From: Lepidodermella squamata | Lineage: Eukaryota > Animalia > Gastrotricha | Assembly: GCA_047495785.1 (NCBI GenBank) | Contig: JBLDXI010000001.1 | Span: forward strand, 2,232,001 to 2,296,000 | Direction of reading: 5' to 3' | Length of the DNA: 64,000 bases | Shown here: in pieces, positions 1 through 64,000 of the stretch | Numbering within the stretch: the stretch's first letter is position 1 | Layout: each line of letters starts with the position of its first letter | Translations under genes and position numbers: made by a program | Notes under the pieces: model-generated | Seen by the model: the letters and a program-made list of their open reading frames with translations, nothing else | Told to the model about the DNA's origin: nothing | Databases searched by the model: none

Positions 1-427
1 TTTAGGTGAGCACAAACTTCGCTTTTACGCGAGCAATGCTTGCCACATATCGTACACAATAAATTTGGTCGATAATCTTCAACATTGCCTGCACCTGTGA
101 ATTAAACAGTAAATGATGTAGCAAGGAAAAACGTAACCAAAACTGACAGTGCTTCTCATGGTGCCCAGCTCTCCCGAGCTTAGAATACATATGTTCACAT
201 TTTCCGCATTTGAAGAGGGACGATTCGTCGTGCATGTGTTCCTGCTGACAAGTGACCGATTCGAAGACCCTAGCGCAAACTTGACACGTGCGGCTGCTTA
301 GCGAGAGAGTCGAATCATCCTTCTCTCCTAGTACCCAGCAAATTACAAACGAAACAGGATATGGAGAAAATGTAGAATATTGCAACTTACTGACTTCATC
401 AACTCCGAAGCTACTCACCTCAGCCAT
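1..427 (-). CDS. C2H2 zinc-finger gene, runs off the left edge
   Basis: CQVC..HMH (shortened) and CGKC..HEKHC fingers; phase-1 intron to an exon ending at about 94 that reads CTICGKH..AHL. Confidence 0.65.
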
Positions 428-526
428 GCAATAGATTCAGCTTTCAGCTTTAGAAAATCATTCAATCTAGAAGAAAACTACAGCTGAAAATTTCAAGAAA
501 AAAGTTTGCTTTTCTTCGAAAAAAGT

Positions 527-994
527 TCACGATGCAACGCTACGACGTTTCCTCACTATATCAGGATGAAATTTCGAACGATGCAAACTCCAGTGCGATT
601 GGTGGGCAAATTTTATCGAACAAATAGTACAGATGTAATTTTTCAGCGGCTCAGCTCTCTTGGCCCGCTTTCTATTACGATTCGAACTAATAGGCTTCGC
701 GCGCTCACGTTTTGTCCCATCCTGACCTTGAAGCGAAAAAACTGGCAGATCGTGAGCTTCTTGCTTGACATGATGGGAAGAAGTTCCAATTTTTTCGGCA
801 GAGAGACCGGATACAGGAACGATTCCTCGGCTGTTTGACTGAGCAGCTGAGTCAATCAAATCTCGAAGGTACAAGACCTGAGCCTGGCACATCTTTACAA
901 ACGACGCCAGTTTCTCGTCTTCATTCATTGTGAAAGTGAACAGCAACAGATCGACGTAATCTTTCGCCTTATCGAGTTTGCTCGACAATTCCAT
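527..994 (-). CDS. Helical N-terminus plus single C2H2 finger
   Basis: ATG at 994; CTICSIKFAHQSHWSLHRSKFH; basic NLS-like stretch. Confidence 0.75.
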   Translation of the reverse strand: MELSSKLDKAKDYVDLLLFTFTMNEDEKLASFVKMCQAQVLYLRDLIDSAAQSNSRGIVPVSGLSAEKIGTSSHHVKQEAHDLPVFSLQGQDGTKRERAKPISSNRNRKRAKRAEPLKNYICTICSIKFAHQSHWSLHRSKFHPDIVRKRRSVAS

Positions 995-1095
995 CGTCAA
1001 TAAAACTTAAAAGTAGCTAAAATGTCGTTAAAGCAACAATAACTGATTTTCGTTGATTGACAAGTTGAAACCTTCACGCAGGAAATGCAGGACTA

Positions 1096-1890
1096 TTAAG
1101 CCTCAATACCACCTCTGTGTATTTTCATATGTCTCCAAAGACTTCGAGAACGGTCAAAAATTTTAGGGCACAGTTTGCATTTCCACTTGACATTGTCGTG
1201 TTTCGCCAGCTCGTGATCCTTAGCGCTTCGACTCGAGGAGAATGATTTGTCACAAGTCAAGCATGAAAATCGCATAGGTTGATGTACTTCTTTGACATGG
1301 TTGTACAACGCTCTTTCACTTCGAAAAGGCAAAGTGCATTCGATGCATTCGTGGTCACCGCCATGCACGCCTCTAACATGTCTCTTCCAGCTTCTCAATG
1401 ACGAATAGATTATACAGCAATATTCACACTGCTGCCAAATCGTGGGACGATGGCTATGAAACAAGCGATCGTTAAGGTAACGTGCGCAACGAATTTTGAT
1501 GTGGCAGACAGGGCATTCTCGTGAATCGTCCTTTCCTGCGTGCACCGATTTTATGTGAGTATTCATATCACATTTCAATGTCCATTGCAGCCCACACATC
1601 GTACATGTGTAATTCGGATGATCCCATTTACCATTGCCTGCACCAAGTAATTATAGGGTTGTCGTCATTAAAAATCGTACAACTTACAATGCTTCTCATG
1701 GTGCCGAACTCCCCCGAGCGTTGAATAAGTCTGGGCACATTTTGCGCATTCGAAACCGGACGATTCGTAGTGGAAATGCACGTGTTCTCGCAAATAGGTG
1801 GCTGATTTGAAGACCCTAGCGCAAATTTGACATTTACGGCGGCCAAGCGAGAGGTCCTGGAATGAATCTCTCTTGTCATCTAATACTCGA
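1096..1890 (-). CDS. About 8-finger C2H2 gene, two exons, 5' end unclear or deleted
   Basis: ORFs 1668-1994 and 1096-1599 join in frame through a phase-1 T|GTAAGT..CAG|GC intron; no in-frame ATG at the paralogous position. Confidence 0.7.
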
Positions 1891-2584
1891 AACCACGAAA
1901 AGGCAATGGTTTTGAAGTTCAATAAATTTCCGATTACCAGTTTTGCTCGATATCGAGTCGTCTGCGGCCATGTAGTGATAATATAGAGCGTCACGATTTA
2001 TAACATCAACGTGTGCTGAAACAATAAATTTTTTGAAATGGGATAGGCTATTTGAACTAACAAAACACTCTCTCCATTAACACTGCATTATCAAGTCGCA
2101 ATCACAGCCTAATGAGCAATACAATTTTGTGACACCTTTTCATTAGCATAAATCTGTATAGCGAAAGTAATCAGTATCAAATACTGTCGACTTCATTTTT
2201 CTACTCTAGATTCTGTCTAGATTCTTAACAACGCGGCCCTTCGTCTTCCCGGTGGCGACGTTTGCGATGGCGATCGACATAGAAGCGATTATTTCTGAGC
2301 GTCTGTCGCAAGGTCCGTCTTCCTTCCGGCTCTATGCCTGCTGATGTTCACAAACTCGTGGACCCGCCCTTTAGGATCGGGATAGGATGGTTTCTCTCGT
2401 ACCCTGTTCCGTCTGCTGTCCGAAACTCAAAGCCTTTATACCGTTCTTCTGTTCATTCATCGAAGTGAACAGTAACAAATGGGTGTGAACTGTCCGCCCA
2501 GAGCTTGTCTGAAATTTACTTAATTGCGTACTAAATTAAAAAATGCTCTATATCAAATAAACGAGACGTTTCGACTGCTATAAA

Positions 2585-4147
2585 TTAATTATTCATGCAT
2601 AAAAATGCGTCAAATTTAGTACGGCGTAGATGCCGAGCCGAAAGCCAAGCCGAAATGTGCTTAGTTCGGTCATCTCGATTCATCGAACTCAACTGTTTCA
2701 AAATCACATTCGGATCGCTGAAAGACGCAGGTTCCAAAAAACACAAAATAAGAACTGAACGCTCGACCATCTCATCTGCAAGAGGTTGAGAATCAACAAA
2801 GCAAGGAGAGGTGCCGTTTAGAATCAGCTTGAAATCAGCCCGGAACAATCGCATGGCTTCAAAACTTGCTTCGATGGATTCCGTAACGATTTCCCTCTCA
2901 TCATCCAAATCAACAACCAAGCAAGACCACTCCACCTCGCGTAAACGAGCCCTTTCGATCTGAACCATACTCAGGGTGGTAATGACCAGGTCGAACCTAG
3001 GTTTCGGAGCTTCGCCATTCTTCATGGCCTTAGATTCGAAGCCGAATTCGTAAATCGCAATAGTATCTCGCTCAAATTTCGGACCGGAAAAATTGATTTT
3101 GTAAATATCATCGCCGCAGGTTTTATTCAATTTTTCCATCCATCGACCCAATTTTTCTAATGATGGAACGACTATCAGTACAGGCTCAGTCAGCAAATTT
3201 TCCTTGATCAAAGACGTGAGAAAAGAGGCAGCTACCAAGGTTTTACCTAACCCTGGCTCGTCGCCCAAAATAACACTTAGGTTCTTGAACCAAGCCGATC
3301 GAAGCCAATTGATTGCTTCCAATTGCGGCTTAGAAATGTGAACGTCCGATAAATAGCTTGGCTTCTCTGAAAACGGCATCATCGGCGCGAACTTATCGAA
3401 AATTGAGGCATAGTTAGTGCGCGGTTTCAGCCTGGTCTCGTATTTCTCAATCGCCTGCTTCAAACCCGGGATCAGATGGGTCTTAGCGACTTCCCAAGAA
3501 GCTTGGCTGTAGGGTAGATCAGACCATTTAACCAAATAGAGATTAGTATTTCGGTCAGGGTCACGTTTGTTGCCGATCACTCGTTCCGGGGTAAGCCACT
3601 CCGGTTTGACCCCATTTCGATAAAATCGGTCGTAGAGGAGATGAATGTCAAAATCTAGGTCGATTTCCGGTCGATCGAAACAGGGTGGTTCTGAATTCGG
3701 ATTGATACTGGCGAGGTATTCCTGACACATTTCCCGGTGGAAAATTTCAAGTTGAGTCTGCGAAATCCATTCACAATGCCAGTAGGAAATTTTTTGAAAT
3801 TTCACGAAAAAATCCCGAGGTCGTTCCGTTAGATCGGCCTCACTCTTCGGAAATTGATAGCGCCAAGTGAGGATTTTTTCGACCGGGGCTCGAAGTGGCA
3901 GGCGTCTACAGACCGGGCATCGCCAATCCCCGACAGGTATACGGCTCAGAGGAGGGTCGAGACATTTCAGGTGATAAGAGGCTGGACAGGTGTCACAGCA
4001 CAACAACTCGCCGCCATCTTGACATTTTCTACACCAATCTTCATTCACATCAGCTTCGGGCGAAGATGTCCCAGAATCGCTGGACTGAGGACTCGAACCA
4101 GTCATAGTAATTAATCTCAGAAAGAAAATTAGCGGAATTATTCTCAT
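2585..4147 (-). CDS. CHD3/Mi-2-like: Truncated Mi-2/CHD3/4-like protein: PHD, double chromodomain, SNF2 lobe 1 only
   Basis: PHD WCRKCQDGGELLCCDTCPASYHLKCLDPPL; chromo motifs FFVKFQKISYWHCEW, RFYRNGVKPEWL, YLVKWSDLPY; Walker A GDEPGLGKT; DEAH box replaced by VVDLDD; stops just after LRRTK; intronless; alternative ATG at 4105. Confidence 0.92.
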   Translation of the reverse strand: MRIIPLIFFLRLITMTGSSPQSSDSGTSSPEADVNEDWCRKCQDGGELLCCDTCPASYHLKCLDPPLSRIPVGDWRCPVCRRLPLRAPVEKILTWRYQFPKSEADLTERPRDFFVKFQKISYWHCEWISQTQLEIFHREMCQEYLASINPNSEPPCFDRPEIDLDFDIHLLYDRFYRNGVKPEWLTPERVIGNKRDPDRNTNLYLVKWSDLPYSQASWEVAKTHLIPGLKQAIEKYETRLKPRTNYASIFDKFAPMMPFSEKPSYLSDVHISKPQLEAINWLRSAWFKNLSVILGDEPGLGKTLVAASFLTSLIKENLLTEPVLIVVPSLEKLGRWMEKLNKTCGDDIYKINFSGPKFERDTIAIYEFGFESKAMKNGEAPKPRFDLVITTLSMVQIERARLREVEWSCLVVDLDDEREIVTESIEASFEAMRLFRADFKLILNGTSPCFVDSQPLADEMVERSVLILCFLEPASFSDPNVILKQLSSMNRDDRTKHISAWLSARHLRRTKFDAFLCMNN

Positions 4148-4230
4148 AATTTAGTTAGATAATATCTCATCACAAGTTTGAATTATCATATAAATAGTTT
4201 TCGAGCTGGTAGAAAATCGAACAGCGCTTT

Positions 4231-4608
4231 TCAACTTGGGTTCTTCCGGTCCTTTTTCGGGGTCTTCGGGAAAAACTCAGCGTACATGATGTCGAAGATG
4301 TTCGAGCCATGATCCTCCAATTCAATGTTTTCCGGGACATTTTCATCATTCTTCACGAGCTCAGATTTGACCATTCCAATTGTTTCGTTCATTCGAGCTA
4401 AGTAATTACCGGCGATAATTGCAGGAAGGGCTAAATTTTGAATTATTTCAATGAGAACCAAAAGGCAATTTACAAAGATTATACCCTCATCCTTAGTTGG
4501 TCTCTTGAAGGTCGATTCAAATAAAGTTGAAGCTTTCTGGCCAAGATCATGCAATTCTACAGCCAACTCAACGGGGTTCGGTTTTTTCGCCTCAGATTTA
4601 TCAGACAT
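4231..4608 (-). CDS. Small helical protein of unknown function
   Basis: 125-aa ATG ORF with TTTTAG acceptor just upstream, 55 nt from the previous stop. Confidence 0.6.
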   Translation of the reverse strand: MSDKSEAKKPNPVELAVELHDLGQKASTLFESTFKRPTKDEGIIFVNCLLVLIEIIQNLALPAIIAGNYLARMNETIGMVKSELVKNDENVPENIELEDHGSNIFDIMYAEFFPKTPKKDRKNPS

Positions 4609-4663
4609 GGCAAAGTTACCTCTAAAATAAATTGATGCAATTTATAAATATTTACTTAGCATC

Positions 4664-5193
4664 TTAAATCATTTTGTCAGCGTGGCTTCGCGAACGATGG
4701 ACTTTGAAACTGTTCAAGTTTTTGAAATTTTTCAGGCAGAGCGGACACTGCAGCTCGCCCATATCAGATTCCGAAATTCGCGACTTTCGTTTCCGTTTAT
4801 TCACGTCATGATCAGACAGATGCAAAATTAGACCACTTCTCTTTCCAAATTTTGCCGGGCAAACTCCACACGGCCATTTCAGCGCGGGTTCGTTAATTTT
4901 CCGAGGTTGACTCTTCAGAGGCTTCCCGACCTTATTACTCGGCTCTGGAACGGCCGGTGCCTTTTCAGGCATCACTTTTTCAACTATGGGCGGATTGTCC
5001 ATTTCCCGAATAAGAGATAAAAATTCTGGCTCTTTCATCTGGTACCTGAATTCGAGAGCCAACTCTGAAAAATCGTGAGAGAGAATATTTGAAAAAGTGG
5101 TTCCGCCAGTTCTACAGTACCGTGAACTAATTTGGCACCTTGGGTTTCCAGAATAGAGCTAGCGAAGTATTTCAGAAAGCTGTCGTGATTCAT
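4664..5193 (-). CDS. Two-finger C2H2 protein, two exons
   Basis: Exon 1 MNHDSFLK..LVH with phase-1 intron to TTTTTCAG; CGVC..HLSDH and CPLC..HRSRSH. Confidence 0.75.
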
Positions 5194-5243
5194 GAATATT
5201 CAAAAAGTTCAATCCTAAAAAACCAAATGGATTCTGAAGGAAA

Positions 5244-5862
5244 TTATTTTGAATTTTCACTATGCATCTTCGAAATATGAACTCGGACATTTGACTTATG
5301 TCGCATTGCAGCGGGGCAATAGGGACACTTGAAACCGACATGATCAGGGTTGTGCATGATTCGCAAGTGGCTCTTGATGTTCGACCTGTATTTCGACTTC
5401 AGCCCACAAATGTAGCAAGTATTCGACGACGCTTTCTTCGTTGTTGTTACATTCGATTTGCCATCGTTCTTCGATAATTTAGGTTGAGGAGATTTCCGCA
5501 AAGCGACAGCCTTGTTTTCGTTTGTTAAGGACAGGTCTTGGCTAGTCAAGTTCTCGAGTTCACGCTTAAAAGTAAGCTGCAGCTCGTTTTTCAGGCCTAC
5601 ACTAGGACGCTGTTTCGGTTGGGCTTGACTAGACTTCGAAGGCTCATTTTTCAAAATTCTCCACGCCTTCGAAATATTATTCATCATTTTCATCATTTCG
5701 TACATCATCACTTTGTCTTTACACGCCACAGAAATTTCTGAAGGAATAAATAAAAAATAGAGATAATTACAAGATCTTCCAGTACGATTCCTGAAGTTTA
5801 CCTCTGCTCTGACTAAGGGCTACTTCAAGAAGGCCTACAACCTCTGAATTCGAATAACTCAT
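5244..5862 (-). CDS. Helical N-terminus plus two C2H2 fingers, two exons
   Basis: ATG 5862, G|GTAAAC..TTCAG|AA in-frame join; CYIC..HLRIMH and CPYC..HISKMH. Confidence 0.75.
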
Positions 5863-5923
5863 CGTAAAATCAGTCTACAATCAAAGAATGTAGTAAAAAT
5901 AACAAATTTCATTGATCAATGTC

Positions 5924-6118
5924 AATGTTTCTCCGGGTGTTTGCGAGAGATGTGAGTAACAAGATTTCTTTTGTGCTTCTGAACCGTAGGGCAGTAAGGA
6001 CAAGAGAAAGTCGCGGTAGGATAAAAGACAATAAAATCCAATACAATTTTAATTAGAATCTAGGACCTTTGCTCAGCTTGAGACCAATTTGCACGAGATT
6101 GGAAGCTTTTACTGACAT
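5924..6118 (-). pseudogene. Zinc-finger relic not in the ORF track
   Basis: Reads FSCPYCPTVQKHKRNLVTHISRKH*, but the upstream ATG frame stops first. Confidence 0.55.
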
Positions 6119-6202
6119 AAATGTTTAATATTTTCCTAAATTTGTGAAAGCCGTCATACGAAAACAATCAAATTCTTTTAAAAAGTAGTCAACATGTGCC
6201 AA

Positions 6203-6568
6203 TTAATGGCGCTTCCTAGTGTGCTGCTGCAGATCGCGTTGATGCCGAAATTTGCTCGGGCATTGTTGACAAGCAAAGCGAGGTGGGCCGGATTCGTGCG
6301 TCCCCATGTGCTGAATTACGGCGCGTTTGTCTTTTAGTTGTACCGCACAAACAGGACAAGCGTTTTCAGGCACGTTTTCGAACGCGTAAGAAACGGCGGG
6401 TATTGGCTGAGAATTTGTATCAGCTAGTTTGCGTATGATGTCTTTCAGGCTTTCTAATTGTAGGATCAAGGAACTAGTAGCCGTATTTTCGCCGAATTTC
6501 TTTACGAGAGATTGCTTACACGATTCGATTTCACTCAACGCCAAGTCAAGCGTAACTACTTGAGACAT
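6203..6568 (-). CDS. Helical-hairpin/YAF/two-finger protein
   Basis: ATG 6568 (MSQVV); SYAFENVPENACPVC..HMGTHESGPPRFACQQC..HTRKRH. Confidence 0.85.
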   Translation of the reverse strand: MSQVVTLDLALSEIESCKQSLVKKFGENTATSSLILQLESLKDIIRKLADTNSQPIPAVSYAFENVPENACPVCAVQLKDKRAVIQHMGTHESGPPRFACQQCPSKFRHQRDLQQHTRKRH

Positions 6569-6693
6569 AAAAAATTCGGAAAACCTAAGCACGCAAATAT
6601 ATAACAAAAATAGAGAAATCAATTAATTGGAGCGACACGTTTCAAGGCCAGAAAAGAGACGATTCATTTTCAACCTCGAACATTTTTTCAGTG

Positions 6694-7042
6694 TCAGTAA
6701 TTGTGGAGCTTTTTCTCGTGCTGCTGCAGAGTGCGTTGATGGCGGAATTTGCTTGGGCAGCTCAAGCAAGCAAAACGAGGAGGTCCAGAGTCGTGGATAA
6801 CCAAGCTGCTTCAAGCTGAGCTTGTTTTTCAACTGTACGCTGCAAATCGGGCAGACATTTTCGGGAACAGATTCCAAGGTGTAGGCGAGTGCAGGCTGGC
6901 CGCCATTTTTCAGCTCGTTAACGGCTTGTCGCACATTTTCGATGTGCGAATGCAACGCGATGGTGTCTGAATTTTTCACCAATTTAGCGCAGATGGATTT
7001 GCAGTGTTCGATTTCAGACAGCACGTAATCAAACGATTTCAT
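6694..7042 (-). pseudogene. Frameshifted paralog of 6203-6568
   Basis: Frameshift inside finger 1 near 6805; the other frame continues HDSGPPRFACLSC..HEKKLH*. Confidence 0.75.
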
Positions 7043-7460
7043 TTGACAAAACACTACTTAGTCAAAAACTAAGAATTTTCAAGATACGTCAAAAATTTCA
7101 ACACACCACGAACTATGAATTTTGTGCAACGGCGTTGAGGAAAGGTTCAACAATTCGTCGACTAAGGTCCAACGTCCATTCGAGCGAATGCGATCGGATT
7201 CCAGGAAAGCCAATCAATTCATCGTGCTCAACTATTGCGGCACCAACAAAGTTGGGAAAACACGAGGCCGGATGACTAAGTTATGACATTCACAGCGGAA
7301 TTTTACCTTGCGTTTAATTCACTCATGCGCTATACACAGGAAACCATAGATATTGCAATACGTCATGTAGATTTTCGTTTACATTTTTATCGTGTTTATA
7401 ATAACAGTTTATAACGATGCTCACTATCTATATTTGTAGATAGGATAGTAGTTAGTCAGT

Positions 7461-8418
7461 TCAACCATGCAAATCAGCGATTGCATGTATTTTCATATGC
7501 TTATTCAGGGCGTCAGGACGTCTATAACTTCTAGAGCATAATTTGCATTTCCACTTGAAATTTTCATGCACCGATAGCTCGTGAGCCTTAACGCTGCTAC
7601 TCGTGGTGAATGATTTTCCGCAAGTCACGCACGGATATCGCAAAGATTGATGCACTCGCCTGTCGTGGTAAGACAAGGAACTTAGATTTCGGAACGTCAT
7701 CGAGCATTTCATGCATTCATAATCTCCGCGATGCAAATCTCTTACATGCTTCTTATAGCTTTCCACAGAGGTGCAATTCTGTCGGCAGTATTCACATTGC
7801 TGGAAGGGCGTAGGGCGATGATTCAGATTCATGTGCTTGAAGAGGTATAACGAGCATAAGAATTTGACTTGGCAGACGGGGCAGATATAGTCATCTTCCT
7901 TAGATTGACCTTGAACACTTCCAGCGATTTTATCTGAGAATTTGAAAATGACGTAGTCTATATTAAAAAACTCACAACCGACAGCACGTCTCGTGTTTGC
8001 GACATCCTATTTGCGTGAAAAACGCTTTTGGACATGCGGTGCATTTGAACATGGGTGAATCGTCGTGCAAATGCACGTGTATTCGCAGACCTCCGACTGC
8101 ACGCAACACCCTGTCGCAAATTGGGCACTTGTGGTTACCAAGCGAGGGGCCTTGATGTGAATCGCTTCCCATTCGATGCTTATTCTTACTGTGTCGGCGC
8201 AGATCACTTTGACGGCGGTATTCGCTCGGACATCTGGAGCAAACGAAGCTAGGAGGTCCTGTGTCGTGAACAGCCATATGCCTTTTCAAACGTGACAAGT
8301 TTTGGGACGGCACGTTGCAGATCGGACAGACATTACCGGAAACAGATTTCAATGGGTAGCCTACTCCGGACTTGCATTTTTCGATTCCAGGTATCATCTG
8401 ATCGAACGGTGGTTCCAT
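7461..8418 (-). CDS. 9-finger C2H2 gene (4+5), two exons
   Basis: ORFs 7972-8427 and 7461-7832; intron 7934-7982 has a weak GTCGGT donor. Confidence 0.8.
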
Positions 8419-8509
8419 TACGAGCAAATAATTAATAACCTAAACCACGGGAATAGCAAGCTAAAAGTTTGCTGAAGTTGTTAAGATTTCATGCAACACC
8501 TCAAACCTC

Positions 8510-8800
8510 CAAGCACTGATGCGCTGATGCGCTGATGGCGGAATTTGCTGGGGCAAGCGAAACGACGGGTTTCCATATTGTGAATGGCGCGTATTGGTAT
8601 TCCAATACGATGGATGGCATTCACAATATGGCAGCCATAAACTTAGCGATTCATTTCCAACCTCTAACGTTGTTTTTTCCATCAATTTTTTCTGTGAACT
8701 CAGGCGTTTATTCTCTTGCATCCACAGATCGCGTTGATGGCGGAATCAAACAATTTCATTCAACAATTCAGTGCTTGGCCAAAAGCCAAAAACTAGGAGA
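8510..8800 (-). pseudogene. Scrambled relic of a 6694-7042-like gene
   Basis: RFACPSKFRHQR fragments, duplicated and interrupted. Confidence 0.55.
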
Positions 8801-9211
8801 ATCAAAGATGCAAGTTACGTTTTGATCTCAACACACCGCGAAAGAGGAAATTAGGTACGTGTGAAAATGGATACAAGTAATTGAACCTTCACTCAAAGCA
8901 AGGGCTGTTCGATCGAATGCGGACTATTTTGCTGACAACAATTGTTCATAATTGGTTCCCAGGGAGTCGACCATTCCTGCGTTCTCCAGAAAATTCTGTT
9001 AAAAAGTATATAGCGGCGATACGAACAAATTAGGAAAACGCTAAGCCAGGTGACAATATTATGGCATTCACATCAGCGTTAAGCTACGATCCACTCCTGA
9101 AAGCATCGCCCAACACAGTATCCCATAGATATTGCCATTCATCATGCAGATTTTTGTTTTCAGGTTTATCGTGTTTATATGATCAAAGTTCATTAGTCAG
9201 TTTCAGTGCCA

Positions 9212-10161
9212 TCATGGGCAATTTCCGATGGTATGACTTTTCATATGCCTTGTCAGGTTAAAAGGACTGTTGTAACTTTTAGGGCATGATTTGCAATTCC
9301 ACATGACATTGTCATGCATCGACAGCTCATGAACCTTGACGCTGTTATTCGAGACAAATGATTTTCCACATGTCAAGCACGCAATTCGCAAAGACTGATG
9401 CACTCGCCTGACGTGATCATACAAGGAACTTTGATTTTCGTAAGTCCTGGAGCATTTAATGCATTCGTGGTCTCCGCGATGCACTTCTCTTACGTGCTTC
9501 TTGTAGCCTTCCATTGAGGTGCAAATCTTCCGGCAGTATTCACATTGCTGGAAAGGCGTAGGGCGATGATATCGATCCAAGTGATTTGAGAGGTATAATG
9601 AGCATAAGAATTTGACATGGCAGACGGGGCAAGTCCTGTCAGTCTCCATAGGTTGACCTATCTTATGGTTGAAAATGTTGCAGTTAAAAATCAACGAACT
9701 CACAACTCACAGCGCTTCTTGTGGTTGCGAAATCCGGATGTCGTGAAAAATGCTTTTGGACACGCAGCGCATTTGAACATGGGCGAATCGTCGTGCACAT
9801 GCATGTGTTCTCTTAGAACCTTAACCGAAATAAGCACCGCAGAGCAAATTGGACATGTGCGACTGCCAAGATGCGAATTTCTCTTTTTTTCTAAAACTGA
9901 TAATCTATTTTGAGATTGATGCTTCTTTTTTCCGTGTTGCTGCAGATCACGTCGACGGCGGAATATGCTCGGACAACTCGAGCAAGCAAAGCGAGGAGGC
10001 CCCGAGTCGTGGACAACCATGTGCATTTTCAAAATGTACAGCCTTTTGAAAGATTTGCCGCAAATCGTGCAAGTGTTACCGGAATCAGATTCCATGGTTA
10101 GGGATAATCCAGAATTGCATTTTTCGATGTTAGGTATCAGCTGATCGAATGATGGTTTCAT
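9212..10161 (-). CDS. 9-finger C2H2 gene (4+5), two exons
   Basis: MKPSFDQLIP start; HDSGPPRF, HDDSPMF and HRPTPFQQC linkers; T|GTGAGT donor at 9710. Confidence 0.85.
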
Positions 10162-10244
10162 TACGAGCGATTAATAAATCAACTAAATCACGGTAAATGG
10201 CAAGCTAAAAGTTCTCAAAAGCTGTTAATATTTTATGCAACTCG

Positions 10245-12425
10245 CTCCCTGAACCTAGGTCGCGTACCATCTGCAAGATCGCTGTCGATGCCAAACGTCG
10301 GCTCGACCAAGTGACAAAGGAAGATAAAGACAAGCCGCTCGGTGCCTGGCGCAGACCTTACAGCCCAAGCCTCGGCAAGGGCATGCTTTACGATAAGTGG
10401 CACCATCGCATCACCGCCAACCGCTGCAAACCCTGTCACCCGCAATCACTTCCAGTTGCCCGACGGAGCACGTCTGTTCGACATAACGGATACCCGGCTG
10501 CATTTAGTTCACGGAGGACATTGTCAGCCAATGCCCTGGGCTACCACGACGCTCACGCTTTCAGTTCCGATCTTATCCCTCCGCAGCCTATGAAGTACTC
10601 TGAAACGGGATCACAGCTGTCTGACACAACGGCAGACATCTTAGACAGAAAAAAATGTCAACACTTAAAATCATCCAGAGCAGTTCGATTATCAATTATT
10701 ATTACTAGCGGTCCATTTGGGCCTTCTAGGTACAACTTCGGTACAACTCTCCACTAGACGGAAGCATTTCACCACAAACAAGGTTCACTCAACTTCGACG
10801 GTCAATCAAGTCATGCAGTTACGCTCGGAGAACGCTGACATAGCGCCCTCGTATCACCGCCCGCCGTCTGGGCAGTCCCCTTCACACCTGCCTTCGTTCG
10901 ATGACCTTCGATGTCTGTTGACAGACCCCCGTCTCCCCCACCCCAGTTGTCAAGTCGTGCGTCGAGCCAACCCTTGCAACAAGCGTCGCCCAAACGTGTA
11001 AAATGGCGCGGAAGACCCGCCGCTTCCGCCCCCGACTCGTATGTCTGCTCCGACCCCCAGAAGCGCCTATCAACTACAAGTTCGTGATTATCGACCGCAT
11101 CACTGGCATGACTCGCGTGGAGCCGGAATCGGTCAAGGTTGCTCAGGTCAAGCTCTCGGCCATCTGCTACCGCCTGCCCTCCTGTTACACTGGCGACACT
11201 CTGCGCCCACTTTTCAGGTCCGAGTATATCGAGGAAATCCGCGAGGTTCCCCCGCTCCCTGGCAAACAGACGTCACCAATGGTGCTCTGTCTTCCGGCTA
11301 AGCATTACGAGGACGCGATGGCTAATGGTGTAAAGTTCCTGAATCGCCGCATATAAGGCTACAAGTTGAAAAGCAAGGGTCTCTCTCCTACCTGCCTGAA
11401 GTGCGCCGCTTACGGCCACGTCGCTGTCAATTGCTCTCCGAACAACACGCAACGACGCAGCCGTTGTGCTGCGACTTACCAGGCGATTTTCACCCGTCTC
11501 GCTGAGCCTGAAGATCGTCATTACCCCCACTGCAGTGGTGGCGGTGAGCCTCATCATTCTGGTTCATAGCGTGGCTGCCCTGCGTTCAAGACCGCCCAAG
11601 CTGAAGAGGTGGCTCGTCGCCATGCTATCACCGTCGCCCGTGAAGCGAAAGCTGCCGAGCGTGAAAAGCGTCTTCAACAAGCAAAGATTCCCGAACATCT
11701 ACGACGTGGCCCCACGCACTTACTTCCTCCTTCCTCTCGGCGGATCAAAGCCCGCTCTGTGGTCTCCCTCATCTCCTTCGTGGGTGCCTCCTTGGTGAGT
11801 GGCTCGCTCTGGATGTTGTCCCTTTCGCTGGCTCGTCTGTAGTTCGTTTTCTTACCGGCTATTGTCCGCCGACTTCGTTCTTAGTTCTTTGCTTCCTGGA
11901 ATCCGAGTTCGCTGGAGCCTCGGCCTCAGGTATTCCTCGTTTCTTTAGCGGGGTTTTCAATGGCAAGTCACCAATGGGGGTTCACAGTCGCGTGATTTCT
12001 GGAACCCTCACGGCTATTCCGCGCATCACTTCACCCGTCTCGGTCTGACTATTTTCTCTTCGTAAGCCACAGTAACCCACCTTCCCTCCCCACCCACCGC
12101 CTATCTGTCAGCTAAATATCTGTCAGCTCGACCGACAGATAATGACAGCGGCCCGGTAATTACTTCCCGGCTATGAAGCATCCGAAGAACGAGCAAGACG
12201 TAAACTCGCTAACAAGCCCTTTCAGTTTCGCCGTTCTCTAGACACAGCGGTACGCTATATAGCTCTTGAATTTAGGAATCGCCGCAGGTGCCGCGGCCGC
12301 TTTTCGGCCCCGCTGCGGGAGAGCCGATGCCTACAGCTGCCAAGGCGCTTACTCTAACAGTTTCGGTCATGTCCCTTTGCGGCCATCAACTACTCTGCAC
12401 ACGGGATTATACCTGCCTGGCACGA
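10245..12425 (+). mobile_element. Nest of decayed non-LTR retrotransposon fragments (gag/ORF1 plus probable RT-thumb piece)
   Basis: GC-rich insert; CCHC knuckle CLKCAAYGHVAVNC at about 11392, further CPHC..H..CPAF knuckle remnant; AKRRL..GAD remnant at about 10290; stops and frameshifts. Confidence 0.75.
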
Positions 12426-12626
12426 AAAATACAAAAATTCTCAAGACTGAAAACAATTCAAATTTACCGAGGCACATTTCGATACAAATTCGTACTCGAG
12501 AAAAATTGGTTAGCAGTTGGTTGGAATTCAGATGGTAGAATTGTTGTATGATATTTTCATATTCTCCAAATTCTTTCTTATTTTATTGCAAAGTTCATAA
12601 CGCCAAAAGTCTTAAAAGAACAGTCT

Positions 12627-13624
12627 TTATAAGTCAGCGGAATTATGGGCGATTGCATGCATTTTCATATGCCTTGACAGGTTGGCTGGACGGTTATAAC
12701 TTCTAGGGCACAATTTGCATTCCCGCTTGACATTTTCATGCTTAGACAATTCATGAGCCTTAACGTTGCTACAAGAGGTGAATAATTTTCCACAAGTCAA
12801 GCACGGAAATCGCACGTGCTGATGCACTCGCTTGTCGTGGTCAGACAAGGAACTTTGATTTCGGAACGTCATCGAGCATTTCATGCACTCGTGGTCTCGA
12901 TGATGTACATCTCTTACATGCTTCTTATAGCCTCCCGTTGAGGTGTAAATCTTTCGGCAATATTCACATTCATGGAAAGGCGTAGGGCGATGTTGTAGAT
13001 TCATGTGCTTCGAGAGGTATACTGGGCATAGGCACTTGACTTGGCAGACGGGGCAAATCCAATTATCTTCCTTAGATTGACCTATAAACCTTCCATCGAA
13101 TTCATCTGAGCATTTGAATATGACGTAGTCGATAATAAAACTCACAACAGGCAACTCATCTCATGCTTGCGTAATCCCGATGGCGAGAAAAACGCTTTTG
13201 GACAAGCGGTACAGTTGAACATGGGTGAATCGTCGTGCAAATGCATGTGATCTCGCAGATTTTTTGCCGAATGAAGCATCCTATCGCAAATGGGGCACGT
13301 GCGACCGCGAAGCGTGGGGTCCTCGTGCGAATCGCTCTTCTTTTTCAATGCGGAAACACCAGCCGATTGCTTTTGAGATTGATGCTTCCGCTTTTCGTGC
13401 TTCTGCAGATCACCTGGATGGCGGAATATGCTCGGACAACTCGAGCAAGCAAAGCGAGGAGGCCCCGACTCATGGACAACCATGTGCATTTTCAAAGTGT
13501 ACAGCCTTGTGAAAGATTTGCCGCAAATCGTGCAAGTGTTAAAGGAATCAGATTCCATGGTTAGGGATAATCCAGAATTGCATTTTTCGATTTTAGGTAT
13601 CAGCTGATCGAATGCTGGTTTCAT
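12627..13624 (-). CDS. 4+5-finger C2H2 gene, splice join uncertain
   Basis: Close paralog of 9212-10161; the in-frame donor has become GCCTGT. Confidence 0.8.
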
Positions 13625-14008
13625 TATGAGCAACAAATAATATCAACTATGGGATGGCAAAGTACAATTTGGTGATAAAGGCTAATTGAGTCAGCCCATC
13701 CGTGAATACCGCAGAATGAGACACAAAGAGTACATTTGTGAACATGCCTGCGCAAACACCCAACCAATGACCGTCTCCGAATCAAAAGCCGCGATTTTGC
13801 ATTTTGCATTTGCTTCGTATGTATAATTAGAGCACTGCTTCTAATTTTACAATGCAAATCGCACGATTTCTAATTTAGCGTTGTTTCACTTAGAACGTGT
13901 GCGGTTTTCTAATTAGCGAATTAGAACACGCACGTTTATTTATTGCGCGTAATTACACATTCATAAAACAGCAACGCATTTTTACGCACAGCAATCATTT
14001 GATTTCTA

Positions 14009-14420
14009 TTACACACACAAAACGCTTTCAATAACCGAGGCGATAGCCGAGGATACCAAAGGCGAGCGCAGCGATGCCATTAAAATAGAACGAGGCGAAG
14101 CCGAGTCTAGTAGTGAAAGGCGAGTGAAGCGAACCGGGATGAGACGTTGAAACGAGTCGAAGCAAGAGTGGAACGAGGCACAGCGGTCAGCAGATCGGAA
14201 GTGTAGACGATATAGAGCAGCTGTGACTAAGGAAGCCCGCAACACGAGCCAGCAAGTTGCGATCGCAAAGGAAATCGGCCAGCCACCCAACGAGGTTTCG
14301 AGGAAGCAGCAGTTTAGCAAGCTTGAACGCCAGGCCAGCAATCCACACGGAATCGTAAGCCGCCTGGACGTCCAGACGAACAGCTATCACTTTTCGGTGT
14401 CGAGAGCGGGCAAGATGATT
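14009..14420 (-). mobile_element. Non-LTR reverse transcriptase fragment
   Basis: VIAVRLDVQAAYDSVWIAGLAFKL..WLADFLCDR matches the LINE RT motif LDxxxAFDxVWHxGLxxKL..WIxxFLxxR. Confidence 0.85.
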
Positions 14421-14486
14421 CTCCAATATCTTTCTCATTTTATTGCCAAGTTCTCATCAGAATGCCATGTAATAAAAGTTCAGTAT

Positions 14487-15501
14487 TTACAGGCCAGCGC
14501 AATCATCGGCGATTGCATGCATTTTCATATGCCTCTTCAGGGCGCCAGGACATCCATAACTGCTAGGGCACAATTTGCATTTCCACTTGAAATGTTCATG
14601 CTTCGACAGCTCATGAACCTTAGCGTTGCTACTCGAGATGAATGATTTGCCACAAGTCCAACACGGATATCGCACAGATCGATGAACTCGCATGTCGTGA
14701 ACAGACAAGGAATTTCGATTTCGGTAAGTAATTGAGCATTTCATGCATTCGTGGTATCCGCTATGCGCCCCTCTTACATGCTTCTTATAGCTTCCCATTG
14801 AGGTGTAAATCTTGCGGCAGGATTCACAATGTTGGAAAGGCGTAGGGCGATGATATAGATTCAAGTGCTTCAAGAGGTATATTGAACAAAGACATCTGAC
14901 ATGGCAGACGGGGCAAATCCAGTCATCTTCCTTAGATTGACCTATAAACCTTCCATCGAATTCATCTGAGCATTAGAAAATGACGTAGTCGATAATAAAA
15001 CTCACAACGGGCAACGCTTCTCATGATTGCGCAATGCTGATAGCGTAAAAAACGCTTGTCGACACGAGGTGCAGTTGAAAATGGGTGAATCGTCGTGCAA
15101 ATGCAAGTGTGCTCGCAGAATCTTTGCCGAATAAAGCACTCTATGGCAAATTTGGCATGTGCGACTGCCAAGCGTGGGGTCCTCGAGTGAATCACTCTTC
15201 TTTTTTAATTCTGAGATTGATTTCTTCTCTTGAATTCTCTTGAATTCTTTTTGAGATTGATGCTTCTTCTTTTCATGCTGCTGCAGATCACCTCGATGGC
15301 GGAATATGCTCGGACAACTCGAGCAAGCAAACCGAGGAGGTCCCGACTCATGGACAACCATATGCATTTTCAAACTGTTTAGCCTTTCGAAAGATTTGCT
15401 GCAAATCGAGCAACGTTTCCAGAATCAGATTCCATTGTTTCGGCTTTTCCCGACTTGCATTTTTCGATTTTAGGTATCAACTGATCAAATGATGGTTTCA
15501 T
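14487..15501 (-). pseudogene. 4+5-finger gene with a frameshift before finger 1
   Basis: 1-nt deletion near 15415 relative to the 10161 and 13624 paralogs; in-frame donor mutated to GCCCGT. Confidence 0.75.
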
Positions 15502-15619
15502 TTCGAGCAAACAATAATAATCAACTAAACCACGGGAAATGGCAAGGTAAAATTTGGCAATAGCCGTTAATAATTTAAGCACCTCGAACCTCGATGTTCT
15601 TGATATATCATTTATAACT

Positions 15620-15865
15620 TGAACCCCACCAGTACGAGGCTTTTCAACCCAAATCAGATAAGAACCGAAGCGAAGCAGTTGACCTCGCATGTTTAAAGCC
15701 TGGGCTGCATGCCTGGCTGCAACAGTTCGCAGGTAAGAAGGACGTTGTCAGCCAGCTCGGCTTGTGAACGACGCCAACCCCTTCCCTTCCAGTCCCGATC
15801 AATTTCCTACGCGGCCTGCCGAGTACACGGGATCATATCTGTCGGGAACGACTGACGACTGATTT
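15620..15865 (-). mobile_element. Possible non-LTR ORF1 fragment
   Basis: GC-rich insert; AAQALNMRGQLLRFGSYLIWVEKP resembles the pre-knuckle region of ORF1. Confidence 0.35.
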
Positions 15866-15943
15866 TCGTTTGAACTAAAAAAGAACCTAGGAGAGTGCAC
15901 AAACCAAGCCGATCGTGACCATAACATAATTAATGATCGATTT

Positions 15944-16914
15944 TTACGATTTAATTTTGTGCATATTCATATGCCTCCTCAGACTGCCGGGAAAGTAGTA
16001 TATTTTAGGACACAATTTACATTTCCACTTGACATTTTCATGCATCGACATTTCATGAACTTTAGCTTTAAAACTCGAGGCGAATGCTTTTCCGCAAGTC
16101 AAGCAAGGAAATTGAAAAGCTTGATGCACTCGGATGTCGTGGTAATACAAGGCAGATCGAGTTTGGAAAGTAATAGAGCATTTCATGCATTCTCGGCCAC
16201 CAAGATGCGTGCATGTTACATGCATCTTATGACATTCCGTTGAGGTGAATATCTTTCGGCAGTATTTACAATGCTGGAAAGGCGTGGGACGATGATTACG
16301 ATTCATGTGCCGAGAGAAAGATCTTGAGCTAAGACAATGGGCTTGGCAGACGGGACAAATCCTGGCATGATCCACAGATTGACTTCGACCACTTCCAGCG
16401 ATTTTACCTAAGAATTTCCCAGTTATGCAGCGATGTGAACATATCATAACTCACATCTCTTCTTATGGTAGTGAATCGCCCATGGCGTACTGAAAGCCGT
16501 GGCACACAAGGCGCATTTGAACTTGGGCAAATCATCATGAAAATGCATGAGATTTCGTTTATTGGCGGGTGAAATAAATACCCTAGCGCAAAATGGGCAC
16601 GTACGCCTGTCCAGGGAGGGATTCTGGTTCGAATCACCCTTCTTCCCTAATACCAATGAATTAAGCTCATGATGCTTCAGGTCCCGGTGCCGGTTCAGAT
16701 CGCTTTGATAGCGAAATTTCTTCGGACAGCTTGAGCAAGCGAAACGAGGAGGTCCCGTGTCGTGAACAGCCATATGCCGCCTCATGATGTACTTGTTTGT
16801 CAAGGGCAGGCTGCAAATCGGGCAGATGTTATCGCGAACAGGCTTCAAAGAAGAAGCTATCCCAGAACTGCGCGCTTCGATTTCAGGTATTAAATAATCA
16901 AGCGATGATTTCAT
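15944..16914 (-). CDS. 9-finger C2H2 gene (4+5), two exons
   Basis: Clean 47-nt phase-1 intron T|GTGAGT..TTCTTAG|GT rebuilds HKKRCKIAG. Confidence 0.88.
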
Positions 16915-17132
16915 GATCAGGCAAAAATTAAACAACTAAGCGACAGGAAAACCATGGATTTAGTAATAACCGCTTCCTTGAGCCAATTTCCTTGAGCAAA
17001 ATAATCCAGCCGGCCGCGTAGTTCGATAATTTTTTTCATTAGCCTCTCGAGATTTCAATACTTCAACACATAGTGTACGTACCTTAACTGAAGACGAATG
17101 ACTTGCCCCAAGCCATCCGTCAAGAATGGAGA

Positions 17133-18158
17133 TCACACAGCTTGATGTACTTGCTTGTAGTGGTCATACAAATCCTTTCTACTTGGGAAGTTCAAAGAGC
17201 ATACAATGCATTTATGGTCATGGCGATGCGCGCGTCGTAAATGCCTCTTCCACGTTACCAAAGAGGAGAATATTTCCAAGCAACATTCACACTGCCGTGA
17301 AATCGTGGGTCGATGATAACAAGACATATGATCGTTGTGGGATTTTGAGTTACGAAATTGGATCTGGCAGACAGGGCATTTGATCGAATTTCTTTCGTCC
17401 GCTTGAGCTGATACCAGGTGTATGGATAAAAATATTTTGAGAATCAATCACACACGAAAGGACACGAATACTTACATTTATAATCCTCAATATTTATACC
17501 GAGTAGGCCTGGAAAACTATCAGGATATATTTCGATAAAGCAATTTAAGCATAAAAACTCACATCGCCTCTGATGATGGCCAAGTCCCGATGACGAGGCG
17601 AAATGCATCGAACATCGTGCGCATTTGAAGGTGACAGGCTCAGATTGACAGCCACCAATGATACTGCAAAATACTTTACCTGGAAAAATCCCATGGTTTA
17701 CCAATGTTAAAGGTGAAACATAATGAATTAATACGTTTTTTATGTCGGCGGACACCACTCAACGTATAGAAAGCCTTTGCACAGGAGGTGCATTTGAACT
17801 TGGGTAAATCGTGCAAACTCATGTGTCCTCGCAGACGATACTCTGAACCCAACACCTTGGCGCAAATTTGGCAGGTGCGGCTGTCAAGCGAGGGGTCCTG
17901 GGCAAATCCACTTTGAAATCGATGCTTCTTTTCGTGCTGCTGCAGGCCGCGCTTATGGCGGAATTTTCGAGGACAGCTCGAGCAAGCGAAACGAGGGGGC
18001 CCTGGGTCGTGCACAACCATATGCTTCTTCATGAACTTTTTATTAAACGACACGCTGCAAATCGGACAAACGATCTTGGAAACAGACTTTAATGTCGCTG
18101 TTGCATTAGAATCGCTTATTCCGAGTTCAGGTATGAATTGTTCAAACGGTTGTTTCAT
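17133..18158 (-). CDS. About 8-finger C2H2 gene, three exons, decayed 3' end
   Basis: ORFs 17676-18179, 17444-17758 and 17133-17447 carry 4+1+3 fingers; degenerate finger sequence follows the stop. Confidence 0.7.
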
Positions 18159-19407
18159 TATCCGCCGAATGATAAACACCTAACCGACAGGGTGAATAAG
18201 AACTAAAATAGCCGATCCAAGCAACGAGAAGCAATTAATTTGCTCGCCGGTCAGACATGACCTTTGAGAGACTATTCTGAAGAAATAATGTGCTTGAGCA
18301 CGAGCGCTGTCGATTGCAGCTCTTCATGTAGAATTCAGGATGGCGGCATCTGCGGAAGGCTGCAATGGCATTCTTTTTTCAGGAATAACAGAGAGTAAAG
18401 GTGATGCTAAATTTATTTGAAGCACGGAAAGTAGGTTAGGCTGCGAGGCCCGAAGATGAAAGCTGAGAACTGAAAAGTTCCAACCGCGAGTAGTGCAAAA
18501 CCAATTAAATGTTAACTCGAGTTTCTATTGATAGCTTTTTCCAATCATTCATCCGCACTTTACTCAATTTCTATGAAGATTTCTATGAAGCCATAAGATT
18601 TCCGGCAGGGTCTGTTTTCGAGCACTAAGAGGAAAACCAGCCAGCGTTCTACCAAATGCGATTTTTACTTGCTGCGGAAGAGATATCCGCAAGCCGTAAA
18701 GGCGTTGACAGGCAAACAAGGAAGTCGCCAGAAAAATTCCGCCATCTGTTATGCATCGAGTCTTCTACATTATCATGCCGACGAATGGCCAGAAAATCAG
18801 CGGGAGAGTTTCCAAATCCGTTTAATTAAATACACCTATCATGTAATAAGAGCGAGAGAAGTAGCTTCAAAATGATCATTTGTCCCTTTGAAGGCTTGAT
18901 GTTAGATAATACAGTCATCAATGGAAAACGACCGGATATCTCAAAACCATCACATCGCGAGATAACTATCGTAATAGAAGAACTAGTCAAAGCATGGGGC
19001 GCGTAGATCTCGATTAAGGCTTTGGTTCGGAAATTTTAGATTAGGAAATACTCCTAGAATAGGGAAAAATGAAAAATTCAAAAATTACGAGATCAGATCG
19101 ATGAATTGATCGTAACTATTACCTGCCCATTTCAGACAAACTACAATTTCGAATTAACCATTAATTCAATTGAGTGTTTTTAGGAAATTTCATAAATGCC
19201 TTTACAGACTGCCGTACTGCCCGAAATGTTGGGCCTGTCCTCTACTTTTTCAGACCGAATTGAAACTCCGTCTTATGTTTGAGACCACCCTTTAGTTGAG
19301 GCATGACCTTAATTATTTCGATCCTCTTCCCTTTTCGAACTTTTCGACCTTTTTCGACTCATCACACGTCGTTATTCAACGCTTTCTGTCACCTCTGAAT
19401 CGGCCAT

Positions 19408-19607
19408 ATATCGCGACTTCCGCGCCAGAACAGTGTGCCGGAAATAGAAACCAATGGCGTAATGCATTTGATGCGCAGAAAAAACTGGCGTTCAACTTTT
19501 TTTCCAGCGATCAGGCACGCGACTGACTTGGCGAAGATGCAAAAAGTTAGTTTTACGCCATTTGTTTCTATTTCCGGCACACTGTTCTGGCGCGGAAGTC
19601 GCGATAT
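19408..19607. mobile_element. MITE-like foldback element
   Basis: 55-bp inverted arms 19408-19462 and 19553-19607 with 1 mismatch, 90-bp spacer, TA at both ends. Confidence 0.8.
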
Positions 19608-19774
19608 TTCAATGCCAGACCATTATTAGACCTTTATTATTTCGAATGACTTGTATATGAGGGCTGACTAACTTTTCGGGAAGTAGAGTAAGTGTATTTC
19701 CACTTGGCGTGATAATTCAATGACAATTACAAGCACGTGAACCTTGTATTTTTTACTAGAATCAAATGGACCCT

Positions 19775-20938
19775 TCAGTTACAAGCGTTTAATTTACACT
19801 GCTGTTTGTCGGAATTTTCTACCGTGAGAGAAATGTATTTTAGACTTGGGACGGCGGAAGAGCATTTCCTGCTATTCGACGATGCACAAAGGGCTTCATG
19901 TCTCTCCCAGCTTCTCTTTGAGGAGCAAATTTTCAGGCAGTATTCGCATTGCTGGGAAGGCGAAGGCCGATGATAATATATCATGTGCTGTGAGAGGTAA
20001 CGTGAGCAACGAAATCGGACGTAGCAGACCGAACAAATTATTGCGTCAGTCTTGGATTCAGGACGTTCAACACTGCACTTGCTTTTGCGTGAGAAAATTC
20101 GATGCCTTTCTCGTAAATGTTTCCTACGGTTTCTCATCGAGGTGGAAATGGTTCGGCAATATTCACATTGTTGGAAAGGTGTCGGACGGTGATATCGATC
20201 CAGGTGCTGGTAGAGGTAAGCTGAGCAACGAAATCGGCTGTTGCATACAGGGCAAATCCTTGCATTTTCCTCTTTTGAGTGCACAGATTGGCTGTGTGTC
20301 GCTAGATCTGTTTTATTAGAAAATGCTTTCCCGCATACCTTACAAAAGAGGTCCGATTGATAACTTGGCGCCTTATCTTGATGACCTTCATTGCCAGTAG
20401 GGGTTCTGCCTAAACAATTTACAAATTATGCATCAGTAACTTATAAACATCAACACTAACAAGATCTACGGTGACTGCGCATTAGCGACGGCCTGAAAAA
20501 AGCCTTCGAACAGGAGGCGCATTTGAACATGGGTGATTCGTCATGCAAATGCATGTGATCTCGCAGATATGAAGCTGATACGAAAATCCCTTGGCAAATT
20601 GGGCACGTGCGGCTGTCAGTCGACGAGTCCAGATTTAAACATCTCCTCCTTCCGATTTCGGCTACATCAGTAAATTCATTTTGAAATCGATGCTTTTTCT
20701 TTTTGTGCCGCTGCAGATCGTGTTTATAGCGGAATTTTTTGGGACAGCTCGAGCAAGGGAAACGTCCAGGTCCAGAGTCGTGTACAACCATATGCGTCTT
20801 CAAATTGAACAACTTTTTAAACGGCGCGTTACAAATCGGACAATAGTTATTAGGAAGAAATTCCAAGGTAGACGCCACTTCAGAACTGCTCATTTCGATT
20901 TCTGTAATTATATTAACAAGTTCGACCGATGGTTTCAT
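19775..20938 (-). CDS. About 9-finger C2H2 gene, two exons
   Basis: 51-nt intron 20410-20460, T|GTTAGT..TTTAG|GC; finger pair duplicated within exon 2. Confidence 0.85.
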
Positions 20939-21194
20939 TAAATTTCATTAAATTTTCATTAAATAAATTTCCAACTGAACGACAGGGACTGTCGGCATAT
21001 CAACAAATGATCGCAATGCCTCATCAAATATTTCCTAATTTGCTTCTATCCAATTATGACATAGGGAAAAATTGTTTAACGAATATCAACATCATCTTCA
21101 GAAAAGTCATAAACGCATGAAGTCGCATCATAGGTATCTGCTAATGGCTGTAGCAAGAAAGAAACAAAGAAGAAGAGGAAAGAAAACCCGATTT

Positions 21195-21690
21195 TGCTGT
21201 CTTCAAGGCTCGGCAGGGTCTCGACGCTGTTTACGTCGCAAAAGGGGGGAAGGCCTGCCCGGCAACTCGCTCGTCTGCGGCCGCCGCTCGGACAACGTCG
21301 TCAACTCCGACCACTATACCGTCCACCTTGTCATTCTTCTGTCGATGCTAACCGCCTTCTAGACCGCGATGAATTAGCTTTTGAGGCCTTTCGAGGCTCA
21401 GCATCCCGTGTCCACAGTCCCGGCCAGCCTGCTCTTCGGGCTACCAAGTCTAGGCAAATTAAAAAGGACAGCTGCTAGATAATTACTGCCCCTCTGCCTG
21501 GGCCTACACCAACTTTAAAAGCACCTAAAGAACGTCGAGGAAGTCCGGAATATACAAATCCGCGTTGTTGCTCTCCTCTCCGCCTCGTCACTCGAGTGTG
21601 TGGCGCGGCTGACGAAGTTCCCGCCATTCAGTTCCTACTATGTCCCTTCGAGGCCTACCGAATACTCTATACACAGGATCACAGCTGCCA
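21195..21690 (+). mobile_element. Internally deleted LINE ORF2 remnant (APE end plus C-terminal Cys domain)
   Basis: LDAVYV..NSDHYTV (APE SDH motif), then LCLGLHQL*KHL..PRC..CGAADE..LLCP. Confidence 0.65.
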
Positions 21691-21814
21691 GCTGATGACA
21701 ATAATCCTATAAGAGAAAACAATAATTCAAATAAAATTCAAATACTAAGAAGAAGTTGGATACATTTTTCACAATCGGAAAATAGGCTTGCAGTTGGCTA
21801 GTCAGCCGAGGATT

Positions 21815-22560
21815 TATGCATTTTTTTCCATGTGCCTTTTTAGATTGATAGAATAATTAAAAATAGTAGGGCACATTGTGCATTTCCACTTGGCATTCTC
21901 ATGTGTCGCCAGCTCGTGAAATTTAGCGTTGGCACTTAGGAATTTAGTCGTCGGTATGTCGACGAGCATTTCAAGCATTCATAGCATTCTCCGCGAATCT
22001 CTTCTCTAACATGCTGCTTATAGCATTCCACTGAGGTGAAAATCTTTCGGCAGTATTCACATAGAAAAAAGGGCGTAGGGCGGTGACATCGATTCATGTG
22101 CCGCGAGAGGAACATTGAGCAACGGTATTGGACGCGGCAGACAGGGCAAATTCTGTCATATTTCTCAGATTGACCTCGAGCATTTTCAGCGATTATACCT
22201 AAGAATTCAAAAATGCTGTAGTTGAAATTAAATAAACTCGAAACTCACAATGCTTCTCGTGGTTGCGAATTCCCCATGGCGTGAAAAATACCTTTGGACA
22301 CACGGCGCATTTGAACATGGGCGAATCGTCATGCAAATGCATGTGATCGCGCAGAAACCTTACTGAATGAAGCACCTTAGCGCAAATTTGGCATGTTCGG
22401 GTGCCAAGCGATGGGTCCTCAATCGAATCTCTCTTCTTTCTCAATTCTGAAACACCGGCCGATTCATTTCGAAACTTATGCTTTTTCATTTCGCGCAACT
22501 GCAGACCGTCTTGCAGCATTTGCTCGGACAGCTAGAGCAAGCGAAACCAGGGGTTTCCGT
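21815..22560 (-). pseudogene. Deleted and frameshifted multi-finger gene
   Basis: CQIC/CAVC fingers in 22199-22519 plus broken exon-2 fingers; 5' part missing. Confidence 0.75.
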
Positions 22561-22762
22561 TTCCAGATAAGGACATTATCCTAGAATAGCGGGAATAAAA
22601 CGAAACATTCAGCCCATCGTGGATTCAAAACCAACAAAGAATAACGCTAAATTGCAGCAGTAAGCCAATCAACAATTTCAACTCATCGCGTCTGGAAATA
22701 TCGGACTATTCCGCCAGACAGCCATTTCGACAAATGAAAGACTAACCATCAATCAAATTCCG

Positions 22763-23809
22763 TTAAAGTTCGTGTGATCTCATATGACGTTTCAGGCTGG
22801 ACAAGTAGCTGAAAATTTTAGGGCACACTTTACATCTCCATTTGGCATTTTCATGCTTCGCCAGCTCGTGGGCCTTGGCGCGGTAAATCGCGGTGAAAGA
22901 TTTGCCACAGACCAAGCATGAAATTCCGGCTGCTTGACGAATTCGCATTTCGAGCAAATACCGAGAATTCGGCGTCTGGACGGTCGAAGATCCCTTGTGT
23001 TTCCTCGATGAACAAATATGATTCTTCCAGCTTTTCGTCGAGGCGCAAATCGTCAGGCAGTATTCGCATTGTTGGGAAGGCGTGGGGCGATGATATCGAT
23101 TCAAGTGCTCGGAGAGGTAAGCTATGCGACGAAATCGGACGTGGCAGACAGGGCAAATCCTTGCATCCTCCTTTTCAGAGTGGGCTGATCGGCTGAGTGT
23201 AGAACGATCTTCATTGGCAGAGTACTTTTTCCCACATATCGTAGAAACTACGTCAGATTGATAATTGGACGATTCCTTTCGAAAACATTCCATACCAAGG
23301 GCGATTCTACCTAGAATTTTACAAAGGATTCAGTGGCAATGTATAACGTATAACTATCAAGACTAACAACATTTCTGGTGTTTGCGCAATCCCGATGGCG
23401 TGAAAAATGCTTCTGGACACGAGGCGCATGGGAACATGGGTAAATCGTCGTGCAAATGCACGTGTTCTCGTTGATATGAAGTTGATTCGAAGACCTTATC
23501 GCAAATTGGGCAGGTGCGGCTGCCAAGCGATGAGTCCTTGGCAAGTTCGCCTTTTATTGGATGCTTACTCTTTTCGTGCCGCCGCAGACCGCGTTTATGG
23601 CGGAATTTCCTAAAACAATTCAAGCAAGCAAAACGAGGGGGTCTCGAGTCGTGCACAGCCGTACGCCTATTCATACTCGACAAATTGTTAAAGGGTGGAG
23701 TGCAAATCGGGATAACGTTCTTGAGAGCAGATTCCAAGGTAGACGCTACTTCAGAATTGCACATTTCGATTTCAGGAATTACTTGAAGATGATCGAGCGA
23801 TGGTTTCAC
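22763..23809 (-). CDS. Multi-finger gene with GTG at the paralogous start and some degenerate fingers
   Basis: GTG AAA CCA TCG; finger 1 has lost a Cys and a His; T|GTTAGT intron. Confidence 0.7.
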
Positions 23810-24109
23810 AATTGGATAAGTATTGTCCAGCGGAACGACAGGAATTGTCTGCGTATTGTCGGCCCTTACGGAAATAACAAATGTTTGCTTCTATTAATTG
23901 TATGATCTACGGAAATTGCATAATCATATTAGTATTATTTGATATGCCTTTCTAGAGACTCGGTGCATTTCCAATTGGCACGTTCATTCATCGACAATTG
24001 CCAGCTCGTGAACTTAGCTCTGCTTATATATAATAAGCTCTTCTTACTCGAGTCAAATGGACGAATAGGTACAAGTATATGGAACCACAGTGTTCGATAC
24101 AGTCTTCCA

Positions 24110-25459
24110 TCATGGGGACAGAGTATTTGGACTAAGGACGGCCAAAGAGCTTTTCCTGAGAATGCTTTTCAACGCTGTACAATTCGTTTTATGTTTCCTC
24201 CAGCTTCCAGTTGAAGTGCAAATCTTCAGGCAGTATTCACATTGTTGGGAAGGCGTAGGACGATGATATCGTTCCATGTGCCCAGAGAGGTAAGCTAAGC
24301 AACGAAATCGGACGCGGCAGACAGGGCAAATTAGTGCGCCATCCTTCGATTCAAGACCTTCGACACTGCACTTGCTTTCACGTGAGGAAATGCGATGCAT
24401 ATCTAGTAAATGTCTCTTATAGCGTGCCATCGAGTTGCAAATGGTTCGGCAATATTCACATTGTTGAAAAGGTGCTGGGCGATGATATCGATCCAGGTGC
24501 TCTGGGAGGTAAGCTGAGCAACGAAATCGGCTGTTGCATACAGGGCAAATCCTTGCATTTTCCTCCTCCGAGTGTACAGATTGGCTGTGTGTCGCAAGAT
24601 CTGTTTTAGTAGAAAAACCTTTCCTGCATACCTTACAATTAACTACCGATTGATAACTTGGCGCCTTGTTTCGATTACATTCATTGCCAGGAGTGATTCC
24701 GCCTAAACAATTTATAAACGATGCAGCGGTAGCTTAGAAATATCAAGACTAACAAGATCTCCGATGATTGCGCAATGCCGGTGACGTGAAAAAAGCCTTT
24801 TCACACAAGGAGCATTTGAACATGGGTGAATCGTCATGCAAATGCATGTGTTCTCGCCGATAGTAAGCTGAATCGAAAATCCCGTGGCAGATTGGGCACG
24901 TGCGGCTTTCAAGCGACGAATCCACATATAACCATTTCTTCTTCCGTACTTCAGATACATCGTGTGGAAATCGATGCTTGCTCCTTTCGTGTCGCAGCCG
25001 ACCACGTTTATAGCGGAATTTTCTGGGACAGCTCGAGCAAGGGAAACGTTCAGGTCCAATGCCGTGGACAACCATATGCGTCTTCAAATGTAACCGCTTT
25101 TTGAACCTGGAGTTGCAAATCGGACAAACGATATTGCAAGCAGATTTCAGTGAGACTGTTGCTCTAGAATCGCTGATTTTGTGTTCAGGTTTCAATTCAT
25201 TTTGCGGTGGATGCTTAATCTTCTCATGCCGCTGAAGACCGTATTCATGGAAGAATCTGCTCGGACAGCTCGAGCAAGCGAAAAGAGGGGGTCCATAGTA
25301 GTGCACTGTCATATGCCGACTCAAATTGCAAGGGCTTTTGAACGGCACTTTGCAAATCGGACAAACGTTATTGGGAAGAGATTCCAAGGCAGGAGCTACA
25401 TGTCGGTTGTCAATGTCGATTCCAGGTGCTGCATCGTGCTGAACGACCGATGATTTCAT
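24110..25459 (-). CDS. About 11-finger C2H2 gene (6+5), two exons
   Basis: ATG 25459 (MKSSV); three finger pairs in exon 1; decayed fingers at 23940-24100 beyond the stop. Confidence 0.82.
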
Positions 25460-25664
25460 TATTGGGTTAGAAATTTCCAGCTGAACGACAGGGACTGTCA
25501 GCATATCAAATAATGATCACAATGCTTTTCAAAACTTTCTAAATTTGCTTCTCGTTAATTTTTTACTATTACGGAAAATTTGTTATAACGAATACCAGGT
25601 ATCACAGGTAAAAAATCGGGATCAAGATCCTTAAAATGCTGAGGTCATTTTCTATTTCAAGATA

Positions 25665-26118
25665 TTACTGCCGCGAGTTGTGTTTAGCAATGTGCCGCGG
25701 TAGGTTGCGCCGATGACGTTCAACATGTGGGCAATGAGGGCACTTGAACGTCGGCGGGCTAGGATCGTGAATAACCATGTGATTTTTCAGGGTAAAAGTA
25801 TTTTTCAGTTGCATCCCACAGATATGACACGTGTTCGCCGGCCGAACGTCGAATTGATAACCTTCGCCTCTGTCCACAGTTTTCTTGGCTACTTTCGCAA
25901 CAAGTTTGTCACGGATAGTGAGTAATTTCCGAAGCGATTCATCAATTTCTCGAAGGTTCGCAGTCACTTGTTTTTGTTTGCAGATATTCGACACCTCTGA
26001 TTAAATCAAACTAAGACAGCCATCTAAGAAAATAGCCGCGAGGCATACCTTCCAAACTGCTCAACGAGTTCCTTATCAGATTTTCAGCTTGAGATAAAAG
26101 CGCGTCTGAGTCCGCCAT
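25665..26118 (-). CDS. Helical/YQF/two-finger protein, two exons
   Basis: MADSDALL..LE G|GTATGC..CAG|AG join; GYQFDVRPANTCHIC..HDPSPPTFKCPHC. Confidence 0.82.
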
Positions 26119-26309
26119 TTTTATCAGCCTAAACCCGAAACAGGCTCAAGATTAATTTATACAATACTCGGATTTTTTGGAATTTCGATGCGTAACGCTT
26201 CCGGGAAGAACAATCAACGCAGCGGTAAATCAAAATAAACGAGGTTTATTTCGGAAAAATCGGAAAATTCTGAAAAAGTAACTAGAGAGAAAGAGAGAGA
26301 GAGTACGAA

Positions 26310-26758
26310 TCAGTCCAAGTCAAGCCGTTGTGAATGAAACGAGTCAACGTGTTGGGCAAGTGATTCGGAACTTCGAAAAACCCTAGGGCATTGCGAACAC
26401 CGGTGACACTGTACGCTTTTATGGACCTTTCGAACATGGTCATTCATGAGCTCAAAAACAACGGGCTTCGAACAAATCGCGCAGTTAGCCATTGGGCTAT
26501 CATGATCAGCCAGCTCGTGAGCACGAGCAGTTGTCGGCTTTGTGAACTGCTTACCGCAAAATCGACATTTCGGACCCTTGAATCGTGAATCGATTTTTTG
26601 TGCGAATTGAGACTAGTTTTGCTATTGAAAGATTCCTCGCAAAGATCGCATCCAAATAATTTTCGCTGATCATGAATGGTTTCGACATGGCTATTCAGTG
26701 CTCTTCTGTGGGCAAATTTTTCGTCACAAGTGACGCATATAAATTTCAATTCCGTCAT
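26310..26758 (-). pseudogene. Five-finger gene with a single frameshift (or sequencing error)
   Basis: Frame change near 26580 restores KCRFCGKQFTKPTTARAHELADH joining ORF 26310-26492. Confidence 0.7.
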
Positions 26759-26880
26759 TAAAAAAATCTTCTATTGAAAATTTATTTTTCATATAAGTAC
26801 GTAGGTAGGTATCAAAATAAAAAATTATGAAAATTGCCAAATTCAAAAATAATTAAGTTGGATTTTTCCAACATCAATTT

Positions 26881-27536
26881 TTAACAAGTAGCTAGTCTGC
26901 GGAACGCGAGCCACGAAGGCGCGTAGACGAATCGCATCATAGTCGGAGGATTGATCACAGGTTCAGTTTTGCTATTCAGCATCAGGTTACTCAGTAGAGT
27001 TCCATTCGATTGAGCCTCAATTTCATTCTGCTGAGCCAATTGATTTACGTAATTCGGGGGTGGAAACTGGCACGATTTTTTCGCCGTTTTAGGGCTCCTC
27101 TTTTTCAACTCTTTTCGAAGATTCGAGTCTTTATTGATGTCAAACGTCTGTTTCCGCGGTCTCCGAGTCTGTTTAATCACTGTCTTCTCATTCCTTACGA
27201 TCCCGCTGTCAAGCGGCTCGATTTTCACGTGGAAATCGAAAGTCAACTTCTTTCTCGACTTCTTCTCCTTCGCGACTTGCATGGTTTGTTCAACAAACGG
27301 GAAACAATCTTCGAATTTCCGGCAAATTTCGTTTGAAACAGAGGTAACGGGAGAAGGAGGCTTGCATTCCACCTAAATTGAGAGTGAATTTTATTGAAAT
27401 TTTTGATATTTTGAACTTTTACTTCTCTCATCCTAGTGGTTCTCGTGTAAAATTGTTCTGCCACAGGGTGGCCCATAAACGGATCGCCAAATAATGGACC
27501 ATCATCACAGTCTAATTCGTCAAATCTTCGAAACAT
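26881..27536 (-). CDS. Basic protein of unknown function, two exons
   Basis: ATG ORF 27536 plus an exon after the TTTAG acceptor at about 27373; Lys/Arg-rich. Confidence 0.55.
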
Positions 27537-27627
27537 CTCTAATTTTGTTTCACATTGAAAAATACAAATTTATTTACGAAAATCGACGAAAAATTCAGAA
27601 AAATACTGAGCAAATTTAATATCAAAT

Positions 27628-28350
27628 TCAATCAATTCCATGAAACCGCTTTCGGTGATTGGCCAAGCCAGATTCAAACGTGTAGGTGAAACCGCAACTG
27701 AGACAGGGATAACTGTTTTTGACTTCTTTCCTCGGGCGCCCACGGCCTCTTTTCGGAAATTCATCATGACGCTCGATTGATTCTTCCTTAACGTGATCGA
27801 TAACATCAAGCCGCTCGTCATCGTCGAACATCGGCTTTGTTGGTTCAAGCTCAGAACTTTCAATGGCCGAATCGTCCGTACCAATTTTGCTGTAAGAGTT
27901 CTTCGGGGGGCGGCCGCGACCGCGCTTTTGCCCGGGTACCTGAGGAATCGGATTTCTAGGTGGAGTGACTGTCTTCGCAGATTTAGGACGGCCGCGGCCT
28001 CTTTTCGGCGGCGTTTCGCCCTCGCTCGTCGCAGGCGGAGTTTCCGCTGCTGGCTTCAGTCTAGGACGGCCTCGAGCTTTTTTGATCGTTTCACGCGATT
28101 CGGAATCGCTCGAAGAAATCGACCACGAGTCCTTACTAGGCGACTCTAAAACTGAAGGTTTATCTTGAAATGAGACAACAGGCTTCGACATGGGGCTAGC
28201 GCCGGCTCTCTGCGACCTCATCAGATCGATATGATTTTCCAACATGGCGATTCGAAACGCTATTTCTTTCTTCATTTCCTCATTTCGAGATAGGAACTCT
28301 TTCCTCAAATCGGCGATGGTTTTGCCCAAGTCATCAATGATCGAATCCAT
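27628..28350 (-). CDS. Coiled coil plus four AT-hooks plus one C2H2 finger
   Basis: RGRPR, RGRGRPK, RGRGRPP, RGRGRPR; CLSC..HRKRFH. Confidence 0.88.
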   Translation of the reverse strand: MDSIIDDLGKTIADLRKEFLSRNEEMKKEIAFRIAMLENHIDLMRSQRAGASPMSKPVVSFQDKPSVLESPSKDSWSISSSDSESRETIKKARGRPRLKPAAETPPATSEGETPPKRGRGRPKSAKTVTPPRNPIPQVPGQKRGRGRPPKNSYSKIGTDDSAIESSELEPTKPMFDDDERLDVIDHVKEESIERHDEFPKRGRGRPRKEVKNSYPCLSCGFTYTFESGLANHRKRFHGID

Positions 28351-28696
28351 TTTGAAATCAGAAAATACCTCTAAACATCAGTTAGGAATTTATTAATCCA
28401 TGATTTGTAAAAAGAGGACTTCGGCTGATTCGAAAAAGACCAAAAAATCAAGGAAACAAGAAAGGCAAAAATGAGTTCGCAAATTTCAACCATAAAAATT
28501 CCAAAAATGTGGGTAGAATTTATAAAAAAAATCCCGGCGATTTTTTTTTGCTCATTTCCGACTTTCATGTTTCGATGCAATTATAGGAAACCGACAAAAA
28601 GCTAACATTGATTCATCAGAATTAATCAAGTATTCAAAACAAAGATTTTTCTAGTACAAAAAATTGAATTCGAGGAAATTTGACCAGCAATTCCTA

Positions 28697-29309
28697 TCAT
28701 TTTTTCGCCGATGTGTTCTCTGGGTGTTTCTGACGCAGGTGCCGGCTCAAGTCTCGAGCGTGGCGGTAGACGCATGGGCACAGGTCACACTTAAATTTCG
28801 GCGGGCCGCTTTCGTGAACAACGTAATGCCGGTTCAAATCAGCCCCGGCGCGGAATGAAGCCTGGCAAATCGAACACATGTGCTGACCCGGCGTGCTTGG
28901 GGGCGGCGCGCTGACGGCGCCAGTTTCCATCGCTCCCTCACCGCTATCGACTTCAATCATGTTTTCCGAGTCATTTTCATCATCTTCGTCCCTGACGATG
29001 GAACCGGTGTGGTTTTGGTAGCTCGAGTCCAATTGAGGCGTTAGAGGGATCGAAGGTTTGCAGTACTTTCTCGAATCATGAATAGCCATTTGTAAAGCTA
29101 GGTGCTTGCCAATCAAATCATCGATAACGGCCAGAGCTGCATTCTGCGAGTAAAATCGGCGAAGAGCTAAAATTAAATTAAAATTAAAATTGAAAAAAAT
29201 CGATGATTTGAAAATAATTACTGTGGCCTAGTTGAACGCAGTCAGATGACAGCTTCTCCCATTCGAATAGGTCAAATTCGGGCACCTCGAAGGTTCTATC
29301 GGAGCTCAT
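28697..29309 (-). CDS. Acidic two-finger protein, two exons
   Basis: MSSDRTFE exon, phase-1 intron to TTTTAG; CSIC..HYVVHESGPPKFKCDLC..HLRQKH. Confidence 0.78.
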
Positions 29310-29722
29310 TGGCGTACTCGCCGGGAGTAAATTTAAAATGTAACAGACCTATCAAAAACAACGGAATGCTAAGAACAGGTAAAATATCTGCACCACGTAA
29401 AATTGATTGATAATCGGCCTTTTTTATGCCATTCATGACCTGGGATTTTCTTTTACTTATTCACTTGTGTGACGTGAATAGTTCTTCTTTCCTAACTCTG
29501 TTACATGAGCAAATTCATTTCGACTCATTTTGATAAAATCCAATACCAAGAGCGATTCTACCTACGAATTTTATGATTTTTCACCAATTTCATATGCCAT
29601 TTCAGACCACGTTTATTTCCTTGAACCAAACCAATCAAACGGCTTGATCCATTCGTCTATCGTGCAAACAGGGAATTTGGACTTCGGACGGCCGAAGAGC
29701 ATTTCTTGCAGTTGCTTTTCAC

Positions 29723-30776
29723 CTATGCACAAAATGCTTCGTGTTTCTTACAGCTTCTCGCAGAGATGCACATCTTCAGACAGTGTTCACATCGGTAATA
29801 AGGCGCAGGGCGATGATAGTCATTCATGTGCCGTGAGAGGTAAGCTGAACTACGAAATCGGGCGTGGCAGACCGAGCAAAACAATACATTCTGCTTTTCC
29901 GAATGCACAGATTGGCTATGCCTAGAAAGATTTCTTCCGGGAGAGCAAACTTTCCCGCGCATCCCACAAAAGATGTCCGATTGATAACTGGGCGCCTCAT
30001 TTCGATAACATTCCTTACCAGAAGTGATTCTGCCTGAAATTTACAAACGATGCAACAGTAGCTAATAAATATCAAGACTAACAAGATCTCCGATGTTTGC
30101 GCCATGCCGCTGACGAGAAAAAGGACAAAGGACACGAGGCGCATTTGAACATGGGTGAATCGTCATGCAAATGCATGTGTTCTCGTCGATAATAAGCTGT
30201 ATGGAAAATCCCATGGCAAATTGGGCACGTGCGGCTGTCAAGCGACGAGTCTAGATTAAGACATTTCCTATTTCCTACTTCAGCAAATTCATTTTGAATG
30301 CGATGCTTATTCTTGTCGTGCCTCAGCACACTGCCCTTAAGGCGGAATCTTTTAGGACAGCTCCAGCAAGCGAAGCGAGCAGGTCCAGACTCGTGGACAA
30401 CCATATGCGTCTTCAAATCGAGAAGCTTTTCGAACGGCGCTTTGCAAATCGGACAAACGTTATTGGGAGGAGATGTTGCTCTAGAATCGCTGATTTTGTG
30501 TTCAGGTTTCAATTCATTTTGAGGTAGATGCTTATTCTTCTCATGCCGCTGCAGCCCGTATTCATGGAAGAATCTGCTCGGGCAGCTCAAGCAAGAGAAA
30601 CTAGGGGGTCCATAGTAGTGCACTGTCATATGCTGACTCAAACCGGACAAGTTTCTGAACGGCGATTTGCAAATCTGACAAACGTTATTGGGAAGAGATT
30701 CCAAGGCAGGAGCTACATGCCGATTGTCAATGTCGATTCCGGGTACTGCATCATGATGATCGACCGATGATTTCAT
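29723..30776 (-). CDS. Multi-finger gene (6+3), two exons
   Basis: Paralog of 24110-25459; T|GTTAGT intron. Confidence 0.82.
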
Positions 30777-31103
30777 TATTGGGTTAGAAATTTCCAGCCG
30801 AACGACAGGGATTTTCGGAAAATTAACACAATGCCTTTTCGCAAACTTCTACATAAATTTAGACATTACGGGAAATCGTTTTTACGATATGATCATCATC
30901 ATCCATACAAAATCAGAATTTTAGATCAAATTCATTAAAATTAGTCGAATAATTTTACAGTCGTTTTTTCAAGTCAACTTTGCTGCTTCTACTAGAGACG
31001 AATCGACCGAATAGTTAAAAGTATGGAAATCTAACTGCTTGATCCATTTAAGCAAACAGGGAATTCGGACTTGGGACTTGCATTTCCTGGATCTGTTTTT
31101 AGA

Positions 31104-32140
31104 CTATGCACAATGTGCTTTATGTTGCTTCCAGCTTTTCGCTGAGGTGCACATCTTCAGGCAGTTTTCACACAGTTGGGAAGGCGTGGGACGATGATAG
31201 TCATTCATATGCCGTGAGAGGTGACCCAAGCAACGAAATCGGCCGCGGCAGACGGAGCAAATTATTACATTCTGCTTTTCTGAGTGCACAGATTGGCTGT
31301 GTGTAGAAAGATCTAGAGCTTTCCCGCATATCTCACTAAAGACTTGCGATTGATAACTGGGCGCATCATTTCGAAGACGATCATTACCAGGAGTGATTCT
31401 GCCTAGAAATTTGGAAACGATGAAGCAGTTACTAATAAATATCAAGACTAACAAGATCTCCGGTGTTTGCGCAATGCCCCTGACGTAAAGTGAGCCTTTG
31501 CACACGAGGGGCATTTGAACATTGGCGAATCGTCATGGAAATGCATGTGCTGTCGCAAATCATACGCTGCATGAAAAATCCCATGGCAAATCGGGCACGT
31601 GCGACTGTCAAGCGATGAGTCCAGATTTAAACATTTCCTCTTTACAACATCAGCCAACTCATTTTGAATGCGATGCTCATTCTTTTCGTGCCTCGACAGA
31701 CTGCTCTGAAGGCGGAATTTTCTAGGACAGCTCGAGCAAACGAAGCGAGGTGATTCTGAGTCGTGGACAACCTTATGCGTCTTCAAATCGGAACGTCTTT
31801 TGAACGGCATGTTGCAAATCGGACAAACGCGTTTAGAAGAGGATTTCAAGGGGAATGTCGCACTAGAATCGGGTGTCAATTCATTTTTTAATCGATGCAT
31901 ATTTTGTTTATGCCGATCAAGACTTGATTTATAGAAAAATCTGCTCGGACAGCTCGAGCAAGCGAAAAGAGGGGGTCCATAGTAGTGGACAGGCACATGC
32001 TGGACCAAATTGGAAAAGCATCTGAACGGCACTTTGCAAATCGGACAAACGTTATTAGGAAGATATTCCAAGGCGGGAGCTACATGTCGATTGTCAATGT
32101 CGATTCCAGGTACTCCACCATGATCGACCGATGGTTCCAT
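31104..32140 (-). CDS. Multi-finger gene (6+3), two exons
   Basis: ATG 32140 (MEPSV); paralog of 29723-30776. Confidence 0.82.
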
Positions 32141-32358
32141 TATCGGGTGAGAAATTTCCAGCTGAACGTAAAGGATTGTCGGCAAATAATCACAATACCC
32201 TCACACAAACTTCTACACATATTTAGACATTACGGAAAATCACTTCAACGAATATGATCATCATCCTTGAAAAAATCAGAATTTCATCATATTTCACGAA
32301 GATAAATATTTTTCCGAAAAAAGTAGCCCGTCAATTAGAGAGAACCAAGTCGGCCAGT

Positions 32359-33004
32359 TCATTTACCGCTACCGCGAAGACGCTGCGGTTTGCTCTGCTT
32401 ACGCTTACTACGAGGCGCGAGTGAAGTGTCACTGGAGGCTCTACGCAGCGGCTTGTCATCTTCATCCGACCATTTCTCATCACTTTCGTCAATTTCAATG
32501 ACTTCAGCAGCAGTCTGCTTGGCGGCGCCTTTCGGCTTAACTCTCTGCCTGCCCGATTTAACAGGAACTCTCTGCCTCTGAGCCTTCGAAGTCGCGACTT
32601 TTCTGCGGTCTTTCGGGGTCGACGTCGTGGGCAGAGATCGAATTGAGAAGTCAAGTGGTTGGTCTCCTATTTCTGGTAGTTCATTTCCTCCGAGTGAACT
32701 AACGCTACACGAAGGCGTGGCGTATTTGACTTCAGCCGCTGCTCTTCGGACTGGCCTGGCGCTAACTCTTTCAATTTTTCGCGGAATCGGAAGGCTGATC
32801 GGCTTCTTCTGAGGAGGCTTTTCGGCAAGGGCTTCGTCGATTTCACTTCGAAATTTCGATACTTGGCAGAAAAGTGAGAAATTCGAAAAATGCCACCTTA
32901 ATTTCCGAAAAAATCGAAAACTCACATAGGCTACGCAATTTCTTCCCCTCACGCTGCGATGCAGCGAGTTTCGTAGACAGTTCTGATACCCGTTTCGAAT
33001 TCAT
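32359..33004 (-). CDS. Coiled-coil plus disordered protein with PLDFS and SIM-like motifs
   Basis: MNSKRVSEL exon, T|GTGAGT..CAAG| join; QPLDFSIR; EVIEIDESDE; RPVRRAAAEVKY. Confidence 0.7.
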
Positions 33005-33095
33005 CTCAATGTTTAGACTCAATTACGCATCTAAAATTAAACCGGAAATAGCTTCATAAAAACTCGTTGAATTGAAAAAACTGCTAAAAAAGTTC

Positions 33096-33600
33096 TCAAA
33101 ATGCCGGCTGAATCAACGGTCCATGCGCCTTGCGCCGGTGTCGGTACAGCGAAAATCGCTGATAAAACGCCGCTCCGCAGATGCCGCAGCCGTAAGTCGG
33201 CGAAAAATCATGCAGGTGGCGATGATCCCTAAGAGCACTTTTCGTAGTAACCCCAACGCCGCAAATATCACACGAAAGATAGGTACTAGTACGACTAATC
33301 GTGCTTGTCACTTCATCGTCATGTTGCTGATAGTGGGACGCAGTCGGCGAGTCGAAACTGGAGTAGGGCGATGACGGAAAAGCGGACATGGTTGAAATCG
33401 TGGGTTGAACTACGTAACATTCGCTTTTACCACCGCCGTTACGCAGATTGTCCAACTGAATAGCAAGCGAGTTGTAGCGTGCTTCTAGCAATTTCATATC
33501 CTTTTTCGCCGATTCAAGTTCTTCGAATCAGAAAAATATTGAAAACATTTGAGGGGAAAAGCTGAACCTTACCAGCTTTTAAATAATCGTAAGGGTCCAT
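33096..33600 (-). CDS. Coiled coil plus two C2H2 fingers, two exons
   Basis: MDPYDYLKA G|GTAAGG..AAG|AA join; CDIC..HRHLHDFSPTYGCGIC..HRRKAH. Confidence 0.8.
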
Positions 33601-33666
33601 AATTTTTCAATCTAGCTAAAAATGTTCAGATTTTTACGCCTAATAAAAATGAAAAAATAGATGTCA

Positions 33667-34281
33667 CTATCTTTTTTTAGGTGACAACGGGTTCAAGTTA
33701 CTAATTTTCATCATCGATTGAAACTGGTTTCGCTTTCTCGACCGACTTCCGGCGGCTCTCATACGGATTTTATTAGCTAGCTGCTTATTAGGACTCGCTT
33801 TCAGTCGATGGGCCCTCTTAATATGCTGCTCAAGCTGGCCTTCACGAACGAAACGGCGCGAACAGATCGAACAATAAGGGTCTGGAATTTCAATAATTTC
33901 GACTTCATCTGATACCTTGGAAGTGGCCGGCTTTTTCTCAGGGATTGTTACGAAGTCGTACTTTTTCGTATCTTCAATGGCCTTTCCTAAGCCAATCCTA
34001 CACTTAACAACGAGGTTCAGCATCGAGTCTATGTAACGATTGACAGATCTATAATACAGCTTGTTTGGGCCCTTCAAATTGACCTGGTCACCGAGTCACC
34101 CGCGAAGTTCTGAAAAATTAGCCAGAATTATCGAAATTTCCGTATTTTTTTCCAACTCACTGTAAGCATGTTCCTCGCCACATTTTGCCATCAGAGCGAA
34201 TTCGGACATCAATTTACAGGTACCGGCATTAGCCGTCTCCAGCCTCTTTTCACTAGCCTCAATAAGCGACGCCAGTTTCAT
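33667..34281 (-). CDS. Single-finger protein interrupted by an in-frame TGA at 34096-34098
   Basis: ORFs 34096-34356 and 33667-34077 share a frame; CSIC..HIKRAH; EVEIIEIPD. Confidence 0.55.
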
Positions 34282-34316
34282 CTCAACTAGGTATGGAAAA
34301 ATAGCAGAGATATGAA

Positions 34317-35086
34317 TCATAAGCATGTGTTGTAAAACGCTCGAACATCGACGCAATTGCTACAACAACAAATATAGTCTGACCCAGGGTTCGACTCGGT
34401 CCAGTCGGACCCGGTGACATCGCATCTATGAACATGGCGCAAATGAATAGTCACACTCGCCTTACGCGAAAACGCCATCCGACATATCGGGCAGATGTTA
34501 TCAGGCGCCGGCGTCGTAGTGGGCGTCGCCAGGCCGCGATGTTGCGTCCTTATGTGACTTTTCAGCGATTGAGGCATCCGAAAACCTCGCTGGCAATGCA
34601 TGCAGTTGAATGGGATTGGGTTCTCGCAGTGAACGGTGAGTTGGTGGCGCATGCAGTCGCCTTTTCGGTTGAAGACAGACGAGCATTTCGGGCAGGTTTT
34701 ACCCCAGGTTGGGTCGGGCGGCGCCTCTCCGGTTTGACTTTGATGCCGTGACGCCCGGCGACTTCGCGGCTGATAACTCGAGGCAACATAAATCGATTGA
34801 ATAACTGGTGATGAGGTTGAAATTGAAGCGGCTGAAGTCGATGGATATTCGAGAGCTGCCATTGATTGCGACGGCGTAAAATCATTCGAGGGGGTCACGA
34901 AATTACTCGAGTTCAATTCTGAAATTTCCAAAAACTTATAGCCTATAATTCTTTCACCAGAAACTAACGAGAAACTGTTGTAGAAGCCGCTGGGCCTTGT
35001 TGGAGGCGGTTTTTCAGGGCAGAAATCAGGCCAGTTTGCGCGGAAACGTAACCGAGAATTTCACGGAAAAAATTTAGAGCTTCCAT
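34317..35086 (-). CDS. Three-finger C2H2 protein with Ser-rich region, two exons
   Basis: MEALNFF exon, 34-nt GTTAGT..AAG intron; CPKC, CMHC and CPIC fingers. Confidence 0.8.
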
Positions 35087-35222
35087 GCCAACGAAATACG
35101 AAGATCCTGTAAAAAAACTCAATTTTCAAATTTTTTGAAAAAAATCACGATTTCAGAATTTCATTGACTTTCGATTTCTACCGAAAATACCAGACTTCTC
35201 AAAATTTTCAAAATTTTTGGTG

Positions 35223-35399
35223 TCAATTCGTTCGTGGCGCGGAAGAACCCGCACTTCGATGATTTTTTGCCCTGACTGTACCCCGCGAGTACAGCATAAC
35301 GCGCAGTATTGCATATAGTATCCAAGGCTGTACTCGCGGGGTACAGTCAGGGCAAAAAATCATCGAAGTGCGGGTTCTACCGCGCCACGAACGAATTGA
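35223..35399. repeat. Near-perfect long palindrome
   Basis: 73-bp arms 35223-35295 and 35327-35399, 1 mismatch, 31-nt loop. Confidence 0.92.
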
Positions 35400-35871
35400 A
35401 ATACCAATAAAATGATCGTCAATCGATTCTTCTAGAATTTGATGAAAAATTTCTACCCTTCCAGGACTAACCACTTAAAATTGACTGGTAAACCAAATTA
35501 TTCATGTACTCCAGGTAGGCCACATCGTCCATCGCGCTGAGTTCCTGAATTATGGATAACTGCTCGACTGGAACGCCGTCGAAACTCGAAGAATCTGGCG
35601 AAAGAAGCAATTAGAATTAACTTCAAAGAGAAAATTTGATAAACTAACATAGCTGATCTTCCATATTTCGCGATGGTCATTAATCACATTCGTACTAGAA
35701 AATTGAATTTATTGACAAATTGTAAATAAAATTTACACACACATTTTGCATCAACAAATGAAGCACGGAACGCAAAAATAATTTTTACAATTTTTTTTTA
35801 CAACAATCTGAGCGGATAGAAACTGAAACCGAACAATCAAGTATTGAAGTAAACATAATTTTCGCACAATC

Positions 35872-36428
35872 TCAGAAAAATCGATGAACAGGATACTCGG
35901 GATAGTGGCACCCGCGTTTTTCGTGCCGCTTCAGATCCGCGCGAGACCAGAAATTCCTTGGGCATTTCGAACATAGGAAAACGGCTGAACGAAGGGATAA
36001 ATGAAGGAAGGAATGCCGAGCTAGCGAATAGTTTGAGGCGAATCGCTGCTCACAAATGTTGCACGTGTTCGCTTCCTTTCGGCGCTTTTCTAGCTCCAGA
36101 TCATCCAAGCGTCGAGTGATTTCACTCAACCGAGATTCAAAGTGAGCTGAGCGAACCGCCAATCGCTCGATTAGACGATCGCATTCGCCTGTGTAAGAAA
36201 ATAGTTTGTCAAGTGTCGCTAATGTATATCGGAATGGCAACTACTTAGAACGCTCAAATTTGGACTCGACTTGGGACTACTGCTCGAAATCGGATGTTCA
36301 ACTGACGAGCTCTCAAATAGGGGAGATGGCGATCCTCCGTCAAGGCTTTCGACTTTTTGCAGCAAATTGCGACATTTCGAATTGATCAATCGAATTAGCT
36401 CCCCGTTTTCATCTAAATAAAACTTCAA
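35872..36428 (-). CDS. Coiled coil plus two fingers, multi-exon, 5' end uncertain
   Basis: A|GTAGTT..ACAG|GC joins the two ORFs; CNIC..HSFLH and CSKC..HEKRGC. Confidence 0.7.
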
Positions 36429-36630
36429 AATGAATTGATGGCAGATTTCAGAATTACAAACCAGCAGTTTCTTCGAAGCTTCGCACGCAGTCCCTGAAAC
36501 TGGAGTCCGATGAACTGCTATTTAAAGAGGGATTCGGAAACATAAATGACGCGCGCAGCTAATTAAGTGGAAATCATAGAAAAAATATAAAACACAATTT
36601 TATCAAACATTAACAACGAAAAATCAATTT

Positions 36631-37100
36631 TCACAACGATAATTCGATAACCAGGACGAAACACAGGCAGAGCAGGATGAACAATAGGACCAAGTCACAG
36701 CAGTCAATGCGAGATCTTTTCTTGGGCTTTGACTGTGCCAGCAGTTTTTCATTCTCAGCAGCCAATTGGGCTAATTTCTTCGATTTGTCCGCTAAAATGT
36801 CATTAAAAAGGGCGACAAGAAAGAATACTTCATTGAACTGGCCCTTCATTAAGTAGTCGAGCCTGTCATAGTTCAGTTCCGCTAATAAAAGCAACAAAAA
36901 TTGAAAAAGAATCCGCCTTAATATCAGTTCAAATTCTTCACCATTTATTTCATTTAAGGAACAGTCGATATTCCTCTGTAATCGAATGAAAGCTTCCTGA
37001 AGTTCGATTTCAAGCCCTTTATGCCAAAAATAAGAGAATTCAGAGGTTGACGTCGACAATTTAGAACCAAACCTGGGGATCGATCTTCCTCGGATGCCAT
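36631..37100 (-). CDS. Small coiled-coil protein with C-terminal transmembrane helix
   Basis: MASEEDRSP, three exons; KKRSR then DLVLLFILLCLCFVLVIELSL*. Confidence 0.65.
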
Positions 37101-37169
37101 TTTCAGCTAGCTGACACAATTCTCAATAAATCTACAATAAATATTTAAATAAATCTAAATAAATAGCGT

Positions 37170-37700
37170 GCTATGACGCCAGCGATTCAGGCAAGCCGTC
37201 CACTTTCGACACTCAAAGGCTCGTTAGCCATGAAATACTGATATCAATCAATTAGAACTGATTTGAAAACTAAAAATCGAATGAAAATTTGCCGATTTTC
37301 ACAGACTGGTGATAATGATAGAAATATCCGAGATAGAAAAACCAATTCAAAACAAAGGCGCCGACTGCGTATAAAAGAACCGGTAGAGATAGGTAATCTG
37401 AAAAAAATTGAGCAAGTTTCCGAAATTGAACCGTTAATTTTTGAAATAATCAGCCCTGCTTGTGAACCTCGCGCAAATGGCGGAATAAACTGTGCTTCGA
37501 TGATAGAATTTTCGGACAGACCGGACAAGCCGGTGCTGCTGCTCCGCTAGCGACGTCTTTCGGAATCGAATGAATTTTCAGGTAATGACGATCTAACCCA
37601 GCTGAATTCGCCATTCTCTTCAAGCAAACTAAGCAGCGATTCGCGCTGATCGTAAGCGGTGAACCAGGCGTTTTTTCGACTGAAAGAAGCTTTTCTTCGA
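37170..37700. repeat. Dispersed duplicate of 54900-55410
   Basis: Near-identical sequence encoding VEEKLLSVEK..REVHKQG plus the downstream spacer. Confidence 0.9.
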
Positions 37701-37929
37701 CAAAGGACCTCTGGCCATCAACTATGGTGACGTAAACCCAATACACAACTGAGATAAGGATTAGGATTTTGAATGTGAGCCAGTAGCTGGCCGTCACATA
37801 TCCGTCGCAATAACAGCCCAGTTCGATCGCTGCATTAGAGCCAACATTTTCAACCCCTTGTTCCCTAAAGCTCCTGCTCGGAATAATTAATCGAATTAGC
37901 TCCCCGTTTTCATCCAAATAAAACTTCAA
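37450..37929 (-). CDS. Chimeric transmembrane plus two-finger ORF
   Basis: FYLDENGELIRLI (as in 36428), hydrophobic YWLTFKILILISVVYWVYVTIV, fingers copied from 55156; start codon unresolved. Confidence 0.55.
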   Translation of the reverse strand: MKFYLDENGELIRLIIPSRSFREQGVENVGSNAAIELGCYCDGYVTASYWLTFKILILISVVYWVYVTIVDGQRSFVEEKLLSVEKTPGSPLTISANRCLVCLKRMANSAGLDRHYLKIHSIPKDVASGAAAPACPVCPKILSSKHSLFRHLREVHKQG

Positions 37930-38128
37930 AATGAATTGATGGCAGATTTCAGAATTACAAACCAGCAGTTTCTTCGAAGCTTCGCACGCAGTCCCTGAAA
38001 CTGGAGTCCGATGAACTGCTATTTAAAGAGGGATTCGGAAACATAAATGACGCGCGCAGCTAATTAAGTGGAAATCATAGGAAAATATGAAACAAATTTG
38101 TATCAAACATCAACGAAAAATTAATTTT

Positions 38129-38590
38129 TCACAACGATAATTCGATAACCAGGACGAAACACAGGCAGAGCAGGATGAACAATAGGACCAAGTCACAGCA
38201 GTCAATGCGAGATCTTTTCTTGGGCTTCGACTGTGCCAGCAGTTTTTCATTCTCAGCAGCCAATTGGGCTAATTTCTTCGATTTGTCCGCTAAAATGTCA
38301 TTAAAAAGGGCGACGAGAAAGAATACTTCATTGAACTGAACTTTCATCATATAGTCTAACCGGTCGTAATTGATCTCGGCTAATAAAAACAACAAAAATT
38401 GAAAAAATTGCCTTGATACCAGTGAATTAACAATTTATCTCAGCTAGAGAACAGTCGATATTTCTCTGTAATCGAACGAAAGCTTCTTGAACTTCGATTT
38501 CGAGGTCTTATGACGAAAAATCAAAGGAATCGAACGTTGAGGTCAACAATTCACAATCAAACCTGCGGAACGATCTTCTTGGGATGCCAT
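38129..38590 (-). CDS. Duplicate of the 36631-37100 tail-anchored protein
   Basis: MASQEDRSA; identical C-terminus. Confidence 0.65.
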
Positions 38591-38675
38591 TTTCAACTAG
38601 CCGAAACAATTAGAATAAATCTACAATCCCCAAATAAAATTGATCAAATTCATCATAAGTAAAAATTTTGTATCG

Positions 38676-38951
38676 TTACGACTCCTGGCCATCAAAAAAG
38701 ATGATGTAGACGCAATGCAAGAATATGCTAACGATCAGAATGTCGAACGCGAGCCAAAATCCGAAGCTATCACTCATTTGTTCATCAAACACCACTAATC
38801 CATCGCCAAGTTTGATCGATGAGTCAACATTTTCAGCTTCTTCGAGTTCAATGGAGCCTAAAATGTTCGAATCGTTCGTCAAACAGTCAAGCGCCGTAAC
38901 CACCTTCTCCAGTTGTTCTTCAACGGAGTCGTAAAATGGGATCGAAGTCAT
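38676..38951 (-). CDS. Small acidic protein with C-terminal transmembrane helix
   Basis: FWLAFDILIVSIFLHCVYIIFFDGQ, homologous to the TM segment in 37450-37929; possible upstream exon. Confidence 0.55.
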   Translation of the reverse strand: MTSIPFYDSVEEQLEKVVTALDCLTNDSNILGSIELEEAENVDSSIKLGDGLVVFDEQMSDSFGFWLAFDILIVSIFLHCVYIIFFDGQES

Positions 38952-39098
38952 TGAACGCCGTAGATCTACAGGATCGATGGGTTAACTTTTAAAACTTAGA
39001 AACGTTCAAACAAACCAGGATTTGAGCAAACACAGTTATTCATCTTTGAAAAATATCTCAATTCTAAAATAAAACCCATGAATCAAAAGAAAGAAGTC

Positions 39099-39500
39099 TC
39101 AAATTTTGCAAAATATGAAAACGTACAAAACGAAACCCAAGACAGTAATCAAAGTAGAAAATAAAACAACAAGTAAAATACGTCGGAGCCAGGTCATTTT
39201 AGAATCACCGGTCTGCAATGACTCAGTTTCAACTTCGAAAACTTGACCATCATTCATAATTACGACAGGAGAGAGAACCATTTTCAATTTACGCAAAACT
39301 TCCAACTGACTGCCCGCCATAGCTAAAAGTTGCCTCTTCTTAACATTCGGCTTCCGGCCATCTAGAAATAAATTCATAAAAATTAGTAAAAAAATCAGGA
39401 AACTTTGAATTTTCAATACTTTGAATTTTCTCAATAACTTGGATCTGCTGCTCTTCCGCTTCCTCAAGCACCGCTAGACATTCGATTACATTCGCATTCA
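39099..39500 (-). CDS. Small protein with C-terminal transmembrane helix
   Basis: RRILLVVLFSTLITVLGFVLYVFIFCKI*; probable intron at about 39362-39420. Confidence 0.5.
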
Positions 39501-39706
39501 TCAATCAAAATATTTTTATTAACTATTTGAAAAAATTGAAAAAAACAATAGCGATAAAATTTGTTTTTTCTTCTTCTCAATTTTACATAATATTATTATT
39601 AAAAAAAGCAAGGATAAAATCAACAAAAATTCTTCATGAACTTCATCATTCTCTTTCGTAAAATTGAGCAAAAAAATTGGAAGGCCCGAGATATTTTAAA
39701 AAATTG

Positions 39707-40343
39707 TCAATCTTTGTGAACAACGCGTTTATGCTGGTACAGCCCAGCACTCTGCTTGAAAGCTTTCCCGCACAATTCGCACGCGAATCGCGGCGAGGCG
39801 TCGTGGATGTACCGATGCTGCCGGTACGCCGCCTGGCTCGCCAGCCGTTTCGGGCACAAATCGCATTGGTAACCTGGGGCATGATGTTCGCCGGTCGCAT
39901 CCGCCGATCCGCTCGGACCGGTTGTCACTGGAGTTGCATGACTCGCCTCGGCCTGGTTGTTGAATTCTTCGTCGTGTTCTTCGTCTTGGATGTATTCGGT
40001 GTAGTCCGGCTTCACCTCGGTGGCATTGCCGGAGCTATCGACCGCCAGGGGCATGCTGAATACCGGCCCGCCGTGCGTCGGGGCGGCTGGGTGAAGCTGG
40101 AGCCGTCCCAGGCCGGTGCCAGGGGAGGTTAGGAGTAGCATCGATGAAGCGAGAGGCGAGTTTGGTAAATTCGAGGCGGCAAAGTTTTGACCGATGGGTA
40201 GTACCTAATAAGAAATATTAATGATTTAATAATTTTCATTTCAGTGATTCATTCCGGAAATTGAGTTCCAGTTATAAACACTCTCGAAGCCCACGAACCT
40301 GTGAATTCTCGTAACTCCGCAACTCCGCGACCCTACTGCTCAT
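39707..40343 (-). CDS. Disordered/acidic two-finger protein
   Basis: CDLC..HRYIHDASPRFACELCGKAFKQSAGLYQHKRVVH; upstream exon MSSRVAEL..Q|GTTCGT. Confidence 0.8.
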
Positions 40344-40860
40344 GCCTGGGGCATTAATTCGCTGATGCCCAAACGAAGTTCAATCATTCGTCACTTTGCG
40401 AAACAATTTCTATTTACCGCGAAGAACTGACAGCTAACAACTTCGATTATTTCTTCGCTTATGACTTCGCTTAACGCGCGCAACATAATTTAAGGTGTCG
40501 CGCAACAGACCGTCGCGCAGAAGAAATTTATCCGCGCGTACACCACTTCAAAAGCAGCGCATTTGTAATCACAAGGTCGCGCAATAAGATAAATTTGTCG
40601 CAGAGCTAAAACAGAGCGTAGCTAACCCAATTTTATCGAAATTTGATTTAGAACAGGAGCAACCGAGCCGCATTTAGAATTCGACAAGAACATTCACGGC
40701 CTCGGCCGCCAGTTTTACAGACGTTAGAACAACCGCCCTGCGATTGTGCAGGTGCAATCAGACGTTGGTTGATTTTCAGACTGTTTTTCGACGAAGCCAG
40801 GCGTGTCATCAAAAATAATCCTGGCTTTGAATCGGCGCACTTATGCCAACGGTGCCACGG

Positions 40861-40883
40861 CTCTCTCTCTCTCTCTCTCTCTC
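40861..40883. repeat. (CT)n microsatellite
   Basis: About 11 CT units. Confidence 0.9.
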
Positions 40884-40918
40884 CTGTCTCTCGGTGGACG
40901 CCCGGGCTTGTTGCGCTT

Positions 40919-41799
40919 GAAAGCTACGACTTAACCCGGATTGGTTTCGTCCATACATAGACCCCATGATAGCGACGAATCGACATGTCTGAGAAGCGGT
41001 TTCGCTCAATTTGTGTGTAATTTCAACTTGAACTTCGTTCGCGTTTAGTTGGATACGCGTTTACATGGAATATAACAGGATACGAGCCGACTTGAGCCAA
41101 TTCATGGAAAACGCTCAGTTCCAGGTTCCAGCCTTCCAATTGGGGTTGCAATAACACGACCATTTTGTTCTATACCTAATTAATAGTCCTCGCAATCAGC
41201 ATTATTATTCTGATTATCGAGTCAACTGTAATGTCTGCTCTGCTTGAACGCCCTTACGCCGATCGCCTCGATCAAGCAGTCGCCCAAGTAAGGGCGGGGA
41301 ACATGTCCGGCGTTGTGGCCGCACGTGTCTACGGTGTCAAGAATTACACTATTTCGCGGCGCATGAAAAACGGCGATCTTCATCTCCGTGGCCGGCGGAC
41401 TCTCTTCAAACCGGAACAAGAACGGGCGATTGTGGACCGGTTGATTGTGGACCGGTTGCCCTTGACGCGTGATCGGATTCGGCAAGTCGCTTTCAAGTTT
41501 GCTGAAGAGCTGGCAGTCGAAAACCAGTTTAAAGACAGCAGAGCGAGCCAGAAATGGCTTCGCGGCTTTTTAAAGAGGCATGAAGACGTCGCGGCTCGAC
41601 GGGCTGAGACTTTGTCTTACGCGAGAGCCGCCAGTTTCACGAGGCATCGAATTTCCGAAATACCATCGAGCCATCAACCGGCGGTTAATGCAGCGGTTTG
41701 TGATGAATAATCGCCGTCGTCTTCGTCGAAAGCTACGACTTAGCCCGGATTGGTTTCGTCCATACATAGACCCCATGATAGCGACGAATCGACATGTCT
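40919..41799. repeat. 72-bp direct repeats, 40919-40990 and 41728-41799
   Basis: One mismatch between copies. Confidence 0.92.
41231..41710 (+). mobile_element. pogo/Fot1/Tigger-type transposase N-terminus (HTH-psq plus CENP-B HTH), no DDE domain
   Basis: LDQAVAQVRAGNMSGVVAARVYGVKNYTISRR; GRRTLFKPEQE; SQKWLRGFLKRH..RAETLSYARA. Confidence 0.88.
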
Positions 41800-42057
41800 T
41801 TGGCGAGAAAAATTATGAGAAATCGCCTTCCTCGGAGTATTTATTGCTCCAATCAAGCGCAATCCACCCAATCCATCTAATCTTCATACGCTTGAGGCCC
41901 CAGTTCTAAAGCACATACGCACCCGCTGCGCACCTCGACACGCACCCCGCGCGGCGTCTGAGACAGTTTGCCCTGTTTTACAGCCCGCGATCAAGGGATT
42001 ATCTGTATTCAAGTGTTTACTCGCCGGTTTAGCTGCTAGCTGCGTGAAGAGCTACGG

Positions 42058-42105
42058 GCCGTGTCCTTGAGACTAAAATGTACGTCTTAGTCTCAAGGCC
42101 GTGTC
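42058..42105. mobile_element. 32-bp foldback insertion with 8-bp target duplication
   Basis: GCCGTGTC-CTTGAGACTAA..TTAGTCTCAAG-GCCGTGTC. Confidence 0.65.
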
Positions 42106-43329
42106 CGGTCATTAAACTGGGTCGCCATAAACGCGCTACCTACAGCTACAACAACAAATCAACAGCTGCAAACTTTTTCGAGAAATGACCAATATACGAT
42201 ATTATTATAGGAATAATTTCAAGTGACCTGAATTGAAAGATGCGTCGACCATCGGGCCGACATCTTCCATTAAACTAGTCGCATAATTTAAAGTCTAAAA
42301 GACCTAACATCCAAGCCGAGAAAACATTTTTACACCGACGCACTCCCGTAGCACGGCCGTAGTATTCTACGTAGCAACCTCTTCTCTTCTCGCCGCCTCG
42401 TTGCCAAAAAATGGGCCCCTATTACCAAGGAAAGCCTAGGCTTCCGCGTACGACCCGGAGAAAACAGGTTGCCAGTTGTTTTTCAACTCGTTGTAGCCTT
42501 CAAAAATTCCACCTGTTGGTAGCTGGGATTCTACATCATCTGTTCAATCTGTTCATTGATCAATTCTTCAATTTCGTCGAGAAATCTCGTTTCACCGTTG
42601 AGAAAGATGAAATAAGGGCATGCTACGTGATTTGTATTTTGCGCGACTGGTGTTATTATCCTGCGCGACGGGTGTTAATATTCTGCGCGACACATTCTGC
42701 TAGTGCGCGACGCTTTCGTTTACTTTGCGCACATCTGTTTCTTTTGCGCGTTTACTGAATTTATTTGCGCGACGCCTGTCGAAGACCCCTAATAAACTTG
42801 GCTCGAAAAGCGCTATTAATCGACGTCTCGAAATTTTTGAACAGTCTCGGCATTTCGGCGATGGATGTTATTTCGGCTCATCAGAGAATTAGATTCCAGA
42901 AAGTTAGCGTCGACAACATCAGCGAAACCGTTGGATTTCAATCTTTGGGATTCTACCGCTGAACCTGAAACACTGTCCGAATGTCTCAAACCTCGTACAT
43001 ACTCAAGTCCATTATTTTTCAGAATTTTCTATTTTTTCCAAGAGATTTCCCATTTATTCCCATGGTCATCGAATGTTCTGAAAAGCCTCATCTCCAGCTT
43101 TAGTGGAAGGAATACCAGGGCAAACGACACGTCAATATTTACCAGTCAAGCAAAATTGTGGCTGATCCAAAATTACGAGAATTCAGCTGGGCTGTGGAAA
43201 GCAACAAGTGATGTCAAGTGACGACCATCCCGATATAAATGGTTTAGCAATCCTGTTTCTTTCTTCTGTCCTTTTTCTTCTTTGCCTTTTATCTTGCCTA
43301 TGTTTTTTTCATCTCTAGACGATAACTAA

Positions 43330-43900
43330 TCTCGCGTACTTGTCCCATCAACGCACTGCAGCTGGCAAGCGCGTTTCGTCTAACCACCACGAACCTTCCG
43401 TTTCGCTTTGACATTTTCGATCTTTGTGATCCTCGTTGGAGAGGCGTGTTCGTGTTCCTAGCGTCGGGTCGTACCTTGCTTAGTGCCAGGTGCGATACGC
43501 CTCCAATGCTGCCCAGTTCGTGCTGCCGCTGCGCGAGGACCTCGAGAGCGTCCGCCTGATGGCCCACCCTCCTCCGCGCTCGCCTTTTGTGATGTTGAGC
43601 AACAGCCTTCCTCGTTCCTCTGCCCGACTTCTTAAGTTAGGATGTTCTTCTCCTTTCTCCCATTTTCTATAGAATTCCTATCTCCGTTAGCTAACACTGC
43701 CTCGACCTCTTTTCTCCATTATGCTCTCCCCGCACTTCCGTGTTCTATGTTTATTTCTGCACCTGATAACTACCCTGAAATTGATATAACCCTCGCCCTC
43801 GTCATTTTCCGTCTCTCACTTGCACCGTCGATACGATGAGCTTGGCTCCATCTTGCTATCACGAGCCTCTTGTTTCATTGGCCTTTATTTTAGTTATTCA
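43330..43900 (+). mobile_element. Probable LINE 3' remnant
   Basis: Degenerate RL..C..DT..LQCCP..R segment followed by a pyrimidine-rich tail. Confidence 0.4.
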
Positions 43901-44584
43901 GAATTTTTTCGAAAGAGAAGTGGAAAGAGAGGAAGGATTTTCATGTTTTATGTTTTATGTGAATTAATCGCAAAAGAAAGATTCATTATTTTGTTTCAAT
44001 TTCATAAGGACAATAAACTTGGAATTGAGAGAAATTCCCTAAAAAATATGGCCCATTTTCACTGATAGGTTACTCAGTATGAAATAATTCCCAAAAATGT
44101 CTCCAGCTGCGAATTTCTCAGTTAAAATTGACCTAGGCTAATAATAGGAACCTTACCGAACCAACATGTCGGCCGAACAATCTGACGCCAAGTTCTTCGA
44201 TCACGTGCTGTTGAGCAGCAACAGTGTGCGACATTTGAGTCAGCATTTCCATTAGTTGTGGTTGATTAGTAATCAGCTGAGCACCTGGAAAGCATGAAAT
44301 TGAGTGGGAAATTCCATCCCGAGGAATCGCAAACTTTTCACTTACCTTGACAAATGCTGCCGAGCCGCAGGGCTAAGGCACCTATTTCTGCCAGGCAATC
44401 AGCACAACTTTTCGCATTGTTTTGACCGGGGCCGGCATTCGATGAGGGCGTCGAGGCAGATGCCATTAAACATCGAATTAATTACTTAAAAATCTCTAAA
44501 AAGTAAATCGTAGGTCGAAGGTTGAAGTATTTTCAGAAATATTAACAAATAATAAAATCGAAGCACGTGAATAAGTTAGTCAGA

Positions 44585-44899
44585 TTAGGCTTTGCGATGT
44601 TTCTTGCGATGCTGAGCCAACCCTGGCTGTTGCCGGAAAGTTTGTCCGCAAGTTTCGCATTTGAATCGGCCGACAGGGTCGTGAACCCCCTGATGCTGTT
44701 TAAGCAGCATGGCAGTTTTAGCCGTATAAGAACAAACCGGGCATGTCAAAGGGTCTCTCTCGACTGGGTTGGCAAATTCATACGGTGCAGGCGACTTTCC
44801 AGATGTTAAATCCGTAATAATTTGCTTCAATTTTACATTTTCGGCGTTAGAATCGGCTAACCGTTGTTTTAGCAAGGCACATTCCACACAATTAGACAT
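44585..44899 (-). CDS. CxxC/coiled-coil/YxF/two-finger microprotein A1
   Basis: MSNCVEC..PYEF..DPLTCPVC..HDPVGRFKCETC. Confidence 0.9.
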   Translation of the reverse strand: MSNCVECALLKQRLADSNAENVKLKQIITDLTSGKSPAPYEFANPVERDPLTCPVCSYTAKTAMLLKQHQGVHDPVGRFKCETCGQTFRQQPGLAQHRKKHRKA

Positions 44900-45009
44900 T
44901 TTTCAACTCTCTCAGACCTATAAAAGGAAGTAAATCGATTTTCACGAATTTTCTTTTCCTCGACAGTTTTTATCAATTTACATGGAAAAATAAAAATTTC
45001 CAACAATGT

Positions 45010-45285
45010 TTAGCTGCATCGTTTGCGGTGGGAATACAAAGCTTGCCTCTGGCGGAAGCTGCTGCTGCATTTCTCGCACTTGTACCGCGCAACAGAATCA
45101 TGAGTCAGCCGGTGATTTACCAGGTACTGCCGATTTTTAGCCTTGAACGAACAAACCGGGCATTCGAGGGGATCACGCGCTACTTCACTCGCAAACTGAT
45201 AGTTGAGCGATTGTTTTTTCAATAGTTCAGCTTTCAATCGATCGATTTCGCGATCTTTCTCAATACAGCGTGGGCAATTTTCCAT
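45010..45285 (-). CDS. Microprotein A2
   Basis: MENCPRC..NYQF..DPLECPVC; second finger C2HC. Confidence 0.9.
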   Translation of the reverse strand: MENCPRCIEKDREIDRLKAELLKKQSLNYQFASEVARDPLECPVCSFKAKNRQYLVNHRLTHDSVARYKCEKCSSSFRQRQALYSHRKRCS

Positions 45286-45390
45286 CAAATTTAGCTTAAC
45301 ACGTTACTTCCTAGGGCGATTATTATTACCCGGAAATCAAATGTTTGAAAACTTTCATAAATAAGGGAAATTTAATGGTTCTCTTCAAAT

Positions 45391-45678
45391 TTACCGCCCA
45401 CCGCAAATTTTACGATGGTGGCACAGTCCGGATTGTTGGCGAAAGTTTCGATTGCACATCTCACACGTGTAACGACCAACAGGGTCGTGGATGTCCTTGT
45501 GTTGTAGCAACAGCCAGGAAGATTTCGCAGTGAACGAGCAAATCGGACAGGCGAGCGGATTTTTCGCGGTATCAGGGGCAAAATTATAGGTTGATTTCCC
45601 GGCAGACATCACCTCAATTTGCTGTCTCAATTTCGCATTTTCCGCCTTCAAAGCCTCGCAACTGGCACAAGTATTCAT
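45391..45678 (-). CDS. Microprotein A3
   Basis: MNTCASC..TYNF..NPLACPIC. Confidence 0.9.
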   Translation of the reverse strand: MNTCASCEALKAENAKLRQQIEVMSAGKSTYNFAPDTAKNPLACPICSFTAKSSWLLLQHKDIHDPVGRYTCEMCNRNFRQQSGLCHHRKICGGR

Positions 45679-45760
45679 AGTAAGGATATTGATAAGAGCC
45701 TAAAAGTTGCAATACCAATTCAACTTAAATTAACACGAAATTTTAGTTAATAAAAACGAG

Positions 45761-46087
45761 TTATTTCGAACACTTTTTACGATGGCGGGACAAGGCTTGA
45801 CTCTGTCGAAATGCAACTCCACAGGCATCACAACGGAACCTCCGAACAGGGTCATGCTTTGCCATGTGGCTTTTCAAGAGATGAAGAGATTTTGCTACGA
45901 ACGAACAGACCGAACATGTCAAAGGATCCAACGCTTCTTGAGCTGCGAAGTTGTAAGCCGGTTGATTTGACGACCTCTCAGCTTTCAATGAATCGTTTTC
46001 AAGTTTCAAGCGCGAAATCTCAACTTCTAAGGCCGCGTTTTCAGCCTCGGATGACGCTAGCTTCGCGCACCCTCGACAGTTATTCAT
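45761..46087 (-). CDS. Microprotein A4
   Basis: MNNCRGC..PAYNF..DPLTCSVC. Confidence 0.9.
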   Translation of the reverse strand: MNNCRGCAKLASSEAENAALEVEISRLKLENDSLKAERSSNQPAYNFAAQEALDPLTCSVCSFVAKSLHLLKSHMAKHDPVRRFRCDACGVAFRQSQALSRHRKKCSK

Positions 46088-46539
46088 AATACTTGGGAGA
46101 CAACGAAGACAACTTTAAATTAGAAATTAAATAGGAAAACCTAAAAAGTTGAGCGTATACGCAAAATTCTAACAAAATGAACCGAAGATTTAGAAGATCG
46201 GAAAATGAAAACGTTCAGGAGAACTGAATAGTGCGTCCCAGATGTTGCGCAACCATCCAATCTTCAATTTTCAAATCAATTGAGTCTTTTCCGCCTACTT
46301 TCCTTGGGTCCACTCAAAATCCAAAATACAAACGATGGAAGCTTGTAGAAAATAAAAAATTAAGTATCAATCAACTAAGCTTCAATTTTTTCATTCGGAA
46401 ATCAAATTGTTGATCCATCAAAATGAAAGAGTCAGGTTTCAAAACGGTTCCACCTCTTTTCATTGAAAATACTCATTTAATCTTATTCGCACCGCAACGC
46501 GAAGTAGTTAAAAATAAAACCTTCAATGCTTGTGACTGA

Positions 46540-46857
46540 TCATTTCCCGCAGCGTCTTAGATGATAACTTAAGCCTTGATGCTGTTGATAGGCTTTCCCG
46601 CAGGTCACACAACGAAACCTCCGAACAGGATCATGCTTCGCCATGTGGCTCCTTAGAAGATTGGCCGATTTTGCTACAAACGAGCAGATCGAACACGTTA
46701 GAGGATCCAACGCCTCTGGTGTCGCGAAGTTGTAGGCCGGTTGATTTGTCGTTCTCTCGGCTTTTAACGACTCGTTTTCTTGCTTTAAACGAGAATTTTC
46801 TACCTGCAAAGCCGCTATTTCTGCCTCGAAAGACGCACACCCCAAGCAGTTATTCAT
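46540..46857 (-). CDS. Microprotein A5
   Basis: MNNCLGC..PAYNF..DPLTCSIC. Confidence 0.9.
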   Translation of the reverse strand: MNNCLGCASFEAEIAALQVENSRLKQENESLKAERTTNQPAYNFATPEALDPLTCSICSFVAKSANLLRSHMAKHDPVRRFRCVTCGKAYQQHQGLSYHLRRCGK

Positions 46858-47151
46858 ATATATAATTCGAGAAAATCGAGGAATTTCTAAGTAGATTCGA
46901 TGAGAAATAAAGTTAGGAAAACTTGAATCTTCATATTTAACATCAAATTAATTGAAGAGAAAGATTCAAAAAATCTGGTCAATAGAATACAGAAATTGGA
47001 AATCATAAATAATGAACAAGGCAACTATTTTTTCGGATTTTCTTCAGCAGGTCAAACATTTTTCCGAGAAAACAAGAAGTGCCTAAATTCGTTAAATTTC
47101 CGTTGAAAATGAATACAAATTCAAATTACTGTCATCAATGCATGTGACTGA

Positions 47152-47481
47152 TCATTTCGCGCAGCCCCTTCTCAGATGTTTATTTACGCTTTGCTGCTGT
47201 TGATAGGTTTTCCCGCAGGTCACGCATTCGAACCTCCGAACGGGATCATGCTTGGCCATGTGGCTTTTTAAGAGGTGAAAGGATTTTGCTACAAACGAAC
47301 AGACCGAACATGTCAAAGGATCCAAAGCTTCCGGAGTCGCGAAGTTATAGGCAGGTTGACTTGACGTTCTCTCAGCTTTCAACGAATCGTTTTCTCGCTT
47401 CAAACGCAAATTTTCCACTTTCAGGGCCGCGTTTTCAGCCTCGAATGACGAAAGCTTCACACAACCACGACAGTTGTTCAT
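47152..47481 (-). CDS. Microprotein A6
   Basis: MNNCRGC..PAYNF; ATG 47481. Confidence 0.9.
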   Translation of the reverse strand: MNNCRGCVKLSSFEAENAALKVENLRLKRENDSLKAERTSSQPAYNFATPEALDPLTCSVCSFVAKSFHLLKSHMAKHDPVRRFECVTCGKTYQQQQSVNKHLRRGCAK

Positions 47482-47888
47482 AATACTTAGAGACAAAGGA
47501 GAAAAACTTTCCGAAATTAGAAATTAAATACGAAATCCTAAAAATTAGAGGGTGTAAATATCGAAAAAATGAATCTAAGATTCCGACGATCAAAAAATGA
47601 AAATGTTCAGGTGAACGGAATAGCTACAGCGTGCCCAATAAGCTGCATTATTTTCGTTCTCATAATTTCTATTTTCAAGCAATTCAGTAATTTCCAACTC
47701 TAATTTTCTAATTAGCCATTCTGATAAATTGTCCGCGAATTTTTTAGTTAATTATGGGTCACACTGAAAATCCCAAAGATATGATATCATAGAGCAAGGT
47801 TATGAAACGGTTCGATCACTTTTCGCTGAAAATATTCTTCTTCGCGCCGTGTTAAAAATAGAACCATGTCCTCAATGCTAGTGACTGA

Positions 47889-48209
47889 TCATTTCGCGCA
47901 GCCCTTCCTTAGATGATTACTTAGGCCTTGCTGCTGCTGAAAAGAATTCCCGCAGGTCACACATTTGAACCTCCGAACAGGATCATGCTTCGCCATGTGG
48001 CTCTTCAGAAGGTAGACTTTCTTCGCTACGAACGCGCAGATCGAACACGTTAACGGATCCAATGCTTCTGGAGTCGCGAAGTTGTAGGCCGGCTGATTTG
48101 ACATTTTTTCAGCTTTCAACGACTCGATTTCTCGCTTTAGACGCGAATTTTCGACTTTTAGGGCCCCGTTTTCTGCCTCGAAGTTCACACAACCACGACA
48201 TTTATCCAT
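47889..48209 (-). CDS. Microprotein A7
   Basis: MDKCRGC..PAYNF. Confidence 0.9.
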   Translation of the reverse strand: MDKCRGCVNFEAENGALKVENSRLKREIESLKAEKMSNQPAYNFATPEALDPLTCSICAFVAKKVYLLKSHMAKHDPVRRFKCVTCGNSFQQQQGLSNHLRKGCAK

Positions 48210-48508
48210 GATAATTCGAGAAAAACAACTAATTTCCTATATGGAAATTTTCGAAATGAGAAGCAAAAAATGGATTGCAAATCCCAATTTTTATCAGATG
48301 TAACATCGAATTAACGAACCAATCAACCGAATGAATTATCCGCATTGAAGTTGTTTGCCTACAGAAGATCAATTATTATCGAAATCAACTATGATTTTTT
48401 CATATTTTCCGATTTTAGTAGTGACTTCGAAGAGCGCTGTTCCGCATCACTTGACTTATAAATAAAATTTACCAGTAAAAGGTCGTCGAAACTTGTGATT
48501 AAAAGCGA

Positions 48509-48828
48509 TTAATTCGCACAGCCCTTTCTAAGATGACCGTTCAAGTTTTGACGCTGCTGATACGTTTTCCCGCAATTCTCGCAACGGAACCTCCGAAAAG
48601 GGTCATGCCTAGCCATATGGCTCTTGAGAAGGTAAGCAGTCTTCGCCACAAACGAGCAGACCGAAAAGTCAACGGATCTACGGCTTCTTGAGCTGCGAAG
48701 TTGTAGGCCGGTTGGTAGGACGATTTTTCGGCTCGTAGCAACTCAATTTCACGATTCAAACGCGAGATCTCTGCCTTCAAAGAGGCGTTTGCCGTCTCTA
48801 GTGAAGCGCAGCCAAGACAGTTACTCAT
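48509..48828 (-). pseudogene. Microprotein A8, frameshift at the first Cys of finger 1
   Basis: 1-nt deletion near 48665; the other frame ends HLRKGCAN*. Confidence 0.8.
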
Positions 48829-48893
48829 TGAAAAAACTAGAAAATATACAAATAATACAGATTTTTCTCGAAATTTTTCAAGAGAACGTCAAA

Positions 48894-49187
48894 TCAGCCG
48901 CTATGTTGAACTTTGCGATGTCGATAGTAGCCATGGGGTTGACGAAAAATCTTGCCACAATATTCGCACTTGTAACGTCCGACGGGGTCATGAATGGCCT
49001 GGTGGTGTTTCAGCGACAGTGCGCTTTTGGCTGTAAACGAGCAAACCGGGCATGTCAGAGGGTCACTAGCGACTTCAGGTTTGAAACTATAGGCTGAATT
49101 TCCATCAGTCATCGACTCAATCTGCAACTTCAATCGCTCAATTTCAGCTTTCAACGAGGCATTAGTAACACAACCAGGGCAGCTCAT
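48894..49187 (-). CDS. Microprotein A9
   Basis: MSCPGC..AYSF..DPLTCPVC; ATG 49187. Confidence 0.9.
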   Translation of the reverse strand: MSCPGCVTNASLKAEIERLKLQIESMTDGNSAYSFKPEVASDPLTCPVCSFTAKSALSLKHHQAIHDPVGRYKCEYCGKIFRQPHGYYRHRKVQHSG

Positions 49188-49556
49188 ATTACCGAAAAAT
49201 GCAAAAAAACTAAAAATTCGAACTTCAAATTCAATTTTAAAGAAATATAGACCCAGGCGTTGTTCAACCATTCGAATCTTGTAATTATTTTCAGGAAATG
49301 AGTATTTTCCTAAAATCGAATAATTTAATTGATACCGATGGATACGTTTCATACTAACCCATTGCATTATGAATTTTTCTGACCATGAAACCTCTCAACC
49401 AAGTTTTTTCTTCACTAAGTCAAATTATTCAACTATACAATCAAAGAGCAAGATATCAAAACGGTTCGATCACTTTTTATCGAAAAATCGCGAAACTCAT
49501 AACGCCACGATCCGTTTCAACAAATTAAACGAGTAAAAATGAAAATAATGTCCTCA

Positions 49557-50033
49557 TTACTTTTCGCTGATCATTTTGCAGCCCTTCCTCTTATGATAAC
49601 TCAAGTCTTGAGGCTGTTTGAAGGTTTCCCCGCAGGTCTTGCAACTGAACTTCCCGACGGGATCGTGCCTCCACATGTGGTTCTTCAGGCGGGAACCGGA
49701 TTTTCCTACGTACGAACAGATCGAACACGTCCAACGATTCAATGCTTTCGGGGCTGCCGAATTGAAGGCCGGTTGATTCGACGTTCTCACAGCTTGCAAA
49801 GACTCGTTTTCTAGCTTCAAACGCGAATTCTCCGCTTTCAACGCTAACGACTCATTCTCTTGCTTTCAACGAGAATTCTCCACTTTCAAAGCCGCGATTT
49901 CGGCCTCGAAAGACGGCGCAAGACTAAGAGGGCCACTAGCGACTTCAGGTGCAACAGCACAGGCTGAATTTCCGTCAGCCATCGACTCAATCTGCAACTT
50001 CAATCGCGCAATTTAAGTTCCAGAGCAGCTCAT
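49557..50033 (-). pseudogene. Microprotein A10, chimeric and disrupted
   Basis: A9-like 5' part fused to an A5-like coiled coil with stops; fingers intact. Confidence 0.75.
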
Positions 50034-50092
50034 ATTTACGAAAAAGTTCAAGAAATAACTAAAAATTCGAACGATAGATATCAAGATGAATT

Positions 50093-50395
50093 TTAACGGT
50101 GGACAGTTCTAAGATGTCTCAACGAGTTTTGCCTGTGATGAAACGTTTTCCCGCAATTTTCGCAGCTGAACTGGCCAACCGGTTCGTGCTTCACCTTGTG
50201 GCTTTTCAGCAGTGCGACACTTTTAGCTGTAAACGAGCAAACAGGGCACGTCAAAGGGTTAAGAGCTTCCTGGGCCGCGAACTGATAATTCGGCTGAGAC
50301 GTAGAACTCTGTTTCAGAGTCAAAATTTCAGCTTCCAACTCCGAGATTCTTCGTTTCAACGACACGTTTTCGATACAGCCTTTACAGTTACTCAT
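50093..50395 (-). CDS. Microprotein A11
   Basis: MSNCKGC..PNYQF..NPLTCPVC. Confidence 0.9.
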   Translation of the reverse strand: MSNCKGCIENVSLKRRISELEAEILTLKQSSTSQPNYQFAAQEALNPLTCPVCSFTAKSVALLKSHKVKHEPVGQFSCENCGKTFHHRQNSLRHLRTVHR

Positions 50396-50441
50396 CTTAC
50401 AAATAATCCGCCTAAAAATTATCCAATCGAAGGTTTATTCA
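50396..50441 (-). promoter_or_regulatory. Intercistronic-type spacer: AATAAA overlapping the stop, then a TTTTTAG acceptor
   Basis: TGAATAAA..TTTTTAG|16 nt|ATG within 43 nt. Confidence 0.6.
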
Positions 50442-50735
50442 TGCATGAGCAATTTTACGATGACGGTATAAACTCTGGCCCTGGCGAAAGACGTTACCAC
50501 AAATTTCACATTTGAAACGAGCAACCGGGTCATGAACGGTCTGATGCTGCTTTAGCAGCTTTACAGTCTTCGCAGTGAATGAACAAACAGGACAGGACAA
50601 CGGGTCTCGAGCGACTTCGGCAGTATATGCGTAAGGGGAAGATTTTTCGGCAAGCAACGTTTCTATTTGCCGCTTCAAATTCGCATTTTCGGACTTCACG
50701 CTGGCCAACTCAACGCAACCGGAGCACTTATTCAT
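50439..50735 (-). CDS. Microprotein A12
   Basis: MNKCSGC..PYAY..DPLSCPVC. Confidence 0.9.
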   Translation of the reverse strand: MNKCSGCVELASVKSENANLKRQIETLLAEKSSPYAYTAEVARDPLSCPVCSFTAKTVKLLKQHQTVHDPVARFKCEICGNVFRQGQSLYRHRKIAHA

Positions 50736-50811
50736 CTTAAAATCGACTAAATATTCAAAAAAAAATAGAACTACGGGAGTTCGAATTTTTCATAAGCGAA
50801 TTTGTTCAAAA

Positions 50812-51114
50812 TCAAGCCGAACATTTCCTCTGATGGCTGTACATAGCAGGCTCTTGACGAAATTTCTTTCCGCAAAACTTGCAGGAAAACCGTTCGACAG
50901 AGTCGTGGATAGGCATGTGTTGAAGGAGGTGCTTCTTCAATTTAAACGCCCTCAAGCAGACCTTACAAGTGAGAGGGTCGATAACGGGAGGCGGCGCATA
51001 TTCGTAATTCGATGAAACAGATGAAGAGGCCAACTGGGCCTCGAGGCGCGAAACTTTCGCTATTTCTTCGGACAATCGCTTTTCTAATATAGCGCAATTT
51101 TTGCAACTATTCAT
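50812..51114 (-). CDS. Microprotein A13
   Basis: MNSCKNC..NYEY..DPLTCKVC. Confidence 0.9.
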   Translation of the reverse strand: MNSCKNCAILEKRLSEEIAKVSRLEAQLASSSVSSNYEYAPPPVIDPLTCKVCLRAFKLKKHLLQHMPIHDSVERFSCKFCGKKFRQEPAMYSHQRKCSA

Positions 51115-51502
51115 TTTTTCAATAAAAATTTCCAATAGACTCGAAAATAAAATTAAAAAATCAAAAATTGAAATATAATCGGAACATAATTTTCCTAGTT
51201 TTCATTCTCTCAGTTGCATTTTTAGCTGGCAAGTTATCGTTCATATTCGTCCGTTTCTGGCTCCGCGTTTCTAGGATATCAGAAAACTTGGGACCTCAGC
51301 TAACTTTGTTCACAGATTTCGCACTATCGAAAAAAATCAAAATATGATTACAAAATCACAGAAAACTATAACCATAAAAACCTAATTACGATATCAAAAT
51401 CAGGAGGGTACGACTTTTTTCGAAAATTATCTGTTCAACTAGCTTCCCAAGAACAATATTTTTCATGTGATGGACAATATTCCATGAAAATTTTAGTTCC
51501 GA

Positions 51503-51805
51503 TCAATTCTGGCATTTTTTCTGGTGAGCGTACATAGTAGTGTCCTGACGATATTTCCTGCCGCAAAACTTGCACGAGAAACGCGCGACTGAATCGTGGA
51601 CAGGCATGTGCTGCTCGAGGTGATGTTTCGTTTTGAATACCTTCAAACAAATGCTACACGATAACGGATCGACCTGAGGCGGTGGGACAAACTCGTAATT
51701 TGACGAATTCGAGGACGTTTTCAACTGTTCTCTAAGACGCGCATTAGCCGCTCTTTCTTCCGAGAGTTCCTTCTCAAGCACAGCGCATTTTTTACAACTA
51801 TTCAT
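51503..51805 (-). CDS. Microprotein A14
   Basis: MNSCKKC..NYEF..DPLSCSIC. Confidence 0.9.
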   Translation of the reverse strand: MNSCKKCAVLEKELSEERAANARLREQLKTSSNSSNYEFVPPPQVDPLSCSICLKVFKTKHHLEQHMPVHDSVARFSCKFCGRKYRQDTTMYAHQKKCQN

Positions 51806-51878
51806 AATTGGATAAATCTATAAATAAATCCCACAAAATTAATGGATAATTTAATGTCCCGTGAAAAGGAAGATAACA

Positions 51879-52175
51879 CTAATTCTGGCAAGTTTTTGAA
51901 TGCTTACTCAAACTTGGCCCATGACGAAAAGTTTTACCGCACAAGTTGCAACGAAATCGGCCAACAGCATCGTGACTCGGCTTGTGCTGATTGAGCAACG
52001 GCTTGGTTTTGAAGACTTTCAAGCAAATCGGGCAGGTGAGGGGATCAACGGCTGGGTCCGGGGTGAATTGATAGCTGCTGATCGACGGTGGTCCGTTTTT
52101 CAGGCGATCGATTTCAGCCAGAGCCTCCTTCAACTTCACCTCCAGTTGTTCACATCCGGAGCAATTTTTCATCAT
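51879..52175 (-). CDS. Microprotein A15
   Basis: MMKNCSGC..SYQF..DPLTCPIC. Confidence 0.9.
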   Translation of the reverse strand: MMKNCSGCEQLEVKLKEALAEIDRLKNGPPSISSYQFTPDPAVDPLTCPICLKVFKTKPLLNQHKPSHDAVGRFRCNLCGKTFRHGPSLSKHSKTCQN

Positions 52176-52253
52176 TTTAGGATAAATTATCTAAAATTGA
52201 AATTCAATTCAATTACAATGCAAAATTAATAGGTTATGAATTATGAAGGAATT

Positions 52254-52547
52254 TCAAGCCATGCCACACGACTTTTGATGTAGATACATGCTAGGTCGTT
52301 GGCGAAAAATTTTACCACAATATTTGCAACTGAATCGTCCGACAGGGTCGTGAACAGGCGCGTGCTGGTTGAGCAAATGTTTCGATTTGAATACCTTGAA
52401 GCAGACCAGACAGCTGAGCGGATTAACTTCGGACGCTGTAGCGAATTCGTACACTGTAGCATTCGAGTTTTCTTTCAAGCGCGAATTTTCAGCTAAGGCT
52501 TCGCGCAATTTGATGTCGAGTTTACCACAATTAGAGCATTTTTTCGT
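52254..52547 (-). CDS. Microprotein A16 with ACG at the start position
   Basis: ACG AAA AAA TGC TCT AAT TGT (xKKCSNC) in frame with ORF 52254-52508. Confidence 0.7.
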   Translation of the reverse strand, partial: TKKCSNCGKLDIKLREALAENSRLKENSNATVYEFATASEVNPLSCLVCFKVFKSKHLLNQHAPVHDPVGRFSCKYCGKIFRQRPSMYLHQKSCGMA

Positions 52548-53053
52548 TCCAGAGCCTTCACATATTATAAAAATTAAAAATAAATAATTAAGAATATTTT
52601 AGAACAATTCCTCCTTAATCGACAGTATTTCGCTAATTACCCGATAATTGCTCAGATTTTAGTCGAGATACTTCTTCGAGAGCTGCTTTCAGTTTATCCC
52701 GTAGCCACTCGTTTTCTGCAGAAATTACAAGACACAAAACATTGCTAATATTAATAACGAGGAAATATCTGGCTGGAAATGAAGCTTGAGAATAACAGGT
52801 AGCGAGACACTAATAAAACAAACCAGTAAATGACATTGTACGAGAATTAATTTCATAATATACGGCTATTTGTATAATACAGACGCGCGCTTTGTCTTGT
52901 TTGCCTGGCCATAATACGTCTTGATTATACGAAAATAGCCTCGAGACATGTACACTGCTCGACAGAAAAATTCAACAAAAATAAATAAAATTACCCTGCT
53001 CTAATTTCGACACAGCCATTGAAAAAATCTAAAAAAATGAGATTATTTACCAA

Positions 53054-53434
53054 TTATTTCTCAACTTCATCTTTCGATGTGGAAAAATGGCGAATATAAA
53101 ACGATTTAAAATCATTAGCCCGTGTGGCACAAACAGGACATATTGAGGATGAAGGAGACTCGTTTTCTAAATTTTCGATTTTCGCTTTCGCCATTGTTAA
53201 ATGATCGCTTAACGAGTCGCGTCTCGGCCTATCTAGAACATCGAACAGGTTGATTAGGCGTAGCATATCCGAGCGCGCGTTTGACAGCAAGTCCGATAAC
53301 CGCCGGTTTTCCACTGAAAATTCTAAGATATGTTAGGCATCATCGCTGAAGCTATAAATCCGACCTGAAAGACGTTCAATTTCCTCCATCGGCACTGGTT
53401 CGGGGTTCAATTTTTCCGGTAAATCACCTTCCAT
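53054..53434 (-). CDS. Coiled coil plus degenerate finger, two exons
   Basis: MEGDLPEK..S G|GTCGGA..TTTCAG|TG join; CPVC..H. Confidence 0.6.
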
Positions 53435-53526
53435 TTCGGTTTATAAATTACACAATAATTACCGCCTGCGTGAAAGAGCAATCAGTCTAATTTTGTGTAT
53501 GAAGCAAAATTCAAGATGAATCGACC

Positions 53527-53604
53527 ACTGAAATAAGGTAACGCAGGTGTCCTAGGATGGGCAAAAGGAAACATCCTAGAACCCCTGCGTTACCAATATT
53601 CAGT
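53527..53604 (-). ncRNA. Pre-miRNA-like hairpin (candidate)
   Basis: 78-nt imperfect stem of about 33 bp with 12-nt loop; the minus-strand fold gains a G:U pair. Confidence 0.4.
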
Positions 53605-53738
53605 AGCATCAGTTACAAAATTACACAAATAAAACTAAAAAATATCATCAAAATTGAAAGATAGCCTTTCATCATTCGAAATGACTATCACACGAGAAAT
53701 TTAGGTAAAATCCATCCGAAATATTTCGATTCCATCTA

Positions 53739-54134
53739 TCACAAAGCGCCATGAATCGACTTTATATGCCGCTTTACAGCTTGATATTGGCGATACGTTT
53801 TCCCACATTGGTCACATTTGAATTTCGACTCTGGAACGTGCAGAAACATGTGTTGTTTCAACGACCATGCGGTCTTGAGCTGACTGAAGCACACAGGACA
53901 TTTTAATGGATTATCCGCAATTGAATTCGGGGCGAACTGATATGAAGAAGGCTGTGGAGGGCAAGGCTCTGGTTTCAATTGCTCGAGTTCAGCTCGCAAC
54001 CTCGCAATTTCGGCCTGGGCATCGACGAGCTGTTTACGGAGCATAGCTGATTCAGATTCTAAAAAGAAGCCAGTATTTTTCTCGTAAAAATCGTACAAAA
54101 AATCATTGACAAAAATACCAGCTTTCCGCATCAT
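53739..54134 (-). CDS. Coiled-coil/YQF/two-finger protein
   Basis: LVDAQAEIARLRAELEQL..SYQF..NPLKCPVC; start may be 54044. Confidence 0.85.
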   Translation of the reverse strand: MMRKAGIFVNDFLYDFYEKNTGFFLESESAMLRKQLVDAQAEIARLRAELEQLKPEPCPPQPSSYQFAPNSIADNPLKCPVCFSQLKTAWSLKQHMFLHVPESKFKCDQCGKTYRQYQAVKRHIKSIHGAL

Positions 54135-54661
54135 TTCAGGTGCAAAAGTGATTAGACTTACTTCGATTCCTTTAAACCATAGACCTATATCAAATTAAGT
54201 AAAACGGTCATTTATGCTACATATTCGTTTACTACTCTCCAAAATCTGAAAGACAGGCAGTAGGAAAAAATGTTAAATAGTTAATTTCCGAGTCATTTTC
54301 CTTCTACGATCCATGGATTCTCGTGGATTCCAAGAATTCTGAAAAACACAAAATTTAGACCTTTAATTCATGAAAGAATTTTCGAGCAACGTAAATGTTA
54401 AAACAGGGCCCATTATTTCACTGAAAAGTTCAACGAATTTTTGGGTTTGATGGTCTCTAAGGTTACGCAACAGTACAGGAATCGAAAGTAAAACCCGAGA
54501 AGATTGCCGATCTTACGGCCCTAGGATATTTTGAAATGTGCAATGCTAATGAACCATCAAACTAGCAGGATGACCAAGTCAACCAAGTCCAAGTGATTAT
54601 TTTCAGAATTCGTTCGGTAAAATTGGAGAGAAGCGGTAAAAACGCTTTTCGTAGCAATAAT

Positions 54662-54961
54662 TTAGAGAAAAATTCCAAAAATTCGCAGCAATTTCCATTT
54701 AGTCAACTTCGAAAAAATTACTCTTAATTGAGAAAATGAATGAAGAGTTGTCTCACTTAGTTGGATGATATTGTGATGAACAGTTCGAACGAGTTTCTCC
54801 ACATATCGCTTGGCCATTTCGAATTCCCAACTTATTTCCTTCGATACCGGCGTCTTACTGATTTGCTGCTCAATCTGACGATGGGCGATTTCGATAGCAT
54901 GCAGTGACGCTAGCAAATCAGCCAAGCCATCCACTTTTGACACCAAAGACTCGTTAGCCAT
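54662..54961 (-). CDS. Helical protein, possibly related to the tail-anchored family
   Basis: MANESLV ORF; downstream DLVDLVILLV* relic at about 54560-54600. Confidence 0.5.
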   Translation of the reverse strand: MANESLVSKVDGLADLLASLHAIEIAHRQIEQQISKTPVSKEISWEFEMAKRYVEKLVRTVHHNIIQLSETTLHSFSQLRVIFSKLTKWKLLRIFGIFL

Positions 54962-55155
54962 TAACTGTTATCAATTAATTCGAAACTAAAATCGAATGAA
55001 AATGCGCCAAATCTCATAGACTGGTGATAATTATAGAAATATCTGAGATAGAACAACCAATTCAAAACAAAGGCGACGACTGCGTATAAAAGAACCGGTA
55101 GAGATAGGTAATCTGAAAAAAATTGAGCAAGTTTCCGAAATTGAACCGCTAATTT

Positions 55156-56594
55156 TCAGCCCTGCTTGTGAACCTCACGCAAATGGCGGAATAAATTGCG
55201 CTTCGATGATAGAATTTTCGAGCAGACCGGACAAGCCGGGGCTGCGGCTCCGCTAGCGACGTCTTTCGGGATCGAATGAATTTTCAGGTAATGACGATCT
55301 AACCCAGCTGAATTCGCCATTCTCTTCAGGCAAACTAAGCAGCGATTCGCGCTGATCGTAAGCGGCGAACCAGGCGTTTTCTCGACTGAAAGAAGCTTTT
55401 CTTCAACAACAGGAGCCCGAGCAGGCTTCACTGGCGTGGCGTTAACGACCGGTGTAGGAGGTAGTACCAGAGCCGACGTCATCGGGCTCATTTTCGGATG
55501 TTTCGGCGGCCGACCGCGTCCTCGTTTAACGAGCAAATCCGTCGAGGCTAAAATTTTATTCGATATTCTTTCATTTCAAGAGCATTAAAACTCACTTGAA
55601 GATGCGCCAATAGGTACATTTGGGGACACTGCAGGTTTCTTCACTTCAGCAACGCTAGGCTTCTCGGTGATTTTATCCATAGACCTGCTATCTCTCAACC
55701 TACTAGCAGGTGGACTACGCTTAGCTGGTGTTCTTGCGATTGGAGTGGCCTTCGCCACGTTATCATCAGCCGGTTTGAGCCTGGCTTTCGGGGCTGGAGT
55801 GATTGATGCCATCGGGGCAAAAGCAGGGCTAAAATACGAAACGCCGGGAGAAAACAGTGGGACAGGCGTCGCGAACGCCATAGGGGTTGAAGAAACGACG
55901 TTATTCGCGCCTCTGGGCGAGACTTTTCTCAGCGACAAAGCAGCAATGGCCCTTTCAGCGTCGTCAATCGCCACGTGTTGAGCGGCCAGCAAACGATGTA
56001 ACATCATCAGTTCGACTTTTCCATCGCTATTGTCTAATCAAAGGAGAAATGTCAGCAAAGAAAAATTCCTCCTTAAAATTTGAAGAACTAAAAAATTTCA
56101 CCATTATTTTGATATTAGGGTTCCAAACCCAATTTGACGCCCCAAATCAATATTTTCTTAGTATCAAATTTTCCCAAAACTTTCGACAATTTACGGTATA
56201 TTCTGGCCTTCAGATCCGATTTATTCCAAGTATCGATTTTAAAAATCAGTGATTTTTATATCGGCATTCCTGAAAGCCAACAAAAAATTTCCAACTGAAA
56301 TACAAAATCTTGGGGTATTTTTCATCGTTCCAGAAGAATAAGGCCGATATCGCAAATAATTTCAGCTAAAACCCAAACTTCAAGGCAAATATTTCCAAGT
56401 AAAAATCGATTTCACCTTTGACCCTTTCACCTTCTAGTAGATTACCAGATACTCGGCTTCAACTTACAATAAAGACCTCGCCGAATCTTCAAATTCAGCG
56501 ACTTGATCTCGCTCATAATCTGTTCCACTGAAAATAAATGCCAAAAATAAAAAACCTCGTTCTAACAGCTTAATAGATTTTCAATACCTGACAT
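55156..56594 (-). CDS. Pro/Ser/Thr-rich protein with AT-hook and two fingers, multi-exon
   Basis: A|GTGAGT..TTTTAG|CC joins 55585-56007 to 55156-55536; KRGRGRPPK; exons upstream of 56035 are tentative. Confidence 0.75.
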
Positions 56595-56656
56595 GGTCGG
56601 GCCAAATAATAAAAAATCTATAAAAATAACAAGCTCAAAGTAATTTACGAAAAGAT

Positions 56657-57509
56657 TCAATAACGGCTCAAAGTATTCCTCAGATCTCCTGAAACATTGC
56701 TCAAATTCTTGAATGGTCGAGGCTTCGAAGGCCTCTTGGGTTTAAAATAAGAAAATCTAGAAAATTCCGGCCGAGGTTCGTTCTCCTGCCTCTTGACTAT
56801 CCTGATTATAGAAAGGCGATCATTTGCCATCGTCACCTCAACAACACGCCGTCGTAATTTGACCGAGTTAGGAATCCGAGAATTCGCAGTTTCTTCTGGC
56901 AGTTTTTCGTCGAGTTTAACCGGCTTTGAAGTGCCAAACGATTCCTTAGCCAGCATTTCAGGCGGGGCTTTTGCCGGTTTCATAACCGGATCAGTCGAAG
57001 AGGAGCTAGAAGAAGTTGAGCTAAACGAGCTCGTAGACGAACACGAAGGACTTTCTGCCTTGCTAATTTCAGCAGCACCTGTGACCTTTCCTTCGTTTTC
57101 AGAATCTTGAAGCGCAACACCAGATGGCGCTATTGACATAGTAGAACACACCTCGCTATTTATTTCAGCTCTATCACGAGTTTCAGCAGCATTTTCGTTA
57201 TTGCTAACAAGGTGGGTTTCGAGTTTTCGGGCGAGGTTAGAAATCAAGCCACCCTGAAGAACGCTATGGCCGAGACAGAGGGTCAGAAGCTCGGTTGATA
57301 AATTCGTAAATCCAGCTCGAAAAAAGCGGAAAAATTCAAATTCATTAAAATATCACCAAAATTTCGACTCACCTGTTAGGATCAAATTTATATTATTATT
57401 TAGCTCAGCAATTTGAGCCACCAAAACACGAAGATCGGCTTGGTAAAAAAAAATGAGAACACGAAAATCGAGACTTGAGATTAGAATGGAACAAACCAGA
57501 ATCGCTCAT
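56657..57509 (-). CDS. Ser-rich disordered protein of unknown function
   Basis: 196-codon open frame plus tentative short upstream exons. Confidence 0.55.
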
Positions 57510-57630
57510 GGTTATAGAGCTTGGAAATTGAAAAATTGAAATAAATTAGGAGACTATTTCAAACAAGCAATTACACACGAAAAATTGCTTTAATCAACAA
57601 AAAATAGACCAGGTTGTTCGATGTAGTTAT

Positions 57631-58015
57631 TCAGTGCGCGGATTTCGCGTGATTGTAGAGAGCACCCTGAGAACGGTACGTTTTTCCGCAGGTTTTGCAT
57701 TGATGCTGAGGCTGATCAGAATGAACATTTGCGATATGCGTGGTAACAATTTTCTTCGCCTTGAATACACACAAACAAATAGGACACGTTGTATCGCTGA
57801 TTTTCGGCTCAGCGGAAAATTGATACGGCGCCGAAGTAGACAGCGATGATTTCAGAATTTCGATGTTCTTTAATTGCAATTCGAGGTCGCTGATCATACT
57901 AGGATGCTTGGCTACAAAACAGGGGCAGGTCCAGATAAGAGCTGGAGAAATAATTTCCGTAAATACCTTTCAGAAGAAGCAAAAATCGCTCGATTTCTTC
58001 CACAGCTTTAGCCAT
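57631..58015 (-). CDS. Helical/YQF/two-finger protein B1
   Basis: MAKAVEEI exon; PYQFSAEPKISDTTCPIC..HIANVHSD. Confidence 0.82.
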
Positions 58016-58498
58016 TAATTGATCCAACTTAGATTAAGATTCTGGAAGATAAAATTTTGGACATAAAAGCTGAATGAAGTAAATCAGATTAAATAAAACT
58101 GGTCGACTGAAAGCAAAACAATTCACAGGAACTGCAAGGCATTCTTGGACCGGGCTATCGGCCTTAAGGTTATGAATTCAAGGAAGAGCGCCTAACGAGG
58201 TAACGAGGTCTTATCTCGGACAAAATCTTGTCTCCATCCATTGAAATTTGTTCTTCAGTCGAATTTACTGGGGCGATGGCGATTTTTCAGGCAGCTTCCT
58301 TCAGTACTTCTTTCCGGCGGGGAAAAATCCACTATTTTGACACAGAATACTCTGAAAGGCACTTGAACCAAATATTCAACTCTGAGCCATTATAGCATTT
58401 TAAACCGATTTTATAAGGCCAATCGTGTCTGAAATGCGACCACGCTACAGTAAAAGCTGCCTAAAAACCATAAAGAAATGAATCGAATTTACGATTAT

Positions 58499-58914
58499 TT
58501 ATCGCGACAAGTTTTCGAGTGATACCACACACAATGCACTAGGTGATCGATAAGATTTTTCGCAAATTTCACACCTATGGAGAGTGTGGTCGGAATTCGA
58601 GTGAATATCGCGCAAGTGATTCTTAGCTACAGTTTTCGACGCGAAACTTTTGAAGCAAACAGGGCACGTTTTTTCATCTAGTTGAGTTTCTGTGAATTGA
58701 TAAGGCACATTCGAACCGAGGCTCAATCTCGCTTGTTTCAGCTTTCGAACTTGATTTCGCAACTCAACGACCAAATTCGGAACTGCGGGAAATCACAGGT
58801 TACAGGATGCTATAACAGGCGAAAAATGGGTCAATTACCCGAGTTCGGATTCGAAAACAATTGATCAGCTAAGGATGAAAGGTGAGTTTCTACTTCTTCA
58901 ACGAGTTGCGACAT
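58499..58914 (-). pseudogene. B2, TG-slippage frameshift removes the last ligands of finger 2
   Basis: TTGTGTGTGGTATCAC; the other frame reads WYHSKTC. Confidence 0.7.
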
Positions 58915-59067
58915 AATTACGGCAAAGTTAAAAAATTACTTCAATTTTCAAACTAGAAGGGGAAATGAGAACATTTACGAGTGCAAGGTTAGGATTGCCA
59001 TAAGAAAGTAGGCACTTCCTTTGAATAAAAATAAAATTCCCATGTCATGTGATAACTTCCACAGATA

Positions 59068-59488
59068 TTAGGTGTTACAATGTTTCGAATGATAACTCAG
59101 TCCACCCGAAGACCGATAAACTTTTTCGCATTTCACACACTTGTGGAGGCCGAGAGCGGAATTTGAATGAATATCGCGCATGTGCTTCTTAGCCACAAAT
59201 TTCGAAGCGAAACTGTTGAAGCAAACAGGGCAAGTTTTCTCGTCTACTTGACTTTCTGTGAAGTGATAAGACACAGAGCTATTCGAACCAAGGCTCGATC
59301 GGGCTTGTTTCAGCTTTTCAACTTGGCTTTTCAAATCAGCGATCAAGTTTGGATGCCCAGAGACTGCGAGAAATCAAAATTTGACCATTAATAGGGTAAA
59401 TGACTCTACTACCTTTGATCGGATTAGACTGGAGTTTAGCAGTTAGAGACGATAGGAAAGTTTCAACTTCTTCAACGAGTTGCGACAT
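59068..59488 (-). CDS. B3
   Basis: MSQLVEEV exon; SYHFTESQVDEKTCPVC. Confidence 0.82.
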
Positions 59489-59586
59489 AATTACGATGAA
59501 AATTTACCCGGTTCTAAGCGAAAAATAGAAGCCAATCACGTCTATTTCTTATCAAGTTCAAACAATGAAGTCTTTCATTAGAAAAT

Positions 59587-60002
59587 TCACGAATGCGCTG
59601 ATTTCTTATGCTTCCACAGTGAAGCGTTAGCGGTGTAAGATTTTCCGCAGACATCACAGGTATGGCGAATGTTTGAATGAATATCCGCAACATGTTGTCG
59701 TACTATCACAGCAGTTTTGAATGTTCGGAAACAGACTGGACATGTGGTTTCGTCGAATTTAGCATCTGAATACTGATAAGGGATGGCAGGAAACGAATTA
59801 GGATTTTCCAGCCGTTCTACATTTCTCAGCTGAGAATTTAGTTCGATCGAGAAATTAGCGTCCTGAAAAGCTGGAAAATAACGACCTTCGAAATTCGGGC
59901 GAAAATTAGGAAACCAAGCCTCAGACCTGAATAATTCTTCGAAGAGATATTAGCTCTGATCGACAGCAAAAACTGTTTGATCGCTTCACTCGGATTACTC
60001 AT
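59587..60002 (-). CDS. B4 (not in the ORF track)
   Basis: MSNPSEAIK exon; PYQYSDAKFDETTCPVC..HVADIHSNIRHTCDVC..HKKSAH*. Confidence 0.8.
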
Positions 60003-60041
60003 TAATTATGGAATTCTAAAAAAACGGCATATAGGACCAAA

Positions 60042-60449
60042 TCACTTATGAGCTCTATTCGAATGCTTCCACAGTGCACCTCTCGAGCGATAATTTTGTC
60101 CACAAGTCTCGCATTTGTACTCAGGCGGGGAATTTGAATGAATGTCATTAATATGGACCTTCGTTGTAGCTTTACTCTTGAACTTCGCGAAACAAATAGG
60201 GCACGTCAATTCGTCGACATGATTCTCCGAAAATTGATAACTAGGGCCTGGTGCTGCCGCATTACCCTTGACGTTTTCGAGCTGATCAATCGCTATCTCA
60301 AGGTCTCTCTCCAAATTCGTGTATCCGGAAACTATTTGAATGACAATTAAATCGTAAAATGGAGCTTTGAAAAATAAATCGTTACCTCTGATAGAATTCG
60401 ATTGAATTTTGTTCCGCAATGAAATGAGAAAATTCTCTATCACGTCCAT
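60042..60449 (-). CDS. B5
   Basis: PSYQFSENHVDELTCPIC..HINDIHSN; probable short in-frame intron. Confidence 0.85.
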   Translation of the reverse strand: MDVIENFLISLRNKIQSNSIRGNDLFFKAPFYDLIVIQIVSGYTNLERDLEIAIDQLENVKGNAAAPGPSYQFSENHVDELTCPICFAKFKSKATTKVHINDIHSNSPPEYKCETCGQNYRSRGALWKHSNRAHK

Positions 60450-60574
60450 TCAACCCAAATAAGCTACGGAAATTCAAATAATATTAAAAAAATCGAATTC
60501 GATTAGACAAAAAAATTGCAAATTATGGAAAAAAGACGAACAAGAAACATGAAGGTCATTGATTAACAATTTTT

Positions 60575-61002
60575 TCAACGATGATACTTCCTATTATGTG
60601 TACAAAGAGCCGAATTGGATCGGTAAGATAAACCACATTCGTCGCATCTGAACTGAGGACCGTTCGAGTGGACTTCTGCGATATGCCGCTTGACCGAGTG
60701 CTTCTGGGCGAATTTACTATAACAAATCGGGCATGTATTTTCGTCGATTTTGGCCTCAGAAAATTGATAGGGCGAGGTCGATGAAGCCGACGCTAATGAT
60801 AGTTTCACTTTGTTGAGATTGTTTATCTGGCGCGTGAGATCGTTCGTGAAATTCGGATACCCGGTGACTAAATAAATTTGCAAAATTTGAAAATTAGAAC
60901 TCGGTCGAAAGAAAACACTGGCTTACCAATAACAGCTTTTGAATCGATATTTTTCGCTAACGAAGTCAGGAAACTGTGAACTTCATTCGCGCAATCGGCC
61001 AT
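60575..61002 (-). CDS. B6
   Basis: MADCANEV exon, G|GTAAGC intron; PYQFSEAKIDENTCPIC. Confidence 0.82.
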
Positions 61003-61145
61003 GAAATTTACAAATAGTACCACTAGACATTAATATTGTCAAAATTTGAATCCACGGAGTAAAAAAATCGAAAAATTATTGACGGGCAGACGAAAAATAT
61101 TATTAATGAAATTCTCCAGAATTCAACCGAATTCTTGCAAGGACG

Positions 61146-61553
61146 TCATGGATGATTCCTTCTAAAGTGCCTTGCCAATGATCGGTTGGCTCGGTAAGAT
61201 GCGCCACACACTTTGCAATCAAATTTAGGAGCTTCAATCGAATGAACTTCGGCGATGTGCAGCCGAGCATCAGACTTTCGTTTGAATTTGCCGAGGCATA
61301 TCTGACAGGTGAATTCGTCGACCATGTGCTGACTGAACCGGTATGGCGATGAAGCTATTGCTTGCGGTGTTTTCAGTCTCTCAGCGTGCTCAATAAGGGA
61401 CCTCAGCTCGTTCCCAAAATTAGGAGAACCATTGTCTGAAATGATAAGATAGTTGAAAAATTGGTAGAATCAGTTAAACCTACCAGTAATAACTTGAATA
61501 TGTTTCTCTAATGACATCAGGAACTTGTGAATTTTATCCACAAAATCGACCAT
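61146..61553 (-). CDS. B7 (not in the ORF track)
   Basis: MVDFVDKI exon; PYRFSQHMVDEFTCQIC..HIAEVH..CKVC..HFRRNHP*. Confidence 0.8.
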
Positions 61554-61699
61554 GTCATAAAAAACCACAGATATACTAGAAGAGAATAACTGAATAATTG
61601 CACAAATAATAATATAATTTATATAAAATTGAGGCAGCTAACAGAATTTTCAGATGTAGAAGCATCATTTTAGACAGCAGCTCCAACTTCATCAGGAGC

Positions 61700-61985
61700 C
61701 ATCAACAATTCCGCCAATGAACTTGAAACTTGGAAGCGGAACAGCTCCACGAGCCGCTGATTCCAGAGGGGTTTCCGGCGCCATTTTCTGAACATTCGAC
61801 CTTCGTAGAGATAGTAATGGGCGATTGAACGGCCTGATACCCGGTGACTACATAAATTTATATATTAGGAAATTTATTCAAAAATTCTAAAAAACACCAA
61901 CATAAATACCAATAACAGATTTTGAATCGATACTTCTCGCAAAATAGGCCAGGAATCCGCAAACTTCGTTAGCATAGTCGGCCAT
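61700..61985 (-). pseudogene. B6-like 5' duplicate fused to unrelated sequence, no fingers
   Basis: MADYANEV..VTGY matches B6, then diverges. Confidence 0.6.
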
Positions 61986-62519
61986 GAAATAATAACTCTA
62001 AAAATTGAATAGTTTCTATATTCCAACTTCTGGAGGAACTATAAACTAAGCCGTGAAATAAACGTGAAATAAACGAGCAAACACCCCATTCAAGAAAAAG
62101 CCAAGAAAACTATAAGCCCCAAGTTTTAGCTCCACTAAGCGAACCCTTAAGGCATCCCTGCGAAGAAGGGTTCGAGCTACAGCCCGGATACCATAAGATT
62201 CAAACCCTCGGAAAATTCCAAATTTTACGAAGGAACCGATACTTCCGAAAATTCTAAAACCTACCGCAATTTCTAAGCCAAAAACTCCCAATGCTACCAA
62301 AACCCGCTTGGAAAAGAGGCGATTCGCGCTAGACCTTCGACGATACGTCTTCGGACGTATTGGAAGCCAATGAAATCAGCCAACTCAAATAATAGCCACT
62401 CACTGCAGACGAGTTGGCGGGGTTGAATCTCCACCTTCCACTGGATAAGCTCAAGGCGGCTCCGTTGCAGGAGGAGGGCGACGTATTCCAATTGTTGTCA
62501 GACTGAACTCCCTGTACCT

Positions 62520-63660
62520 CGTCGTTCGCTACAGCGGTTCTTCGAGCAGACCCAGCACCGCTACGCGAACAACGCCGTCCGTTTCGTTCTCCCGTCCGCG
62601 AAGCCGCTTCTCTGCTAACCCGCTGTCCCGTTCTATGCTGGCCCAGGCTTCCTCAAGGTCCTTTGCCCACCCTCGGTGTTCAAGATCTCATCCAGCTTTT
62701 CCGCTCTTGGTCTATCGCATAACTTGTCTGGTCGTCCTGTTTCTTTCTTTTGTTCTTTTTTTTTTCCTTGCCTTTCCTGTCCGGGGTATCGCCGGCCTTC
62801 GCCATTCGCCAGTCGGCCCTTCACCGCGCCCGCGTTTGTAGCCACCCCCGCCTCGGCCTCCTGGTCTACCAGACCCTGATCCGCCCGCTAGCCGAATTCG
62901 GCTGTCCTGCGTTCGCCAACTGTCATCCGCGCTTGTTTGCGCAGCTACTTGCCATCGAAAAGCGGGCTGTGAAGTCTATCCTCGGCCTTGTCCGCGGGAC
63001 ATCCGACGCCGTCTACGACGCCCAGGTCGCCGCCGCGTTTCCGACGTTCACGCCGCTCGGCGTACGGTTGGGGGAGCTGGCTTTCCACTTCTTCAACCGT
63101 GCGCTGGAGAACGGTGGTCCCGTTGGGCTCGCACCTTCCCTTGTCGACCCTGCTAGGAGCCAGTCCGTTGCCTGCTGTCCGCCCCTCGCTCCAGCGTCCC
63201 CCAGTTCTGCAGTCCGGTCCTTGGGTAGCTGATTTGCCGGTTGGCTTCCTCCCTTAGCCTGCCGCTCGGTCTCCTGCTCGTCGCAACCGTCGTGGTGTCT
63301 CCTTTGCCTAACGCCGTCTTGCTCGGCGGACGTCGCGGGTGTGAGTCCCGGGCCGTCTGGGCTGCCTCCATGTTTAGTTTCTCTTCCTTTTGTGTGTTTT
63401 TACCACTAGGTTCGTCTTGTTCCCTCACTGGTCGCTCCATGTGCCTGCGGTGAGCTGGCAGCGGTTGGGCCACGGGCGGCGGCACAATTCTATCGGCGGC
63501 CCGTGTGCTGGTGTTCTCGGATGGGCGGCGAGTGTTGCCGCTGCTGCCTGTCCCTTTACTGTTCATACTTTTTTGCCTGGTTTTGTTCCTTTCTGGATGT
63601 GCATGATAACCCACGTTTAGCCTGCGGGCTGGTGGAATACGATCGAGGCTTGTAAGGCCG
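62520..63660 (+). mobile_element. Non-LTR ORF2 remnants (C-terminal Cys domain plus post-RT region)
   Basis: LLVYQTLIRPLAEFGCPAF..LLAIEKRAVKSILG matches the LINE post-RT motif; LLTRCP remnant at about 62610; GC-rich. Confidence 0.8.
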
Positions 63661-63888
63661 TGCCTTTTCCAATATTTTCGAGGGTAAATATTGTCTATGA
63701 CCCTTACCCAACTTATCTTGCTTTCCCGTAATTAATCGTAAACAATCGTAATTAATTGCTAAGGTAAGAACGAAAAGAAAGGATTTGCGTTCGTAAAAAA
63801 TTCATTTACGAAAAATTGATAACAGATAGACATTGAGGTAAAAATGTCCAAACGAACCATAAATCCAATCGCCAACATTTCCAGATCT

Positions 63889-64000
63889 TCATGGATGGCT
63901 GGTTTTAACATGCCTCCTCAATGATCGATTAGCTCGGTAAGACGCGCCGCACAAGTCGCATTTAAACTGAGGAGGTTCCACTGAGTGAACTTCGGCAATG
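63889..64000 (-). CDS. B8, 3' part only (runs off the right edge)
   Basis: IAEVHSVEPPQFKCDLCGASYRANRSLRRHVKTSHP*. Confidence 0.8.
   Translation of the reverse strand, partial: IAEVHSVEPPQFKCDLCGASYRANRSLRRHVKTSHP

Follow-up and report, generated by a model that had tools for sequence, protein, structure and literature searches.

A birth-and-death array of small C2H2 zinc-finger genes with candidate short operon-like units in Lepidodermella squamata

Spliced-leader (SL) operons are known from nematodes, Oikopleura, Ciona, chaetognaths, rotifers and flatworms. In the chaetognath P. gotoi, operons called at a spacing of <250 bp reach at most nine genes; metabolic functions are reported as over-represented among their members, development and signalling as under-represented (PMC12460157). 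Zinc-finger genes, for their part, form large, mostly head-to-tail, lineage-specific clusters in mammals (KRAB-ZNF) and insects (ZAD-ZNF), and at Drosophila lola and mod(mdg4) a same-strand series of finger-encoding units has a splice acceptor before each unit.

Here, we analyzed a 64-kb window, by which we mean the whole stretch of DNA studied, that holds an array resembling each of these systems in part. Like metazoan SL operons, the array has co-oriented genes, spacers of tens to ~150 nt and an unpaired T-rich 3′ splice site just upstream of downstream ATGs; its runs of two to six genes fit the <250-bp rule and the nine-gene maximum of P. gotoi (PMC12460157). Unlike those operons, it has no SL RNA gene found within the window, its cistrons are mostly tandem paralogues for DNA-binding proteins, and AAUAAA-type hexamers are not enriched. 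Like the KRAB-ZNF and ZAD-ZNF clusters, it is a large, mostly head-to-tail set of lineage-specific finger genes that mixes selected, intact copies with decayed ones and has transposon remnants between them. In contrast to these clusters, the members scanned by Pfam have no KRAB, ZAD, SCAN or BTB domain, protein size is very small at 91-250 aa with 2-6 fingers, and its genes are spaced by tens of bases rather than kilobases. It shares with lola and mod(mdg4) the same-strand series of finger-encoding units preceded by acceptors, whereas its units have their own ATG and stop and differ in acceptor phase, with no shared N-terminal exon seen. We propose, with moderate confidence, that birth and death of tandem copies shaped the window's array of small, lineage-specific C2H2 genes and that these are joined into short operon-like units.

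Composition and maintenance of the array

All 143 C2H2 fingers in the window lie on the minus strand. They fall within 54 of the 88 minus-strand ATG-initiated ORFs of at least 60 aa, while none of the 56 such ORFs on the plus strand carries a finger. BLAST clustering of stop-to-stop ORF pieces placed 69 minus-strand pieces in a single cluster, and curation gave 72 minus-strand gene units, including unrelated non-finger genes, in agreement with the original prediction of a single-strand array of ~69 genes. The array had also been expected to run off both window edges; it does so on the left, but the last 2.4 kb on the right (61554-64000) has no finger gene. Direct-repeat families, D1-D18 in the A/B unit, show 60-92% identity, and three main paralogous families, A/B, M and C, make up the array (Table 1). 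A few unrelated genes are interspersed, and gene packing is very tight; this packing seems general to the genome rather than special to the locus.

Through unequal crossing-over, every copy has come to lie head to tail on a single strand, the uniform orientation of the paralogues being due to tandem duplication of the three families. This bears on a kinetoplastid-like reading, in which one or a few promoters drive dozens of genes and SL trans-splicing then resolves their transcripts. That all 72 units share a strand, unrelated non-finger genes among them, speaks for such giant units, but tandem duplication by itself accounts for the co-orientation of the paralogues. It leaves unexplained, however, the operon-like run of four unrelated genes at 2585-5708. 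The first three members of this run encode a 154-aa finger protein, a 124-aa finger protein and a 125-aa protein without a Pfam family. The fourth is intronless and encodes the PHD-chromo-SNF2 N-terminal half of a Mi-2/CHD3-like protein (Pfam), whose best-scoring local alignment has 34% identity, with none above 49%.

Table 1. Coordinates of the main features of the window
Feature	Position	Strand	Description
Family A/B, repeated two-gene unit	2..32140	-	~14 copies, many decayed
Mixed run, four unrelated genes	2585..5708	-	Spacers 205, 55, 83 nt; acceptor TTTATTTTAG 13 nt before ATG at 4608
55-nt spacer	4609-4663		Stop-to-ATG gap
50-nt spacer	9650-9699		Stop-to-ATG gap
Break, 2.5 kb	10162..12626		Higher G+C; plus-strand ORFs without Pfam match
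MITE-like hairpin	19408..19607		55-nt arms, 98% complementary; within 1.6-kb inter-gene gap
35-nt spacer	34282..34316	-	Stop, then CCATACCTAG, 5 nt, ATG
MITE-like hairpin	35223..35399		73-nt arms, 99% complementary; within long inter-gene gap
Break in array, 4.4 kb	40142..44584		Higher G+C, from composition
Tc5/pogo-type transposase DNA-binding remnant	41231-41710	+	Inside the 4.4-kb break; Pfam HTH_Tnp_Tc5, HTH_psq
Family M, ~17 single-exon microprotein genes	44585..54134	-	91-131 aa
Family M decayed copy	48541-48828		Frameshift
Family M decayed copies	49557-49841, 52254-52508		Without N-terminus
43-nt spacer	50396..50438	-	AATAAA overlapping stop, then TAATTTTTAG, 16 nt, ATG; without GT
Family C, seven tandem two-exon genes	57631..61553	-	109-123 aa; N-terminal helix and two C2H2 fingers
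Family C introns	61436-61483, 60868-60926, 60332-60385, 59871-59926, 59364-59412, 58783-58838, 57912-57966	-	GT-AG
Family C copy	58499-58914		Second finger broken
39-nt spacer	60003..60041	-	Stop, then GTTTTTTTAG, 13 nt, ATG

By Pfam, the array members scanned match C2H2-type models only, plus an AT hook in one protein, with no KRAB, ZAD, SCAN, BTB or other shared N-terminal domain. Against public protein collections, a family-A protein found no match and a family-M profile two weak matches only; an exhaustive search with that profile was swamped by poly-finger proteins and recovered no family members. Judged by these comparisons, the array families are lineage-specific and without relatives in those collections.

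Family M proteins combine an N-terminal CxxC, a coiled-coil-like stretch and two C2H2 fingers. In alignment, M1 is invariant, as are all Cys and His ligands in 13 copies. Selection was computed for this family only: pS exceeds pN in each of the 91 pairs, and dN/dS is 0.09-0.3 at a dS of at least 0.76 (0.09-0.19 in the nearest pairs, at dS 0.76-1.9). Substitution patterns of this kind show intact copies to be kept by purifying selection. In family C, excising one conserved GT-AG intron of 48-59 nt yields an intact ORF in all seven genes, each starting with ATG. About a third of the copies, by contrast with these intact ones, are decaying: approximately 22 of the 72 units have a truncation, a frameshift or no start, and family M has three decayed copies. 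These decayed copies, together with the lack of homologues in public protein collections, would suit an array composed mostly of pseudogenes, in which packing is irrelevant to expression. We consider this quite improbable, given purifying selection on family M at saturating synonymous divergence, the invariant Cys and His ligands, and the conserved intron and open frame throughout family C.

Junction lengths and interruptions

Of the stop-to-ATG gaps listed in Table 1, those of 35, 39 and 43 nt lie at the coordinates first given for them and those of 50 and 55 nt are confirmed; further gaps of 65, 73, 76 and 82 nt are likewise present. Among the 71 junctions between units, 40 are at most 250 nt long and 28 at most 130 nt. 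Within family C, the genes are separated by 143, 125, 39, 98, 153 and 483 nt. Defining an operon-like run as co-oriented neighbours chained at ≤250 nt, we obtained 32 runs, the largest with six genes.

The remaining 31 junctions exceed 250 nt, and eight of them exceed 1 kb; among the long gaps are 51115-51502 and 46088-46539. In several of these junctions lies a Tc5-like transposase remnant or MITE-like hairpins. These interruptions argue against giant units, as does the brevity of described animal operons, with nine genes the maximum in P. gotoi (PMC12460157). On the other side, of the 27 genes behind a long gap, 14 also have an acceptor-like site ahead of them (8.1 expected). On balance, we judge transcription of the array from one or a few promoters to be very improbable. 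The candidate giant operon of ~69 genes thus gives way to runs of at most six genes, parted by long junctions, some with transposon remnants.

AATAAA or ATTAAA does occur in spacers, as had been noted, but without enrichment: 8 of 71 stop-proximal regions carry one against 8.9 expected by chance, and the species may use variant signals. Paralogous upstream regions can be aligned over only ~80 nt before the ATG, and these alignments contain no promoter-like conserved block. An Rfam search of the whole 64-kb window returned no RNA family and no SL RNA gene.

Acceptor-like sites upstream of start codons

A pyrimidine-rich AG had been predicted before the ATG in most short gaps, and our counts uphold this. 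Of 30 short spacers, 20 have a Y-rich YAG no more than 40 nt ahead of the following ATG. The same rule gives 8.3 ± 2.4 in a composition-matched Markov simulation, in which none of 1000 runs reaches 20, and 6 in an antisense control. Individual motifs are similarly over-represented, with 11 occurrences of TTTTAG (3.7 expected) and 9 of TTCAG (3.0 expected). The spacer-restricted count against Markov simulation is the informative test here. At naive or curated starts, two other approaches yielded just a modest excess. An early strict polypyrimidine rule exceeded mononucleotide shuffles by no more than 1.7 SD, and a PWM, for which only seven cis-introns served as input, scored a median of 4.4 versus 2.5 bits at 53 curated starts (p ~5e-4). 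Acceptors are read upstream of family C genes, and TTTTAG-type sites lie 8-56 nt upstream of the ATG in family M. Common descent of some spacers inflates the acceptor counts. With dS at 0.76 or more in family M, the spacers have diverged, so that the motif's survival in them speaks for selection.

Most of the genes could instead be compact and independent, each with its own promoter and no leader, the upstream AGs being 5′-UTR intron acceptors or chance T-rich sequence. The chance-level poly(A) hexamers are consistent with this, and cis-introns of 48-59 nt indicate that the splicing machinery copes with very short intervals. This explanation may hold for genes that follow long gaps. Short spacers are harder to accommodate, as 35-80 nt is too small for a 3′ end, promoter, 5′ exon and donor. 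Furthermore, 17 of 24 acceptor-bearing short spacers have, within the spacer, no GT[AG] ahead of the acceptor, and the short-spacer acceptor excess over composition-matched simulation is strong. We therefore regard independent genes as a possible but doubtful account of the array.

A further alternative, of the lola or mod(mdg4) kind, is that the finger units are alternative 3′ exons joined to shared upstream exons, either in cis or between transcripts. The same-strand tandem two-finger units with an acceptor ahead of each resemble such a locus, and family A/B adds to the likeness. In this family, an A gene (150-250 aa, 4-6 fingers) is followed by a 50-140 nt spacer and then a B gene (~145-175 aa, 5 fingers); the A stop codon overlaps a GTGAGTT, and in most copies the spacer is largely free of stops in the B frame. 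In three copies, however, joining this GTGAGTT donor to the closest good acceptor restores an identical stop behind an identical residue, and we found no convincing donor-acceptor pair for an A-B fusion through an in-frame cis intron. Acceptor-to-ATG distances occupy all three phases, so a shared coding exon cannot feed the units. The units also retain start codons of their own: family M has an invariant M1, and ATG begins all seven spliced family-C ORFs. With no BTB or other shared N-terminal domain among the proteins scanned, alternative exons are the least probable of the explanations considered.

Family A/B does not fit a simple two-cistron model in every respect, as this model leaves unexplained the open B frame and the start-less B copies, three of which have no ATG ahead of finger 1. 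B might be translated from a start of its own, by reinitiation at an ATGA overlap (16444-16447) or as a fusion. In flatworms, an AUG can be donated by the leader. In the two start-less copies that we examined by hand, the acceptor and the B frame differ in phase, so a leader-donated AUG would not rescue them.

Likely transcription units and their significance

The sequence evidence supports metazoan SL-type operon anatomy at many junctions, namely a co-oriented neighbour, a spacer of 35-150 nt and a putative 3′ splice site that precedes the ATG by 5-40 nt. The likeliest arrangement would be some twenty short operon-like units rather than one or a few giant pre-mRNAs. In such an arrangement, about 40 of the 71 junctions (those of ≤250 nt) would connect neighbouring genes, giving some twenty polycistronic units with two to six cistrons apiece. 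Formation of the upstream cistron's 3′ end would release each downstream mRNA, to which a spliced leader would be added at the T-rich YAG acceptor 5-40 nt before the downstream ATG. Longer junctions, from 251 nt to 4.4 kb and some with transposon remnants, would separate transcription units. What survives of the trans-spliced operon first predicted is thus the short runs with operon-like junctions and not the one or few pre-mRNAs, given 31 of 71 junctions above 250 nt and runs of no more than six genes.

A more extreme possibility is that duplication inside operons has led to dozens of fast-evolving DNA-binding proteins being produced from very long or chained, SL-resolved polycistronic units, which we hold to be very unlikely. 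Such units, if real, would exceed every animal operon described so far and form an operon class built of regulatory paralogues, but a giant operon of this sort is unlikely. Genes in operons are said to be seldom duplicated. Operons are also usually portrayed as rich in housekeeping genes and poor in regulators (PMC12460157). The short runs, if true, would mean that animal operons can gain and keep tandem duplicates of transcription-factor-like genes, and would also furnish a group of small two-finger proteins that are lineage-specific and under selection.

Tandem duplication, selection and decay

Translation of both strands of the window (G+C ~43%; animal DNA) gave 88 minus-strand ATG-initiated ORFs of at least 60 aa, 54 of which carry C2H2 motifs. 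Across the whole window, none of the 56 plus-strand ATG-ORFs of at least 60 aa contains a finger. The single-strand layout of the original prediction is therefore confirmed: all 143 fingers lie on the minus strand, and the sole domain-bearing plus-strand ORF is a transposase remnant. Its array was also said to run off the right edge, which we do not find, as no continuation of the finger array is visible at the right end, a stretch that is probably a decayed mobile element.

When stop-to-stop ORF pieces were clustered by BLAST, 69 from the minus strand fell into a single finger superfamily, and repeat analysis identified many direct-repeat families (60–92% identity, spaced 0.6–6 kb). Together, these establish that the array was built by tandem duplication. 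We curated by hand 72 units, each a gene or decayed gene copy. A two-gene repeat (A/B), a set of microproteins (M) and a two-exon set (C) form the main paralogous families. Separately, a two-finger gene behind an AT-hook-like stretch occurs as a segmental duplicate (36222–38022 and 54964–55575), with distant copies whose upstream parts differ.

Features of the window (positions counted within it)
Feature	Position	Strand	Description
Family A/B	~2–32140	minus	Two-gene unit, ~14 repeats; A, 4–6 fingers; B, 5
Half Mi-2 ORF	2585–4147	minus	520 aa, intronless; Pfam: PHD, chromo, N-terminal half of SNF2; Mi-2/CHD3-like
Four-gene run	2585–5708	minus	Unrelated genes; spacers 205, 55, 83 nt
Long junction	10162–12626		2.5-kb break, G+C-rich
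Probable MITE	19408–19607		Near-perfect hairpin, 55-nt arms, 98%; in long inter-gene gap
Probable MITE	35223–35399		Near-perfect hairpin, 73-nt arms, 99%; in long inter-gene gap
Long junction	40142–44584		4.4-kb break, transposase remnant inside
Tc5/pogo-type transposase remnant	41231–41710	plus	DNA-binding part, HTH_psq and HTH_Tnp_Tc5; opposite strand to array
Family M	44585–54134	minus	~17 single-exon microproteins, 91–131 aa
Family C	57631–61553	minus	Seven genes, two exons each
Right-end stretch	61554–64000	both	G+C-rich, overlapping ORFs, zero Pfam matches
Other units			Several lone finger genes, handful of finger-less ORFs (hand curation)

The family M units are real genes under purifying selection. 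pN is below pS in all 91 pairwise comparisons, dN/dS is 0.09–0.19 for the closest pairs (dS 0.76–1.9), and all zinc ligands are invariant across 13 copies. At the N-terminus these proteins all carry M-x-x-C-x-x-C without variation, followed in each by a heptad-like stretch, the conserved motif Y-x-F and two fingers; they may be dimeric DNA readers. In family C, excising one GT-AG intron (48–59 nt, at a conserved position) leaves an intact ORF of 109–123 aa in 7 of 7 copies. Decay affects ~22 of the 72 units, through frameshifts, missing N-termini and one ATG-to-GTG change; in one B subfamily most copies are split into short ORFs. That the array as a whole is dead is nonetheless contradicted by the selection data.

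No relatives of family A or M were found in a collection of 5.8 billion proteins, and long poly-finger proteins were all that a profile search against 1.8 billion representatives recovered. The finger families are lineage-specific, with the source organism and its close relatives absent from the protein collection searched.

Acceptor sites in the short spacers

The short stop-to-ATG gaps quoted in the original prediction proved correct. Because the family C introns match the shortest spacers in size, however, a short gap alone does not prove an inter-gene junction. The usual spacer consists of a stop codon, a T-rich tract of 15–60 nt (coding-strand T content 40%, versus 29% for the window), a TTTTAG- or TTCAG-type site and 5–40 nt before the ATG. 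A pyrimidine-rich YAG lies within 40 nt of the ATG in 20 of 30 short spacers, so the acceptor-like sites noted in most of them are present. First-order Markov simulation of the same spacers gave 8.3 ± 2.4, with at least 20 reached in 0 of 1000 runs, and the antisense control gave 6. Within 60 nt upstream of 53 curated starts, TTTTAG and TTCAG occur about three times as often as expected. As synonymous sites of family M paralogues are near saturation, their spacers can no longer be aligned, and persistence of the acceptor motif is therefore not simple inheritance. By contrast, the AATAAA/ATTAAA hexamers that had also been noted do occur, but at chance level after stop codons (8 of 71 versus 8.9 expected).

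Compact, independently transcribed genes with 5′-UTR introns could account for acceptors after long gaps, where 14 of 27 genes have such a site (8.1 expected; reached in ~15 of 1000 simulations); these sites fit either outron trans-splicing or ordinary 5′-UTR introns. Such an arrangement is unworkable in spacers of 35–80 nt. Furthermore, 17 of the 24 acceptor-bearing spacers have no GT[AG] ahead of the acceptor, which thus cannot pair with a mini-exon donor inside the spacer. A lola-like locus of alternative exons is contradicted by the conserved ATG and stop of every unit and by acceptor-to-ATG distances in all three phases.

The A/B junctions are less regular. GTGAGTT overlaps the A stop codon (stops include 7972, 9700, 13142, 15002 and 16444–16447), with a good acceptor 40–50 nt downstream; in three copies read by eye, this splice would restore the same final residue and stop. 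In 9 of 10 copies the B frame is open over nearly the entire A–B spacer; no in-frame ATG precedes the intact first finger of three B copies, and in one copy A stop and B start overlap as ATGA (16444–16447). Translational coupling, transcript fusion and decay could each explain part of this behavior.

Run sizes and possible operon organization

Among the 71 junctions between neighbouring units, 28 are ≤130 nt, 12 are 131–250 nt, 23 are 251–1000 nt and 8 exceed 1 kb. In the chaetognath Paraspadella gotoi, where operons were called by chaining genes ≤250 nt apart, 18% of genes lie in operons, the longest of nine genes (PMC12460157). The same rule applied to our 72 units yields 32 runs, with 59 units in runs of at least two and at most six genes in a run; chaining at ≤130 nt gives at most four. 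A single giant operon, as originally proposed, is unsupported and unlikely: long gaps carry transposon remnants (the Tc5/pogo-type one with a 72-nt direct repeat on either side, 40919–40990 and 41728–41799), runs are short, and tandem duplication alone yields uniform paralogue orientation. What is known of animal operons also argues against it.

The four-gene run is the only one that duplication does not explain. It ends with the half Mi-2 ORF, which shares ~34% identity with its best database matches and stops short of the helicase C-terminal domain.

The array is best read as a birth-and-death set of small finger genes with operon-type packing. Its duplication history, the selection on its genes and the acceptor excess are established. 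Many neighbours would probably be co-transcribed as short units, which a spliced leader would resolve at the upstream acceptors; both co-transcription and leader are inferred, and confidence in the whole reading is only about even. The array itself is new and lineage-specific, and its organization is of a known kind. Operons of tandem regulatory paralogues would be unusual in content and of modest interest to operon specialists.

Follow-up and report, generated by a model that had tools for sequence, protein, structure and literature searches.

Can a tandem array of very small zinc finger genes encode a set of dimeric DNA readers, and if so, which chains would pair with each other? This question is raised by positions 44585-52547 of a stretch of the Lepidodermella squamata genome, in which a preliminary description had recognised sixteen tandem microproteins of ~100 aa. 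The sequence analysed, which will be referred to as the window, comprises 64,000 nt (GCA_047495785.1 JBLDXI010000001.1:2232001-2296000), and all positions are counted from the window start.

Organization of the array

The sixteen units were recovered by ORF listing together with a tblastn search of the window in which the copies served as queries, all of them on the minus strand and arranged head-to-tail. Thirteen are intact ORFs (~91-109 aa) rather than the about 14 intact paralogs first counted, as copies 8 and 10 are damaged and copy 16 has ACG at the start position; the remaining three thus comprise one frameshifted unit, one degenerate chimera and one unit with ACG for ATG. The units and the closest relative outside the array are listed below, with spacing given from the second Cys of the N-terminal CxxC (the cap) to the anchor Leu of the zipper.

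Copy 1: 44585..44899, minus strand; intact, 104 aa; CxxC cap; zipper a-layers L/N/I; fingers C2H2 + C2H2; Pfam zf-C2H2 38.7 bits
Copy 2: 45010..45285, minus strand; intact, 91 aa; shortest zipper, spacing 10 residues; finger 2 C2HC
Copy 3: 45391..45678, minus strand; intact, 95 aa; short zipper, spacing 10; finger 2 C2HC
Copy 4: 45761..46087, minus strand; intact, 108 aa; young clade; a-layers N/I/N; spacing 20; finger 2 C2HC
Copy 5: 46540..46857, minus strand; intact, 105 aa; reference copy with AlphaFold2 model; a-layers I/N/N; spacing 17; finger 2 C2HC
Copy 6: 47152..47481, minus strand; intact, 109 aa; a-layers N/N/N; spacing 20; finger 2 C2HC, H-x4-C
Copy 7: 47889..48209, minus strand; intact, 106 aa; a-layers N/N/I; spacing 17; finger 2 C2HC, H-x4-C
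Copy 8: 48509..48828, minus strand; pseudogene, one frameshift directly after DPLT, halves otherwise recognisable (three-frame translation)
Copy 9: 48894..49187, minus strand; intact, 97 aa from the conserved Met (M-S-CxxC); spacing 13; finger 2 C2H2
Copy 10: 49557..50033, minus strand; degenerate chimeric pseudogene, two stops (three-frame translation)
Copy 11: 50093..50395, minus strand; intact, 100 aa; central g:e' charge-swapped (R:E); spacing 13; finger 2 C2H2
Copy 12: 50439..50735, minus strand; intact, 98 aa; only 43 nt upstream of copy 11; finger 2 C2H2
Copy 13: 50812..51114, minus strand; intact, 100 aa; Clade A; central g:e' swapped (K:E); finger 1 canonical x3-F; finger 2 C2HC
Copy 14: 51503..51805, minus strand; intact, 100 aa; Clade A; finger 2 C2HC
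Copy 15: 51879..52175, minus strand; intact, 98 aa; Clade A; finger 2 C2HC
Copy 16: 52254..52547, minus strand; open frame with T-K-K-CxxC, zipper and fingers; ACG at the ATG position of the other copies
Sister gene: 53739..54134, minus strand; 131 aa; helix, YQF, NPLKC finger and second finger, without the N-terminal CxxC cap

Copy 10 consists of a copy-9-like head joined to a copy-5-like zipper and fingers, and its second cap Cys, YxF and DPL are gone. Copy 16 would be either a start-codon pseudogene or a gene using weak near-cognate initiation. The surroundings of the array form a window-wide, single-strand, operon-like cluster of small C2H2 genes.

The array is best explained as a set of lineage-specific, tandemly duplicated, intronless genes for ~100-aa C2H2 zinc finger proteins inside a larger same-strand cluster. 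Its intact copies are functional genes under purifying selection, as dN/dS amounts to 0.13-0.19 in the young clade, the only clade that is not saturated. Synonymous sites are saturated in 73 of the 78 copy pairs, motif residues are nonetheless invariant, and both cap Cys are invariant, yet TGT and TGC are each used at each of them; the motifs are therefore shared far beyond chance. Damage in three of the sixteen units might suggest duplicated DNA in decay or without function, whose motifs merely reflect recent copying. This reading is extremely improbable, as it is contradicted by the substitution pattern, that is, by the saturation at invariant structural residues and the low dN/dS, and also by the conservation of both start Met and stop position in the alignment of 13 sequences.

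Conserved plan of the proteins

Every motif of the plan proposed earlier was found in the alignment. Each intact copy begins with M-x(1-3)-CxxC, followed by a zipper of Leu heptads, YxF and finger 1, which is C2H2; an HDPVxRF linker then leads to finger 2, which is C2HC in nine and C2H2 in four of the 13 intact copies, in agreement with its description as often C2HC. Y-x-F/Y is located exactly 13 residues ahead of the first finger Cys in all copies, finger 1 is entered by (D/N)PL(T/S/E/A)C, and the linker reads H(D/E)(P/S/A)Vx(R/Q)(F/Y). Invariant in the 13 sequences are, in copy-5 numbering, M1, C4, C7, L24, Y42, P52, L53, C55, C58, K63, L68, H71, H75, V78, C83, C86 and H99. The coiled coil proved to be shorter than the 3-5 heptads originally estimated, measuring 2.5-4. 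The AlphaFold2 (AF2) monomer model of copy 5 predicts a helix at residues 5-38 followed by two beta-beta-alpha fingers with a mean pLDDT of 82.8, the value for residues 1-10 being 67.

Pfam searches with ten copies (E<=1) yielded C2H2-type models only and no match to KRAB, ZAD, BTB or SCAN, consistent with the first impression that none of these domains is recognisable. A search with the N-terminal 46 residues returned no meaningful look-alike and no relatives with a CxxC-zipper module. Neither Pfam nor this search recognised a named N-terminal domain, in line with the earlier remark that the architecture is not recognised as a named family.

The two-finger module

Both fingers of all 13 intact copies fit C-x2-4-C-x12-H-x3-5-H/C with invariant ligands, and the PF00096 score exceeded the 25.2-bit cutoff in copies 1, 3, 5, 12 and 15. 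At helix position +4, Leu is invariant in finger 1 and present in finger 2 of eight of the 13 copies, the others having Val, Met, Tyr or Ser. The inter-finger linker H-DPVxRFx-C comprises 7 residues, corresponding to canonical tandem geometry, with a sequence unlike TGEKP. Profile positions 48-101 align without gaps with the DNA-bound tandem fingers of ZNF568, PRDM9, CTCF and Zif268. In Foldseek searches the best PDB match was ZBTB10 ZF1-2 on DNA (rmsd 1.8 A, 53 columns, TM by target 0.74-0.80), followed by the DNA-bound two-finger clusters of SALL4 and ZNF217, with rmsd values of 1.7-2.5 A to DNA-bound two-finger modules. Alignment and model support a canonical DNA-binding geometry of the finger pair. 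Sequence-specific DNA binding is putative and has indirect support from the net charge of the module, +5 to +8, and from the concentration of variation in the recognition helices. The base-contact positions (Ser/Thr at -1 and Leu at +3 in finger 1; Gly/Ala/Ser at +3 in finger 2), however, do not appear to be those of typical strong readers, which counts against the model of a DNA-reading dimer.

These atypical contacts of finger 1, together with its core Phe, which is shifted in copies 1-12, and the conserved Y-x-F upstream of it, would also fit fingers that bind protein or RNA instead of DNA, for example with finger 1 and the YxF strand forming a dimerising C2H2 domain, or with a ubiquitin-binding finger. 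Pfam matches below threshold, to zf-C2HE and UBZ-type models, point in the same direction, and C2H2 domains with a neighbouring beta-strand can dimerise in Drosophila (bioRxiv 10.1101/2025.09.04.674178). Nevertheless, such a function is improbable, since a linker of 7 residues, an alignment to DNA-bound fingers that needs no gaps and the strong basic charge favour nucleic acid, variation is concentrated in the recognition helices (pN of 0.30 compared to 0.10 for the scaffold), and the AF2 model contains no strand at YxF.

The zipper and its predicted pairing

In the zipper, d of the central heptad is an invariant Leu, and the residues found at a are Asn, Ile, Leu and Val. Of 14 copies, 11 carry E:K or E:R as their central g:e' pair; two lineages have independently swapped the charges to R:E or K:E, and no copy has a repulsive pair. 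Complementarity between g and e' at the observed level was reached by 1.1% of shuffles; the support for this covariation consists of the two swap events. The zipper of Clade A (copies 13-16) is weaker, one of its d positions being Glu or Ala. Weak, sub-threshold Pfam matches of the helix were obtained to bZIP_1, HALZ, TSC22 and DivIC. The Leu at d, the Asn/Ile toggle at a and the E:K pairs at g-e' with two charge swaps point to a parallel dimer, supporting the view that the helix bears the sequence signature of a parallel dimeric leucine zipper.

Heterodimers among the paralogs had been proposed to provide a bZIP-like combinatorial code. This is unlikely, as almost all paralogs differ from one another in a-layer Asn pattern, in g-e' polarity and in the spacing between Cys and zipper, and only 4 of 78 heteropairs are free of a predicted clash, none of these four sharing its cap spacing. 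Because nearly all zipper codes differ and so few heteropairs are compatible, self-specific homodimers appear more likely than a combinatorial code. For Drosophila ZAD domains, self-specific homodimers have been reported, with heterodimers confined to close relatives (PMC7913770).

The N-terminal helix might instead dock onto a partner that all copies have in common (a co-repressor or chromatin factor, for instance), the protein binding DNA as a monomer by means of its two fingers and the YxF extension and the CxxC either taking part in a heterotypic zinc clasp with the partner or having no structural role. Tramtrack, SWI5 and ADR1 are examples of two-finger modules that, equipped with an N-terminal extension, can bind DNA unaided, and as the proteins are without an effector domain, some partner would be needed for regulatory output. 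Heterotypic Zn clasps are known as well, e.g., CD4/CD8-Lck (PMC12198760), and favour this explanation. We nevertheless consider it quite unlikely, as a common partner predicts a conserved interface, whereas a and g/e toggle (N<->I, charge swaps) as in self-recognition, and the zipper-length indels correspond to whole helical turns.

The CxxC cap

The cap is kept across saturated dS in the 13 intact copies and in copies 8 and 16; copy 10, which has decayed, is the only one to have lost it. The sister gene is the closest relative outside the array (tree support 99/98 for array plus sister gene), and five further relatives sampled in the window (57631, 59068, 60042, 60575 and 6203) have an N-terminal helical region, YxF and two fingers but no cap. 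Since capless relatives exist, the basic design does not depend on the cap, which, judging from the sequences, is an add-on of single origin, gained after the split from the sister gene.

The second cap Cys always lies 10, 13, 17 or 20 residues from the anchor Leu and consequently stays on the Leu face, its heptad register being a in 10 and e in 5 of 15 copies and thus not strictly fixed. Three residues past it, Leu or Phe is found in 12 of 15 copies. Only M-x-x-CxxC precedes the zipper, and the net charge of the N-terminal part is -2 to +2. Outside fingers and cap, the alignment revealed no further conserved spare ligands in the chain, so that by ligand count an intramolecular metal site at the cap is excluded. 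A parallel dimer would bring the two CxxC caps together, and a putative metal site shared by the four Cys of a parallel, in-register dimer is plausible on geometric grounds. The Rad50 hook, which had been invoked as a precedent, is a poor structural analogue, as the CxxC is located at residues 4-7 with no helix ahead of it and no hairpin apex.

Alternatively, the zipper dimers may do without a structural metal, the Cys pair being a redox or metal sensor that gates dimer stability or DNA binding by reversible interchain disulfides or by Cu(I)/Cd/Hg bis-thiolate binding as in MxCxxC metallochaperones. The cap is commonly M-x-x-C-x-G-C at the start of the helix (alignment, AF2 model), the same local context as in the MxCxxC loop-helix of Atx1/Atox1-type proteins and in thioredoxin-type CxxC. 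In a parallel zipper, a Cys at or beside position a can join the chains by a disulfide, as in tropomyosin and engineered GCN4 peptides, and the a or e register of the cap fits a sensor equally well. In the reducing, Zn-buffered nucleus or cytosol, however, four clustered thiolates are expected to bind Zn, the AF2 model shows no ferredoxin-like HMA fold, and neither Pfam nor the N-terminal search revealed sequence kinship with any metal-sensor family. A sensor function is thus unlikely, though it deserves serious consideration.

The cap also resembles the N-terminal palmitoylation motifs of PSD-95 and GAP-43, in which Cys pairs within the first 7 residues are followed by hydrophobic or basic residues. 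Dual S-palmitoylation of MxxCxxC would tether the proteins to membranes. This is very improbable, given that the remainder is a basic tandem zinc finger module typical of nuclear DNA binders and that acylation requires neither the strict x2 spacing nor the register on the zipper face.

A proposed model of capped dimers

Taking the evidence together, we tentatively prefer the reading, which may well be correct, that a protein composed of CxxC cap (residues 4-7), amphipathic zipper of 2.5-4 heptads and basic YxF plus two-finger module acts as a mostly self-specific, cap-stapled dimer on DNA. What we infer here is that the chains dimerise, how they are oriented, that they prefer homodimers, and that they bind metal and DNA. 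The zipper would form a parallel, in-register and mostly self-specific dimer, at whose N-terminal end the two caps would meet, their four thiolates stapling a weak, Asn-rich zipper. A need for such a staple is suggested by copy 6, which has Asn at all three a layers, and by copies 2 and 3 with only ~2.5 heptads. The variable heptad register of the cap, the weaker zipper of Clade A, the low pLDDT of residues 1-10 and the existence of capless relatives speak against the model. The staple would most probably be one shared Zn(Cys)4 site, or alternatively disulfides; precedent exists for paired Cys motifs that form intermolecular Zn sites (PMC9569753, PMC12198760). With one finger pair per chain, the dimer would then face a bipartite DNA site (~2 x 6 bp), and divergence among the paralogs would chiefly concern the recognition helices, which set DNA specificity, and the zipper code, which insulates partners from one another.

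Comparison with known systems

Membership in the KRAB, SCAN and BTB zinc finger families was rejected because the eponymous domains are absent (Pfam, E<=1, ten copies). An HMA/Atx1-like metallochaperone was likewise dismissed, as only the local motif is alike, the AF2 model places it on one long helix, and Pfam gave no HMA match. In the Rad50 zinc hook, the CD4/CD8-Lck clasp and metal-bridged Atox1 dimers, two Cys from each of two chains make one tetrathiolate, and the same could putatively occur here, beside a coiled coil, without kinship in sequence or fold. Such intermolecular Zn(Cys)4 sites are rare and can be very stable (PMC9569753, PMC5093744, PMC12198760). The CxxC of Rad50 forms the apex of an antiparallel coiled-coil hairpin, whereas that of the array proteins lies at the extreme N-terminus of a presumed parallel zipper; with the AF2 helix starting at residue 5, a Rad50-type hook geometry was rejected. 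The CGEx-type dimerising C2H2 domains of Diptera are single fingers with a beta-strand beside them; finger 1 of the array proteins has upstream of it, at a fixed distance of 13 residues, a conserved Y-x-F that may be an added strand, but the CGEx motif is missing, the finger belongs to a canonical tandem pair, and AF2 predicts no strand there.

Features in common with bZIP and HD-Zip proteins are the Leu at d, an Asn or aliphatic residue at a and complementary E/K at g-e', Asn placement and g-e' charges being the specificity code. The zipper of the array proteins is shorter and richer in Asn, and DNA contact would be made via the C-terminal fingers. Membership in the bZIP family was rejected, as bZIP_1 scored 17.6 bits compared to the cutoff of 27.6 and no basic region precedes the zipper.

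The ZAD-C2H2 proteins of arthropods are likewise lineage-specific and tandemly expanding, with a Cys-containing N-terminal dimerisation module. The ZAD, however, is a domain of ~75-90 aa with its own Zn bound by two CxxC pairs in one chain, whereas the array proteins have one CxxC and a plain helix, and any Zn would be shared between chains. With this single CxxC upstream of the fingers and no ZAD match at E<=1, membership was rejected. Nevertheless, the zipper codes predict ZAD-like pairing, i.e., homodimers, and heterodimers among close relatives only (PMC7913770).

The two-finger proteins of the BTB/POZ type (ZBTB10 ZF1-2, Drosophila Tramtrack) follow the same logic of an N-terminal dimerisation element combined with only two C2H2 fingers. 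Compared to these, the array proteins lack a BTB domain and have in its place a predicted zipper of 2.5-4 heptads with a Cys cap, and within a total of ~100 aa there is no other region; the identity of ~35% to the ZBTB10 fingers reflects generic C2H2 similarity. By this BTB/POZ-like logic, a dimer would gain both specificity and affinity from chains that each carry two fingers.

Organisation of the array

Sixteen consecutive units were located head to tail on the minus strand at 44585-52547 by listing ORFs and by searching the window with the copies in tblastn. In 13 of the 16 units (copies 1-16) the ORF is intact and encodes 91-109 aa, whereas the other three are damaged:

Copy 8: damaged by one frameshift after DPLT
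Copy 10: chimeric remnant interrupted by two stops, with YxF and DPL lost along with the second cap Cys
Copy 16: frame open, with ACG replacing ATG

Each protein begins with a short cap, M-x(1-3)-CxxC, followed by a leucine zipper, the YxF motif, finger 1, an HDPVxRF linker and finger 2. In the alignment of the 13 copies (A1, numbered after copy 5 at 46540-46857), the invariant columns are the start Met, C4, C7, L24, Y42, P52-L53, K63, L68 and V78 as well as the finger ligands C55, C58, H71, H75, C83, C86 and H99. The distance from Y-x-F/Y to the first finger Cys is exactly 13 residues in all copies, and the last ligand of finger 2 is Cys (C2HC) in nine intact copies and His in four. ORF listing, tblastn and alignment A1 agree with the preliminary description of the array except for two counts: a total of about 14 intact copies was slightly too high for this array of 16 units, and the zippers span 2.5-4 heptads rather than 3-5.

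Synonymous sites are saturated in 73 of 78 pairs (Nei-Gojobori), and copies 4-7 form the only young clade, with dN/dS of 0.13-0.19. The cap Cys codons alternate between TGT and TGC, yet both Cys are invariant in the protein. As judged from the sequence, the array copies are intronless genes, independently translated and kept by selection. The alternative that the ORFs are exons of one large gene was rejected, as the start Met is invariant, the stop codon lies 1-6 residues past the final ligand and acceptor-like sites are found ahead of the ATGs. Seven of 14 start codons have a T-rich-AG motif of this kind in the 70 nt before them, compared to 12% of random windows, many of the motifs lying at 15-56 nt. 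Intergenic gaps range from 43 to 452 nt, some spacers measuring only 43-110 nt, and canonical poly(A) signals are mostly absent from the array spacers (44585-52547). The short spacers and acceptor-like motifs would fit an operon-like polycistronic transcript resolved by spliced-leader trans-splicing.

Genomic setting and phylogeny

The entire 64-kb window forms a one-strand (minus) cluster, with 55 or more small C2H2 ORFs. Relatives that combine a helical N-terminal region with YxF and two fingers, all lacking the cap, are present at three places:

53739-54134 (-): sister gene of 131 aa, closest relative outside the array
57.6-61.4 kb: group of capless relatives
6203-6568: capless relative

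In a maximum-likelihood tree the array and the sister gene form one clade (support 99/98), within which copies 13-16 (clade A) separate from copies 1-12 (clade B); with respect to monophyly of the array, the tree shows a three-way fork. On the simplest reading of this topology, the cap would have arisen a single time, once 53739-54134 had branched off, and would then have been retained in all non-decayed descendants. The N-terminal helix and finger 1 of the sister gene matched the Pfam model zf-C2HE with 29.8 bits; as this best score lies below the cutoff of 30.1, the match was set aside. It hints that the unit of YxF and finger 1 may be an extended finger of the zf-C2HE type.

Further features of the window are as follows:

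~7-32 kb: two alternating gene types, one starting MKPSFDQLIP with HxSGPPRF linkers, the other with HRPTPFQQCEYC
2585-4147 (-): intronless 520-aa Mi-2-like ORF with PHD, chromodomain and N-terminal helicase region, ending inside the ATPase domain; only ~34% identity to animal CHD3/4/5 (Mi-2)
27628-28350 (-): 240-aa ORF with several GRP-type AT-hook motifs, then a single C2H2 finger; Pfam AT_hook full-sequence score 23.8 bits (cutoff 17.4) with no single stretch significant; architecture unlike the remainder of the cluster
41231-41710 (+): ORF in a GC-rich block (40-44 kb) encoding DNA-binding domains of the HTH_psq and Tc5-transposase types, which score above the Pfam cutoffs
37450-37929 (-) and 55156-55536 (-): ORFs with nearly identical last ~80 residues, a two-finger segment beginning VEEKLLSVEKTPGSPL
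10001-12000 and 62001-64000: GC-rich blocks (0.53 versus ~0.43 elsewhere) with plus-strand ORFs without Pfam match

The ORF at 41231-41710 is probably a pogo/Tigger-like transposon insertion interrupting the cluster just upstream of the array, and the GC-rich blocks at 10001-12000 and 62001-64000 may be further insertions. The near-identical C-termini of 37450-37929 and 55156-55536 indicate a recent segmental duplication across the array.

The finger pair

The AlphaFold2 monomer model of copy 5 (pLDDT 82.8) consists of a single long helix (residues 5-38) and two beta-beta-alpha fingers. Its best structural matches in the PDB are two-finger modules solved on DNA, with ZBTB10 ZF1-2 at the top (rmsd 1.8 A, TM by target 0.74-0.80) and SALL4 clusters and ZNF217 also represented. 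Profile positions 48-101 align without gaps to the DNA-bound tandem fingers of ZNF568, PRDM9, CTCF and Zif268 in a search of PDB sequences, in which positions 1-47 had no match. The finger half carries a net charge of +5 to +8, and the N-terminal half is near neutral. Based on these properties the fingers are likely to bind DNA, though this is not assured because the contact residues are somewhat atypical, with Ser/Thr at -1 and Leu at +3 in finger 1, and Gln at -1 and Gly/Ala/Ser at +3 in finger 2.

Sequence variation is concentrated in the recognition helices: position +2 of finger 1 and positions +1 and +6 of finger 2 rank among the most variable columns anywhere in the protein, and in copies 4-7 pN is 0.30 for the recognition helices compared to 0.10 for the scaffold. 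Positive selection on the recognition helices is nevertheless unsupported, as dN/dS at contact positions is about 0.27 and raised only relative to the scaffold.

Zipper and cap

Taking the invariant Leu as d, the d positions of clade B are Leu/Leu/Leu or Met, and Asn, Ile, Leu or Val occupies the a positions. Of 14 copies, 11 carry E:K or E:R as the central g:e' pair and one carries A:R; in copy 11 (R:E) and copy 13 (K:E), which belong to separate clades, the charges of the pair are swapped. Repulsive central pairs were found in none of the 14 copies, and only 1.1% of shuffles were equally good. Residues i and i+5 are not in contact within one helix, and covariation between them is a classical sign of g-e' contacts in parallel dimeric coiled coils such as bZIP zippers, which points to a putative parallel dimer here. 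Matches to bZIP_1, HALZ, TSC22 and DivIC, all below the Pfam threshold, agree with a zipper at the compositional level.

The spacing from the second cap Cys to the anchor Leu is 10, 13, 17 or 20 residues and differs by whole helical turns only; of 15 copies, 10 have this Cys at position a and five at e, and Leu or Phe follows three residues later in 12. A four-ligand zinc site within one chain was rejected because the chain has no further conserved Cys or His to spare. A parallel in-register dimer would bring both caps together, and a Zn(Cys)4 site common to two chains appears to be the most economical reading of the cap. Alternatives for the cap chemistry are a disulfide or a Cu/Cd-type bis-thiolate. 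The first ten residues have a pLDDT of 67 in the monomer model.

The interchain zinc site would make functional sense as a staple, because several of the zippers appear too weak on their own: each of the three a layers of copy 6 is Asn, and the zippers of copies 2 and 3 span only about 2.5 heptads. The Rad50 hook, to which the cap had been likened, demonstrates that intermolecular Zn(Cys)4 sites exist in nature (PMC9569753, PMC5093744). The parallel holds as a precedent but not for position, since the hook CxxC forms the apex of an antiparallel hairpin, so that the analogy to the array cap is a loose one.

Predicted dimer specificity: self-specific or combinatorial

The a-layer pattern varies even between the closest paralogs.

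Residues in the three a layers of the zipper
Copy 4: N-I-N
Copy 5: I-N-N
Copy 6: N-N-N
Copy 7: N-N-I
Copies 8, 9 and 11: N-I-I

For these N/I toggles single-base changes between AAY and ATY suffice, although the third base also differs in some copies (ATA in copy 5). All three a columns vary in copies 4-7, compared to 40% of columns overall (p about 0.06), so that an excess of variation at these columns is suggestive only. Applying simple bZIP rules, in which Asn opposite an aliphatic residue or like charges at g-e' count as a clash, only 4 of 78 heteropairs were clash-free, none of them with equal cap-to-zipper spacing. This heuristic predicts dimers that are mostly self-specific, which is likewise the measured behaviour of Drosophila ZAD domains (PMC7913770). 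The prediction argues against the bZIP-like combinatorial heterodimer code that had been suggested initially.

Taken as a whole, it is a tentative and rather doubtful proposal that the cap and the short Asn-rich zipper represent a metal-dependent module, not described before, by which C2H2 transcription factors dimerise. An interchain Zn(Cys)4 site would staple a parallel zipper otherwise too weak, zinc or redox state would control dimerisation and, through it, DNA binding, and a zipper code of each paralog's own (Asn layers, g-e' polarity, cap spacing) would insulate it from its array neighbours.

Searches for relatives

Pfam detected C2H2-type models only in the copies and no KRAB, SCAN, BTB or ZAD domain (E<=1, 10 copies), as had been noted initially. 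A full-length profile search of representatives was uninformative on the N-terminal module because poly-zinc-finger proteins flooded the matches: all 150 matches listed were such proteins of 943-5807 aa with 11-56 finger stretches each, and most best stretches covered profile positions ~40-103, few beginning further N-terminal. In word-indexed searches of a set of 5.8 billion sequences, restricted to proteins of 58-184 aa, copy 5 had no match, and a 13-sequence profile retrieved no more than two multi-finger proteins, both generic and lacking the module. An exact look-up found neither any of nine copies nor the Mi-2-like ORF in the collection, and none of 37 matches to the pattern DPLTCPVC in a metagenome scan was confirmed. 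Rfam gave no match. In the ESM Atlas the whole protein led to generic C2H2 clusters only and residues 1-46 to nothing above 0.74, while the Foldseek matches in AFDB clusters, Swiss-Prot and PDB were confined to the finger pair, with none at the level of the architecture (TM <0.5 by query). None of the word-indexed, look-up, Atlas, fold and metagenome searches yielded a protein with the N-terminal module. As the collections searched do not include the source proteome, restriction of the family to its lineage is no more than probable.

Comparison with known systems

Expanded C2H2 families are usually defined by their N-terminal module, such as KRAB, SCAN, BTB or ZAD, to which the array family would add a minimal one, a Cys-capped leucine zipper of about 35 residues. 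If the cap makes an interchain zinc site, it would join a very small set of natural Zn(Cys)4 clasps between molecules, as the first that stabilises the zipper of a transcription factor; without a real clasp, the array would be an ordinary zinc-finger expansion of one lineage, unusual at the N-terminus of its proteins. With 13 paralogs of ~100 aa, sized for peptide synthesis, NMR and all-by-all assays, the array represents a compact natural experiment that could show how duplicated dimeric DNA binders avoid cross-talk (Asn/Ile toggling, charge swaps, whole-turn indels) as their DNA-reading helices diverge. The basic region that defines bZIP proteins, the hairpin of the Rad50 hook and the HMA fold are all absent from the family, and it has one CxxC, whereas ZAD has two. 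The functionally closest known design is that of ZBTB10, a dimerisation domain followed by two fingers, which is also found in Tramtrack, and in evolutionary behaviour the closest known case is the ZAD-C2H2 expansion.
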